This document shows positions 1 through 64,000 of a stretch of 64,000 nucleotides of DNA, piece by piece. Numbering within the stretch: position 1 is the stretch's first letter; each line of letters opens with the position of its first letter. The position numbers and the translations under genes are program-made. The notes below the pieces were generated by a model. It was not told the origin of the DNA. It ran no database searches and saw only the letters and a list, made by a program, of their open reading frames with translations. Source of the DNA: Utricularia gibba (Eukaryota > Plantae > Magnoliophyta); contig NEEC01000004.1 of assembly GCA_002189035.1 (NCBI GenBank), positions 1,922,001 to 1,986,000 on the forward strand, given 5' to 3'.

Positions 1-1586
1 AATGGAGATTAGAGAACATTTCCTGATTGACTAATTGTGTTTGGCCACCAGCGGCATGAATGAGAATGAGGGTGGCTAGGTGTGGAATTAAGCCCATGGA
101 ATGAGCGAATGAAGTATCCAGAAAAATGTTGGTGCTGCCATTGTCAATAAGGATTAAAAAATCTCTGTTATTAAGACACCCATAGAGCCGAAAATGATTA
201 TCAGTGGTTTCCCTAGTGATAGCATGCATGGAGATGGTTTATGCAAGAGGTAATGGGGAATTAGTGAGGGGAAGAGGAGGTTAATCTAATGGAAGGTCAT
301 CCTCATCAACAAAAAGGAGAAAGATTTGTCGTGTTGACCAATGATCTTGAAAAAAGAGGACACCACATTTGATACAAAGATTTTTCTCAAGATGGTCACA
401 TACGAGATCATCAGTGATATGAGTTTTTTGAGAGTGAGAGGTGGGGCGGGAGAAAGGGTGGTTTTTGGTGGGGAATCGAAGGAAGAAGGGAGGAGCCAGG
501 TTGGTGGTCTATGGAAGAACGATGGGACTCAAGCTCCATATCCTTGATTTTGATGAAAAGGATAATTTCGGGTTCAGTTTTCAATTGCGCAAGTAAGATG
601 ACTGCCTTGAGTTCCTTCTGCAAGCCACTAATTAATATAGTTGGGAGATTGATAGAAGAAAAAGAGGGGTCGAGATTGGTAATTTGCAAAAGAAGAATTT
701 CATAGCATTCAATGTAATCGGTCAGAGTACCAGTTTGAGAGATTTTCATAAATTCAGCAAGGATTCGCATAGGGTCCAAATCATCAAAATATTGCAGGTT
801 GGCTAAAGAAAATTCCTCCCAAGTGGAGGAGGGGTGAGGTGTTTTATAACTTTCTAACCAAGCGTTTATAGCCCCAGAGAATATCAAACTAGCATAAGAT
901 AACCAAGATGAGCGTGAGATTTGTGACATGAGGTGAAAATATTGGGTGATCTTACATAGCTAGACTCGTGGGTTTATGCCATTGAAGGTGGAAAGGTCCA
1001 ATTTGAGGCAAGTGGTGGTGGGTGGGTGGGATTGAGGTGAAATGATTGGTGGGTGGGTGAGAAAATAAATAGGAAACAAGTGGGTTGAAAAGTTGTGAGG
1101 GTGGGCCTAAGACAGAGTTTCCAGGTATGGATGAAGGAGCTTCATGTGAGGGGAGAGTGGAGAGTTCCTTGCGAATGGTGTCCTTTAGAGTGAATGTAAT
1201 GGCTTGTAGAGAGTTAGCAACCTGCTGTTCGAATTTTTTAAATGAAGATTTAGTAGTCTAGAAAAGGGATTGAAGCTGTTGATTTTGCACTTGTTGGGAG
1301 ATTTTAGTTTCCTTTAATGAGTCTCTTAATACTTATTGATTTACTTCTAAGATAGATAAATGGGTTGCTGAGCTTCAATAGAGTTACGAAAATCCAATTG
1401 TGAGGTAAGAAGTTGCTGCAATTGATGCTTGAGACCCTCGTCGCTAGAGTTGGGAGCTATATCAGCAAAATCAAAGAGGTTATCATATGGAAAAGTTTCA
1501 TCCATAGCAATGCTTAGAGGAGAGAACTTATTACGTCTCCTTTCATGACCATTTCTTCTAGGACCCAGCATGCTCTAATACCAATT
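1..1586 (-). mobile_element. Ty3/gypsy LTR retrotransposon 5' internal region (degenerate gag, zinc knuckle, aspartic protease), continuing off the left edge
   Basis: Minus-strand translations: KLDLSTFNG (~980-1010), a retrotransposon-gag-like ORF at 411-929 (STWEEF...KISQTGTLTDYIECYE), a KNLCIKCG knuckle (~390) and a protease-like motif IDNGSTNIF (122-148). Stops and frameshifts are present. Confidence 0.8.
1571..1583 (-). other. Primer-binding site (tRNA-iMet type) next to the 5' LTR end at 1587
   Basis: Minus strand reads ...TTACA-aat-TGGTATTAGAGCA, one mismatch from the canonical TGGTATCAGAGC. Confidence 0.7.
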
Positions 1587-2831
1587 TGTAATGTTCAGTA
1601 GGAGTGAGAAGGAGAAATCCGGATGAAGAGTATAGATGAAGTGAAAGAAGGAGAATACAAAATTTCATTCATGCCCAAAAGGTGTTACATAGGTGGGTAT
1701 TTATGACCCATACATAGTCAACAGCTATCTTCTTAAAATGAATCAGCATGCAAAGAGGCTAAGGGGATGAACATGGAGGGGCTATGAAGAACCACTCTAC
1801 TCGGCTATCTGCATGCAAGGAATCAGTCGGATGCAAACACGGCGTGCAACTCTTGGTGAAGGCATACCGAGCTCTTGAGCAAACCTCGAGAGTGCTCGTG
1901 GGAGAGACTCGCTTGAGCTAGCGTTGGATGCTAGGTGGAGTGTGGTCGCAAGCCCAAGTAGTGGTGGAGAATGACCCAAGGGCATAAGAAGGGTAAGAGG
2001 GTCAGCTCTCCATATACTTAGCCTGTCAGATGAAGAGTTAGGAAGAAAAAAAGGCTTAGAGACCCAAAAGTCATGAGTGTTATATAAAAGAAAAGCATGG
2101 TGGCAAATTGAGGGTTTGAGAACTTAGAGAAGAAGTGCCACCATGGCAAGATACGGAAGAAGAATGCTATGTTTTGAGAGAAGGGCAAGGAGCCAAATGA
2201 AGGTAAGGGAAGCATGAACAGAAATGCATGAGTAAGGGTCGAAGGACCGTAAGATGATGAGCCCTAAGGGGTGGGGTCGGACCCTTGGCCGAGTTATCTC
2301 CGATAGCAATCCAACATGAGTTTGGAGGTATAGCTTGCCATGAGCTCCAACGGGAGCGGGATTGTCATGGATCAACATGGCTACGATCTCTCCTGATGGC
2401 AATGTGATGTGACATGACAGGATGCATGCCTTTTGTGGCCTACGCATCCTTATGATATGTGATGATGCTATGCGTATGATATATTGATAGTATGTAGTGT
2501 GATCTACTTATGCATATATTAACCCCTTATGAATTTAGGTGACGATTCTAGTCGTGGTGGAGGGGTCAAGGAGCTGGCGGAGTGAACCTAGAGGACCAAG
2601 GGGACTGGGGAATAGAAAGCTGCTGCCTTGCTTGTGGTTTCCCTTTTGTTTGATGTAATATTCATGAATTATGTTTGAACGGTTTTTTCATATTTATGAA
2701 TAAGATATTTCTCATTAGTCTTGTATGTATATGGGTTAAATGGATCAAAACCAAAGCCAACTAGGAGATCGGTGATGTTTCTAGGTGGGGTAACGGCCAT
2801 GGTGACTAGGCCGCCTACTCGGGTTGTTATA
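1587..2831. mobile_element. LTR sequence: the 5' LTR of the left gypsy element, probably joined to a Tekay/Del-like LTR fragment
   Basis: Starts TGTAATG next to the PBS and ends in GGGTTGTTATA (degenerate GGGTGTTACA terminus). No convincing ORF. Internal boundary unresolved. Confidence 0.4.
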
Positions 2832-3177
2832 TATAAAATTCATTGAAATTTGGATTTTAATACATGGTTTTAATTTTTTTTTATTTTTTAATGCTATAAC
2901 CTCAATTGGCTTATATATTCATAAGTGTTATTATTATTTTATTTAAATATGTGTGCTATTTTTTAATCTTTTTTTGAATCATGTATAGAATTGTTTAGCC
3001 AATATTTATCACATAGTCATGTTCATAGGTCTACTAGGATCTGAGCCATAAATGACTCATGGAATTTTTCAAGGATCCAGACCCAAAACTGGAACCACAG
3101 TTTTTGCATGATTTTGGTTCGGTTCCAGTTCAGTTTCGGATAGAACCATAAAATCTGAATTAACTCTAGCAATGGAA

Positions 3178-3523
3178 TGTTGGAAGTGGGAGATGGAAGG
3201 GATTTTTGATGAATGAAAGATAGAGTATTGGGAAGTAACAAAAAGGTAATGCTTATGAGATCACCTTTGATGAAAAACGACTCATGAACAATAAGAATGA
3301 TCGAAAACCTAATTGACACGCATTCCTAGTAGGGTTTATATATACCCACGTAGGTTACCCAACAGTGGGCCACAATCATTGAAAACACACAAAAAGCCCA
3401 ACAACTCGAATCCAACACTTCCATGCTCGAACCCAACACCTTTTTATCTGAAATATGACATTATGGCACAAGATTAGTGCTTCCAATCACCTTCAAGCTT
3501 TGGATTGAGGCTGATCTCCAATA
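3178..3523 (-). repeat. Copia 3' LTR (346 bp)
   Basis: 3327-3523 aligns to 6703-6902 with about 6 substitutions and one small indel. Adjacent to the PPT. Confidence 0.85.
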
Positions 3524-6500
3524 CTCCCCCCCAGACCGAGATCTCCCAACTTGAGAAAGTCTTTCATAGTCATGAGATTCATGTTCTTCCTTGCTAGCTC
3601 AAACTGAACTCTATTCAAACCTTTGGTGAGCCCATCAGCAAGTTGATTCCCACTCTCAACGTACTGCACTTTAATCTTTTTCTCCTTGATGTAATTCCTT
3701 ATGACATGATACTTGATTCTTATGTGTTTGGCTTTGTTGAAGTTCGTCGGATCCTTGGCAATGGAGATTGCAGCTCGATTATCCATAAGCAGATGTGTAG
3801 CTTCCTTTTGTATGAATCCAAGTTTGTTTAACATCTGCCTCAACCAAACACAATAGTTCAAAGCATGTGCTGCTGAGATGTATTCTGCTTCAGCTGTTGA
3901 TTGTGCTTCCACTTTTTGTTTCTTCGAAAACCAGACTATAGGGGTCTTATTTAAAAAGACTCTTGCTATCTTCAGCCATCCCATAATAACTATCTGAGTA
4001 GACTCTAAGTTTCAAGACTGGTTTTTCACCTTCATAGGGATGGAACAATCCGAAATCAGTAGTAGATTTTATGTACTTGAAAGCTCTTTTCACAGCTGCC
4101 ATGTGAGTTTTTGTTGGTTTGTTGAGGAAGCGAGATAAGACATTTACACAAAAACACAAGTCAGGCCTTGTATGCTAGAGATAAATGAGGCTTCCAATCA
4201 TACTTCTATAAGTAGTGGCATCCACATTCTTTCCCTGATTGTTCATCTTCTTTTCCTTTAACATATAGTGAGTAATCACTATATGTTTTTCTGAAACCAA
4301 TACCCTGAAGAAAGTTATCCATGCGTTCATTCCATGTTCTAGGAGCTTGCTTCAACCCATGGAGAGATTTCTTTAACTTCAATACCTTGTCTTCATGACC
4401 TGACACTTCGAAGCCCTTTGGTTGTTCAACAAAAACAACCTCCTCCAACACACCATTCAAGAACGCAGTCTTGACATCCATGTGATGCACTTTCCATCCA
4501 TGGGCAGCTGAAATGGCAAGAAGTACTTTAATCGTGTCAAATCTTGCTATTGGTGCAAAAATCTCATGAAAATTTATTCCTTTGATCTGACTATATCCCT
4601 TGGCTACTAATCTAGCTTTATATTTGTTGATAGAACCATCTGCATTCATTTTGGTTTTGAATAACCACTTGAGGCCAATAGGTTTGAAACCCCTATCCTT
4701 GGGTTTATCAACTAACTCCCATGTTTCATTTTCAAAGTATAGAATTCATTTCTTCCTTCATGGCCTCTCTCCATTTCGGATTTTGTACAGCCACTTCAAA
4801 TGATGTTGGATCTCCTGTCAATAATCCAGTCAAAATATCAGCTACAGCATCTTGGACATCATCATTCAACTTGGAGAAACTTATTGTAGAAGCCTTGTTT
4901 CTTTTGCTTATTCTAATGTTAGTAACATGACTATCTTCATTATCTATTGAATCTCTGATGTTTTTGTGTTTCCTTCTTTGCCAATCACGATCAGATGAGT
5001 AATAATCTCATCAGTATCAGGTTCCTCTCCATCAGATTCATCTGTTGATGAGTCTTCTGCATTCATGCCTTGCTCCTCTTCTGGGATTTCGAAATTCCCA
5101 TCTGAATGTTGATCATTAGCCTGATGAGATTGTCCATATAGGGGTTCAGAGTTTGATTTTGAATTCTCATTGGACGAGCCATCTTGATTTGTGACCTTCT
5201 CCTCCTCTGGAGCTGGAAAATTGTCATCTGAATGCTGATCATTTACTTGATTTGAATCTTCATGAACGAGTTCTGAAGTTTCTTGGTTTGTTGAATTCCT
5301 GGAAGAGAAGTTTTGAGGCATGTGTGTCCAGAGGTCTCCTTTTCCATGGGTGTTATGCCTTCCATGACTTTTATAAGCTTCTGCATCATTCAGAGAAATG
5401 CAATCATCAATTGAAGTATACCTTGCACCTTCATCAAAAGTGACATCATGGCTGAAGATAAATTTCTTCTGTTGAGGTAGATAAACTTTATATCCCTTGG
5501 TAGTGTTGCTATAACCAACAAATACACCAAATACAGATTTCTTATCAAGTTTTCCTCGTTTTTGGTTTGGTACATGAGTAAAACACAGACTACCAAAGAT
5601 TCTGAGATGATCAACCTTTTTAATATAACCATGCCATTTTTCATGGGCAGTTTTTCCACTAATCGCCTTTGAGGGAAGCAAGTTCAATAGATATACAGAT
5701 GTAGATACCGCTTCAGCCCAGAAATTCACAAGAAGATCTTTCTCAAACAATAGGCATCTTGACATATCAAGGATTGTTCTGTTTCTCCTTTCACATATAC
5801 CATTCTGTTGTGGAGAATATGGTACGGTGAATTGATGCATGATTCCCTCATTTTCACAGAACATTCTCATGCTATTATTGTAGAATTCACCTCCATTGTC
5901 TGATCTAATCATCTTCAAAGAGCATCCATTTTGATTCTCAATCATCACTTTGAATTTTCGAAAGATATGAGGAACTTTTGACTTGCTTTTAAGAAAGTAA
6001 ACCTAACAATAACGTGAATAATCATCAATGAATGTAACAAAATATCTACTCCCCCCTAATGAACATTCCTTAAATGGTCCACAAACATCTGTATGCACAA
6101 GCTCTAATTTCTCCTTTACTACTGAATCATTGGAATAAAAGGGCTTTCTACACTGTTTACCTTGATGGCACACTTCACATATGGCATCGGCAAACTTGAT
6201 GTCTTTCAATTCCAGTACTTCCGTATTCTTTTGCAATATTTTCAGATTGTTGTGCCCAAAACGTTTGTGCCAAAGGCTACTTTGATCCTGAAGTGAGAAA
6301 ATACAACTTTTATGATCACTGACCATGATTTGGTAAAGGTTGTAGGTGGTCAACACAACATCAAATTCAATCTTTGTTGATTGACACTCTGCAATATCAT
6401 CAAACAGATGTTCAGAGATGGCTTGATACAAGGCATCCATTGCTTCATCTTTTCTCTGTTGAAGATACTCAGCTTCCTCTTGTTGTTCTGATGTGGATTT

Positions 6501-6702
6501 GCTTGTTATTGCAATAGCCGGAATCTTCCTTTCGACAACATCCCAAATCTTTCTGACCCGAAGGTAGCTACACATCTTTTTGGCCCAGCTTCCATACTCA
6601 GAACCATCAAATATTGGAGGTCCTCTACCAGATGCCATCATAGCCACCGTTTGACAAGCTTTGGCTTGATACTTGGTAATCCACTAAGTAAAAAACGCTG
6701 AA

Positions 6703-6902
6703 TAGTAGGGTTTATATATACCCAATACCTAGGTTACCTAATAGTGGGCCACAATCATTGAAAACACACAAAAAGCCCAACAACTCGAATCCAACACTTC
6801 CATACTCGAACCCAACACCTTTTTATCTGAAATATGACATTATGGCACAAGATTAGTGATTCTAATCACCTTCAAGCTTTGGATTGAGGCTGATCTCCAA
6901 CA
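6703..6902 (-). repeat. Copia 5' LTR, truncated on the PBS side
   Basis: Direct repeat of 3327-3523. The part matching 3178-3326 is missing. Confidence 0.85.
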
Positions 6903-7899
6903 GGGATGAGGCCTAGCCATGTAAATGACCCCCATTCCCTAAAGCCCAATTACCAATTTATCATTACCTTGATTAATATATTTATCAAAATTAATATAAT
7001 ATTAATATCATATTAAAAAATCTTTCAATTCTATGTTCGGTTTCGAGTCTATATCATAGATCTAGAACCAATCCAGGAACCATCAACTCCTAAAATTTAG
7101 GATCCATAACCGATTGAGAACTGGAACCATGGAATCACAATCACGAAAATTAGTTCGGTTCTGGTTCTGTTATGATTGGTTCCAGTTCTTTGAGCAAGCC
7201 TACCACTCAATGGGTTTGTATGGTACATCAAAAAGGGTAGTCACATGCTTAGAAAATAGTCTTTTCCTTTAATCTCATTTTTATTCATTCATTTTTTAGC
7301 ATTATCTTGATATGTTTTTCAAAAAATGATTTTTGTAAATGCAATGTTGAAACGATCAACATTGTAAATTTAAAATTAGATACTCTCCTTTTTCTTTTTT
7401 GGGTTGCCCATGCGTAAGCATGGATTCATGGAGGAAGGGGCTTTTCACCAACTCCCCAAGGAATCTAGCCCCGATAGGCCCAAGTAATGTCATTCAACCA
7501 CAGGATCACATGATGGATGTCGAGATAAGAGTACTCTTGCTAGGGTGGGTCCCATTCTACTCTGTTTTTATTATAGTTTCCATTTGCAAAGTTGCTGACC
7601 TAGTTGGGTATGTGGCAGCAGCTCTTCCTCTCATCATATCTATTTTCCTTTTATATTGAATACATGTTTGGTTGGACAGTTTAGGTGGGTTTCCATATGG
7701 GTTTTTGGATAAACCCGCATTTTGTTCATGGGTTTCAAACAGGTGAAAATATATCCACCTGTTGTCTATACATTTGACGGGAACCCACCAGGTTGGGTTT
7801 AATTAAACCGATGGGTGTTGGTCAGTTTAGGTAAACAAGGGTTCTAACTTCCAATTCTACCCTCCCCCTCATGTAAATTTGAATGCATATCTACTAGGA

Positions 7900-8338
7900 A
7901 CCAAACGCAACCATTGCAAACTGTTTGCATTGTTTCTTACGTACACTTTGGGCTAGAGAAGTGGGTCTTTCGGTACGTGTGTATGTCGCGATAAGAAAAT
8001 CCAGCACGCATCAGCCAGAAGTGTGATCAAGCGAGATTGGAGCTTAATAAAGATGCGGTGAGGTATACTATCATTGGCTAGCTGCTATTCACTAGGTATG
8101 TAGAATTGGATAATATTGGCATGTGCTTTGCTCCACAACCTCATTTGAAAAGAGATGGTAGTGGATCCTCTTGAGGAGGAGGTGCCATTGGACTTTCAGA
8201 ATGAAGTCGGGGAAATGAGTGACATAGAAGACATCACAACTTCTATCAATGCAAGTCAAGTATGGAATAGGTTGCATGACAACCAAGTTAAGATGATGTA
8301 CATCAAGTGGCTCGCAACCTACAGACACCGTTAATGTA
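7900..8338 (+). pseudogene. PIF/Harbinger DDE transposase C-terminal remnant
   Basis: Reads HASARSVIKRDWSLIKMR*GIL...NWIILACALLHNLI*KEMVVDPLEEE...VWNRLHDN, matching the HSSARNVIER.FG.LK.RW.IL...II.AC..LHN consensus. Internal stops. Confidence 0.75.
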
Positions 8339-9139
8339 GGCTTGCTTTGAATTGGAAAATGTAGTGACTTTTGTATTGGATTTTTTATGTGAATCTTGTA
8401 TGCATTAGAAAAAATGACCAAGCACTACATACATGCATATCCATTGTAGAGTCATACTTGCAAGAGGTGTACGTTCACATGAACACCACTACTCATGGTA
8501 ACCAGTGATTGCATCTAATAGTGGTCGGATTCTACCACTCTAGTGCATGTTATCATGGGATAAAAAGTTATTACATAGACGACCATTGGACCAACAATCG
8601 CAAGGTGTAAATGAGGTGCTCCGAAAAGCTTGTGGGACACTAAGAATAAATGCTCTGGGTGGTTGTTACCAAGGGATAAAAGGTATTATATGGAGGATCA
8701 TTGAACCAAGCATTGGGATCCATAAAATCATGTGCTTCGAAAACCTTGTGAGAGACTATGCACATACCATCATCGTGTGTTGCGTTGTCCAATATTCTAT
8801 TTTTTAATAAGAAATGAGTTTAATGGTAAAGTTATCCAACATTGAATGTGCTAGACAGTTGTTAACTATAGTGAGTTATTAATTCCCCTCTATGCACAAT
8901 AATAATTGCTGACATTTCATGCTTTTCAAAACGACTTCATTAATCACACCCTTACATCTCCTTCCTTCTGACATACGTCAGTAGTACCATATACACGGGA
9001 TTCCGTCTATGACCCTTCATTGTCATTCAGAGAGCTATACGATAGTAGGTAGAACAATACATGGCCTTATTCGTATGCATTTCAGAATCTTCCTTTGTTT
9101 TGGTAGGTTGATTTCCATTTTTTTGTAGATGTTGACGTG

Positions 9140-10020
9140 TAAAAAACTATATGCCCACTTCTCAATTCCCGACGATTACTGAATGTAGGATAAATTACCC
9201 AACAAAACGTCCGACTCCAAACCACTCGCCAGAGTTGGGGCTATGGGATTTGCCATCACCACTGAGCACTTTCAGTGTGGGTTGTGGCTGCCACCACCTC
9301 CTTTATTGGTGCAGATACTTGCTGCACTCAAGATCCCACTCTCGCACTTGACTCTTTGTTCTGTAGCGCACATTCTCGCTTTTTGCAGATTTTCCAAGAG
9401 GAGGATATACCTCCGAAAATGCATGTCTTCTTTGCAGTCTTTGTGTATATACAACGTAAGGGAAGCCCCCACTATTCTCTATATGATAAACCCGACATGG
9501 TTCTCATCACAGACATTAAAAGCATATATGATAATTGGTGGACTAGTTTCGTAGGGGCATGCCCTCCAAACAATTCAGAATGTTTGACAAGATTGACGAT
9601 TTCAGAGAATGTTGGAGAGCTATCAAGTAATCACATGCACGTGCTTTATTATTCTAAATCAGTGTGCATCATATGGCATAATGTTTTTCTCATGATGTTG
9701 TAGGTATGGAGGTCTTACCAAAGCATGCAGCAAAGAAGTTTTTGAATTTGTTCTTTAATAGAATAAAGTCACTCGAGGACATCTTGCCACCTTTTGTGAA
9801 TACCTCTAGAACACATCTATGCTGTGGAATCCCTCGGCATTGTAGACAATGTAAAATACTGAACAATGATGCGGATGACGTAGTTCATGAAGAGTGTGAA
9901 AATGTGCAGCCAGACAACATCAGTAATTCACCAAAGACAATTTTGACACTAGATGATGGGTGTAGAGCTGCCATTGCAAAGTACACTGAGTTGGGGGAAA
10001 TTGTACGTAAAGAATCTTGA
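9140..10020 (+). mobile_element. Gypsy-associated putative transposase (PF04195-like) accessory ORF remnant
   Basis: LYAHFSIPDDY...FAITTEHFQCGLWLPPPPLLVQILAALKIPLSHL resembles the EHF..GLRLP..P motif. Related pieces at 40720-41150 and 46774-46968. Confidence 0.55.
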
Positions 10021-10681
10021 ACTATGTGGATGACTTGCTTAATATGAGTATTGGTGGCCATACGATGAACATGCAAGCAATGAAGCACTCCCCCTCCCTC
10101 AACAAAAGTTATTAATATTCAATATAAACGGTGCACTCGCAGACATCGTGTATCCTTGGGATGTTATGTGGGGGAACTTTGAGGCCAGATGATGTCATCT
10201 ATGGAAAAAATGGTAATGCATTATATTCAAGTGTGGCCATCCATCTTGATAAGATTGTCTCAAGTTTGATATCAATTTTATATTAGTGTGTTTCAATTGT
10301 GTTTCTATTAAGGTGTATCTCCGATAAGGAGCGCGAGATTTGATATAGTTTCGAGTGTGGTCATCCATCCTGATGTGGCCATGCATCACATGTTTGATAA
10401 TGGTATACTTTCATCAGACAACCCAAGAATGCCATATTCCCGACCATCTACAAGTACACCTAGGTCAATAATTGTTCCTTGGTTTGAGGGGGTGATATCA
10501 GGATATTACTAGAAGCGCTCATTGATCAGATAGATGTCCCCACGTTCATCGATCGTCAACAAGTAAGTCAACGTCCAATAAACAAGAAGCACCTGTTGTG
10601 GAAGCACTACAAGGTTATTGTTTGATAGACGATGTTGCTTTAATTTGCATTGATATCGCTTGAATTATGGTATTCTAAGTT

Positions 10682-13600
10682 TGTTGTTACTTCGAACAAC
10701 TAATGCAAATGCACTGCATATCTTAAGATCCGATGCCACAATTAACCACTACACAGAGTATATAAATGGAAATTCCTAATATCGTTGCAAATAAAAATAG
10801 AAAATCCGTATCAAATAAATTTATAATCCCTAATCTATACAAAATACAAATTTGGAAAACTTGTATAGTGGATATCGGGGTCGATCACGAAGAGCTTGTG
10901 CTTGCTAAGTGTTTTAGTACATGCATAATTTCGGATAACAGTAGGTCTTAGTCTAAGCTCGGACTAACAGTGGTAAACAAGTTTCTACGTTTAGGTAACA
11001 GGTACTGGTTTTGACTCAAACTAATACGAGGACGTCTTAAGGGTCTGCGGGTGGTGTTATGCTAAACTTCCTAATTCAATTTATTATCTTCCTACACTCA
11101 CAACTTCAAATAACCTAAGTTTACCTAGGTCATTCATCATATTTTTGGCTTAAGCTAGTCCCCAATGTCATAACCCACATTGCAATTAGGTCTACTCGCA
11201 TGCAAGGCATATAGAACTAGGTCTACCCGGTTCTACTGGTTCTATCTTGGACTAACACATACTGCTCCCGTCTTGGTTTGTTGGTCTACCTCTAAACCAA
11301 GCATCTAAATTGTGAAACTACTTGCTTCCCTCCTTAGGTCTACCCATGGTTTGTAAGAAACAAGAGTTAAGGAATACACATAAATTTCATCATCAAACCT
11401 AAGCACACACCACACCACTTCACCTTAAGGCATCCCTAAGACTCTAGCCACTCATGCTTGGGAAATAAAACACGATTTCATTCATGTAAGTTGACCAAAA
11501 TGGCAGAAACATTGTAAATAAGTCAAATGCAGAAACTCTAAATGTTCAGAAAACGAAAAGTAGATAAAGATTGTTCTTCCGCTCGTTAGCTACTGTTCAA
11601 CGCTCGGAACAGTAGCGCTGGACTCGGCTCCGGTGCTACTCTTGGTGATGAAGGCCTTCCTTCCCCCCTCCTGGTTTTTGTTTTTCCCATTGGGGAAGAA
11701 GACCCCCTTTTGCGTCCCCCTTGCTATCTTTTTCCCTAAACTTCCCGCTCTCCTTCTTTTTTCTAAATTAATTTCCTTTTCTTTTGCTTCACTCCATTGC
11801 ACTATTTCTAACTGCCACTACTGTTCTTGATCGCCAGTACTGCTCCTGGCCTGAACTTGCAAACTGAGGTGGCAGCAGAGCAATGCCCTTTGTCCTTCTT
11901 TGGATTTTGCGCCCTTTTTCGCTTGTTTTACACGCTTGCAAGTCTGATTTTCGGCTCATTCCCTGCTGAACTTACTGAAAAATCAGTAACAAGAGTTGTG
12001 GACTAAATCAAAGGATTTAGTCCACTTTTCAACATAATCACATATGATTAACATAAACACCACTAAAGCATGAAAAACCACATTTATCTAACCTAAAACA
12101 TAATAAAATATAACTATTTTGCATTATGAATTTCAGGAAAAATGTATGTCATCACATTATGCTACAACGACACGAGATTTGTCCCCAAGTCCTAGCTAAA
12201 ACTAACAGGAAACTAACTTCGTCAACGTCAATGATAAACAAAAACAACTTTGAAAAAATTCGGATGCATGAGCTATAGGAGTGCTGGTGTGCATGTCATG
12301 TATCACTCAATGTGCATGAATAAATTTCTCTTGGGGAGTGTTTTCGAATATTAATTCCTCAAGTTGATACGTTCAAAACCGCTTAGGACTAGGGTTGCCA
12401 ACTCTTTTCTTTCCTCTCTTTTTTTCTTCTTTTTTTTTTCAATAGTGAAGGGCAGCTCGTTCTGAATTGATCCGGGTATAATGTCATGGCCTTTCTTGTG
12501 AAAGAGTGTTTTTCAAGCACCCAAACCTTATAACTCCAGGCCTCCTTCTACTCCTCCGGATCAATCCATCCCTTCTTACCAATTCACCACTTATTGAATC
12601 CGCACATGCTTTTCTATTATGTGCTGCTTTTCATGACTTTGATCTCAACATTTTTTTTTGGTACTGCTTTTCTTTCTTTTTCTTCTTTTTTTTCTAAGCT
12701 GGCAACCTGTCCCAAAACAATTGTGAAGTTTATCAACTCAAGTGAAACTAATCTAGATCACACTTCCTAGGTTTCTCTAATCATGCACATGCTCTTATAA
12801 AATCAAAGGTAGAACATGCTCTCAGGTATATAGAAGGCATAGAAAGTTCATACATCCAAATCCTCTCATAGTTGCAATGTTCAATCATGTGGCCATTCAA
12901 ATTAGTTCACTAACTGGAAACAAAACAAACAAGCAAGTACTCGACTATTCCTAGCACAAACTAATAGACACATATACGAGCAGCATCCTAAGGAAAAGTA
13001 AAACTAAAAAGAAAAACGAAAATAAAACTACGCAAAATAAGTTCAGCAGCAGGTTACTTGTTCAGGGAGGAGTTTATCACTCCCTGTTTCAGTTCTTGCA
13101 CTTCACGAATTAAATCAGACATTTTCTCATTCAATTCTTTGATCATTTCCGGGCAGCAGCATCCTGTGTTGTTGTGCTTGGAGGTTGCAGGAGCAGGGGC
13201 ATTTGTGTTGCCTTCTTCAGGGATAGACTGTCTGCAAAGACCTGCCAAAGATCTAAAAACAAACCCACTTCCTTGGGCTTTGATTAGTCCAGCAACTTTT
13301 AATGAAACTTTTAATGAAATAAGCATCTAAAGGCACTGTCTTAGATTCAACATGAAAATATTCTAATTCAGACAGTTTTTCAATGCATAAAATATGAGCA
13401 AGATGCATAATAATGTTGCCAAAACTCAAATGTTGAATTTTCGTGCACCTATAGTCTCTAGTCATTTGTTCAGCAATCATGGCACCTAAGTTTAGAGAGC
13501 GTTTGTTCATAATGCACCACATAACAAATAATTCATGCTTATAAAGAGAATTAAATCCCACAGTTCGTCCAAAAAGAGTTGTGATGACAAGAATATGAAC

Positions 13601-13744
13601 ATAATGCATAACCGGATCAACAAATAAGTCAGTCTTAGTCCTTTTTGCCTTAAACTCTATAGCATGCTGGTCGGTCAGAATAGCATAAATTTCCTCAGCA
13701 TCAAATTCATCAGGGTAATCAAAAAGGGATGTTTTAGTCCCCAT
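10682..13744 (-). mobile_element. Athila-like remnant: accessory (env-like/plant transposon protein) ORF, 3' UTR and ~1.5-kb LTR (10682-12224)
   Basis: ORF 13253-13744 (MHYVHILVITTLFGR...ELFVMWCIMNKRSLNLGAMIAEQM). The LTR reads TGACG...AACA on minus and shares GTGTCGTTGTAGCATAAT with the LTR starting at 42251. No clean TSD. Confidence 0.6.
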
Positions 13745-13749
13745 CCCTA

Positions 13750-14841
13750 TGTGTTTCTATGCTTTTGTGACTAGTACCACTGTTGCATCTTTTATTCCTA
13801 ATTGTGATTAAATCTATTATTTAATCTCAACCTTAGTTCTAATAGCTCCCCTGAGTAGTGCAGCATATGTTAATGTAGTTGTAAGAGATGGGGACAAAAG
13901 CTGAAGTACACCAGATCCCAAGGTAAAGAGAAAAAGAAGATTTTTGGAATGATGAGAAGGAGAAAAATATCTCAACCACCTTAGAGGGCACGCCACACAC
14001 TTATGGGGGAGAGATTTGAAAAGAAATTACCAGAAGAAAAAATAAGATGACCTAGGAACGAAGCTTAGATCTAAAGATTGTCTTTTGTTTTTCAAGAATA
14101 TTACTCCCAACTAGAAGTAGTCTACAACATTTTTAGCTTCTTGCTTGAACTTTTTACATTTTGTTCTTATTTGTTTCCTAATTATCAAACAGTGATATGG
14201 ACACAATGTGTTTGATGTTTTGTGTTCTAGTTTTATTTACCTTCAACATAAGTGGCTAAATACACAAAATGCCTTGGGGTAGAAAGGGGAAAGTGATTAT
14301 GTACATGATTGAATGATGTTTTATGTACATGATTATTGCTTGTTAGACTATATTAGTTTGATAATCAAACCATTTTCTTATCCTACCAAGGTAGATCCAG
14401 GAGAAGGAAGTGATTATATTCATCATAAACAACCTAAGTAGAAATAGACAAAAAGTTAGGAAAATTAAGAATTCGAGTACACTTGAATCCTTGTATTATT
14501 AGATGAATGATTATCAAGTTAGGTGGTTAAGTGTTGTAATGATCATGTCACTTCTGGAAGCCTCAAGGCATTGCATTATCGTATTCTAATTAATAGTTGA
14601 ATATGCCTGTTATTTGTTACCGTATTTTATTGTAAACTTGCCTTACTCTTACTTTAGACTAAATTTTTTAACCGTGAAAAAAACAATATGTATTAACCTT
14701 CACACAAAAGCACATAACTCCTTATGTTCGACCTTAATCCACTATGCTTATATTTTCGTACGATTGATTGTGAATTAGGTTAGAAATTTATTTGATACAT
14801 GAATTTGCAATTTTAACGACTTGCATAATTTTCATTTATCA
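13750..14841 (+). mobile_element. 5'-truncated Athila-like LTR
   Basis: Collinear similarity to 42960-44002 and 44901-46072 (CTCCTT.TGTTCGACC.TA.TCCACTAT...TGTGAATTAGGTT...TTTATCA end). Confidence 0.6.
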
Positions 14842-15249
14842 GATGCTTTGGCTGATGACAACATAACAGTTAATGCCAATATGATGCTCTTCAATCATTT
14901 CTTGATAGCACCGCACCGTGTTGTGCCCTTGTTCGAAGCACCACATTTATGGATTAGTACTAGAAAGCATAACACTGCACTTGTTTGCACTCCGTGCTTC
15001 TGAGGATGTTGGAACATCGCTTGTCCTCTACTAAGGTGCTCATGCTCTATGCACAACCTTCCCCACTTCAATCCAATGTTGTGTATACAAGTTACATGTA
15101 CTCATCTTTGGTCCACACTTTCATATGCAATACTATACATATTTGCTTAGAACCTAAAATATTCAATGTATAAACTAACAAGTGAACAAATGTAACAAAA
15201 GTTAGGCATATAGCAATCCGCTAAGTCCACCAAAATGCAAAAACAGCAC

Positions 15250-16790
15250 AAATGGTTCAAGATCTAAGATCAAAGGCTAGACTATGCACAATCACTCGAG
15301 GCAAGAAAGTAGGAAAAGGTCACACGGTTTGAACTAATCATATCCGCTATAGTAAAACGTTAAAGCATAGTGTTAAGGACGAAAATCGGCATTGGGGTCG
15401 GAACTAATTTTCGGGTTATGGAGTTCGTTAGAGGCGTCGAACTCGGGTGTCAGTTTTATGCTTTGTTTGGTGCGTTTTACGAAAATAGAAAAGAACGAAG
15501 AGTTTTTACGTGGAAACCGCCGAGGGATGGAAAAACCATGGAGCTATCGAGGCTCACCGAAGAAGTCTTCACTAGATGGAGGTGGGGAGAGAAGTACAAG
15601 TTGGAGGGCTTAGAGACGAACCCCTTTCTCTTCAGGATTTTTCTTATTTATAGAAGAGGTCGGTCTGACCGAATCCTGAATTCCGTAGATGTCGATCGAT
15701 TTCCGCCCTTGTACTGTGGTCTCGTTTTTCAGATAACCGCCACTTGTTCTGTCGTAATTCAGCAACTTATCAGACTATGCAAAATGGCTGCCGCTATTAG
15801 ATTCTGACAATTTTTGGTATGTCGCCCTTTGTCATACTATCGTAACACCTTTTGGCAGCTTTTCAGGGACTGACTAATCCGATTTGTACCCCATCACATA
15901 GAAAGTTGTAGTGGCATACCTATGATGATCTTCCTACGTGATGCTGGTTCTGTATCAACTCTCACGCCTGCTGCATCACTGTTAATCCCAAGCGACACAA
16001 CTCCTTGCATGCCCATACATTCAGCTCTACATTTCGTGAAAGAACTTCATGTGATCATCACTTCCCCTCAGCCTCCATTTGCTTTGTAAAGACCACCGTG
16101 AGGAGTCAATACTGTTGTGTGATTCGGAGTTCCTACTCTCTAAGGTGACATTCACACCCTCGATGCCACAGCCACATGGGTCACAAGGTCTATTAGTGTA
16201 GGAAAAGTTCATATCTTGTCTAGTGATATCTGGATCGAGAGGACAATCCCAAGATGTATTCACATACTCATCGACCTCTTCGGCGAATTTTCTATTCCTG
16301 GTCGTGCCTACGAAGTTCATAGTATTATTTTCGGTAGCTCGATCCTTTCCAAAGATTTCATGCCACTCCATGTAATATGACCATGCTTTGTATCTTAGCA
16401 TGTGCACCCTCAGTACATGCTGACATAAACACAAGATAAGTACCAGTTATAACACCGCTGACTATAAGGAGATATGTGCCTGGTCAGTTTCCTTCCAAAT
16501 CTCCTCATCGGCATCTACAATGTAGGTTAGATTGTTGAAATCAGTGATCGACCATCCTAAAAAATCGATAAGGAGGTAGTAATTTTTTTTCCATGTGTGC
16601 ATCTTATTGGATATGTGCAAGTGTGCATAAATGTTAGTTCATAGGCAGAGTTTCAAGAACTTTGTCTCTAATGCTTGGTGATACTCACCCTTGAAACCAT
16701 TCTCAATCTTCCAGGCTTCTTTTACTATATGCTTCAGTACATGTAACAAGTCCTTCTCCTCATCTGCCTTCTAGGCCATCTTCGTTTTTT
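15250..16790 (-). pseudogene. Harbinger Myb/SANT-like DNA-binding protein remnant, interrupted by a solo LTR
   Basis: EEKDLLHVLKHIVKEAWKIENGFKGEY...HISNKMHTWKKNY...MLRYKAWSYYMEWHEIFGKDRAT, a Myb_DNA-bind_3-like signature. Stops present. Left boundary approximate. Confidence 0.75.
15371..15896. mobile_element. Solo LTR (526 bp, copia-like)
   Basis: TG...CA termini with perfect 5-bp TSD CATAG (15366-15370, 15897-15901). Homologous to 42415-42936. Confidence 0.85.
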
Positions 16791-17829
16791 TGGTAAAGTC
16801 TTCGATAACATTTGGGTTATATATATACCTATGGTCTACATCTAAGGAAATGAAGCAGAAAGAACAAATCAAAACTAACAACAATGTACAATAAGACATA
16901 TGTAATCGACAAGTAATCCAAGCACCAAAGCCCTCACATACTAGTGAAATCGTTGGAGATCTCGTCGCGTGCTAGCACCGCATTCCTGTAGATGTTGTCA
17001 GTGAGGAAGCGGGAAAACGAATTGTGATATAAAGGGGTGGGAATTTTGAGAAGGGATATATTGATATTTTCATGTATACATTCATCATATATTTAATTTT
17101 ATATTCACACATCAAACATATTTTTATCTTAAATTCAAATAAATTAAACTCATTAACCAAATTCAAATAATTTTCTAAACTTATAAAATCTATTTATCTA
17201 AACCCAAATAAATTAAACCTGAATTTAAGTATTACCCACCAACTAAACATGACATCAGCATATCAACACTTTACACAAACAAAATGAAGTAGAACAGATA
17301 AAGCATAAATGATGGATCAAGAATAACCCTAGGGGACGGGCAGATATTTTTAGGGCGGCCGCTTAACAATTTCCACGTCCAGAATGGTGGCGGCGGGTTT
17401 TCATTACATGGACGTCTGACAAATGCTTTTTATGACATCATGTCTTTTCCTTAATGAAACATATATTGTTATAATAATTGTGTCCCATTTTCTTTTTGGG
17501 TTAATATGTGTCTGCATAATAAAAAGTAAGCGCTACAGTGGGTAATCAGTAATTACAAGAAGAAGGTATTCTATCTAATTTTTTTGATAAATAGTTGTTT
17601 TAAAAACTTATCGATTAGTTATACAATCACAAATAAAACTCAATTTAGTATTTAACTAAATAAATTAAGTAGAGGCGTTTGATTCACCGGGTTCCGGACG
17701 GCTCAACCTTTGGATTTCTAAAAACTGCGTGCTACCAGAAATTTCGTTTCTGGGTAGGTTGACTGGACTTTTCTGTTTTACTTGTGTACGACAACAGACG
17801 CCCGTCACCTTACGGTGCTTCCTTTTCAT

Positions 17830-17837
17830 TACATAAA
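17830..17837 (+). promoter_or_regulatory. Candidate TATA element of OSC-1 (TACATAAA; same at 31929-31936 in OSC-2; canonical TATATAAA at 48546-48553 in OSC-3)
   Basis: Orthologous position 86-87 bp upstream of the ATG in all three copies. Confidence 0.45.
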
Positions 17838-17916
17838 CCACTCACTTATCACAAGTCTCTCCACTACCAAGCCACACATAACACACCCACGCACACCCAG
17901 AGAGAGAGAGGAAGCC

Positions 17917-20900
17917 ATGTGGAAGCTGAAGATAGCGGAAGGGAAAGATTCGCCTTATCTATACAGCACAAACGGGTTCGTGGGAAGACAGATCTGGGAG
18001 TTCGATCCTGAGGCCGGGACGCCGGAGGAACGGGAAGCTTTTGAGGATGCTCGCCGGAAGTTTCAAGAGAATAGGAAGCATGGGTTTCATTCATGCGGTG
18101 ATATGTTCACGAGAATCCAGGTGCTTGATTGGAAGGAGAGGCTACTTGGTGAATTTGGGATCCAGTATTTTGGTTACCAATTGCGTTTCCACGTTTACAG
18201 CTGAAGAAGGAGAGCGGGATTGATCTACTGAGCTTGCCGCCTGCGAGAGTCGGAGAAAACGAGGCCGTCAGCTACGAAACGGCGACGGTGGCCGTGAGGA
18301 AAGCATTGCGTCTTAATCGCGCTATTCAGGCGGTGGACGGTCATTGGCCGGCAGAGAACGCCGGCCCAATGTTCTTCACACCACCCCTGGTACGTGGCAG
18401 CTCGAAGGATACCCTTCTCCTTTCATTTTTTTTTTTAAACAAACTTAATTATCCTGTAATTTCCACTTTTTTTTTTGTTGTACAGATAATCGCACTGTAC
18501 ATAGGTGGAGCCATTAATGCAACTTTAACTTACGAACACAAAAAGGAGATGATCCGTTACATCCTCAATCATCAGGTACTTTTTCGAATGATTTTGTAAA
18601 TTAAAATTTTCAAAACATATTTATTAATCATTTACGTTTTACTCTTTAATGTATTTACCTTTTTTACATTTTTATTAATAACTTATTTTTAGTACTGATC
18701 TATATTAAAAATTTATCTTTATTTTCATCTCTAAATTTTAAATTATAAAATTAAATTTCAAATTATTAATTTAAATAATTTAAATCATAATCTTCAATTA
18801 AAACCTTAAAAATATGATATTATAACTTTAAACTAACCTAAATCAAAATAATAAAATTTATTTATCTTTATTTTAATCTCTAAAATGTCCAAAAACTTAT
18901 TAATATATTATACCCAAAGTATAAATACTGAATTTAAACCTTCAATTGAAACAATAAGGTCTGAAAATAAACTATATTTTTAATAATATTAATATATGAA
19001 AAAATACATCTAATAAATTTATTAAAAATAGAATACATAAAGAATCATAAAGATAAAATAAAATACAAAAAATATCTCTACTTTTATTAATATTACAATT
19101 TTTTTTATAAGATAATATAAATAAAAAAAGTAAATACAAAAAAGTTGAGATATTTACAAAGATAAAAGTATATTATCAATTATATTCTACAATTCAGATA
19201 AAACAATAACAAATTTGAAAACAAGAGTAAAATGAAAATGTTTTTAAAAAACTAGAGAATTTAACCTATTATCTTGTACTCTTTCTAGATTAGATTCTAA
19301 TTAATTCTCTATTTAACCTAATTGTGGTTTCAAATTATGTAACACATTTGTGATTATGACATGATAGAACGCGGATGGCGGATGGGGATTTTACATAGAG
19401 GGGCATAGCACCATGATCGGATCAGCCCTCAGTTATGTCTCGCTGAGGTTACTAGGGTTGGGCCCGGACGATGCGGACGGTGCCGTCGCCAAGGGCCGAA
19501 AATGGATCCTCGACCACGGTGGAGCAACCGGCATTCCTTCCTGGGGAAAAGCATACCTTTCGGTAATTTCATTCCGTTTGTAGGTATTTGTTTGTACGTT
19601 TCATGGGTTGCTAAAACTATATTTGACCAGGTACTTGGAGTGTACGGCTGGGATGGGTGCAACCCTCTTCCACCAGAGTTCTGGTTGTTCCCTTCAGTTC
19701 TTCCTTATCATCCGGGTATGATTCTTCTACAGGGAAACCTACAAGGAAGCTTTGTTTGCCTGATCCCATTCTAATCAGTAGTTTGAATACAAAAATGCAG
19801 CAAAAATGTGGTGCTATTGTCGTACAACATACATGCCAATGTCGTATTTGTATGGAAGGAAGTTCCATGGTCCTCTGACGGACCTGGTCATGTCCCTCAG
19901 ACAAGAGATCCATGTGAGGCCGTACCATCAGATCGATTGGAACAAGGCTCGCCATGATTGCTGCAAGGAGGACGTGTACTTCCCCCACACCTTCGTACAG
20001 GACTTGCTTTGGGATGTTCTTAACTATTGCTCTGAGCCCTTCATGAGGCGATGGCCGCTGAATAGGATACGGCAGAAGGCTCTTGACAAGACGATCAAGC
20101 ACATGCGTTACGGCGCAGAGGAAAGCCGATACATGACCATTGGATGTGTGGAAAAGGTACGTGCGTACATGTTGTTTTCAAGATTACAGCAATATGGTTT
20201 CTCTGTGAGGCAGAGCACATGTGAGTTTGTCGCAAATTTTTATGTGTTGCAGTCTCTACAAATGATGTGTTGGTTTGCCCTTGATCCAAACTGCGAGGAG
20301 TGGAAGTACCACATTGCAAGAGTTCCTGATTATCTGTGGCTAGCAGAGGATGGCATGAAGATGCATGTTTGTTAACTGACTTTACATCTGCATCAACTTC
20401 CATTCCCTTATCAGTTCTTTGATTGGAAATTTACTTGTTTGAATGAAGAGCTTTGGAAGTCAACTATGGGACTGCGTACTTGCAACTCAGGCAATACTCG
20501 CTAGTGGGATGACAGAGGAGTATGGTGACTCTCTAAAGAAAGCGCATTTCTACATCAAAGAATCCCAAGTATGATGATCCATCTATGAACTTCAATTGCT
20601 TTCTCATTTCACTTAGCTTTTGTGAAGGTGGTTTGATTCTTGGTTGAAATGCAGATAAAAGAAAATCCGAAGGGAGATTTTGAAAACATGCACCGGCATT
20701 TCACAAAGGGAGGTTGGACGTTTTCCGATCAGGATCAGGGATGGGTTGTATCTGACTGCACAGCTGAATCACTCAAGGTAGGACTAAACTTCACAAACCC
20801 ACAATCTCTTCCGAATTTAGAAACGCAATAGGGAGAGTCCTCTTTCCCTATGACACTCAATGAGTTGCGCTCTATCTGCTATTCCAGTGTCTGCTTCTGC

Positions 20901-22295
20901 TATCCCAAATGCCAGAGGAAATTGCAGGGGAAAAGGCAAAAGTGGAGGGTCTCTATGAAGCTGTAAACGTACTGCTCTACTTGCAAGTAAGCATGGCTGA
21001 TATACACATCAGGATTTCTTTAATACCTATGGGTTTGCAACTAATCGAAAATTCCGACGATCATCCAGAGTCCTCTGAGTGGCGGATTTGCGCTATGGGA
21101 GCCTGCAATTCCACAGCCTTACTTGCAGGTAAACAATTATCACGTCAAGATATTAGCACACATACTCTTCATCCAATATGCTCATCTCAGAACATTTCGC
21201 AGGTGTTGAATCCATCCGAACTCTTTGCTGACATAGTTGTTGAGCAAGAGTAAGATTTCAACTGCGTTCTTTGGTGGTTCAACAAGAAAGATAAATAACA
21301 CATGTATGTGTATGCAGGCATGTAGAATGCACTGCATCCGTCATGCAAGCACTGGTATACTTCAAGCGCCAGTATCCCGGACACCGTGAGAAGGAGATTG
21401 AGCTCTCCATTGCAAAAGCAGTACACTATCTACAAGAAAAGCAATGGCCTGATGGCTCATGGTGAGCTGTCAGCATACTGTGATCTACTCCACCGATGCA
21501 TACAGCAACAACTCAAATCTGGTTGCGTTGCAGGTACGGCTACTGGGGAATCTGCTTCATCTACGGCACATTCTTCGTGCTTGCAGGACTGGCTTCGGTC
21601 GGAAAGACGTACGAGAACAGCGATGCCGTCCGAAAAGCCGCCAACTTCTTCTTGTCCATACAAAACGAAGAAGGTGGATGGGGAGAATCCCTCGAGTCCT
21701 GTCCCTCTACGGTACTCACTATACATACTTGTTCATTTCAATAGGATGAATGGCGGCCAGATTGCGTTCTTATAAGCTTTCCATTGTTGCAGAAATACAC
21801 TCCTCTAGAAGGAAATCGGACCAACTTGGTTCAAACATCCTGGGCCATGCTCGGACTCATGCTTAGCGGGCAGGTTCGTTATACCGCACTTAAAATAACA
21901 GTGAAATCTTTTAACATATTGTAATCATTCTTTTGTTCTACGAAATGATCCACTCATTTCCACCAATACATTGTCGCATTTCTTACAAACGGAATCTGTG
22001 CTTCCCTTTTAGATGGAAAGAGACCCAAAGCCACTGCATAGAGCAGCCAAGTTGCTGATCAATGCGCAAATGGGGGATGGCGATTTGCCTCAGCAGGTGA
22101 AGCTTAAAACACATCTTTCCAGAAACAAGAAACCTAGTTTATGTGTTGCTTTATACATCATATGACATGCTCTCGCAGGAAATCACGGGAGTGTTCCAGA
22201 AGAACTGCATGCTCCATTACCCTCTACACCGGAACATTTTCCCATTGTGGGCGTTGGGGAAATACAGGAAGCGAGCATGGCCAGGCCAGATCTAG
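17917..22295 (+). CDS. OSC: Oxidosqualene cyclase copy 1 (dammarenediol/mixed-amyrin-synthase-like), intact, 761 aa
   Basis: Exons 17917-18120, 18201-18389, 18486-18575, 19368-19562, 19631-19715, 19801-20156, 20253-20366, 20449-20568, 20655-20777, 20888-20986, 21069-21128, 21203-21249, 21318-21461, 21534-21711, 21793-21873, 22013-22096, 22179-22295. Total 2286 nt, all GT-AG, open frame. Motifs MWCYCR, SDCTAE (D485), VECT (C565) and QW repeats. Confidence 0.95.
18586..19275. mobile_element. AT-rich non-autonomous Mutator-like insertion in OSC-1 intron 3
   Basis: Intron 3 is 792 bp versus 92-93 bp in OSC-2/3. Insert flanked by near-direct repeats GTACTTTTTC (18576-18585) and GTACTCTTTC (19276-19285), with degenerate inverted ends. 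Confidence 0.55.
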
Positions 22296-22534
22296 AACCC
22301 CTCACACGAAAATGTTGATAATGGTCATAAGTGTTTTTATATATTTTTTATACGACAAACATCGAAATCATATAATCTGTTACCTGAACAAACAACGTTG
22401 TTGATTGGAGTCATCAATAGGACTAGACCTGGGCAGGGGTGTCGACTTGGCGGGTAACGAGTTGTACACGTTAAGTCATGACCATATTACAGTTTCACGA
22501 GTCCATGGATATACGGATTCTGACCCCTAACTTG

Positions 22535-22792
22535 GGTGTAAAATGAACTCCCCAAAGGCATGAGAGCTGAGATCAGCAGCAAAGTGCGCAGATGTAAAAT
22601 GGATTCGTATCATCCACAGCAGAGACACGTAAAAGGTGGCTGCTGGTAAGATATTTTTAGAGTTAAAGCTGGCCGTCAACAAATATCCATCGGCATATCC
22701 CACTCTTATGTTTCTAAGGATCATGGAAAAAAAAAAGCAAGGCACTATATTATGTTTGTGAGGGATTGGCTGTTAAATCATTTGTTTTAAGT
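22535..22792 (+). repeat. Non-coding block duplicated at 52715-52972
   Basis: Only 2 differences across 22550-22764 versus 52730-52944. Confidence 0.9.
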
Positions 22793-23368
22793 CAGTGTGT
22801 GGTAGAATCATTTACATCTTTAAATGGGTATATATGTAAACTCAATCGTAAAACAAATATAAGTATATAGGATTAGAGTAGAACATAAAGAATTTTGTGC
22901 TTGCCATATGAAAACTAATGCATTCAATATTTGGCACGGGTGAAGATTAAGTCTAAACTAAAACTAATTTAGTTACGCGATAAAATACAATAAAATAATA
23001 AACAAAAAATTTGGTACTATCTGAACAAGATAATGCAATACTTTGAAGTTCTAAAAGTAACATGATTATTTTTATGCTTATACCATCCATCACACGAAAA
23101 TTTGGTACTCTTTAAGATTACTCCTAAAGAGTTCCATATATCACATTTAACTAACAAATTAAGAGTTCAAATCTATTTAAAATATCATGATTATTACAAT
23201 ACAGCCTACTTATCATTGATACATGTGCTTTATGCTTCCAACCTATTGGGTACGTACCTGATACACGAGATGCGTGGATACGCTTGGATACTTTAATATT
23301 ATTAAAAAAATTAAAAAATATATTAAATAGTTTTTATTATTTCAAGAAGTACCTCTAAGGACAACTCC

Positions 23369-23972
23369 TGATGTGACCCTCTAATCTATAGAGATTAGCA
23401 ACCCACGAACAAGAAGTGATTTTGAAACTTAGAAAGTAACTCACCCAAGTCTATGCTCAAGAGAATGAATCTCTTGCAACCAGACTTCGAAACAAAGAAA
23501 AGTAAGAGCCACACTTCAAAAAGAGAAGGGATTGGAAGTGATAATCCTAGGACACCACAAGCTCAAAGCTTGATAAGTCAAGAGTGTTCAAGCACTCAAA
23601 GAAGATGAGTATCCTTACAACATACATTAAAATGAACTAAAGGTCCTAAAAGAGTACAACTCTAGAGTATTTATACTTTAGGATTGAGCTCTAACATTAC
23701 TTGATCCAAACTAAATGAAATAGAAAAGTCTAACAAGCCCAATGCTCTAAGATAAATCCACCTTCATGTAGTTGAGCTCTTTTGATGGGATGTCTTCAAG
23801 CCCATGCTTGATTCCAATAGTATTAAGGAGGGCCTTAAGTGTATCTTCAAGCATCTTGGTTTTGTTCCTAGTCATTAATCCTGATGGAATGATCTTTGTC
23901 TCTAATATGTTCACTTGGACAAACTCCTTATCATTCTTTAAATACACTTCATTATCTTCTTGGGGCTCATCA
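23369..23972 (-). mobile_element. Solo LTR (604 bp, CRM/chromovirus-like termini)
   Basis: TGATG...CATCA termini, perfect TSD ACTCC (23364-23368, 23973-23977) and a minus-strand TATAAATAC. Confidence 0.85.
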
Positions 23973-24229
23973 ACTCCTATACAATTCTTGCAAGAGCTAG
24001 AGAAGTAGCTACGAGTAAAGCACTTGATGATACGGCTTTACAAGTAGCATTGCCCTTCTTCACTCATGCGATATTGTTGGATCAGGCTTTTGCCCATTGG
24101 AATAGACTTCTAATTTTTCAATTAGTTACCTATTTTATCTAAAGTAAGGAATGCTTAGATTTGCTTCTTGATCATATCTATTGTTTTTTTTTTCAAAAAT
24201 CATGAATCAAGAAAATAGAGATTCAGATT

Positions 24230-26560
24230 TTACAAACTTAGAAGAAATTGCAGTTGAATATAGAAAAAATATTGATGACAACAATGATGATAAGTGACCT
24301 TTATGGGCATATGTTGAAAAAGAAAAGAAGGGGATAAAAGTGGAAATTCAACCAAAGTGTTATTTGTGATCTATGGTTTTCAGAGGATCCTATTCTAAAG
24401 TAAAAGCACTTTTGCTGAAGTTACCTTGCAACAGGATTTCAATTTGCAAAAAAACTACAGGACCTCAAATTGAAGAACTAAAAAAGATGGAGGAAGAAGT
24501 TGTGAAAAAGAGGCAAATATCCAGAACTAGTACAATCGAAATTTATAGTAGCTCACCTACAACTCAAACATCTTTTAATTTTCATTTATCACTATCTAGT
24601 TACTTGGGAGTACATAAAAGAAAGACATTCACGCAATTGAAGATAGATGATGTTTTTAATACAATAATATTAAATGCAGAACAATTGGATATCATTATTG
24701 CCAGAATGTTTTACTCAATAAGCCTTCCATTTTATCTTGAAAAGAATTCGTACTATGTTGAGGTTTTTTCTATTGCAGCATCAAGAACAATTCTAGGTGA
24801 ATTATAACTTTTTTGAAACAATATATTTTATCTTATATGTTTTTTATTATATTAATCTTTTGGACTACTCTTTTAAAAAATGAAAGAGCACGAATTGAAA
24901 AAGCATTGACCACTACACAAAGTACTTAGAACTCTGTAGGAGTAATCTTGACATGTGATGGATGGACCGATCTACAAAGAAGGCTTTTGATAAATTTCAT
25001 AGCTTTAAATGAGTGTGGAGCAATGTTCATTAATGCTGTGAATTGTGAATCAAAATTCAAGAATAGTGAGTATATTGCTTCGTTAATTGACGATACTATT
25101 AAACAAATTGATCCATCAAGGATAATACAAGTTATTATGGACAAGGCCAAGGTGTGTATGACTGCTAGTTGAATTATTGAGAGAAAATATCATAAGGTTT
25201 TGTTTATTTTATTAATTTTTATTTGATTTGATGATTTGTTTTAATATTTTTTACTTTTGTTTTGTAAATCAGTTGTATTGTTTTTCTTTTTCAGATCTTT
25301 TGGACTACTTGTATTGTACATACTTTAAATCTTATTCTCAAAGATATTTGTGCACCAAAAAAAAAGGTTCCAATCAGGTATGATGATTGCAAATGGATTT
25401 CTAATGTCATGAGTAGAATGATGATGATTGAGCATTTTATTGCTAATCATTGCATGAGGATGTTCTTGTTCAAGAAATATTCAAAGTTTAAACTTTTGAA
25501 TATTGGTGAAATAAGGTTTCAATTGTAATTATTATTAGAAGACTTGTTTTGCTTAAAAAAGAGCTGAAGGCTTTTGTGATTAGTAAGGATTGGTGCGAGT
25601 ATCAAAATGATAATATTGTGAAAGCTAGAGAAGTGGGAGAAATTTTGATGAATTATTCTTTTTGGGATTCTATTGAGCATATACTCTCTTTCACAAATCC
25701 TATTTATGAGATGTTGAGATTATGTGATACAAATGAAGCAAATTTGCATCTGGTTATTGGCATGTGGGACTCTGTTTGTATGAAAGTTAAGAAAGCAATA
25801 TACACTTATGAGCAGAAGCATTCAAATAAGGAATATTTCTTTTGGCATGTTGTGGAGTTGGTGCTATTAAAAAGAAGAGATTATAGTTTAACACGATTGC
25901 ATGCATTGGCTCAAACTTTGAATCCAAAGTATGCTTTGAATATTCAAACTTATATTTAATAGATATGTTTAAAGTTGTTTAAAAATTAAGGATAACTTTG
26001 TTTGATATTATGATAATCTTTTTTTATAGAGTTTATACAGAAGAATGGAAGAATGAGCATCCTTAATTTCTAGATGCCACAAAAGATAAAGAACTAACAC
26101 GTTCAAAACAAGAATTTGTTGAGCATTATTTCCCTACTCCGGGAAAACGATTGGATGCATATGGTGAGATTGCTAACTTTGTGGCTTGCTTATCTGATTT
26201 TGGTACCACTTATGTCATGATTGGAAGGTTAAAGATGAAAGCAATTGTGTGATGGGTTACTTTTGGAATAGAAACACCTATCATTCAAGTCGTAGCAATG
26301 AAAATACTTGATCATGTTTCATTTTCTTCAGCTTGTGAGAGAAATTGGAACATCTACAAGTTCATACCTTCAGCAAAAAAACACAAATTAGCAGATGAAA
26401 GATCTGAAGATCTTATGTTTATTTACAGTAATTTGTGTCTTTTATCAAGATTTTCAGATAAGTATCATGTTGGTGAAAGCAAATTGTGGGATATTATGGA
26501 AGATGTATTTGAAGCCAGTTATGTTGATATTTTGGAGAATGTATTATGAAAGTGAATTTG
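24230..26560 (+). pseudogene. hAT transposase pseudogene (BED finger, DUF659-like core, hATC dimerisation domain)
   Basis: PLWAYV...KCYL...GSYSKVKALLL; TCDGWTD..RRLLINFIA...IIQVIMD; IFWTTCIVHTLNL; SSACERNWNIYKFI...KL.DERSEDLMFIYSNL. Many stops and frameshifts. Confidence 0.85.
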
Positions 26561-27949
26561 AAATGGAGTAATTGGAGTTGAATGTTCAAGCAAATGTGAG
26601 TGGATATTGAAAGATTTAATATAGAAAAAAATAGTATAATTTTGTTATGTATTTGATCATTTTAAAGTTACTTTTTAATTAAGCATATTTTAATTATTGA
26701 TTTTTAATAAGATTTTGTTTTTTATATTCATAAAATAATAAAAATAATAAATTTTAAATAAAATGTATTTGAAATGTACCCTAATATCAATTAATTACAT
26801 ATTTGATCTAAAAATTATGTATTTAGAATATAACCGACTCAAAAATTTTTATAACAGTACATAACGGGCCCATATAATTTTGTGAATAGGCATATTTGAT
26901 CCATAAGTTTTGTGAATTGGCATATTTGACCTACGAATTTTTATTACTATAAAATACACTCATTTAATAATGATAAATTTGACATGTTTCAATTTTGACA
27001 TATTTGACCCACATAATTTACCGGTTCAATATATTTGACCCACACAATTAAACCCGGTTTAATAATATTATTATTTTAATTAAATTATTAAAAAAATAAA
27101 TTTTTTATATTTGAAAATTCCCCCAAATCGATTAACATGTGAATTGAATGAATTTCCCTAAGAATTACCCTAAATCATTCATTTCCTTAGCTCCAGTATT
27201 TTTTCCTTCTTGTTCTGGGTGAATTTCGTATGGAATCTTTTTCCGCTATCGGAGCTGAATAGCATTGTGGCGGCGGGGTTGCAAAGGGCGGAAGCTACGG
27301 TGCTGTTTTCTGGCAGTGAACCCAATAAGAAAGGTATTGCTAGCTTATGCACAAAATTCTTATTCACTGATATTGGATATACTATTCTTTTCAAATCTAG
27401 TAGACGAACAATCATGTCAATATTTTTCTTTTATCTACTCTTCTTTTTTCTTAGGAACTATGGGCACTTTTCAGCTTCTGCTGTCCTGATTTGCTTGGTG
27501 ACAAGAAAGAGCAATCCATTTGACTTTTCCGATTTCCCCTTGCTGAGTTATGCTACTTTCGTTTTTTTAATTAATTGTTCTTAAGGTTTAAGGAAAAATT
27601 TGAGAACTTCATTAATCGAGGGAATGAGAAGAATGCCTCTGATCGAGAAAAGTATATTGCTTCTTCAATAGCGAAAGTGAGTTTATTTAGGTTTTTCATC
27701 CATTTTTTCTTAGTAAATTAGTGCAGCTTGAGTTTGAACAAGATAGTTTTTCTAAACTGTCTACATTTTGTTCTAATTATGTATGATATAGTATTCAAAC
27801 TGATATTTTTTTAATGAAATATGAAGTTTAAAAAGTACATATAACTTTAATAATTTGTTTTTGCTGAAGCGTGTCTGGTTTTAATAGCAGAGTAGCCATT
27901 AATAGCAAAGTAGTTCTTATTGTTGATTTCTTAGTTGATTTATTTGTAG

Positions 27950-28535
27950 ATATGGATACTCACATGAAGTATGAAAGAGACTTCGAATTAGACTACGAGA
28001 GTGAGGACGAAGACTGTGAAATTCTCGATGACCAATTCCCCATCGAGAATGATGATTATGGACTATCTTTGCAAGTTCCCGTATCTAAAGGAGTACAATT
28101 GGAAGGTCCTCGCAATGAAACAAGTGAAGGGCCTTTGAACATTGTTAGAACGGAAAGCGGTAGTATTCGAATACAAGAACTTTTATAAGTATAATTTGTT
28201 TTGATTATATTGTATTATTATCATTATTATTATTTAAATTATGTTTTATTTATAGGGAAGGGATAATCTTTGAATTGAAAGCCGAGGCGAAAGATGCACT
28301 TGAAGAATATTGTGTGCGGAAAGGAATCCAATTCTGGTTTGAGAAGAATGATAAGTATCGTTTAATTGCTCGTTGTAGAGGTAGTGAAGGGGTAACATGC
28401 CCATGGAAGGTGTATATGAAGGTAACATTGATGATAACTTGGAGTGTTTATGAAGTTACTCCACATAGAGACCATTGTCGGCCACATGTGAACAACAAAT
28501 CAGTAAATGCGCGTTGGCTTGACAATGTCATGTGA
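27950..28535 (+). pseudogene. MuDR transposase N-terminal fragment
   Basis: Acidic N-terminal segment, then KAEAKDALEEYCVRKGIQFWFEKNDKYRLIARC...CPWKVY...H.C...NKSVNARWL (MuDR DNA-binding domain pattern). Ends abruptly. Confidence 0.75.
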
Positions 28536-28590
28536 CCCACGCCCGTGTGCCATACCAAGGACATGGGCGTGGGTCACATGACATTGTCAA
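28519..28590. repeat. 30-bp inverted repeat with a 12-nt loop
   Basis: TTGACAATGTCATGTGACCCACGCCCGTGT / ACATGGGCGTGGGTCACATGACATTGTCAA, one mismatch. Confidence 0.9.
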
Positions 28591-29175
28591 TGGGTCCGTG
28601 TTGTATTTGACTATATACGTGTATAGTTTAATATTGTAGTATTAAATGAATATAAAATATTTATATCTATGTTAAATGTACAAAATAAAATTGAAAACTT
28701 AACTGATTTGATTTTTAATGAATAAATCAAACCTTGATCTCCGTTTGATTGATCTTTTCCAAATATCTCACATCATGCCTCATACATTGGGAACGATTTA
28801 TCCTTTAGTGCAGAAAACTTCGGCTTGTCATGCTGCAAAACAAAGGTAAACTTGGTAGTTTGTTTATGGTTAAGTATCTAATATGATTATAAACATAATA
28901 TTTGTACCTTTTAGGAGGATGAACAAAATGCTTCTAGCAAGAGAAGACATGAAGGAAATTTTGGGATAGATACATCATTTTCTCGGATAAAGTCACATGA
29001 TAGGGTAATTTTACATAAAATTTCTTATAAAAGTTTTTCACATTTAACACATTTATATACACAGGAGACACATGAACCTTCAAAAGGAATCACTTCTAAG
29101 GTGACGACATATCAAAAGAAAAAAGCTAGCATGTGTGGGCTGGAATAAGATATCTCATGAGTTGTTTGGTGGATA

Positions 29176-30240
29176 TATATTCGATCCTTGGTTATAATTC
29201 AGATCATATTTACTATTTTTTTATTTAAATATTTTTATTAACATTTGATTCTTAAGTATAATTCAGATTAAGCATATATTTTCAATTTTAATATTTTAAT
29301 TAGTATTCGATCCTTAGGTATGATTCTGATCAAACGAATATTTTTTATTTTAATATTTTTATTAGCAGTCGATCCTTAAGTATACTATGGATCAAGTGTA
29401 TATTCATTTATTTTAAATCTTAATTAGCATTCGACCTTTAGAAGCAATTTAGATCGTGTATACATGACAAGGACACACGGGCGTGGGTTGTGTATAAACC
29501 ACGCCCGTGTACATTCCCAGCAGCACCACAAGGCCACACGGGCGTGGTTTACGCCCGTACACACACGCAGCAGCATGACAACACCACACAGGCGAGGTTT
29601 ATGCGTAAACCATGCCTGTGTGCACATGCAATAGCCACAAGGCCATACGAGTGTGGTTTATATGTGGTTTACATATAAACCATGCATGTATGCACACGCA
29701 GCAGCACACAAGGCCACACGGGCGTGGTTTACGCCCGTACACACACGCAGCAGCATGACAATGCCACATAGGCATGGTTTATGCACAACCCATGCCCGTG
29801 TTCCCTTGTCATGTATACACGATCTAAATTGCTCCTTAGGGTCGAACGCTAATTAAGACTTAAAATAAATGAATACGCACTCGATCCAAAGTATACCTAA
29901 GGATCAAATGCTAATAAAAATATTAAAATAAAAAATATACGTTCGATTCGAATCATATCTAAGGATCGAATTCTAATAAAAATATTACAATAATAAATAC
30001 ATGCTCGATCTCGAATCATACATAAGGATCGAATGCTAATAACAATATTAAAATAAAAAATATACGCTCGATCTGAATCATATCTAAGGATCAAATGCTA
30101 ATAAAAATATTAAAATAAAAAATATACACTCGATTCGAATCATAATTAAGGATCGAATGCTAATTAAAATGATTAAAGTAAAAATACACACTCCATCGAA
30201 AGTATAACTAAGGATCGAATGCTAATAAAATTAAAAACTA
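29176..30240. repeat. Foldback: inverted arms built from 62-bp tandem units around a GC-rich core
   Basis: Right-arm AAGGATC at 29899, 29961, 30024, 30086, 30148 and 30210. Left-arm GAT(C/T)CTT at 29183, 29247, 29309 and 29371. The core has a 53-bp direct repeat (29528-29580, 29708-29760). Confidence 0.85.
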
Positions 30241-32015
30241 AGAAACTTTCATATTTATTATATGATTTAATAAATGACATATTTACATTATTTATATTTT
30301 AATAAACATATATAATATGATTATAAAAATATATTTTTTGTAATTGTTGGATTTGACATGTTCTCGCATGCTTAGAAATAAATATAATTTATAAAAATGC
30401 TAATAATAATCTGAAGTTTACTTTGCAACGACATCACGGGTTCGAATCGTAGTGGATTGACCCAATGGATATTCGGATTGATTGTTGTGCCCATGTCTAC
30501 AAGGCATTTATCGATCAACATTTATTTTAAAAAGTATTTAATTTTTTTAAAATTTTGATAATTTTATATGTTAATTATGCCAATTCGATAAACTTATTGG
30601 GTTAATTATGTTAATTTGTCACACTTTATGGGTTAAATATGTAGATTTAAAGAACTTTAAGGGTCAACAATATCAATTTATTAAACTATAAGGGTCAAAT
30701 ATGTCAAAATATTGGGTTAAATATACTAAATGAACACTATACATGGGACCAATAGTAAACTTATTGGGTTAAACGGACTCCATTGTAAAGTTATATAACT
30801 CTTCGTTGGATCAAATATGCCCTATTATAATACTGTATTGGTCAAATATGTCATGCAACAAATTTTTTAAAAGTTAAATATGTTATTTTATAAATATTTT
30901 GGGTCACATATGCGGAATTGGTACTGGTTCAAATCAAATATGTTAAATCGGTCATTTTGTTATGAGTAAAAAATGTCAAATTTTCAAAATTTTAGGTCAC
31001 AAATGACATCACCCCACCCTAGTATGGTACTTATAAATTTGTCGTATCCTAAAGATAAATTATTAATATAACAAGATAAATGATTTAATATTAATAATTC
31101 CAAGATAATATGCCACACTTTTATGACTCCGTGCGATGATTTCAACACAAGGTTGGTGTGTTGTTCCTTACAAAAGAGTCAAAGCATTTTTTTTTTTTTA
31201 GTTCATTCTTGAGTGCAATTTGTACCAATCCAGTTAGGTAAAAAAAAATCAAAGTTTGGTGTATAAATTTAATGTTGGGACGAGGGGTGTTCTAATTTGA
31301 TCATGATTCGATATTCATTTCTTTTAATTTCTTTCTTCGCTTATCCATCACATCCGTTGATGAATGTCAGGATAAGAGGCCTCTTGCCGGGCCCATTCTG
31401 CTGTGCATTTATCACAGTTTTCTTTCGGTATATCAACACTTCACCCAAAAACATGAAGTAAAAAGAGATAAATGCAGGAATGATGGATTAAGAATAACCC
31501 TAGGATGATGGAAACCGTCAGATACTTTCAAAAAAACAAAAAAGGTTTCAGGGTGGCCGATTCAACAATTTCTCGTCCAAAATGGTGGGCGGCGGCGGGT
31601 GAGCATCAACCCGAGTAGCGTTGAGAGTTGGGAGCCATGGAAGTCTGCTAAATGCTATTTATGACATAATATGTCTTCTCCATTATGAAACATATATTGT
31701 TATAATATTGTGTCACTGATGATATTGCGTCCCATTTTCTCCTCTTTTAATCGTGTGTCTGCATAATAAAACATCAGCGCTAGAGTGGGTAATCAGTGCT
31801 TACAAGGTGTGTCTGCGTGCTAGCAGAAATTTCGTTTCTGGGTAGCTTGACTGGACTTTTCTGTATCATCATTAGATGACTTGTGTACGACAACAGACGC
31901 CCGTCACCTTACGGTGCTTCCTTTTCATTACATAAACCACTCACTTATCACAAGTCTCTCCACTACCAAGCCACACATAACACACCCACGCACACCCAGA
32001 GAGAGAGAGGAAGCC

Positions 32016-35000
32016 ATGTGGAAGCTGAAGATAGCGGAAGGGAAAGATTCGCCTTATCTATACAGCACAAACGGGTTCGTGGGAAGACAGATCTGGGAGT
32101 TCGATCCTGAGGCCGGGACGCCGGAGGAACGGGAAGCTTTTGAGGATGCTCGCCGGAAGTTTCAAGAGAATAGGAAGCATGGGTTTCATTCATGCGGTGA
32201 TATGTTCACGAGAATCCAGGTGCTTGATTGGAAGGAGAGGCTACTTGGTGAATTTGGGATCCAGTATTTTGGTTACCAATTGCGTTTCCACGTTTGCAGC
32301 TGAAGAAGGAGAGCGGGATTGATCTACTGAGCTTGCCGCCTGCGAGAGTCGGAGAAAACGAGGCCGTCAGCTACGAAACGGCGACGGTGGCCGTGAGGAA
32401 AGCATTGCGTCTTAATCGCGCTATTCAGGCGGTGGACGGTCATTGGCCGGCAGAGAACGCCGGCCCAATGTTCTTCACACCACCCCTGGTACGTGGCAGC
32501 TCGAAGGATACCCTTCTCCTTTCATTTTTTTTTTTTAAACAAACTTAATTATCCTGTAATTTCCACTTTTTTTTTTGTTGTACAGATAATCGCACTGTAC
32601 ATAGGTGGAGCCATTAATGCAACTTTAACTTACGAACACAAAAAGGAGATGATCCGTTACATCCTCAATCATCAGGTATTTTTTCTAAATTAAGTTCTGA
32701 TTAATTCTTTAATTAACCTAATTATCTTTCCAAATCATGTAACACATTTGTGATTGTGATATGACAGAACGGGGATGGAGGATGGGGATTTTACATAGAG
32801 GGGCATAGCACCATGATCGGATCAGCCCTCAGTTATGTCGCACTAAGGTTACTAGGATTGGGGCCGGATGATGCGGACGGTGCCGTCGCCAAGGGCCGGA
32901 AATGGATCCTCAACCACGGTGGAGCCACCGGGATTCCTTCCTGGGGAAAAACATACCTTTCGGTAATTTCATTCCGCTTGTAGGTATTTGTTTGTACGTT
33001 TCATGGGTTGCTAAAACTATATTTGACCAGGTACTTGGAGTGTACGACTGGGATGGGTGCAACCCTCTTCCACCAGAGTTCTGGCTGTTCCCTTCAGTTC
33101 TTCCTTATCATCCGGGTATGATTCTTCTACAGGGAAAACTACAACGAAGCTTTGTTTGCCTGATCCCATTCTAATCAGTAGTTTGAATACAAAAATGCAG
33201 CAAAAATGTGGTGCTATTGTCGTACAACATACATGCCAATGTCGTATTTGTATGGAAGGAAGTTCCATGGTCCTCTGACGGACCTGGTCATGTCCCTCAG
33301 ACAAGAGATCCATGTGAGGCCGTACCATCAGATCGATTGGAACAAGGCTCGCCATGATTGCTGCAAGGAGGACGTGTACTTCTCCCACACCTTCGTACAG
33401 GACTTGCTTTGGGATGTTCTTAACTATTGCTCTGAGCCATTCATGAGGCGATGGCCGCTGAATAAGATTCGGCAGAAGGCTCTTGACAAGACAATCAAGC
33501 ACATGCGGTATGGCGCAGAGGAAAGCCGATACATGACCATTGGATGTGTGGAAAAGGTACGTATGTACATGTTGTTTTCAAGATTACAGCAATATGGTTT
33601 CTCTGTGAGGCAGACCACATGAGAGTTTGTTGCAAATTTTGTGTTGCAGTCTCTACAGATGATGTGTTGGTTTGCTCATGATCCAAACTGCGAGGAGTGG
33701 AAGTACCACATTGCAAGAGTTCCTGATTATCTGTGGCTAGCAGAAGATGGCATGACGATGCATGTTAGTTTCACTGATTTTACATCTGCATCAACATCCA
33801 TTCCATTTTCAGTTCTTTGATGGGAAATTTACTTGTTTGAATGAAGAGCTTTGGAAGTCAAGTATGGGACTGCGCACTTGCAACTCAAGCAATAATCGCT
33901 AGTGGGATGACAGAGGAGTATGGTGACTCTCTAAAGAAAGCGCATTTCCACATAAAAGAATCCCAAGTATGAACTTCAATTTGCTTTTTCATTTCACTGT
34001 AGCGTTTGTGAAGGGTGGTTTGATCCTTGGTTGTAATGCAGATAAAAGAAAATCCGAAGGGAGATTTTGAAAGCATGTACCGGCATTTCACAAAGGGAGC
34101 TTGGGCGTTTTCCGATCAGGATCAGGGATGGGTTGTATCTGACTGCACAGCTGAATCACTCAAGGTACTAAACTTCACAAACCCACCATCTCTTCCGAAT
34201 TTAGAAACGCAATAGGGAGAGTCCTCTTTCCCTATGACACTCAATGAGTTGCGCTCTATCTGCTATTTCAGTGTCTGCTTCTGCTATCCCAAATGCCAGA
34301 GGAAATTGCAGGGGAAAAGGCAAAAGTGGAGCGTCTCTATGAAGCTGTAAACGTACTGCTCTACTTGCAAGTAAGCATGGCTGATATACACATCAGGATT
34401 TCTTTAATACCGATGGGTTTGCAACTAATCGAAAACTCCGACGATCATCCAGAGTCCTCTAAGTGGCGGATTTTCGGTATGGGAGCCTCCAATTCCACAG
34501 CCTTACTTGGAGGTAAGCAATCATCACGCCAAGATATCAGAGCCCACGTACTCTGCATTCAATATGCTCATCTCAATGTTTTGATCATTCCTCAGGTGTT
34601 GAATCCATCCGAACTCTTTGCTGACATAGTTGTTGAGCACGAGTAAGATTTCAACTGCGTTCTTTAGTTGTTGAATAAGAAAGATAAATAACACATGTAT
34701 GTGTATGCAGGCATGTAGAACCCACTGCATCCATCATCCAAGCACTGGTATACTTCAAGCGCCAGCATCCCGGACACCGTGAGAAGGAGATTGAGCTCTC
34801 CATTGCAAAAGCAGTACACTTTCTAGAGGAAAAGCAATGGCCTGATGGCTCATGGTGAGCTGTCAGCATACTGTGATCTACTCCACCGATGCATACAGCA
34901 ACAACTCAAATCTGGTTGCGTTGCAGGTACGGCTACTGGGGAATCTGCTTCATCTACGGCACACTCTTCGTGCTTGCAGGACTGGCTTCGGTGGGAAAGA

Positions 35001-35689
35001 CGTACGAGAACAGCGATGCCGTCCGAAAAGCCGCCAACTTCTTCTTGTCCATACAAAACGAAGAAGGTGGATGGGGAGAATCCCTCGAGTCCTGTCCCTC
35101 TATGGTACCCACTATACATACTTATTCATTACAATGGGATGATTGGCGGCCAGATTGCGTTCTTACAAGCTTTCCATTGTTGCAGAAATACACTCCTCTA
35201 GAAGGAAATCGGACCAACTTGGTCCAAACATCCTGGGCCATGCTCGGACTTATGCTTACCGGACAGGTTCGTTATACGGCACCTAAAATAAAAGTGAAAT
35301 CTTCTAAGTTTGAATGATCCACTCATTTCCACCAATCTCATCTTTAATGCATATACGATATATGGTCGCATTTCTTACAAACGGGATCTGTGCTTCCCTT
35401 TTAGATGGAAAGAGACCCAAAGCCACTGCACAGAGCAGCCAAGTTGCTGATCAATGCGCAAATGGAGGATGGCGATTTCCCTCAGCGGGTGAAGCTTAAA
35501 ACACACATCTTTCCAGAAACAAAAAACCAAGTTTATGCAATGCTTTATACATCATATGACATGCTTTCGCAGGAAATCACGGGAGTGTACATGAAGAACT
35601 GCATGCTCCATTACGCTCTACACCGGACCATTTTCCCATTATGGGCGTTGGGGGAATACAGGAAGCGAGCATGGCCAGGCCAGATCTAG
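32016..35689 (+). CDS. OSC: Oxidosqualene cyclase copy 2, open frame, 761 aa, with Cys565Pro
   Basis: Exons 32016-32219, 32300-32488, 32586-32675, 32768-32962, 33031-33115, 33201-33556, 33650-33763, 33847-33966, 34042-34164, 34272-34370, 34453-34512, 34596-34642, 34711-34854, 34927-35104, 35186-35266, 35405-35488, 35573-35689. All GT-AG. MWCYCR and SDCTAE intact. Confidence 0.95.
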
Positions 35690-35847
35690 AACCCCTCACA
35701 CGAAAATGTTGATAATGGCCATCAAATGTGTTCACCTGTTTTTATATATTTATTATACACCAAACATCCAAATCATATGAGCTAACATGGTTTTCTTAGC
35801 ACAATATCATCAAACCTTTTTACAGGCATTTTTTGAGTCACAATGCT

Positions 35848-35980
35848 CACCGTAAACTTAAAGGGGTTCGCCACATTGAGTAATTACTTTGAGATTTGAT
35901 GACGAAGAGAGGAGGCCATCCTCAGGGTATATAGCATTTGATGGAGGTGAAGTGAATGATGTCTTGCAGTGCACGATGTG
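35848..35980 (+). repeat. Tail of the OSC duplication unit, homologous to 54582-54800
   Basis: Shared CACCGTAAACTTAAAGGGG...GATTTGATGACGAAGAGAGGAGG...GCACGATGTG. Confidence 0.8.
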
Positions 35981-36313
35981 CAACAAAAATCATGGAATTA
36001 TCATCCTCCCCACACATTAAATTAAAAAATTAATATTAGATGTCATTTTTATTACATATATTTATATTACGACATCAGCAATTTTCGAAATAATGTTTAA
36101 TGACGTCAACTTCTAGATTTATTTTAAATACTTATACCAAGCTTAGTGATTTATCATATGCTAAAATATATAAGAGAATGATGACCAAGTTACCTTTGTG
36201 GTAAAAAGGTAACTAATTGGATATGATGCCTTTATATAATTGAAATAATTAAGATATAAATTTAACTTCGATACTAAGAATTGATTTATATTGAAAGATA
36301 ATATTATATTTTA

Positions 36314-37123
36314 GAGAAAAATTGTTTTTTAAGTCATAATGTTTCACTCATTTTCATTTTACAGTCAAATATTTTAATTTATACAAAATATAGTCGATAA
36401 ATTTATCAATAAATTCAATTTATGACATTCCCGTTAAAAAATGTTTTTAAAAATTTAAAATTTTTAAAATTTTAGATATATATTTTTAAATAGAACTAAA
36501 ATTTAATACATTTTTTAAAAAATATTGTAAATTATTAAAAATTTATTCAAAACATACTAAAAAATTATAGAAAATTATTACAAGTGAATCATTTTCTAGT
36601 TCCATTTCTTATAATTTCCTACAAAATGGTATTATAGAAATAATAATTCTATACACAAAACTTCTATTATCTCTTCATATTTCAATTTTAATCAAATACA
36701 TTTATGCAAATTCAAGTCTCAAAATGAAAAGCTTGTTACTATGGTGTAATTGAAGGAGAGACATACAAGAATGATGTAGTACCTTAGAGTAAGGAGAAGA
36801 AGACATTATCTATGTTCACGTATTACTATTAAAATGTTTCAATCTCAAAAAAATTAAATGATGGAAGTATCATAGAAGAAACATTAAAAATTGAGAAAAT
36901 TAATTTTTAAACATTTAAAATATGATTAAAAAATATATATTGAATTTGAGTTCTATTTAAAAATATATATCTTAAATTTTAAAATTTTTAAAATATTTTT
37001 TGACTGAAATACCATAAATTGAGTTTATTGGTAAACTTATTGACTGGATTTTGCACAATTTAAAATATTTGACTATAAAATAAAAATAACTAAAATATTA
37101 TGACTTAAAAAATGATTTTTCCC
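36314..37123. mobile_element. Non-autonomous MULE / Mutator MITE (810 bp)
   Basis: ~200-bp imperfect TIRs (GAGAAAAA... / ...TTTTTCCC) and a perfect 9-bp TSD TATATTTTA (36305-36313, 37124-37132). Confidence 0.85.
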
Positions 37124-37349
37124 TATATTTTATATCTATATATTATCCATTCAATATAAAGTGAAGATAGTAAATTAGCCTGTAAAAACCGTAGCAATGG
37201 GGAAAACTCCTGGTGTAGAGAGCAAGTCGCAACAAATGAATTCACTATGTTCAAGCATGTGATACAACATAGAAGAGCAACAACAAACATAACCACTATA
37301 CTTATTGTGGTTTAAAATTGGTCAAGTGGTAGGAACCAATTTATGAGGC

Positions 37350-37611
37350 TAAAATCGGTTATGTTGGGACTGATTTTGGATTACGATTCTAGTTAGTGTA
37401 AAGAAGAACACAAAGACATTGGGATTTTATGTGAAAACCTCCATGACAGAAAACTACAAAGTTGGAGGAGTTCACTAAGGAAGATGGGTTTTACTAATAG
37501 AAAATGAGAGGATTACAGAGAGTGTAATGGCAGAATGCATACTTCAAATCCAAGCTCCTATTTATAGGGGAACCTTGACCAATCAATTTCGATGTGACTT
37601 TCCAAATAACA
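37350..37611 (-). mobile_element. Copia-like LTR fragment
   Basis: GTGAAAACCTCC...GAAAACTAC and CTCCTATTTATAGGGG motifs resemble those in the solo LTRs at 15371 and 42415. No TSD. Confidence 0.35.
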
Positions 37612-38039
37612 AGTGTTTAGAAAATTAGATTTTGAGTTTCAAATGAAGCAATTATTAAAAAAAAAAAGAAGTTGACTCTTAATAAATAAATTCCATACAA
37701 TCTAAATTATGAAAATGATATCATACTCACAGAACAAATAAAGAAAATGGAAGTGATAAATCAAATTAGATATCATAAGCTAAGTTTAATAAATCTAAAG
37801 TTTTACAGAGCATTGTTCTCAAAATACATTACATCCAGAATTATCCATATCCTTCTTATATAAATAGAGAAATGAGTCTTGTCAAAATAAAAATAATAGA
37901 AGTAAATTAGAAAGTAATAACTTACTTTATTTTACTTAGTTCACTTTGAATAAATTGAACTCAATGTCATACTATTCATTGATTTGTTGATTGTTCCATA
38001 ATCTTTTTAGAAACTCTTAACTCTTTCGAATTCTTGATA

Positions 38040-40700
38040 TAGTGATTGGTCCAAATGAAATTGTGCTTGTTTCTTGCTTTCATTGCATTTTATCGTAGAA
38101 CTATATTATTTTTAATTTAGACTTAACTTCTATTGGGACAAAATAGAATATATTAGCCTTCACATATCAAGCAAAATGCTTTTCGTGTTCAATTCTAATC
38201 CATTATGCTCATATTTATTTGATGTTTAATTGTGAATTAGATTTATAAATTTATTTTCTAGGGAGATTAGCATCTTGTACAACAACGTGCATAATTTCTT
38301 GTTTATCAAATTGAGGCTGGGGAACAATGTTTAAATATTATGTATTTCAATTGATGCATTTGTGTTCTTCCTATACATGTGATTTTGATTTCAATCCCGA
38401 AAACAAGAGGGCTGCTAGAAGGAATCGAAAGAAAGTAAGAGAAGTGGCCAAATTGAGAAGACTCCTTACCACAAACTAAATTCATTTGAGTATGGTAGAA
38501 TAGTAGAAAACTTTGAATGAGCTGGATGCAGTAGATTACACGTGTAAAAGGATGTGCATTAGATTTTCTAATGATACATCCAATGAGTTAAAATCAACAA
38601 TGATCAATTTTCTACTTAAGTACTATAGAAAAATGGAAGAGAATACATATGAGCACTTGAACAACACCACAATAGTTTATATGTCCTTCAAAAGTGCTAG
38701 AATGACAGAGGATATCATCTACTTGAAACCATTTCAATTTACATTAGAAGTAAGTGCAAAGACATAGTTTAATTCTCTGAAGTTTGGAAGCATAACTGAC
38801 TGGTCTAGTATAAAGAAGATGTTTTTAAGTAAATACTTCTTAGCTTTAAAGGCTAAAGAGACAACAAAGTAGATCAGTGATATTGAGCAATCAAGTAGAG
38901 AGTTTTTACATGAATCTTGAGAATGTTTAAATCACATGTTGGGATAATATCTGCACCATGAATTTCATATTAATGTATTGGTAAAATATTTTTATGATGG
39001 ATTGCTATGTATTGATAGAACAATGATGGATTCAGCAATTAAAGGATTTTTTAGGAAGAAAATATCTGAAAGCTCTTGCTCTACTTGACTAATTGGTTAA
39101 ACACTCTAGACACATCATTAGGAAGAAGGCTTCAAACAGCAGTGTTTATGAAGTGGAATGCAAGTCCAAAAAGACTAAAAAGTGAACTGAGAAAAAACAT
39201 TGCTGTGATATCTAAAATGGTGAAAGAATTATTTTTATTCCAAACTAACAATATGCTTTTTGGCAAATACCAAAGGATGAGATATATAAAGACAATGGGA
39301 TATATACAACAACAATTTCAATCTCCAAATCAAAATAATATTAGATGAAATCCAGAGACTTCTTTAGAAAAAATGATGAAAATGTTTATGACAATGAAAA
39401 ATTAAGTAAAAAATTTAGAGACTCAATTGAGCTAATTGAAGATGGAACTTTGAGAATTGAAACAAAAAGTTGAATTACCAACATTAGGTTCAAATTTTGG
39501 CAGAAGATTGAATTGCAGCATTATGACATTGAGGAACGAAAAGGAGAAGCCATAGAGGAATTTAGTCCATCCTAAAACCAACAAAGATGAAAGACAAGAA
39601 TTTGAAATTGTTGTTGAAAATGAAGACGAATTTGAAAGTTATCAAGAATTTACTAAAGAGAAGATTACTCAACCTCCATTTCTTGATAAGTTTAGGATGA
39701 AAAAAAGCACAATATGAAAAGGATAAGATTTTGAAACCCTTGAGTAATGCTCAACTTAATTTAATTATTTTAGACTATATTTCCATGATACTAAAACGTG
39801 TGAAATATTTGAAGTGGCTTTGCAAGCCCAAGTCCAAGATGAAAGAAAAGACAAGGTATTATTAGGTGAGAGTTATTCAACATTTCTCACTTGAAAACTT
39901 TCAGAAAAATACAAGGATCCAATCATATTTTTCATTCTTTACAAGATTGGAGATTTGAATATCATGAGAGCCATGACTCATTAAGGAACTTCTATTAATA
40001 TAATATCGTATGCAGTTTATGAGACTCTTAGATTGGAACCCTTGCAAGCTTCCAAAGTATAAATTGAATTGGCAAATCGATGTGTCATTTTTCCCTAGGT
40101 CTTAATGGAAGATGTTCTAATCAAAATTAAAAATATAATATTTTCATCTGATTTCATATGGTTAATATAAATGTTGCAAGATCAAAGGCACTACAATAAT
40201 TTTGAGAAAGTCATTTTAAGTACATCAAATGCAATTATCAATGTAAGATAGGAAAAATTGAGTTGGAATCTGATGGAAAAAAAAAACTATACTTCACATG
40301 CAGGATATTGTGGACTATCCCTGTGACTTTGAAGGTGTTTGTTCTATGGAGTCAAATGAAAAATTTATTGAAGAACTTTAGGAGAAAAAAATCAAATAGA
40401 GAAAATGGAATTATGAAAGAAGAGACTGTTTGTTGGAGATGGAGCACCAAAAGTAAAATCATGGATTTGAAGCCTTGGCCATTCATGTTGGAGCATAAAT
40501 TGCTTGATAATGAGTGGAAAGTTCATATTATTATTTCAAATAATCTCAACTCAAACGAAGAAGAGAAATCATTCAAAAAACTTATCAAGGATCCAAGAAA
40601 TTTGAACAATCATGATTGGAAGAATCTAATTATTAATCATTTTGGAAAAATTGATGAGACCAGAGATGTTGACATAATTGCGAAATCATTTCCCAACAAA
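38040..40700 (+). mobile_element. Athila-like element: LTR end (to ~38308), degenerate PBS, gag, protease and start of pol
   Basis: LTR tail matches the 14700-14841 type. Gag NELKSTMINFLLKY...ENTYEHL...EDIIYLKPFQFTL..SAKT; protease-like KYKDPIIF...IGDL...DVLIKIKN.IF. Heavily mutated. Confidence 0.75.
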
Positions 40701-40719
40701 TAGTTACTCTCAGATAAGA

Positions 40720-41150
40720 TTATAAATTGAGAATGAAGGTCTATTGATAATGAAAGTTGCACTAAACAAAGTACAGACTTGACAAATGGTTGGATAGATA
40801 ACCTTAACCCAAATTGAAAATGTTCGATGCTAATTGCAAAAGCACTGGTGCCAACACGCTGTGGTGGTTGATTTGAAATTTGTTCATCTTCTTCTTTCAT
40901 TGATATTACGAAATTTTTTGGCACTAAGTATCTATGTGATCTCGTCTCCAAAAGTCATCTATCATTGTGAATATTAGGAGAATTAGGAAAAATGCAGCAT
41001 ATAGAGAGTATAAAAAATAAAGAGATGTCACATACCTTGAATGAAGAAGGTGGAGATTTCGAAGGTGATGGATGGAGGAAGATGCGGCGGAAGAGGAGAA
41101 GAGGATAAGAGGGTACAGGATTTGAAAAGAGAGTTGGTATGTATTGAATT
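40720..41150 (-). mobile_element. PF04195-like accessory ORF remnant
   Basis: FAISIEHFQFGLRLSIQPFVKSVL, similar to the ORF at 9243. Confidence 0.55.
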
Positions 41151-41367
41151 GAGTTAGGTGTGTATATATATATATATTGAAGTATTTTGAATTTTTCCAA
41201 CAATATTTGAAAAAATTAACTACAATTTATATTTAACAATGTAAGGAGTTTAGTTTTTAATTAAAAAATAGAATATTATGACTACAAATTGTAAAGAATT
41301 AAATAGTTAAGACTTTGTTATTGCAAATTTTTCGCTCTCTACGCACTAGATATTGTTTGTTGTACTA

Positions 41368-41700
41368 AGTGATGCCTAAAAATGCTTTGAACGTTGCTTA
41401 CAGATATAAAAGACGTGCAAAATTCTATGGTTGTTGCTTACGCATATAAGTAGTGCCCAGAAACACTTTGAGCATTGGTTATGGATGTAAATGGTGCCCA
41501 AGAACACTATGGGTGTTGCTTATGGCTGTAAGCAGCACCTAGAAACACTTTGTGCATTGGTTCAAAACATTATGGGCATGGCTTACGAGTATAAGTGGTG
41601 CCCAGCATCATCTTTAGGTGCTGCTTCATTATATCAATAATGCCCATCACGGCCAGACACCGCCTAGAAATATAAGTAGCTTCCAGCACTGTTGTGGATG
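41368..41700 (+). repeat. Degenerate ~40-bp tandem array
   Basis: Recurring TAAGT(A/G)GTGCCCAG.AACACTTTG units. Related units occur in inverted orientation (GGTGCTACTTA) at ~47100-47540. Confidence 0.5.
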
Positions 41701-42250
41701 CAACTTACATTTCTAAGCGAGTGGAGTCATGGAACAACAAAAATGGTGTCAACCGCCATCTATCCTCAGATTGCAATGGTTGAATTTGATTCTCTTATAT
41801 TCTGATCTAGTGTCAAGATGTAACAGGGAATTGATGGCATCCCTAGAATCAACGTTTAGTATTTGTTATGCCTTCACACGTGAAGTTACAAGTATAATAC
41901 AAGAGCTAAAATACATAATCAACAAAATTGAGCATGTACCTGCTGTGCATGGGAGCATGTATACCAAAATTTTGCCACTTCCTACACTTTTGTGTACCTT
42001 GACTAATCATCACTATTACCTTCTTTTGTTTTCTGTTTTTTCTACAAGTTGTAACCGAAACCTTCATTTGAGCATGATCAACTACTTTTATTGATGCATG
42101 AGGAATTGGTTTATCCCAATATGAATATAGTTTATGAGGTTGATCTGTAAAATAATTTGTCATTGACATTGATGTAGTGTCTTTTGTAGTCTATCAAAAA
42201 AGTAGTGCTCACATTGCGCAAATATAGTTTGCTCATAAAAAGAAAATCAT

Positions 42251-44002
42251 TGATAACTATATTTATGATTATGCACCTAGAGTCAATGATACTTGTGCCA
42301 ATGAGCATAAGAGTAGATGTCTCGTGCTCTTTAATATAAGTCTAGTGTCGTTGTAGCATAATATAATAATACATATTTTTTAGTATTTTAGGACTACAAA
42401 ATAAGTAATATTATTGTTAGGGGTTAAAATCTGCGTGCCGGACTAAGCCGATTTTCGTGTTGCGGGTGGTATTGTGTCATTTTTGCTGTCTGTTTGGTTT
42501 AATTGGATAAAATAGAAGTAGGCGGGGATTTTTTACGTGGAAACCACCGTGAGGCGGAAAAACCACACAGCTATTGGAGCTCGACGAAAAAAATTTTTAC
42601 TAAACGGAGATGGTGGAGAAAGATACATACTGGGAGGCTAGGGATCGAAAAAATTCCCTTCTCCCATCATGATTCCTTTTATTTATAGGGGAGGCCAGTC
42701 TAGCCGATTCCTCGCCTCTGCTGGTGTCAGTTACTTTTATGCCTGCTATGTGACCCTATTTTTCAAACATCGGCCGTCTATTCCACCGTAATTCGGCTGC
42801 TTTTCAGATTGTGTCAGACGGCTATCACTGTCAAATTTCTGACACATATCGGCATGCTGACTGATGTTATTCTGTCAAGGCTCATTTTGACAGCCTTTCA
42901 AAATCCGATCATCCTCGGCCGATTTATACCCCATCAATTATATTATAAAATTGAGATTTAATTCAACATTTATGCACTTTTGTGTTTAGTAGTATATTTA
43001 TGTATTTTTATTCCTAGATTTAGCTCCAATCTATGTTTTAATCATTTTCTTTTGATAATACATCACGTTTTTCAGCATTCCAAATCCCAAAGAGCCAAAA
43101 GTACACAATAAAAATGGCATCAAATAAGGACAAAATGGATGAAAGAGAACAAAAAGAGAAGTGGAGAGAGAAATATATCTCTCCAATGGAGAACACGTAA
43201 TACAATTTTAGGGGAGAGATTTGGGAAATACTTACAAGAAGAGTGGAGGAGACAAACTAAGAACCAAGCTCATCTTTAAAGATTTTTTTAGTTTATCAGG
43301 AATACTACTCATAGCTAGGAGTAGATCACAACAATTTAGCATTTTGTGTTGAAATATTTACATTTCATTACTTCTATCTTTCTGTTATTAAGATGTGACA
43401 TCAACATGTTTTTGTTGCTATGTTATGAACGTATTTTATTTTCCTTCAGCATGAGTAGCTAATACATACTTAATGCCTTAAGGTAGAAGGGAATTTATAT
43501 GATTATTGATAATCAGACTACATTAGCTTCATGACTACACTAATTCCTTATTAAACAAGAATAGATATAGGAGGAGGGAATAGTGATATTTATTATAAGT
43601 AAACCTAACTAGAAGTAAACAAAAAGTTAGGAAAAACAAGAGTTTAGGTAGACTTGTGTCTTTATTTGTTACATGATTGGATAGTGGATTGGGTGAGATA
43701 AACTAATTTTGGAAGTTTCAAAGCATTGCATTATCTTATTCTTGTTAGTACTCAAATTTGCATATTATTCATTTACTGTCTTTAATCATAAATTTACATT
43801 AGTTCTAACTTAGACTAAATCTTTTAATTATGATATTCATTGAATGTATTGATTCTCATATAACAAGCACCATCTCCTTATATTCAACCCTAATCAATAT
43901 GTTTGTTATTTATTCTATGATTTAGAGTGTATTAGGTTTATAAATTTTATTTAATACAAAAATTTGCAATTTATAATGACATTGAAAAATTTTCGTTTAT
44001 CA
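42251..44002 (+). mobile_element. Athila-like LTR carrying a nested solo LTR
   Basis: TGATAA...TTTATCA termini and similarity to 44901-46072 and 13750-14841. No TSD (ATCAT vs AGAGG). Confidence 0.6.
42415..42936. mobile_element. Solo LTR (522 bp, same family as 15371-15896)
   Basis: TG...CCCCATCA termini and perfect TSD ATTAT (42410-42414, 42937-42941). Confidence 0.85.
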
Positions 44003-44900
44003 AGAGGGTGACATCAATAGTGATCACAGCGTGACAAAAATGGAATGTCTGAATGCATTATCTAAATGACCAAAATAATTATTTAAGTACCTTTGTTTCA
44101 AATATGTTTGGTTGTCAGTGTTGATATTCCACAATGGTACCTGGATTTGTAAGATGCAAATATTTGATGTTTAGAAAACGGAGATACTATCGAATTAATA
44201 GGGTCTAAGACATCCATGGAGTATTCGTTCTTGTCGTCTAGATATTGATGATAAAAGATAGAGGTATCCATTATCTATCTCCAACATTAGTTCGCCTATT
44301 TGATATTTCAAACATGATCATCTCTTCCTCCTCTTGTGTTTCCTCGTTTATATGTTCATCTTCGTCAAGTGGCTCATTCGCTTGTATATCAAAGTCGATG
44401 TCACAATGTTGCATATAATCAACTGGAATGTCATTGCAACCTATAGGATCATTAGTAGCATAATCATCATACTCATGATTTTCTTCACTTGCACAAATAT
44501 AGATTAAACAATAGTCATGCTAAATTTCAATAACACACACTTTAAAAAGTTCCTTTCTTTTTCTATATTACCATACCTTCATTCATTTCTTTTTCAGCAC
44601 AACAAATATTTAAATCAACGTTAAAGACTTCTACAAAGTTTTGCTTTAGTATGTGTTCCACGAAAATGTCGAAACTCATTTGTGCATGGTTGGATTGAAA
44701 GCATATAACAAATCACAATTTACTGTAATCCTAAAAACTCAAGTAAAGTTAGAAGAATAGTTAAAAAGCTCAATTGTTATTCGTATTTTGCAACTTGCTA
44801 GGCCTATGCCACACACTGAATACAATTCTTCCTGAAGAGAATTTAGTGAAATACAACTCTCAAAACTTCAAATGGATATTGACAGCATATCATAAGTTGT

Positions 44901-46072
44901 TGATAACACATACTTTTGAGTGATTGAGTATAGGAAATGACTCATATTGTGCTACCAAAATTAAGTTTTATTGTCTAGTTTTATATTTTTGTGCATAGTA
45001 CCGTAGTTGTGTTATTTTAGTCTTTATTAGGTCTCAATCGTAACACAAATTTCCATATATGAATAGTATCCAACCTTACTCTTAAATAGTTTTCTTTGAG
45101 AAATACACCACATGTCGTAACACAAATCCCAAGGAGCCGGATATAAATAGTGTATTGGCAGAGGATGAGGTAGAAGTCTGAAAAGGAGTACACACAAAAT
45201 CCAAGGAAGAGAAAAAAGAGGATTTTGAACAAAAGAGGGGATAAGATGGAGAAAGAAAAGTATCTCCCCCATTGAAGACAGACGACATTCTTTCTGGAGA
45301 AGGTTTTTTTTGGGGGGGAGGGGGGAGGGTGAGAAGGAGGAAGATGAACCAGGAACGAAGCTGATGTTTGAAGACTATTTTCTATTTCCAAAGAATATTA
45401 CTTTTAGTTAAGAGTAGCTAGCGACATTTCTAGTTTTCTGTTGACATTTTAAATTCCTTGCTTGTTTACTTTTTGGTCGATTGTGAGATGAGTACAATGT
45501 GAATGATGTTTTCATTTCTATTTTTATTTACCTTAAGCATGAGTGGCTAAGCATTTAGGGGTGCCTTGAGATAAAAAGGGGAGAATTGTGTTATTCAATC
45601 TTAACTATAAATCACACCACTTCCTTAACAAATCAGGATGAATCCAGGAGGAGGTTGTAGTGAAACCCAGCTTAACAACCCTAATTAGAGGTAGACTAAA
45701 GATTAGAGGGAAAATAAGAGCTCGGGTAGACCTAGACTTTGTTGTTAATTGTTTGATTTATGGTTTGTGTGAGCTTGTTTAGTGATAAACATACATCCTC
45801 TAGGAGTCCCAAGGCATCACCCATTTCACCTTAGAAACAACCGAGTTCAAAAGTTTGTTACTTTTCTTTACTGTATTTTATCGCAACTCTGTCTTAATTC
45901 TAATTAAGACCAAATCTATCAACGTGACACTGATTACATTCATTGACTTTCACATAGTAAGCACCTAGCTCCTTGTGTTCGACCCTAGTCCACTATTCTC
46001 ATATTTTTCATATGATTTGATGTGAATTAGGTTTATAAATTTTATTTGATAGGGGAAATTTGCATTTATTCA
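44901..46072 (+). mobile_element. Athila-like solo LTR (1172 bp)
   Basis: TG...CA termini and perfect TSD GTTGT (44896-44900, 46073-46077). Confidence 0.85.
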
Positions 46073-46773
46073 GTTGTGTAATTATTTGGGTATTCAATTA
46101 TGTTACTTCCATAAAAGATTTTGGTGAGGATGCTACTGGTATTCATCTACTTGCTTACGAAAATTGCAGCACTCCCAGACTTACTTATATGTGATATGTT
46201 AGTTTTGAATGAAGTAAGAAGATTTATGAGAATAGAACCTCTATTTATTAGCAAGTTGAAAGTGTGTAGCAAGATAGTGCTTGCAAATCATAAAATCCAG
46301 ATCGGTGGATCTCCATCAAATGTATGGTTTGAATTAGATCGTACATTCTATATTGGATTTCACTTTACCTTTATGTCATATCAAGGGGTAGGCTGGGTTC
46401 AAAGAAACCCAACAAAATTGGAGGTCTCCAGCATGTGAGCGCAAAAAACACACCGTCAATTATTTTAATTGCGCTCCAATGCGATGTAGCTGGGCAATTA
46501 TAGGGTATTAAACAGACCTTTCCCATCAGGTAACTCCAATGTCACTGATTTCTCGTGGTAGTTTTCGATTTTTCAAATTACACTGCAATATCATTTGGTC
46601 TACAGAATTTTCGTCCATGTTAATGTATAATGACTTATTCATTCATAGTGATGATAGGATATGTGCTTCTATCGATGTTGTTGTAATAAAAATGAAATAT
46701 TTTTTGGGCTACATTCAACAAAATATATTATTGTTAGTGTGTATTTTCCTAATATGATGTATTTTCAATTAAA

Positions 46774-47540
46774 ATGATGGATATCTTTCGTGCTAAATAT
46801 GGTATTTCACATGATTATTCTTTTGTAATACCAAATGGTCAATCTACTCTAGGAATAACATCTTTCATTGAGCATGAGATAGGAATTGTAATCGCAATGA
46901 AGACATTAGAAATTGGTATGAAATTTCCTTTGAATCCATTTTTTTATCAACTTACTCATTCACCTTAATCTTCCATTGGGTGCACTTACATCATCAGCAT
47001 TGCTTATGGCATTTACTTTCTTGCAATTACACTGTCATGCCAAGTGGACATTTTCATTGCCATATCCAAGAGCCAAGGACAATAACACAGATCATGTGCT
47101 TGACAAAATATATTATTAGGTGCTACTTATTATTCAAAAGCGACTTCTTATTCGAAGCAATGCCCAAAATATATTAGGTGCTACTTATTATTCTAAGCGG
47201 CATCCAATACATATTGAGCATTGTTTGTTATTCAAAACACCATCCAGAATATATACATTAGTTTTTTAAAAAAAATTCCCAAATTGGAAATTTTATCATG
47301 AACACAAAAATTTAGTTGATTTAATGGATGGAAATATTTTGGGAAAATTCTCAGGTTATTGATCTCTACTTTATCGATTGAAACTATATCACTCATATTT
47401 TGAAAGAGTGATGCAATATGTATTCACTTATAAAACCTTTCCTGACCACACATTTTTATTCGAAGCGGTGTGCAGAATATGATGGGTGCTACTTGTAATT
47501 CTAAGAAGTATTCACAAAATGTTGGGTGCTACATATTATT
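46774..47540 (+). mobile_element. PF04195-like ORF fragment plus ~40-bp repeats
   Basis: IFRAKYGISHDYSFVIP...IGIVIAMKTLEIGMKFPLNPFF, followed by GGTGCTACTTA repeats. Confidence 0.45.
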
Positions 47541-48631
47541 AAACACAATGTCCAAGATATTTATATTTAGTTATTTTAAAAAAATATGTATTTCAAATAA
47601 AATGTTATATATCGATTATATCATTAATAGATATATGATAAAATATTTTAAGATTAAAGATAATAAACTAAAATCATTTAGTATAATAATTTTGAATAAT
47701 ATTTACATATTTTTTGCAAAATGATTCAATATTATAATATATGTATAATTATTATCAAATATTTACATCAAACTTTATTTTATATCTTTTAGATTAAATA
47801 ATATAATATATTAAATTTTATTACAATATTTTTAATAATATACAATTTAAATGCACATAATATGACATTTATTATTGTTTCTGGTAATTTTAAGAAAATA
47901 ATGAATATGCATGTGAATGTATACGTTTTTTTTACATTTATTTTTAAAAGAAATATTAAGTATGAATATTTTGTAAAAATTTATAAAAAAATGAATGCTT
48001 TTCAAATTAAGATGAAGAAATATGGGCATTTTTCAAATTGATCCCGACTCAACTTGGATAACTGGCAGCATCTCTTCCTCTGGCATCTATTTTCCCTTCG
48101 GTATATCAACACTTGACCCAAAAAAATGAAGTAAAAAGAGATAAATGCCGGAATGATGGATTAAGAATATCCCTAGGATGATGGACGGAAACCGGCAGAT
48201 ACTTTCAAAAAAACAAAAAAGGTTTTAGGGTCGAAGGTTCAACAATTTCCACGTCCAAAATGGTGGGTGGCCGGTGCGCATCAACACGTTTAGCGTCGAG
48301 AGTTGGGAGCCATGGAAGTCTGCCAAATGCTTTTTATGACATAATATGTCTTCTCCATTATGAAACATATATTGCTATAATCAAACATCAGCGCTAAAGT
48401 GGGTAACAGTGATTAGAAGGTGTGTCGGCGTGCTAACAGAAACTTCGTTTCTCGGTAGCTTTAGTGGACTTTTCTATTTCATCATTTCAGGACTTGTGCA
48501 ACAACATACGCCCGTCACCTCAAAGTTACAGTGCTTCCTTTTCTTTATATAAACCACTCACTTATCACAAGTCTCTCCACTACGAAGCCACACATACACA
48601 CACCCACGCACACCCAGAGAGAGAGGAAGCC

Positions 48632-51600
48632 ATGTGGAAGCTGAAGATAGCGGAAGGGAAAGATTCGCCTTATCTATACAGCACAAACGGGTTCGTCGGA
48701 AGACAGATCTGGGAGTTCGATCCTGACGGCGGCACGCAGGAGGAACGGGAAGCTTTTGAGGATGCTCGCCGGAAGTTTCAAGAGAATATGAAGCATGGGT
48801 TTCATTCCTGCGGCGATATGTTCACGAGAATCCAGGTGCTTGATTGGAAGGAGAGGCTACTTGGTGAATTTGGGATCCGGTAATTTGGTTACCAATTGCG
48901 TTTCCACGTTTGCAGCTGAAGAAGGAGAGCGGGATTGATCTACTGAGCTTGCCGCCTGCGAGAGTCGGAGAAAACGAGGACGTCAGCTACGAAACGGCGA
49001 CGGTGGCCGTGAGGAAAGCATTGCGTCTTAATCGCGCTATTCAGGCGGTGGACGGTCATTGACCGGCAGAGAACACCGGCCCAATGTTCTTCACACCACC
49101 CCTGGTACGTGGGAGCCTCAACGATAGATATCCTTCTCCTTTCATTTTTTTTTTAAAGAAACCTTATTATTCTTTAATTCCAAAGAAAAAAAATTATATT
49201 TTTTTGTTTTATTGTGATCATGATATTTTCTGGATACAGATAATTGCACTGTACATAGGTGGAGCCATTAATACAACTTTAACCTCCGAACACATAAAGG
49301 AGATGGTCCGTTACATCCTCGATCATCGGGTACTTTTTTCTAATTTAAGTTCTGATTAATTGTCTACTAAACCTAATTAACTTTTCAAATTATGTAACAC
49401 AATTGTTACTATGACATGACAGAACGCGGATGGAGGATGGGGATTTTATATAGAGGGGCATAGCACCATGATCGGATCAGTCCTGAGTTATGTCTCACTA
49501 AGGTTACTAGGGTTGGGCCCGGACGATGCGGACTGTGCCGTCGCCAAGGGCCGGAAATGGATCCTCGACCACGGTGGAGCCACCGGGATTCCTTCTTGGG
49601 GAAAAGCGTACCTTTCGGTAATTTCATTCCGTTTGTAGGTGATTGCTTGTACATTTCATGGGTTGCTAAAAGTTATGTTTGATCAGGTACTTGGAGTTTA
49701 TGACTGGGATGGGTGCAACCCTCTTCCACCAGAGTTCTGGCTGTTCCCTTCAGTTCTTCCTTATCATCCGGGTATGATTCTTCTACAGGGAAGACTACAA
49801 GGAAGCTTTGTTTGCCTGATCCCATTCTAATCAGTATTTTGAATACAAAAATGCAGCAAAAATGTGGTGCTATTGTCGTATAACATACATGCCAATGTCG
49901 TATTTGTATGGAAGGAAGTTCCATGGTCCTTTGACGGACCTGGTCATGTCCCTCAGACAAGAGATCCATGTGAGGCCGTACCATCAGATCGATTGGAACA
50001 AGGCTCGCCATGATTGCTGCAAGGAGGACTTGTACTTCCCCCACACCTTCGTACAGGACTTGCTTTGGGATGTTCTTAACTATTGCTCTGAGCCCTTCAT
50101 GAGGCGATGGCCGCTGAATAAGATCCGGCAGAAGGCTCTTGACAAGACGATCAAGCACATGCGGTATGGCGCAGAGGAAAGCCGATACATGAGCATTGGA
50201 TGTGTGGAAAAGGTACGTATGTACATGTTGTTTTCAAGATTACAGCAATATGGTTTCTCTTTGAGGCAGATCACATGAGAGTTTGTTGCAAATTTTTATG
50301 TGTTGCAGTGTCTAGAGATGATGTGTTGGTTTGCTCATGATCCAAACTGCGAGGAGTGGAAGTACCACATTGCAAGAGTTCCTGATTATCTGTGGCTAGC
50401 AGAGGATGGCATGAAGATGCATGTGTGTTTCACTGATTTTACATCTCCATCAACTTCCATTTCCCTTTCAGTTCTCTCTAATGGGAAATTTACGTGTTTG
50501 AATGAAGAGCTTCGGAAGTCAAATATGGGACTGCGCACTTGCAACTCAAGCAATACTCGCTAGTGGGATGACAGAGGAGTATGGTGACTCTCTAAAGAAA
50601 GCGCATTTCCACATAAAAGAATCCCAAGTATGAACTTCAATTTGCTTTTTCATTTCACTGTAGCGTTTATGAAGGGTGGTTTGATCCTTGGTTGTAATGC
50701 AGATAAAAGAAAATCCGAAGGGAGATTTTGAAAGCATGTACCGGCATTTCACAAAGGGAGCTTGGGCGTTTTCCGATCAGGATCATGGATGGGTTGTATC
50801 TGACTGCACAGCTGAATCACTCAAGGTACTAAACTTTACAACCCTCAATCTCTTCCGAATTTAGAAATGCAATTGGCAGAGTCCTCTTTCCGTATAACAC
50901 TCAGTTAGTTGCGCTCTATCTGCAATTCCAGTGTCTGCTTCTGCTATCCCAAATGCCAGAGGAAATTGCAGGGGAAAAGGCAAAAGTAGAGCGTCTCTTT
51001 GAAGCTGTAAACGTACTGCTCTACTTGCAAGTAAGCATGGCTGATATACACACAAGGATTTCTTTAATACCGATGGGTTTGCAACTAATCGAAAACTCCG
51101 ACGATCATCCAGAGTCCTCTGAGTGGCGGATTTGCGCTATGGGAGCCTGCAATTCCACAGCCTTACTTGCAGGTAAACAATCATCACGCCAAGATATCAG
51201 AGCCCACGTACTCTGCATCCAATATGCTCATCTCAATGTTTTGATCATTCCTCAGGTGTTGAATCCATCCGAGCTCTTTGCTGACGTAGTTGTTGAGCAA
51301 GAGTAAGATTTCAACTACGTTTTTGGTGGTTCAACAAGAAAGATAAATAACCCACTTTTGTGTATGCAGGCATGTAGAACCCACTTCATCCATCATCCAA
51401 GCACTGGTATACTTCAAGCGCCAGCATCCTGGACACCGTGAGAAGGAGATTGCGCTCTCCATTGCAAAAGCAGTACACTTTCTAGAGGAAAAGCAATGGC
51501 CTGATGGCTCATGGTGAGCTGTCAACATACTGTGATCCACTCCACCCATACATACAACAAACAACTCAAAACTGGTTGCGTTGCAGGTACGGCTACTGGG

Positions 51601-52356
51601 GAATCTGCTTCATCTACGGCACACTCTTCGTGCTTGCAGGACTGGCTTCGGTGGGAAAGACGTACGAGAACAGCGATGCCGTCCGAAAAGCCGCCAACTT
51701 CTTCTTGTCCATACAAAACGAAGAAGGTGGATGGGGAGAATCCCTCGAGTCCTGTCCCTCTATGGTACCCATTATACATACTTATTCATTACAATGGGAT
51801 GATTGGCGGCCAGATTGCGTTCTTACAAGCTTTCCATTGTTGCAGAAATACACTCCTCTAGAAGGAAATCGGACCAACTTGGTCCAAACATCCTGGGCCA
51901 TGCTCGGACTTATGCTTACCGGGCAGGTTCGTTATACGGCACCTAAAATAAATGTGAAATCTTTTAACTTTGAATGATCCGATCCACTCATTTCCAGCAA
52001 TCTCATCTTTAATGCATATACGATATATTGTCCCATTTCTTACAAACGGAATCTGTGCTTCCCTTTTAGATGGAAAGAGACCCAAAGCCACTGCACAGAG
52101 CAGCCAAGTTGCTGATCAATGCGCAAATGGAGGATGGCGATTTCCCTCAGCGGGTGAAGCTTAAAACACACATCTTTTCAGAAACAAAAAAACCAAATTT
52201 ATGCGTTTCTTTTTACATCATATGATATGCTTTCGCAGGAAATCACGGGAGTGTACATGAAGAACTGCATGCTCCATTTCGCTCTACACCGGAGCATTTT
52301 CCCATTGTGGGCGTTGGAGGGAATACAGGAGGCGAGCATGGCCAGCCCAGATCTAG
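48632..52356 (+). pseudogene. OSC: Oxidosqualene cyclase copy 3, pseudogene (W117*, +1 frameshift in exon 17)
   Basis: Exons 48632-48835, 48916-49104, 49240-49329, 49423-49617, 49687-49771, 49857-50212, 50309-50422, 50508-50627, 50703-50825, 50932-51030, 51113-51172, 51256-51302, 51370-51513, 51587-51764, 51846-51926, 52070-52153, 52239-52356. TGG>TGA at 49060-49062. Extra A at 52318 shifts the stop to 52377-52379. Confidence 0.92.
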
Positions 52357-52714
52357 AAACCCTCACACGAAAATGTTGATAATGGCCATCAAATGTGTTC
52401 AAGTGTTTTTATATATTTATTATACACCAAACATCGAAATCATATAAGCTGTTACCCGGCTGCTGAACTGAACAAACAATAAGATCTAATGGCATCAGAT
52501 AGTCAGTTTCTAACTGGCTTGTGGGCTGGGGCATGTCAGGTCACACCATCCAACTTGGTCAAAAGCAAACATGGTTTTTTTAGCACAGTATCATCAGACC
52601 CTTTTACAGGCATTAGTGAGTCACAACAAGAATCATCACAGAATGGGATCCCATCAAGTTATTTAAGGTATTTGCAATCTCTCCCTTAGCAAAAATGAAT
52701 AATTATGGAAGCTG

Positions 52715-52972
52715 GATGTAAATTGAATTCCCCAAAGGCATGAGAGCTGAGATCAGCAGCAAAGTGGGCAGATGTAAAATGGATTCGGATCATCCACAGC
52801 AGAGACACGTAAAAGGTGGCTGCTGGTAAGATATTTTTAGAGTTAAAGCTGGCCGTCAACAAATATCCATCGGCATATCCCACTCTTATGTTTCTAAGGA
52901 TCATGGAAAAAAAAAAGCAAGGCACTATATTATGTTTGTGAGGGTTTGGTTGTTAATTCATTTGTTTTAAGT
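52715..52972 (+). repeat. Non-coding block duplicated at 22535-22792
   Basis: Direct alignment, about 99% identical in the core. Confidence 0.9.
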
Positions 52973-54992
52973 GGTCTGACTTATTTATATCTTTGAATGG
53001 TTGTATATTGAAAATTATTCTTGTTTGATATATCTGTTCAATAATTATTCAAATACAAAGAAACAATCAAAATAATAATTAAATTTGTAACAAAAATAAA
53101 AAATAATATTTCTAAGGGTCCACCAAAGATATTAATGAACTCCTAAATTCAACATCCCTCCCATTTTGGGCTTCCCCAATACAGTGCATCCCTTTATGTG
53201 TATATAAATATTGAATTGTAGTTTCTTAAAATGTTATTTTAAATTAATATTACTCAATAACTATTATAACACTGTATTTATTCTGTGAAATTATAAAAAC
53301 AATAAATCATTATTTTAATTTTAATTTTTGTGAATTCTTATTTTCTCCACATTTGTACATAATCCTTACAACTTATACTCTCAAAGATGAGTTACACTAA
53401 ATGTATTTTGATAACGATTTTCAATTAAGCAATCCTTAGATGCTTCGTACCAAATACCAATTATGGATTCTATCACATATCCTTGGAGAAAGCTCAATGA
53501 TACAATATTATCAGGTGGGTTTAATAAATCTCATGATAGTAAATATTCTAATTTTTTAATTATCTATTATAGTTATTTACAGTAACATTATAAGTAAATT
53601 AATTATGAATTTTTATATCAAACATGTGATAAATAGTATTTCCTTAAATAGCATTATCTACAAAACACACTCATGTTCTTGAAATCATTCATCTTTATAT
53701 AAATTAATTTCATTCATATTATATATCGCATAAACTATAATATCTTACTAAACCAGTCATAAGTCACTTACGAGTTCACTAATCCATTTGTAATTTGTAA
53801 AATACTTACATGACTCATCTAAGTATGTCTTTGAAAACGTTTAGGCCATCTAAATTTCCTGAATCAAGCCATATTTGATTTCTTTTTCTTAATTTATTCT
53901 AAATATACCTATCAAACACAATATCATTTATAAAACTTATATATTAAATATATTTTTAAATTAATCATATTATATTTATTTATCAAAATACAAATAATTT
54001 AATTATTAATTAAATTACCTTATCGAATACACTTTTATATTTATTAGATGATGATAAAAAAAACTCAATCCTAACTAACTGATAAGCTATTTATTAATTT
54101 ATTATATACATAGCAACCTTTACCTTTTAGAAGACAATAAAAAACTTCTTTTTTTAGTGGCAAGAAAAGACAGTGAAAAAATTAATTATTAATTTGTAAA
54201 ATTTTTAAAGCTTATTTATATATTTTTTTAAAAAAATAAAAATAATTTTGTTGTAAAAAAATATCAATTGTAAAAATAATTCTACAAAAAAAATACTTTT
54301 GAAATTATATTACAAAAATTATTTTTGGAAAATTAATTAGTAATTTACTTTTACTTTTTATTTATATTTTTTAAAAATAATTTTGAAAAAATAAAAATAA
54401 ATTCCAAAAATTTTCTAAAATATTTCTTTATATTCAATGTTACATTTCTGCAGGTGACATCAGAAGCTCATATTTCCTGTCCATTACGGGTATTCCATAT
54501 CCACATATTAAAGTGTTACACGATGAATAAAAAAAAGGAAAATAACTTTTTTTTGAAACATACATTAAAAAGAAAAAATTCCACCGTAAACTTAAAGGGG
54601 GTTCGCCCACATTAAAAAAATGTAACCGTCAGCTTTATTTAATCATTGATAATTACTTTGACATTTATTACGTCATCAGGTTTTGTTGTTAATTTGGAAT
54701 ATTAGCTACGCAGATTTGATGACGAAGAGAGGAGGCAATCCTCAGGGTATATGGCATTTGATGGAGGTGAAGTGGATGATGTCTCGCAGTGCACGATGTG
54801 GGAAATCATCTGGAGTTGTCAAGAAAAGCAGAAAGGAGAAAAGCAAAAGGGATATTGATAGAGATTTATATTATCTACAATGGCGGAATAAAGAAGAAAA
54901 AAAGAATCTGATCTACGGCTGTGCCCGTCATCTACGGAATAATCAATGGAATTGAGATATACGGGGAGGGGCGCCTTGATTTTCCCTGTGGT

Positions 54993-56347
54993 CTACGTCG
55001 TCTGCTGCTTGTTCAGGTGCAGGAAGAGGGGGAGTAGGAGAGCAGAGGCTGCGCAAACGAAATTGGAATGTAGAGTGGGTATGACCTGATCGGAGAAATG
55101 CCACAGTGGGAAAATGTTAGGGGACAGGGTATTTCTGGATTCGCTTGATAATGAAATTGCATTCTAAAATTTGATTTTGAGGGTTACCTTAGTGGAGCCT
55201 GAGGTCATTGAAATGGTGGCGGATGAGGTCGCCGGAAGAGAGGAGACTCCGACATTATAAACTAGTGTGCCGTTGGGCCGGAAAAGTCCGTAATTGCGTT
55301 CGGAAGTCGGCCCTGGTTTCATGTTCTCGTTGAACAATGCGAATAGGTAGATTTCTAATTTGCTGCTGGGTCTCAATGGAGTTCCTTCATTCTCCGTTTG
55401 TCTTGCCATCAGATTCCGGCTGTAGACTGCCGCGTTTTCGAGGTTGGCACCGACCTCATCCTCGTCGCCTTTCGAAGGCCACCCTGTTTCTGTCACCATA
55501 ACTGGAATCCCCCTGAAGCCCATTTTCGCCATCGCGTATGTGACAGCATCAACCTGGGCGTACAGCATGTTGTCGTAGTGAAGATTTGTGTTTTCATCCA
55601 CCATCCCTGAATTCGGATTGAAAAGCACGTAATCCAGAGGGATTTTTTCTGGGTTGTCTTTGTAAGCAAAGTACGGATATGCGTTGATCCAAAAAGAGGC
55701 TCTTGTTGCGGACAAGAACCGCAGAATTTCAGGCATTATTCCGGCGAGTTCCTCCCGGAAACTCCCTGCCGACGGCGGATACGATTCCTGGAGAACCGCC
55801 AGTGAATTGGGAGTAGAAACTTCGATGTACTGATCCAATCCAAGCCTCGCCAAAGCGTTGTGAATGTTCACCATAGCCGGAACGAGATAACTCAGGAGCG
55901 CAGTATTTCCGCCGGTGAAAACCTCGTTGCCTACAGCGATTCCGGTTATCCGGGTGGCTGGGAAATACGGCCTGATGTTGGTGTACACCCATTTCATAGC
56001 CTGATTTGGGTCGGTTAAAGTCGGGAACACCTCGTTCTCTACAGTGACAATGATCTCGATGTTGGAGTTAGCAAATGCCGTGAGAGCTCGGCGATCGGTG
56101 TCGTAAATTCGAGTTTTCGTTATCCCTAACGACCTTAGGAGCCGAATAGCCTTCTCCGGCGGCGGCAAATTGTTACCCACTTGGCCGTAGTTAACACCCA
56201 GACATTCTAACAACAAAAAATGAAAGAATCATCAGCACGTCTCACAGACAAGAAGAATAACATAATTTGCAAGAACATACCTGAAAAGGGCAGGAAGATT
56301 CCGGAGAGAATATGTAGAACGAAAATCTTTGTAAGAAGATTCTCCAT
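54993..56347 (-). CDS. Glucan endo-1,3-beta-glucosidase (GH17), signal peptide, no X8 domain, probably GPI-anchored, ~392 aa
   Basis: Exons 56347-56281, 56206-55188 and 55085-54993. GVNYGQVGNNLP start, catalytic VGNEV and VTETGWPS motifs, Ser/Thr-rich linker, hydrophobic tail VIPTLHSNFVCAASALLLPLFLHL. The last exon is inferred from splice sites. Confidence 0.93.
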
Positions 56348-56477
56348 GGTGGAACGGAAAGAAAGCTGAATGGAAAAGAAACAGCGCCGAGGAAGGGATA
56401 TGTAGACACGAGAGAAGCAATAGCAAGAATTCTTTACTTTGCTTGTTAGTTGGTTGTTTTGAGATGGGTGCGAGGGA

Positions 56478-56631
56478 GGTTTTTATTGGTCTGCGAATTG
56501 TATTTCTGCCATCGTGGGACACGTCACCATTTTCTGCAACACAACGTCACCGAGGAGTAGACTGTGGGGGAGGATTTTGTAAGAGCTGACGGGGCTGATT
56601 CCCCTCCCTGTTCACTGACCCAGCGCTGACG
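56478..56631 (-). promoter_or_regulatory. GH17 proximal promoter: TATA-like AATAAAAA plus four TGACG motifs
   Basis: ACGTCA at 56521 and 56544, TGACG at 56587 and 56627. Motif match only. Confidence 0.35.
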
Positions 56632-56664
56632 CTGGAAGGCAACTCCGTAAGACCGGAGATGAGC

Positions 56665-56800
56665 CGGTCACCAACGACGGCCGTTTTTCGAATAAACTAA
56701 GCAATTTTCTTTTACCAAAACAAGAATAAGAATCCGGGAACCCTACCAAACTCCTCCTGCCTACAGGGGAATAGGTATCGGTCACCAACGACGGCCGTTT
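56665..56800 (+). repeat. Exact 22-bp direct repeat CGGTCACCAACGACGGCCGTTT
   Basis: Copies at 56665-56686 and 56779-56800. Confidence 0.9.
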
Positions 56801-59800
56801 GTCACATAAGTTTAATATATCTAGTTAACATGTTAATCTCAAATATATAATAAATATGAATTGTATTAAAAAAATTAGATTAAATTGATTATTAGTTATT
56901 TGTAATTTAGTATGTATTTGATTATTTAACTTTAATTTTTCGATGTGACATTAGTTGCTTTAATAAATAACAAATTGCTTAAAATGATTCAGCCTTTAGA
57001 CCCATGCGTTGAATTAGATTTAGAGGTACAAGATTCTTAAGAAAGCTGATGCACGAGGGGCGGTTATCTCAAGCCAAACATGTCAAAAAGCGGATGGATT
57101 TCATAGGCATAGGCAGGACATGTTGGCTTTAGAAACAAGTGCCTGTGGTTAGGTGCAATGAACACAACACAACAGAACAGAACAGAACAGAATGAATCCA
57201 GGATCATTTCAAGATTGAAGGCATGGAGACTCATTGATGGATCAATAAACAGTGTGCATGCATGCACATCTACTCACCCCCCACTTCTCTGATCATCCGT
57301 ACACAACACAGAGCACCCCCAAAAACCCAGCACACAGAGACTCTGTTGAATTCCATGTGGAGTCGGTGGGGGGATACCAAAACCAACACGTACAAGAAAA
57401 CCGCAGCACTTTAAAATCTCAATCAAAACAGTCGATCCTGCATCATCTTCATCCTTTATAAACCAAACACTGCTACTTCTTCCCATTTAAACTGGAACAA
57501 TTAGTCCTCGTTCGATGTCAGGGAGGGATGTGCTACGCTGCCTCTGGGGTTCCAACGGAGGAGTGTCTCCATTTCTGCCAAGGGCAATGCACTGGTGCCC
57601 GTTAATAGTATAAACCGAGGATCAGCGCTTGAGATTTCAAGAGATGGAATCCCCAAAGTTACCTTTGGCTGGCGCCCCCAGTCCCAGTCCGATTCCCATT
57701 TCCACGACGTTGCACTTTAGGGGCATCTGACGCGTCGATGAGGCACCGCTGATTGGGCAACCCTTTTACAAAGGAATAATTGCAGAAAAACAAACCACGT
57801 GGGGGCTGGAGAGCAAGGTGATGGCATGAAAACCCGGGTGTGGAAGGCTTCCTTGCTTTTTCTGGTTATTAACTGAAAAACGAACCCGGTTCAACCATTA
57901 CAAATAACTACAAATGAACCAACTGATTAGTAGTTTGGTGGCGGTTAGGTTTGATGAGTTTAATTCTCATCCCCGAATGCCTAATTGTTCGGTTTAAAAT
58001 AAAGTTCAGTTGTATGTATTATTTTAAAACCACAAGATTCGTTTGATAAAATATTTTAATTTATTCGATATTAAATAATATGTTATATATAAAATATTAT
58101 TTAAGAAAAAATTATTTATCACGTGTTAAAATAGAAAATATTATTATTATATTTACATATAATATTACAAAAAATATCCTTAAACAAGAATTTTTTTAAA
58201 TAATAAAGATTATATTGTATTTTAACATGATATAATTAATTAAACTCATAAAATCGATAAATTCGTATGTCATCATGAATATAAGCTTAAATAAAAACAT
58301 TGATTGAATATGTCATCCTTAATATTAAATACCATTGTTTACCAAACATATGATTGGTATATCTTTTTTTTTATTAATATAGTATTTTATCTGATACAAT
58401 TTTTTGGATTTGATCCTGCAAATTTATTTCAATAATTAAAACTAAATTCTAAAGATTGAAACTTAGATAAAAATTCTTGTTTTATATTTTATCTTTTACA
58501 ATAAATGTAAAAAAAGATTAATAAATTCGATTCTATATAGTATAAAAAAGATTCAATTCAAATTCTTAATTGAACCCATTTTTAAAACAACATTTCTTGT
58601 TTTGGCAATCAACCGTATTACCAGCTAATCATATATTAATTTAGTGCCTTTACTTTTGACGTCACGCGAGTATTAATAAATGTTGACGCTAATTATCACG
58701 TGCCTTAGAAATGGTTAGTTTTCAACGATGGCGTCTTTTTAAATTGATAATATGCGAAGAGCGTGAAATAAACGGAGAATTTTCAGAAAAAGGCGTTTGA
58801 TTTTTCATTGACGAAAATGAATAAAATAAACAGCAGGAGAAGTCAAGAGCGCCGGTTAAGGCTACGGTGGTCTAATTTTGACTTGAAAAGACTTAAAAAA
58901 ACAAAGAACTGAAAGCGTGAATACTGCCGTAGTTATCCTCATCGGGTGACCCTTTTCTTGGAGATAAATCTAAATAAACATATTTGTATTTGCAGTCTAA
59001 TAACTAAACAACTCCTGTATAGTATGATACAACAATCGTGATTGAATCGTTTTGAATCATAAATCGTGTATAATAATGATTTGATTAAATTTTAAAATAC
59101 AAAAAATAAATTATAATCTATCATGATTGAATCATAATTATATCGTGATCTAACTGTCTAAATTATTTTTACAAATAAAATTATATATTTTTTAAAATGA
59201 ATAGTATAATCATAGTTTTAACCATAATTAAATCATTCAAATCATAATCACCTTACCAATATAATGATTCACTCTCTATTTATACGATATTGTTCGCTTC
59301 ATGTATTGAATTTTGATGGTTTTATATTTTCATATTTTGAGAAAAAAATTTTTATATATAATTAAAATAATCCATTTCTTTTAATATGTCATTTTATCCG
59401 TTTCTAATTAATATGAGATATTGTCATCAAGCTTTTGGACTTACATTTTCACACAATCAATTCATGGTTTTTTTTTATAATTTAAAACATTGGTATAGTA
59501 TATTGGGAAGTCATCATCTTCAGTTCGAATGGATAATATTTCCATTTTGTGTTGATAAAATCAAAGATATTGGACCCTGAAAATGAATAGAAAAAGAGAG
59601 GTTCCGATTAAAAGGCAGCGGGCCAAAAAGGACGTGCATGGGCCCGTGAGTGAGTACGGGCCTCGGGGTACGTGGAGATACGTCCACCCCATCCTTCCCA
59701 TGCCACCAGAATCACGAATCTTCTCCATGGCTTTTTTACAAAATAATTTTGTTACCTGAAGGGGAGTGAAGAACAGCTGTTAGTAGCAACAGATGTTGTT

Positions 59801-60543
59801 AAGTAACTTACACAAAGTGGTAAGTTAAAAGGGGTTAAAAATTCTCTGCTGCCTCCCGGTGTTCATTCGTATAAGGTCGGAGGGGTGCACCGAAATACGG
59901 GTAAAAGGGAATGCCTTTGAAGGAGGCATGTGATGAGCGGAAAGAGATGGAGGGGCAAAGCAAGACTTTAGCCTTTTGGTGTGATTTGATGAGGAAGATG
60001 AGAGAAAGTAAAGGGCTTTCCCCAGAAAGCACAAAGGCATGAGGCAGCATTCAGGCGTCACTCCACTCGGGCTCCCTCTCTTTCTCCTTCATGCTACGTT
60101 TCATTTCTCATTTTCTGTATTTTTCCCTTTTGTTTCCTATTTTCCCAGCATTCTGATCCAACGCCATCCTCCGATCTCATAGCTTTCGTACTCGGAGGAG
60201 CGGAAGGGGAAGGGAAAGAGAAAAGGGTGTCCGTGTAACTCTTTTCTCACGCGTTTGAAGGGAGAAGATGATGGTGTAGGTTAGAATGATTAAGAACACA
60301 CAAAAGAATAAGGACAATAACAAGGAAATTAAGAGACCACAGTCTTGATAATTCAATTCTAAAGTTATTTAACCGAATTCGTAAAATTAGGAAAATATGG
60401 TCAATTCAACCATTGTCCAGTATTATGCAAAATTAGGAATTTGGTTGCAACAATCAATGACTAAGCCAAGTCTTTGGTTTAGTTATCCACTAATTAGATT
60501 ATTATAATTAAATATTAGATGCTTCCGTGGTATAATAGCCAAG

Positions 60544-60567
60544 GGTCCTGGTCCTGGTCCTGGTCCT
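60544..60567 (+). repeat. (GGTCCT)4 microsatellite
   Basis: Read directly. Confidence 0.9.
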
Positions 60568-60877
60568 GGTGGCGAACGCCGATAACCTAACTGATAAGGT
60601 GTCTTTTGAGAGGGGGAGGGACTCTGCAAATGCTTTAACCACAAAAGTTGGCTGCTTTCTATTTGGTGGAATTTCTAGGCACATTAAGTGTTTACTCTCT
60701 ACAATATTTTACCAATGTGTGACGGGGTACTACCTAGTGGTTAATTTGATTCTTCACAAGCTTAGTAGTTAGTGTTGCCAATATGCTGATATCGCAGTAG
60801 GATGCAATTCTCAATAAGAAAATATACCACTTGGGGAGTGTTTGGGAGTTAGCATAATCTAATATGGGAATAATTTA

Positions 60878-60982
60878 GTATGGAATATTCTTACAAGCAT
60901 AATTATCAAGAGGATCGTTATCCGGACCAGATTGCAAACAAAGTGATTTGAACACTTTTATGCTTGTAAGAATATTCCATAC
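60878..60982. repeat. Perfect 25-bp inverted repeat with a 55-nt spacer, probably within a decayed Tourist-like MITE
   Basis: GTATGGAATATTCTTACAAGCATAA / TTATGCTTGTAAGAATATTCCATAC. GGAGTGTTTGG lies just upstream and GAAACACC just downstream. Confidence 0.85.
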
Positions 60983-63337
60983 CATGAAACACCTTGTTGG
61001 TCTAGACCCAGCCGGGCAGACCGGGTACTCAGTACGTGGACCAAAATCTAATTTGGAAATTTGATCCTATTATATTCTACAAAAAATGACTTAATTACCT
61101 TCAATTTTTTCTTTCCCATTTTGTTACAATTGGTTGTTAATTTCCTGTTTATTGTATATTTATTCAAAATAATTTGAAATAGGAGATTAATTTAAATAAT
61201 TTATTACTTTAAATTAACTGCTGATCAGGCCAACAATTCAGTCCGGTCCGCCCAGTACCCAATTAAAAAATGAGTAGATGAATTTTTAATTAAAATTTAT
61301 GTTTTATTCAAATTGAAATAATTTACTCCGTTGAATTCCCCCTCCTCAAAAAACGCTCCAGGCATCGCCACTGGACACAACATTTTCTTCTAAGGAAATG
61401 TGTAAATTATCTACTGATCCACCATTGCCTTTCCCGTATAAACGGGAAAAGAAAAAAAAGCAAGGTAAGTTTTGCAATACACAAAGAAAACCTGCAAACT
61501 TTTTATATTGGGGAAAGCAGCCTTACACGAACCATTCCTCATTATTGATTTGCACACAGTGTGCTTCGCCCCTTTTACTTGGGAGGATAACCGAGCAGTT
61601 GCGATTCAGACTTTCTTTCTCTATGCTGCTTTCTTGCTGATTATGTGCTATCGGGGTGTTTTGTTGGAATTTATTGTATTAGAGAATAGCTTTGTATTCC
61701 ATATTGTTAGTTGAAGAGGAGTTAAACTTGTTCATAATGTGTACCAACCCATTAACTTTAATGGACTTGAAATTGAGTTGAATCTCATACACACACAATA
61801 TTTTAATTTAGTAAATCTGATTGGGTTTTTGGAGGACCCAGTCACCCCAAAAGCCGCTCGCATGAGAGCGAACCAAACTCCCATTTTGTCTAGAGTTCAT
61901 TAGGATAATCCTAGAGAATTGAGAAATCATTTGCAAATCTTTTACAACATGTTGATCACTTAGCACCTATATCAAGTCAAATCCAACTCATTCTCACAAA
62001 GTAACATCGATAATTCAATAAAACATTTTTATGAAGTAGACATTGATATTCGAGATAACGTGGTGTAAACTACACTATTAATTTTTTAATGTATTATTAA
62101 GAGGCATTTGTAGTTTTTAACAGTAAGTATTTGATGAAAAAATGACACACCCAATATACAGACATCATTTATACATAAATGGAGTCTATATATTTAAAAA
62201 CAAATGTATATATTGAAATATTGATGAAAGATCAAGTGAAGTCATTGTGAATTGAACAAAAAAATCAATTTTCTAGTTGGGCCCATTTTTTCTTATTTCA
62301 AGCCATCAAGTATGACTCATGTTTAAGATAAACAATCAAATGATTTGATTGCTTTTTATTTGTCAACAATCCTATAGTTGTTATGCCAGTATTCAGTTAC
62401 ATAATAGAATAGAAAAACTGGTCCAAGACAAACAAAAGTTTGGTATCTATCTTTTCCATTAAAACTAATTTACATTCATAAGATATAAGAAGGTTGAATT
62501 CTAAGATTAGGAAATGTGAGTTAAGTTTGTGAGTATGCCTTGTAGTTGTAGTTGGATTTCCCCAAAATCCGTTCATTTTTGAGTGATTTTTTGCTCATGG
62601 TTTTTTCTCTTCATAGTTTCCATGTAAATTTAGTATTGTCTTTATTTTGCATCAACACCACACAAACACAAACTTATTTTGAATTAAACACAATTCATGT
62701 TAAGCTACTTCTTGATCTTTCTTTTTTGAGATTTTTTAGCTATATGCTTAAATGTAACAGTATAATATATACATGTTAGTGGCATACCCGTTGGGAGAGG
62801 AACACCATATGGAATAGAGGAGATAAATACTAGGACCAGTTTTCCTTCCCCTTAAAAACCAGGATATGAATCTCCGATGGAATAGAGGAGATAGAGCCCC
62901 TTGCCACTTTGCTAGGGTATTGACATGATTTGGATCGTCAAACGTACTCTTCAACATATTTCACCATTGTAGACTAACGATGGCCATATCACTTAATGTT
63001 GAAATTTCATTAATACATAAAGTCTTCACACTTAAACGCAATAGCCAATACTAGCCACTTGCACAATATTTCAAAAAAATAAGCCATGTGTGATGTGTTG
63101 CACCAAGTTCAAATCTAATTCTATAAAAAAAAAACAAAGTGGAGCAAAAGACCTTGAACTTGATCAAATAAAATTAACCTAGACACTGAAAATAAAATTA
63201 ATAATATTAGTATACCTGGTACCTAGATTGTCGTTTTGTCTGAGAGTAATATTAAGTCAATGGGCCTTGACAAGGCCCAACTTCTCAAGGATGTGTATTA
63301 TCTCCCATTTAAGGCAGTAAAGGTCCGGTGCTGAGCG

Positions 63338-63965
63338 ATGGCGGGACTTCAGCTAAGCTTTCCGTGCAGGGCATTGTCTGCAAAACAACCTTGTAAAACT
63401 CAGCATTCTCCATATTCCCGTGCGTGCTTGAGCAGCTTCACCAGAAGAGCATCTCTTGTTTTTACATATTCTTGGCTCACGACATCTTTCTCGGGTTTCC
63501 ATCCATATCGGAATCTTTCATCGTTTGCTCAAGAGATAATAGATTCGGAAGAAAACAGGGGTGTTGAAATATTTGAGGTCCTCTTCTTAACTCCTTCGAA
63601 TGTCTCCATGTCCTTTATTTTTCTTCTATTGATTACCCGATTCACCAACGCCTTATTGGACTTTAGGAGAATTCATCCTCTGTTGTTTTTGTTGAAGACA
63701 TTGGGTTATCGAAATTACCCCAGAAAGGGGTTAGTATTATTGAAGAAGATGACGGTTTCAAAGTTGAGGGAACTGGTTCTGGTTTTGTCTGGGATGGATT
63801 TGGCCACATTGTGAGCTTTGTTTCTCAATGTCTTTTGATTTTTTATGTTTCCAGCCAATGTTAATTTTCAATCTCTGAAGCCCAACATCATTTTTCTAAC
63901 AGGTTACCAATTACCATGTAGTTTCCAAGCTGCTGACTGATACAACTGGCTTACGACGCTGCAAG
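63338..63965 (+). CDS. DEG5: Protease Do-like 5 (Deg5), chloroplastic; first three exons, gene continues beyond the window
   Basis: Exons 63338-63577, 63667-63810 and 63903-63965. Transit-peptide-like N-terminus, then SSVVFVE...KVEGTGSGFVWDGFGHI|VTNYHVVSKLLTDTTGLRRCK, matching the Deg5-type pattern with the catalytic His. Confidence 0.88.
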
Positions 63966-64000
63966 GTCAGGCCCATTCATCGGTTGCTTCTTCATGTACC

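Follow-up and report, generated by a model that had tools for sequence, protein, structure and literature searches.

A tandem array of three OSC genes in Utricularia gibba: probably a young triplication with two intact copies and one broken copy

Results

An OSC is a plant enzyme that folds oxidosqualene into triterpene skeletons. The stretch of Utricularia gibba DNA analyzed here (64 kb; hereafter the window) contains three direct repeats of ~4.4-4.7 kb, each carrying one OSC gene. The genes, termed OSC-1, OSC-2, and OSC-3, lie on the + strand with 17 exons apiece and GT-AG borders at all introns, and their start codons were located at positions 17917, 32016, and 48632, respectively. The resulting spacing of 14,099 and 16,616 bases was consistent with the original prediction, which had described three 17-exon OSCs lying ~14.1 and ~16.6 kb apart and, by eye, ~93-95% identical. 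Computed protein identities were 94.8% (OSC-1 vs. OSC-2), 92.7% (OSC-1 vs. OSC-3), and 94.5% (OSC-2 vs. OSC-3), with 95.9-97.0% identity among the three coding sequences. The duplicated unit comprises the gene and a few hundred bases on its flanks; nothing more is common to the copies, and no additional OSC fragments were found in the window. Unit lengths differ because of a ~700-base insertion in intron 3 of OSC-1, which has 21-nt inverted ends at 18626-18646 and 19223-19243. The gene models and the insertion are as follows.

17917..22295, + strand: OSC-1, intact; 17 exons, 761 aa, GT-AG introns, open frame
OSC-1 exons, + strand: 17917-18120, 18201-18389, 18486-18575, 19368-19562, 19631-19715, 19801-20156, 20253-20366, 20449-20568, 20655-20777, 20888-20986, 21069-21128, 21203-21249, 21318-21461, 21534-21711, 21793-21873, 22013-22096, 22179-22295
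18580..19290, + strand: AT-rich insertion (~700 bases) confined to intron 3 of OSC-1, seen as alignment gaps
32016..35689, + strand: OSC-2, intact; 17 exons, 761 aa, GT-AG splice sites, open frame
OSC-2 exons, + strand (bounds projected from the OSC-1 exons via a MAFFT alignment): 32016-32219, 32300-32488, 32586-32675, 32768-32962, 33031-33115, 33201-33556, 33650-33763, 33847-33966, 34042-34164, 34272-34370, 34453-34512, 34596-34642, 34711-34854, 34927-35104, 35186-35266, 35405-35488, 35573-35689
48632..52356, + strand: OSC-3, broken, probable pseudogene; 17-exon layout and all splice sites kept

The only other intact gene in the window encodes a GH17 glucanase, and the remainder is transposon debris. 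When 20 ORFs outside the OSC genes were compared with Pfam, only GH17 and a transposase were found; the remaining ORFs of at least 90 aa resemble, by eye, those of copia retrotransposons. No P450, glycosyltransferase, or acyltransferase gene was present within the 64 kb, in agreement with the earlier statement that the window holds no tailoring enzyme.

Searches of Pfam and of PDB structures were run exon by exon rather than on the joined protein. Exon 4 matched PF13249 (SQHop_cyclase_N; 2.7e-10), and exons 14 and 17 matched PF13243 (SQHop_cyclase_C; 2.2e-15 and 4.2e-4, respectively). Exons also matched the structures of a friedelin synthase (8J5Z, Tripterygium wilfordii TwOSC) and human lanosterol synthase (1W6K). 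TwOSC was the top solved-structure match for most of the exons tested (1.4e-51 for exon 6, 5e-27 for exon 14), with 1W6K marginally ahead at exon 13. Exon 11, a 20-aa query, gave no OSC match in PDB, these two structures included, and its alignment rests on that with protein fragments of relatives. TwOSC has the ICFIY near W613 in common with the window genes but differs in F731-K732 and C567 and is ~60-70% identical to them per exon; nothing in the window genes points to friedelin as a product.

In human OSC, C456 and C533 hydrogen-bond to the catalytic Asp. Of the corresponding residues, C486 was found in all copies and C565 in OSC-1 only, Pro taking its place in OSC-2 and OSC-3. The DCTAE motif with the catalytic Asp (positions 485-489, aligned with human D455) and MWCYCR (257-262) were found in all three copies, and OSC-1 possesses four Q..G.W motifs. 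The residues F413, F474, V483, and D485, on which the original prediction had anchored its numbering, were all present. Together with W535, W613, C486, the MWCYCR and DCTAE motifs, and a length of ~760 aa, they are shared with canonical beta-amyrin synthases (Euphorbia tirucalli EtAS and Panax PNY), and the catalytic chemistry would be the same. D485 mutants are the ones reported inactive in EtAS (PMC10086137). Unlike EtAS and PNY, the window genes lack the VFM triad (VFQ in OSC-1, VYM in OSC-2 and OSC-3), and they have L422 in place of the usual Phe, Y612 for Asn, F/L622 for Trp, and L/V534 for Ala.

While the array had been presented as three genes, OSC-3 is broken by two lesions:

49060..49062, + strand: premature stop W117* (TGG>TGA) in OSC-3 exon 2, within the conserved DGHWPAE motif
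52313..52326 (near 52318), + strand: 1-base insertion in OSC-3 exon 17, GTTGGAGGGAATAC vs. GTTGGGGGAATAC in OSC-2

The insertion makes exon 17 of OSC-3 118 rather than 117 bases long and puts roughly the last 13 codons out of frame. Because of the stop and the frameshift, two intact genes are left. Derived changes at conserved positions numbered 15 in OSC-3 vs. 6-7 in the other copies. A higher non-synonymous share among the private changes of OSC-3 was also considered and rejected, the N:S ratio being no different from that of the other copies (Fisher p = 0.85).

Phylogenetic placement was based on residues 230-411 and the C-terminal 60 residues, using as outgroups protein fragments from word searches (0.55-1.75x query length) whose names are automatic annotations. 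In the tree of residues 230-411, the three copies were monophyletic (support 99/97), with a Salvia fragment and one unnamed fragment as neighbors. All belonged to a clade of 15 rows (100/97) that also took in fragments from Asteraceae and Camellia and excluded the Rosa and Capsicum fragments named beta-amyrin synthase; the Salvia fragment, the nearest one, has received that name as well by automatic annotation. The branch motifs are present in all copies and common to Handroanthus, Helianthus, Artemisia, Smallanthus, and Camellia fragments, OSC-1 departing only at the triad. VYM was carried by the best-scoring C-terminal fragments (Camellia, Handroanthus, and Helianthus), as well as by those of Artemisia and Smallanthus, whereas Q at position 730 occurred in 0 of ~60 fragments and the VFQ of OSC-1 in none. 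As VYM is usual in the branch, Y729/M730 is ancestral and F729/Q730 of OSC-1 derived. Judged from these fragments, the genes belong to a broader branch of asterid OSCs (Salvia, Handroanthus, Asteraceae, and Camellia). Since this branch is spread across asterids, it is not lineage-specific, contrary to the lineage-specific triterpene system originally proposed. Two candidate peculiarities were discarded: Q479 is common in the asterid branch, and Y729/M730 is its normal state.

Among characterized enzymes, the triad of OSC-2 and OSC-3 is also found in Ilex asprella IaAS1 (Tyr728-Met729), a mixed amyrin synthase with alpha-amyrin as its main product, IaAS2 having Phe727 instead (PMC6678101), and in the multifunctional TcOSC1 of Taraxacum coreanum (PMC9811366). 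The triad and the taxa of the fragments suggest that both belong to the same clade as the window genes. OSC-1 differs from this type by its VFQ, and OSC-2 by its lack of the conserved Cys at 565. Conversion of VYM to VFM in TcOSC1 yielded 35% more beta-amyrin and fewer by-products; VFM, which affects yield, occurs in 33 of 38 characterized enzymes (PMC9811366).

Comparison of the copies revealed a tract in which OSC-1 and OSC-2 are essentially identical:

17783..18574, + strand: 5' tract of OSC-1, proximal promoter to exon 3; its partner in OSC-2 is 31882-32674

Within it, 42 of 43 informative sites pair OSC-1 with OSC-2, vs. 45% gene-wide, and codons 1-162 show zero differences. This is a gene-conversion or crossover tract, although an identical 0.8-kb stretch could be an assembly artifact. 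Outside the tract, informative sites fall in alternating runs; the copies are mosaic, having swapped sequence by gene conversion. Values of dS among the copies were 0.06-0.13, in keeping with the recent tandem duplication that had been proposed, and overall dN/dS was 0.40-0.42. Between OSC-1 and OSC-2, however, dN/dS was 0.12 in codons 163-411 vs. 0.92 in codons 412-761 (9N:18S vs. 33N:10S; Fisher p = 0.0004), so that amino-acid change is concentrated in the half with most of the catalytic residues. A ratio of 0.9 there could include positive selection at some sites; as dN/dS never exceeded 1, relaxed constraint fits as well as adaptive change.

Every active-site replacement that had been listed was found at its given number. 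In the order OSC-1/OSC-2/OSC-3, these are 417 L/V/I, 421 V/A/A, 471-473 GWT/AWA/AWA, 533-534 AL/SV/AL, 565 C/P/P, 729-730 FQ/YM/YM, and 737 Y/Y/F; F622L, Q723R, F720L, and E751K can be added to the list. The principal codons are located as follows.

22191..22199, + strand: OSC-1 triad V728-F729-Q730 (GTG TTC CAG)
35585-35593 (OSC-2) and 52251-52259 (OSC-3), + strand: V-Y-M triad (GTG TAC ATG)
34721..34723, + strand: codon 565 of OSC-2, CCC (Pro) vs. TGC (Cys) in OSC-1
51380-51382, + strand: codon 565 of OSC-3, Pro

The OSC-1 triad corresponds to EtAS V727-F728-M729, TwOSC F731-K732, and human F696-N697 (PMC9811366), and position 565 aligns with human C533 and TwOSC C567. Of the replacements that had been placed at or near pocket-lining positions, those at 565 (EtAS C564/human C533), 729-730 (EtAS F728-M729), and 737 (EtAS Y736) fall on residues with experimental support. 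Those at 417, 421, 471, and 533 carry little weight because they vary among related OSC fragments of other plants. Among 14 residues that have been studied by experiment, three (565, 729, and 730) differ between the two intact copies (hypergeometric p ~0.03), a weak enrichment with the list of 14 compiled post hoc. Fragment comparison showed C565P, T473A, and F622L to be derived in OSC-2 and OSC-3, and also set the polarity of A538 and others. Positions conserved among the fragments have changed in both intact copies (F720L and E751K in OSC-1; Q723R and N742T in OSC-2), none of the four being among the 14 studied residues. The three base changes within five bases at the triad and the TGC>CCC change at codon 565 are unusual and may be under selection.

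Discussion

Tandem OSC duplicates are the usual source material for new triterpene skeletons. The locus described here is probably a young tandem triplication of a VYM-type asterid OSC with two intact copies and one broken copy, and with redundancy, relaxed constraint, and possibly incipient sub- or neofunctionalization among its members. Of the original observation, the array, its spacing, and the replacements stand, and three working genes do not; of its interpretation, recent duplication and some of the studied residues survive, with the third gene and lineage-specificity given up. In the oat avenacin and Arabidopsis thalianol and marneral clusters, the OSC family was likewise expanded locally by tandem duplication, but in the 64 kb studied here no tailoring-enzyme gene lies beside the OSCs. 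The locus is not an organized lineage-specific triterpene system.

Under the triplication reading, one gene-sized unit (~4.7 kb) would have been tandemly triplicated, followed by gene conversion among the copies. In OSC-1 and OSC-2, D485 of DCTAE would protonate the epoxide of 2,3-oxidosqualene, and the ensuing cation cascade would be steered by W258, Y260, F413, F474, W535, W613, and residue 729, the predicted products being pentacyclic triterpene alcohols of the amyrin/taraxasterol type. In OSC-1 the Asp-activating C565 is retained but F729-Q730 is derived, and the latter probably shifts the ratio or the yield of its products. OSC-2 retains Y729-M730; with Pro for C565, T473A next to F474, and F622L, its activity is probably weaker or altered. 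Divergence of the products between the copies is a plausible possibility.

Adaptive neofunctionalization, in which selection on the active site has led OSC-1 and OSC-2 to different defense triterpene skeletons, seems unlikely to us. It would account for the differences at studied residues 565, 729, and 730 (p ~0.03), for the higher dN/dS of the catalytic half (0.92, against 0.12 in codons 163-411), and for the clustered multi-base changes at the triad and codon 565, and it accords with the altered product spectrum of TcOSC1 after triad changes (PMC9811366). However, dN/dS is not above 1, an OSC-2 type active site is also present in the broken OSC-3, several of the listed sites are naturally variable, and the window holds no tailoring genes. 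In addition, C565P removes a catalysis-supporting residue, a change that resembles decay more than design, and the intact copies have also changed at the fragment-conserved positions F720L and E751K (OSC-1) and Q723R and N742T (OSC-2).

The sharing of C565P, T473A, F622L, and Q723R between OSC-2 and the pseudogene OSC-3 would also suit an array that is collapsing to one gene, with only OSC-1 functional, OSC-2 dead or nearly dead yet unbroken, and OSC-3 broken. A C564A mutation significantly reduced the activity of another OSC, GpDS (PMC11369773), and replacement by Pro is more drastic than by Ala. We consider such a collapse quite improbable, as at a dS of ~0.06-0.12 OSC-2 still has an open frame of 761 codons and each of its 32 splice sites, codons 163-411 are strongly constrained (dN/dS 0.12), and its promoter-proximal region and exons 1-3 were recently homogenized with OSC-1. 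It is very improbable that all three genes are intact and that mistakes in assembly or sequencing produced the lesions of OSC-3: the exon 17 lesion is indeed a single-base indel, but the inserted base lengthens no homopolymer run, the stop is a G>A substitution and not an indel, and OSC-3 exceeds the other copies in derived changes at conserved positions, Y737F being one of them.

A reading in which OSC-2 works despite Pro in place of the conserved Asp-activating Cys, the VFQ of OSC-1 redirects the cation cascade, or both, is quite improbable. If true, OSC-1 and OSC-2 would differ in the triterpene skeletons they produce, which might be unusual ones, and OSC-2 would represent a natural alternative way of tuning the DCTAE acid. 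OSC-1 and OSC-2 form a natural pair: three positions of experimental importance, namely the Cys that activates the Asp and the two triad residues that vary, differ between them, and the pair is suited to the study of how the triad and this Cys affect product ratio and yield among VYM-type OSCs, a branch that has received little study. In other respects the locus is an ordinary case of duplication, gene conversion, and loss of one copy, its two intact genes being ordinary, fast-drifting members of a known enzyme branch.

Gene models and integrity of the three copies

When the window was compared with itself, a unit of ~4.4-4.7 kb appeared three times in direct orientation, each time carrying an oxidosqualene cyclase (OSC) gene. 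Exons of OSC-1 were read by eye and their ends anchored by script, and those of OSC-2 and OSC-3 were projected through a MAFFT alignment, giving 17 exons per copy with GT and AG on all introns. The start codons (17917, 32016 and 48632) are 14,099 and 16,616 bases apart, in agreement with the spacings of the original prediction (~14.1 and ~16.6 kb). Pairwise identity was 95.9-97.0% for the coding sequences and 94.8% (OSC-1 vs. OSC-2), 92.7% (OSC-1 vs. OSC-3) and 94.5% (OSC-2 vs. OSC-3) for the proteins.

17917-22295, + strand: OSC-1, open 761-codon frame
32016-35689, + strand: OSC-2, open 761-codon frame
49060-49062, + strand: OSC-3 premature stop, codon 117 TGA instead of TGG (Trp of the conserved DGHWPAE motif)
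near 52318, + strand: OSC-3 exon 17, one extra base shifting the frame of the last ~13 codons

The proposed three-gene array thus held as three 17-exon copies, but the two lesions that break OSC-3 had been overlooked. With the stop arising from a substitution and the extra base lengthening no homopolymer, these lesions are less likely to reflect assembly error than true mutation. Skipping of exon 2 in OSC-3 would keep the frame and remove 63 residues. As read from the gene models, OSC-3 is a probable pseudogene, with OSC-1 and OSC-2 the two intact genes of the array. An antisense 161-aa ORF over exons 5-6 (19617-20102, 33017-33502 and 49673-50158, - strand) is open in all three copies and is probably a by-product of the OSC coding sequence on the sense strand.

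The OSC exons, searched one at a time, matched the N and C domains of squalene-hopene cyclase in Pfam and two solved OSC structures, human lanosterol synthase (1W6K) and Tripterygium wilfordii friedelin synthase TwOSC (8J5Z; PMC13737970). DCTAE, MWCYCR and four Q..G.W motifs were found. In the exon alignments, window residues W418, F474, V483, D485, C565, F729 and Y737 correspond to W387, F444, V453, D455, C533, F696 and Y704 of 1W6K, respectively.

Surroundings of the array

Twenty of the ORFs of at least 90 aa lying outside the OSC genes were scanned against Pfam, and the rest were judged by eye. The scanned ORFs comprised one GH17, one plant transposase relic and 18 without a Pfam family; the others appeared copia retrotransposon-like. 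Apart from OSCs and transposons, a single gene was identified in the window:

55164-56216, - strand: GH17 beta-1,3-glucanase, intact 350-aa exon (Pfam 4.6e-83)

No further OSC pieces were detected by tblastn in the 64-kb window. The absence of a tailoring enzyme noted in the original prediction was confirmed, GH17 and the transposase relic being the sole Pfam families among the scanned ORFs. With only these, no-family and copia-like ORFs, the window lends no support to cluster status.

The relic of a copia-like LTR retrotransposon (3327-6900, - strand) has 195-nt direct repeats (3327-3521 and 6703-6900; 95% identical) enclosing ORFs judged by eye to resemble integrase and reverse transcriptase. 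The ORF at 13253-13744 (- strand) matched Transposase_32, a putative plant transposon protein, partially and under the Pfam cut-off; related repeats occur at 13960-14841, 43168-44002 and 45341-46067. Repeats in direct and inverted orientation (period 62-125 nt) form a block at 29178-30245 in the OSC-1/OSC-2 spacer.

Gene conversion among the copies

Similarity between the OSC units is confined to the gene with a few hundred bases of upstream and ~100-700 bases of downstream sequence; the spacers (9.5 and 12.9 kb) are AT-rich, bear no relation to each other and are crowded with repeat remnants. From the promoter-proximal region to exon 3 (17783-18574), OSC-1 groups with OSC-2 at 42 of 43 informative sites, and codons 1-162 of the two are identical. 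Downstream of 18574, runs of sites switch among OSC-2 = OSC-3, OSC-1 = OSC-2 and, in exon 11, OSC-1 = OSC-3. Judged from the alignment, this mosaic bears the mark of gene conversion that recurred among tandem paralogues, and the three copies therefore fit no single tree. In exon 11 (21077-21133), six derived base changes (L534, A538 and Q545 among others) are common to OSC-1 and OSC-3, and OSC-2 retains the state of Ipomoea, Escallonia and Camellia fragments, a pattern resembling a short tract of conversion between the outer copies. The catalytic region effectively falls into two types, OSC-1 (type 1) and OSC-2 with OSC-3 (type 2), the latter sharing A471, A473, P565, L622, R723, Y729 and M730.

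An AT-rich insertion of ~700 nt in intron 3 of OSC-1 (18580-19290), not in OSC-2 or OSC-3, has 21-nt inverted ends (18626-18646 and 19223-19243); a small non-autonomous transposon is a possible identity.

Relatives and polarity of the active-site replacements

Relatives were 117 fragment proteins obtained by two word searches with ORFs as queries (OSC-1 exon 6, intron 6 and exon 7; OSC-2 exon 16, intron 16 and exon 17). In a fragment-level maximum-likelihood tree of residues 230-411, the three copies were monophyletic (99/97), adjoined an unnamed fragment at 84% identity and one from Salvia divinorum (Lamiales), the nearest that bears a name, and lay within a 100/97 clade with Asteraceae and Camellia fragments, apart from Rosa and Capsicum fragments named beta-amyrin synthase. 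The branch shares the motifs [25 protein letters not shown]422, [12 protein letters not shown] and [14 protein letters not shown], which canonical beta-amyrin synthases lack; automatic annotation labels it beta-amyrin synthase or dammarenediol synthase. Tree and motifs place the window OSCs in a widespread asterid branch, so the lineage-specific system originally put forward was not borne out.

Every replacement listed in that prediction was found at its residue number in the OSC copies, but those at 417, 421, 471 and 533 carry little weight, as these positions vary freely among relatives. At residues 728-730, the best-scoring C-terminal fragments (Camellia, Handroanthus and Helianthus) and those of Artemisia and Smallanthus all carry Val-Tyr-Met, and beta-amyrin-type fragments Val-Phe-Met. 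Because branch fragments carry Val-Tyr-Met, and from other alignments, Y729/M730 of OSC-2 and OSC-3 is assigned as the ancestral state of the branch and F729/Q730 of OSC-1 as derived; Gln at 730 occurred in none of ~60 fragments. The fragment alignments also mark as derived T473A, C565P, F622L, Q723R and N742T/S in type 2, E716G, F720L, E751K, V569, M570 and Q600 in OSC-1, and L534, A538 and Q545 of exon 11 in OSC-1 and OSC-3.

Of 38 beta-amyrin synthases, 33 keep Val-Phe-Met, a determinant of yield; introduction of this triad into Taraxacum coreanum TcOSC1, naturally Val-Tyr-Met, raised beta-amyrin by ~35% and lowered by-products (PMC9811366). Ilex asprella IaAS1, with alpha-amyrin as main product, has Tyr728-Met729, and its beta-amyrin-dominant paralogue Phe727 (PMC6678101). 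The Cys equivalent to C565 (human C533; C564 in EtAS, the Euphorbia tirucalli beta-amyrin synthase) hydrogen-bonds to the catalytic Asp (PMC10086137, PMC9081704), and C564A in a dammarenediol synthase significantly reduced activity without abolishing it (PMC11369773). EtAS Y736, described in a citation within PMC6678101 as supporting local architecture, equals window Y737 and is Phe only in the broken OSC-3. OSC-1 and OSC-2 differ at 3 of 14 experimentally supported residues, a list drawn up after the fact (0.7 expected, p ~0.03; p 0.08 when restricted to the C-terminal half).

Selection along the gene

Whole-gene dN/dS (Nei-Gojobori) was 0.40-0.42 for all pairs but very uneven along the gene. 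Between OSC-1 and OSC-2, non-synonymous:synonymous changes numbered 9:18 in codons 163-411 (dN/dS 0.12) vs. 33:10 in codons 412-761 (dN/dS 0.92), a significant contrast (Fisher p = 0.0004); amino-acid change in the half with most catalytic residues thus roughly keeps pace with change at silent sites. Relaxation of constraint following duplication would account for this pattern, as would a mix of constrained and positively selected sites, and the pattern alone does not demonstrate adaptation. The non-synonymous share of private changes was not higher in OSC-3 than in the other copies (Fisher p = 0.85); at positions conserved among relatives, OSC-3 carries ~2x as many derived changes as they do. 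Relative to OSC-2 and OSC-3, codon 565 of OSC-1 differs at two adjacent bases (21328-21329; TGC>CCC) and codons 729-730 at three within four bases (22195-22198; TTCCAG vs. TACATG). This clustering suggests multi-nucleotide mutation events or selection.

Taken as a whole, the array is probably a young tandem triplication of a Val-Tyr-Met-type asterid OSC, in which gene conversion partly homogenised the copies and one was lost; in their catalytic half, the surviving OSC-1 and OSC-2 are drifting or diverging. The catalytic set is complete in OSC-1, whose new Phe-Gln pair likely shifts the ratio or the yield of its products; OSC-2 has the ancestral triad and, because the activating Cys is lost, is likely a weaker or altered enzyme. 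The products of both are probably pentacyclic triterpene alcohols.

Follow-up and report, generated by a model that had tools for sequence, protein, structure and literature searches.

Does an oxidosqualene cyclase (OSC) still work as an enzyme when proline stands in place of the cysteine that activates its catalytic aspartate? The question is raised by a tandem array of three OSC copies in Utricularia gibba, which lies in a stretch of 64,000 nucleotides (hereafter the window; contig NEEC01000004.1, positions 1,922,001 to 1,986,000 of the forward strand). Its middle copy, OSC-2, carries Pro at codon 565, and a sequence-only reading of the window had proposed that OSC-2 is a catalytically dead or weak enzyme, a cryptic pseudogene, or a cyclase with unusual initiation chemistry or substrate use.

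An intact, transcribed gene with proline at codon 565

All three copies lie on the + strand, and a motif scan finds both SDCTAE and MWCYCR in each. The features needed here are the following:

17917..22295, + strand: OSC-1, paralogue of 17 exons with Cys565, intact (761 aa); structure projected from OSC-2
32016..35689, + strand: OSC-2, oxidosqualene cyclase gene of 17 exons, intact (761 aa); exon joints from spliced RNA contigs
32016-32219, 32300-32488, 32586-32675, 32768-32962, 33031-33115, 33201-33556, + strand: OSC-2 exons 1-6
33650-33763, 33847-33966, 34042-34164, 34272-34370, 34453-34512, 34596-34642, + strand: OSC-2 exons 7-12
34711-34854, 34927-35104, 35186-35266, 35405-35488, 35573-35689, + strand: OSC-2 exons 13-17
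34141..34143, + strand: codon of the catalytic Asp485 of OSC-2, in SDCTAE (motif scan and gene model); the adjoining Cys486 is kept
34721..34723, + strand: codon 565 (CCC, Pro) of OSC-2, equivalent to Cys533 of human lanosterol synthase
48632..52355, + strand: OSC-3, pseudogene copy with Pro565

All 16 introns of OSC-2 are of the GT..AG type, and the open reading frame was checked along the whole model; the joint between the end of exon 16 (35488) and the start of exon 17 (35573) makes residue 723 an Arg. The earlier statement that frame, splice sites and SDCTAE are intact is borne out by this RNA-supported model of 761 aa, which includes both D485 and P565. For the RNA evidence, contigs from public runs of this organism were mapped to positions 31800-35900. 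Runs X1 and X3 gave one contig each (2,470 and 2,381 nt), covering 17 exons with no mismatches to the window, and X5 and X6, which come from two other studies, gave spliced contigs that have allelic SNPs elsewhere and keep both the reading frame and CCC. The X5 allele differs from the coding sequence of the window by seven non-synonymous and six synonymous changes, with its frame intact. OSC-2 is transcribed and correctly spliced, with its full 17-exon frame, in three studies.

Which of the copies do these transcripts represent? The share of OSC-2 31-mers in X1-X4 is 0.51, with 0.498 expected for a complete OSC-2 mRNA, and the share of OSC-1-specific 31-mers is 0.19, with 0.174 predicted from OSC-2 mRNA alone and 0.487 from OSC-1 mRNA. 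Because both shares fit OSC-2 mRNA alone, OSC-2 is the copy present in the RNA. By the same measure, OSC-1 mRNA was not detected in the contig sets X1-X4, a result that is suggestive, as contigs show presence and not absence; nor is contig depth a measure of expression level.

The codon itself is CCC in the context CAT GTA GAA CCC ACT (HVEPT). OSC-3 has the same context, with CCC at 51380-51382, and OSC-1 reads CAT GTA GAA TGC ACT, with TGC at 21328-21330 encoding Cys565, so that direct codon reading confirms the difference between HVEPT and HVECT from which the question started. The OSC-2 exon with P565 begins at 34711, its acceptor AG occupying 34709-34710. When this 47-aa exon was compared with PDB sequences by phmmer, its residues 1-47 aligned with residues 530-576 of 1W6K (human lanosterol synthase), which places Pro565 at the position of human Cys533; in the plant OSC 8J5Z it pairs with Cys567. 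The proposed homology with human C533 and Euphorbia C564 holds in this alignment, and the second Asp-activating Cys (human C533, EtAS C564) is absent from OSC-2, with Pro565 in its stead.

An assembly or sequencing artefact that hides a true TGC codon would dissolve the question altogether. It has a general possibility in its favour, the collapse of paralogues in a tandem array with gene conversion, but the RNA contigs of three studies, two of them with independent allelic SNPs, all match the window letters at 34721-34723, and the same codon is also present in OSC-3. Since X1, X3, X5 and X6 give no other letter at these positions, reading CCC and never TGC, CCC is not an assembly error, and we give the artefact next to no chance.

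Position 565 in the asterid clade

To which enzymes does OSC-2 belong, and how do they treat this position? Relatives were gathered by an exhaustive HMMER search with the exon and by two word-indexed searches with the relatives P0031 and P0147. Over its full length OSC-2 is up to 83% identical to named OSCs; its exons match Pfam SQHop_cyclase_N and SQHop_cyclase_C (PF13249, 5.8e-11; PF13243, 3e-15), and the protein has SDCTAE at 484-489 with D485 and C486 both there, MWCYCR at 257, and four strict QxxxGxW (QW) motifs at 111, 161, 603 and 652. The nearest proteins, about 83% identical, are from Lamiales (Buddleja, Andrographis, Striga and Primulina). Sequence comparison places OSC-1, OSC-2 and OSC-3 in the asterid 'dammarenediol II synthase-like' or mixed-amyrin synthase clade: OSC-2 groups with CrAS, IaAS1 and the Olea, Andrographis and Buddleja enzymes, and has the His-type HVExT motif, whose H562 is common to 110 of the 115 aligned sequences.

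This alignment consists of 115 near-full-length proteins, or 112 without the three window copies. Asp485 is kept in 114 of the 114 sequences that cover its column, and in an alignment of 78 sequences the Glu flanking position 565 is invariant and the flanking Thr at least 90% conserved. At position 565 itself, the 112 non-window relatives have Cys in 70 cases, Asn in 20, Pro in 11, Thr in seven, and Ser, Ala, Ile and Val in one each (in all 115, Cys 71, Asn 20, Pro 13, Thr 7, and the same four residues once each). Cys565 is missing in 42 of the 112 (about 38%) and is not a defining feature of the clade. A tree built without the trait column requires at least 22 state changes at 565, including 15 between Cys and non-Cys, and Pro has five independent origins: the window pair OSC-2/3, Andrographis, Dorcoceras, a ten-member Ipomoea clade and Lactuca. 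How often VEPT-like motifs occur had been left as a check on the sequence-only reading, and these counts answer it; the reading assumed that the Cys is universally conserved, which is untrue in this clade. Outside the His-type clade, the Cys does seem to be nearly always kept: a hand count of exon-level matches finds it absent in about 4 of ~85 Tyr-type sequences versus about 6 of 21 His-type ones.

The Pro-bearing relatives (Andrographis paniculata QJA18437.1/XP_051128397.1, Dorcoceras KZV28816.1, Lactuca sativa XP_023737952.1 and the Ipomoea paralogues) resemble OSC-2 in that they are full-length members of the same clade that read HVEPT, HIEPT or HLEPS and keep D485. They differ from it in their independent origins, and most Ipomoea copies also lack the Cys of DCTAE (SDGTAE). 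One further candidate for an active Pro enzyme, P0001 (HIEPT), was rejected as a chimeric model of two partial OSC copies that has no DCTAE exon.

What does the Cys contribute? As the sequence-only reading had stated, a hydrogen-bonding role towards the catalytic Asp is assigned to it (PMC10086137, PMC9081704). In dammarenediol synthase from Gynostemma (GpDS), C564A and C486A have 'significantly reduced activity', and D485N is completely inactive (PMC11369773). A block of initiation by C563Y in oat SAD1, also cited there, was not confirmed in the papers searched, where the two matches to 'C563Y' concern unrelated work. The GpDS mutants and the hydrogen-bonding role are arguments for reading OSC-2 as transcribed but dead or severely weakened, in which case Asp485, deprived of the Cys565 thiol and next to a rigid Pro, would not be acidic enough for epoxide opening, and OSC-2 would be a young expressed pseudo-enzyme or a gene being lost. 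Some OSCs are indeed expressed and yet yield nothing in yeast, for example ClOSC3 and ClOSC4 (PMC10056628).

Against this stand natural enzymes that lack the Cys. Asn occupies the 565 position in the Catharanthus roseus mixed amyrin synthase CrAS (P0159, AFJ19235.1), in the Ilex enzymes IpAS1 (P0166, ARS25031.1) and IaAS1 (P0275, AIS39793.1), and Val in Codonopsis lanceolata ClOSC1 (P0245, WGT93812.1). In Ipomoea nil OSC9, which corresponds to P0226 by 8/8 named residues (L548, F549, T561, S724, Y725, Y256, W216 and W254) and nests within the Pro-bearing Ipomoea clade, Thr561 aligns with position 565. Asn can still hydrogen-bond to the Asp; Val is unable to do so. IpAS1 in yeast makes alpha- and beta-amyrin at >5:1, and 4:1 was reported for IaAS1 (PMC5408325); OSC9 in N. 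benthamiana yields euphol, tirucallol and delta-7 isomers (PMC12858397); and ClOSC1 is a taraxerol synthase active in erg7 yeast (PMC10056628). Since enzymes with Asn, Thr or Val are active and GpDS C564A is reduced rather than dead, the Cys is a helper and not an essential residue. The active ClOSC1, whose Val is likewise no hydrogen-bond donor, speaks against a dead OSC-2.

How close are these enzymes to OSC-2? CrAS, IaAS1 and IpAS1 share with it the asterid clade, HVExT with His for Tyr, SDCTAE, MWCYCR and the lack of the 'activating' Cys, and CrAS is 80-81% identical to it; they differ in having Asn rather than Pro and in that their products are demonstrated, whereas OSC-2 is known here from sequence and RNA. 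OSC9 (Stephenson et al. 2025, PMC12858397) is of the same clade, has a non-Cys residue at the position and is active in N. benthamiana, but this residue is Thr, its products are tetracyclic, and as a Solanales enzyme it is farther from OSC-2 than the Lamiales relatives are. ClOSC1 also belongs to the clade and has a non-hydrogen-bonding residue at the Cys position, although this is Val in a divergent, long-branch sequence with five deviations at conserved sites. Human lanosterol synthase (1W6K) and Euphorbia tirucalli beta-amyrin synthase, the references for the Asp-Cys-Cys initiation site, have the fold and catalytic Asp of OSC-2, but keep the Cys and have Tyr, not His, three residues upstream.

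The products of these enzymes also bear on whether 565 tunes specificity, so that Pro would reshape the initiation site for another substrate (e.g. 2,3;22,23-dioxidosqualene), another A-ring conformation or another product. The residue is part of the lining of the active-site cavity, its OSC9 counterpart T561 was selected by Stephenson et al. for mutagenesis as belonging to the active site, and the many state changes fall in a clade with diverse products (amyrins, dammarenediol, taraxerol, taraxasterol, euphol/tirucallol). However, no correlation of residue with product emerged: Asn-bearing CrAS, IaAS1 and IpAS1 and Cys-bearing ClOSC2 all give ordinary alpha/beta-amyrin mixes, and the main text of PMC12858397 reports no profile change for T561C. 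We regard such a specificity role as improbable. In a related proposal, Asp activation could have shifted from Cys565 to the clade-specific His562, which faces the same side of the helix, or to Cys486 by itself; this would free 565 to tune initiation or product and make Pro565 an adaptive change in product or substrate use. Such a shift, too, seems to us a speculation with rather poor prospects.

History of the array and selection on OSC-2

Two lesions make OSC-3 a pseudogene: a TGG>TGA stop at codon 117 (49060-49062) and, near codon 750 (about 52316-52319), an insertion of 1 bp. Exons 13-16 of OSC-2 and OSC-3 are nearly identical; because Pro sits in this common block, it arose once in the array. 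Within the Lamiales/Gentianales portion of the tree, the window copies group by themselves (local support 100%), which places C565P after the local duplication, and outgroup polarisation makes Cys the ancestral state at 565 in the array. At the other end of the gene, OSC-2 resembles OSC-1 instead:

31813..32685, + strand: OSC-2 5' tract, from ~190 bp upstream through exon 3, nearly identical to 17725-18585 of OSC-1

Exons 1-3 of the two genes are 100% identical, and homology begins only ~190 bp upstream of the ATG, a pattern suggestive of gene conversion or of recombination at the origin of the gene. In the rest of the window, the long open reading frames belong to a copia retroelement, a transposon fragment and a GH17 glucanase; biosynthetic partners (P450, UGT, acyltransferase) were not seen among these long ORFs, which multi-exon genes could escape.

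Twenty-five sites separate OSC-1 from OSC-2 and OSC-3 jointly, and outgroup polarisation assigns 16 of them as derived in OSC-1 and five as derived in OSC-2/3 (Y446H, T473A, C565P, F622L and Q723R). Those derived in OSC-1 include F720L, E600Q, K343R, R513G, I569V, I570M, Y729F and M730Q; F720L lies within GDFPQQ, where 123 of 123 other sequences have Phe. By this polarisation OSC-1, the paralogue that keeps the Cys, has diverged further from the ancestral state. The neighbouring V569I/M570I, which the sequence-only reading had ascribed to OSC-2, are real as differences, but the lineage that changed is OSC-1. The dead or weakened reading can draw here on the fate of the sister OSC-3, which carries the same Pro block and is already a pseudogene. 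Two further changes in OSC-2, T473A and Q723R, the latter in the nearly invariant GDFPQQEI motif, count against an ordinary working enzyme.

Is OSC-2 under constraint? Pairwise omega among the window copies is about 0.39, and the changes unique to OSC-2 (nine synonymous, 12 non-synonymous) give an omega of about 0.37 (p = 0.023 vs neutrality), so that the constraint sought by a dN/dS check is seen, though OSC-3 is similar at 0.42. We therefore dropped dN/dS as a means of discriminating OSC-2 from the pseudogene: with both at about 0.4, omega does not distinguish a gene still at work from one disabled only recently, and a value that is relaxed and no different from that of OSC-3 would also suit a dead enzyme. 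In exons 13-17, omega is 0.72-0.99 for OSC-1 vs OSC-2 or OSC-3; as most derived sites (16 vs five) are those of OSC-1, this rise lies mostly on the OSC-1 lineage. At 197 positions conserved at >=97% in the family, proven active enzymes deviate at 0-5, and OSC-2 at two (N20G and Y158L), both common to all three copies.

Taken against a dead or weakened OSC-2 are thus its intact gene, allelic variants that keep the frame, a near-normal state at conserved sites, and the fact that it is the copy seen in RNA while the Cys copy is not. Transcription, splicing, intactness and constraint together argue against a cryptic pseudogene. With active relatives that lack the Cys, these data lend no support to the proposal of a dead OSC-2, a cryptic pseudogene or an enzyme of unusual chemistry.

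Likely tolerance of proline and the probable enzyme

Proline cannot donate a hydrogen bond. Is Pro itself, then, tolerated at this position? The Pro-bearing orthologues of I. nil and I. triloba are intact 15-exon genes with Gly for the DCTAE Cys, and their comparison (dS 0.148, dN 0.060, omega 0.41, p = 6e-7 vs neutral) indicates that Pro persists under purifying selection across Ipomoea species. This persistence and the five origins of Pro weigh further against a dead or severely weakened enzyme, and Pro-bearing proteins deviate at a mean of 1.23 of the 197 conserved positions, versus 1.79 for Cys-bearing ones. As a structural proxy for OSC-2 we used the AlphaFold model of a Pro-bearing Andrographis protein, P0277 (mean pLDDT 83.5, pTM 0.87), in which Pro564 is the third residue of helix 562-578 (block mean pLDDT 94). 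The first turn of a helix accommodates proline well, since the backbone NH groups there make no intrahelical hydrogen bonds. Taken together, we infer that Pro is compatible with catalysis.

The sequence-only reading knew of no characterised OSC with Pro here, and our search agrees: none that had been assayed was found in the lettuce or Ipomoea literature, in the supplements of PMC12858397, or by accession. Reduced activity of OSC-2 is possible for this reason; that the enzyme is dead or severely weakened we consider unlikely, on the balance of the evidence above.

Given a site that varies in the clade, also among enzymes of proven activity, and a gene both intact and expressed, OSC-2 is most likely an ordinary working enzyme: with a probability of roughly 0.7, we take it to be a functional, expressed triterpene synthase of a clade in which the substitution is natural and tolerated. 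Asp485 would protonate the epoxide as usual, and the second-shell Cys565 has been replaced by Pro at an evolutionarily labile position of the clade, where Pro in the first turn of the helix should be structurally tolerated. Activation of the Asp would presumably fall to Cys486, which is retained, together with the other members of the polar network, and turnover may be somewhat below that of a Cys enzyme. Its place in the clade, together with MWCYCR, suggests as the probable product an ordinary mix of amyrin-type pentacyclic triterpenes.

What looked like a catalytic defect at this locus would then be an ordinary natural variant, and OSC-2 the probable working, expressed triterpene synthase of the array. 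More broadly, a cited OSC initiation residue proves dispensable across a whole clade of biotechnological importance, that of the amyrin, dammarenediol, taraxasterol and euphol synthases, having been replaced at least 22 times, even by residues unable to hydrogen-bond. A motif without the Cys is consequently poor ground for calling an OSC inactive. The natural variants with Cys, Asn, Thr, Pro or Val are a resource on what the second Cys contributes to catalysis, as is the Cys/Pro/Thr set of Andrographis, whose copies lie in tandem on one contig.

Mosaic composition and surroundings of the cyclase array

The three tandem oxidosqualene cyclase (OSC) genes appear to form a gene-conversion mosaic, a reading drawn from how identity between the copies is distributed. 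At the 5' end, OSC-1 and OSC-2 are 100% identical across exons 1-3 (tracts 17725-18585 and 31813-32685), with homology beginning only about 190 bp 5' of the ATG, and towards the 3' end it is OSC-2 (34711-35488) and OSC-3 (51370-52153) that are near-identical, across exons 13-16. Intron 3 of OSC-1 measures 792 bp (18576-19367), against 92 and 93 bp for its counterparts in OSC-2 and OSC-3, respectively; the start of the roughly 700-bp insertion in the OSC-1 intron coincides with the point at which perfect OSC-1/OSC-2 identity ends. The array is flanked by the following elements:

3493-6647, minus strand: copia-type LTR retrotransposon ORFs (gag, integrase, reverse transcriptase), upstream of the array
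13253-13744, minus strand: plant transposon-protein fragment, upstream of the array
55164-56216, minus strand: glycosyl hydrolase family 17 (beta-1,3-glucanase-like) gene, a single ORF of 350 aa, downstream of OSC-3

Condition of the individual copies

OSC-3 (48632-52355) is a pseudogene: codon 117 has changed from TGG to a TGA stop (49060-49062), and a 1-bp insertion near codon 750 (about 52316-52319) shifts the frame of the last dozen codons. Apart from these two lesions, it keeps all splice sites and exon lengths.

Among the paralogues, the Cys-bearing OSC-1 (17917-22295) is the more derived. Its substitutions include F720L, in a GDFPQQ motif that is invariant in other sequences (codon 720 lies in exon 16, 22013-22096), as well as E600Q, K343R, R513G, Y729F and M730Q. 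The RNA contig sets contained no OSC-1-specific 31-mers above the expectation from OSC-2 mRNA. OSC-1 may be neofunctionalising, tissue-restricted or decaying.

The second Gln of GDFPQQEI, nearly invariant elsewhere, is Arg in OSC-2 and OSC-3. Its position in OSC-2 is as follows:

35485-35488 / 35569-35573, plus strand: OSC-2 codon 723

Since contig alignment boundaries suggest Gln at this codon in the alleles of X5 and X6, public U. gibba RNA runs from two other studies, residue 723 may be polymorphic within the species.

Related cyclases in Andrographis and Ipomoea

In Andrographis paniculata, also a member of the Lamiales, a tandem OSC set parallels this array, its copies bearing Cys, Pro or Thr at the equivalent of position 565. 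A single 2.82-Mb contig encodes Cys (P0146, P0149), Pro (P0277) and Thr (P0165, P0276) proteins, and for the Pro and Thr forms GenBank also has individual protein records, QJA18437.1 and QJA18438.1.

In most Pro-bearing OSCs of Ipomoea (P0235, P0241, P0220, P0195 and others), the DCTAE cysteine is also gone (SDGTAE), and both thiols flanking the catalytic Asp are therefore absent. Despite this double loss, the Ipomoea Pro-bearing OSCs are under purifying selection, with an omega of 0.41 between the I. nil (L001) and I. triloba (L002) loci. Both loci contain two long introns at matching positions, after exons 7 and 12.
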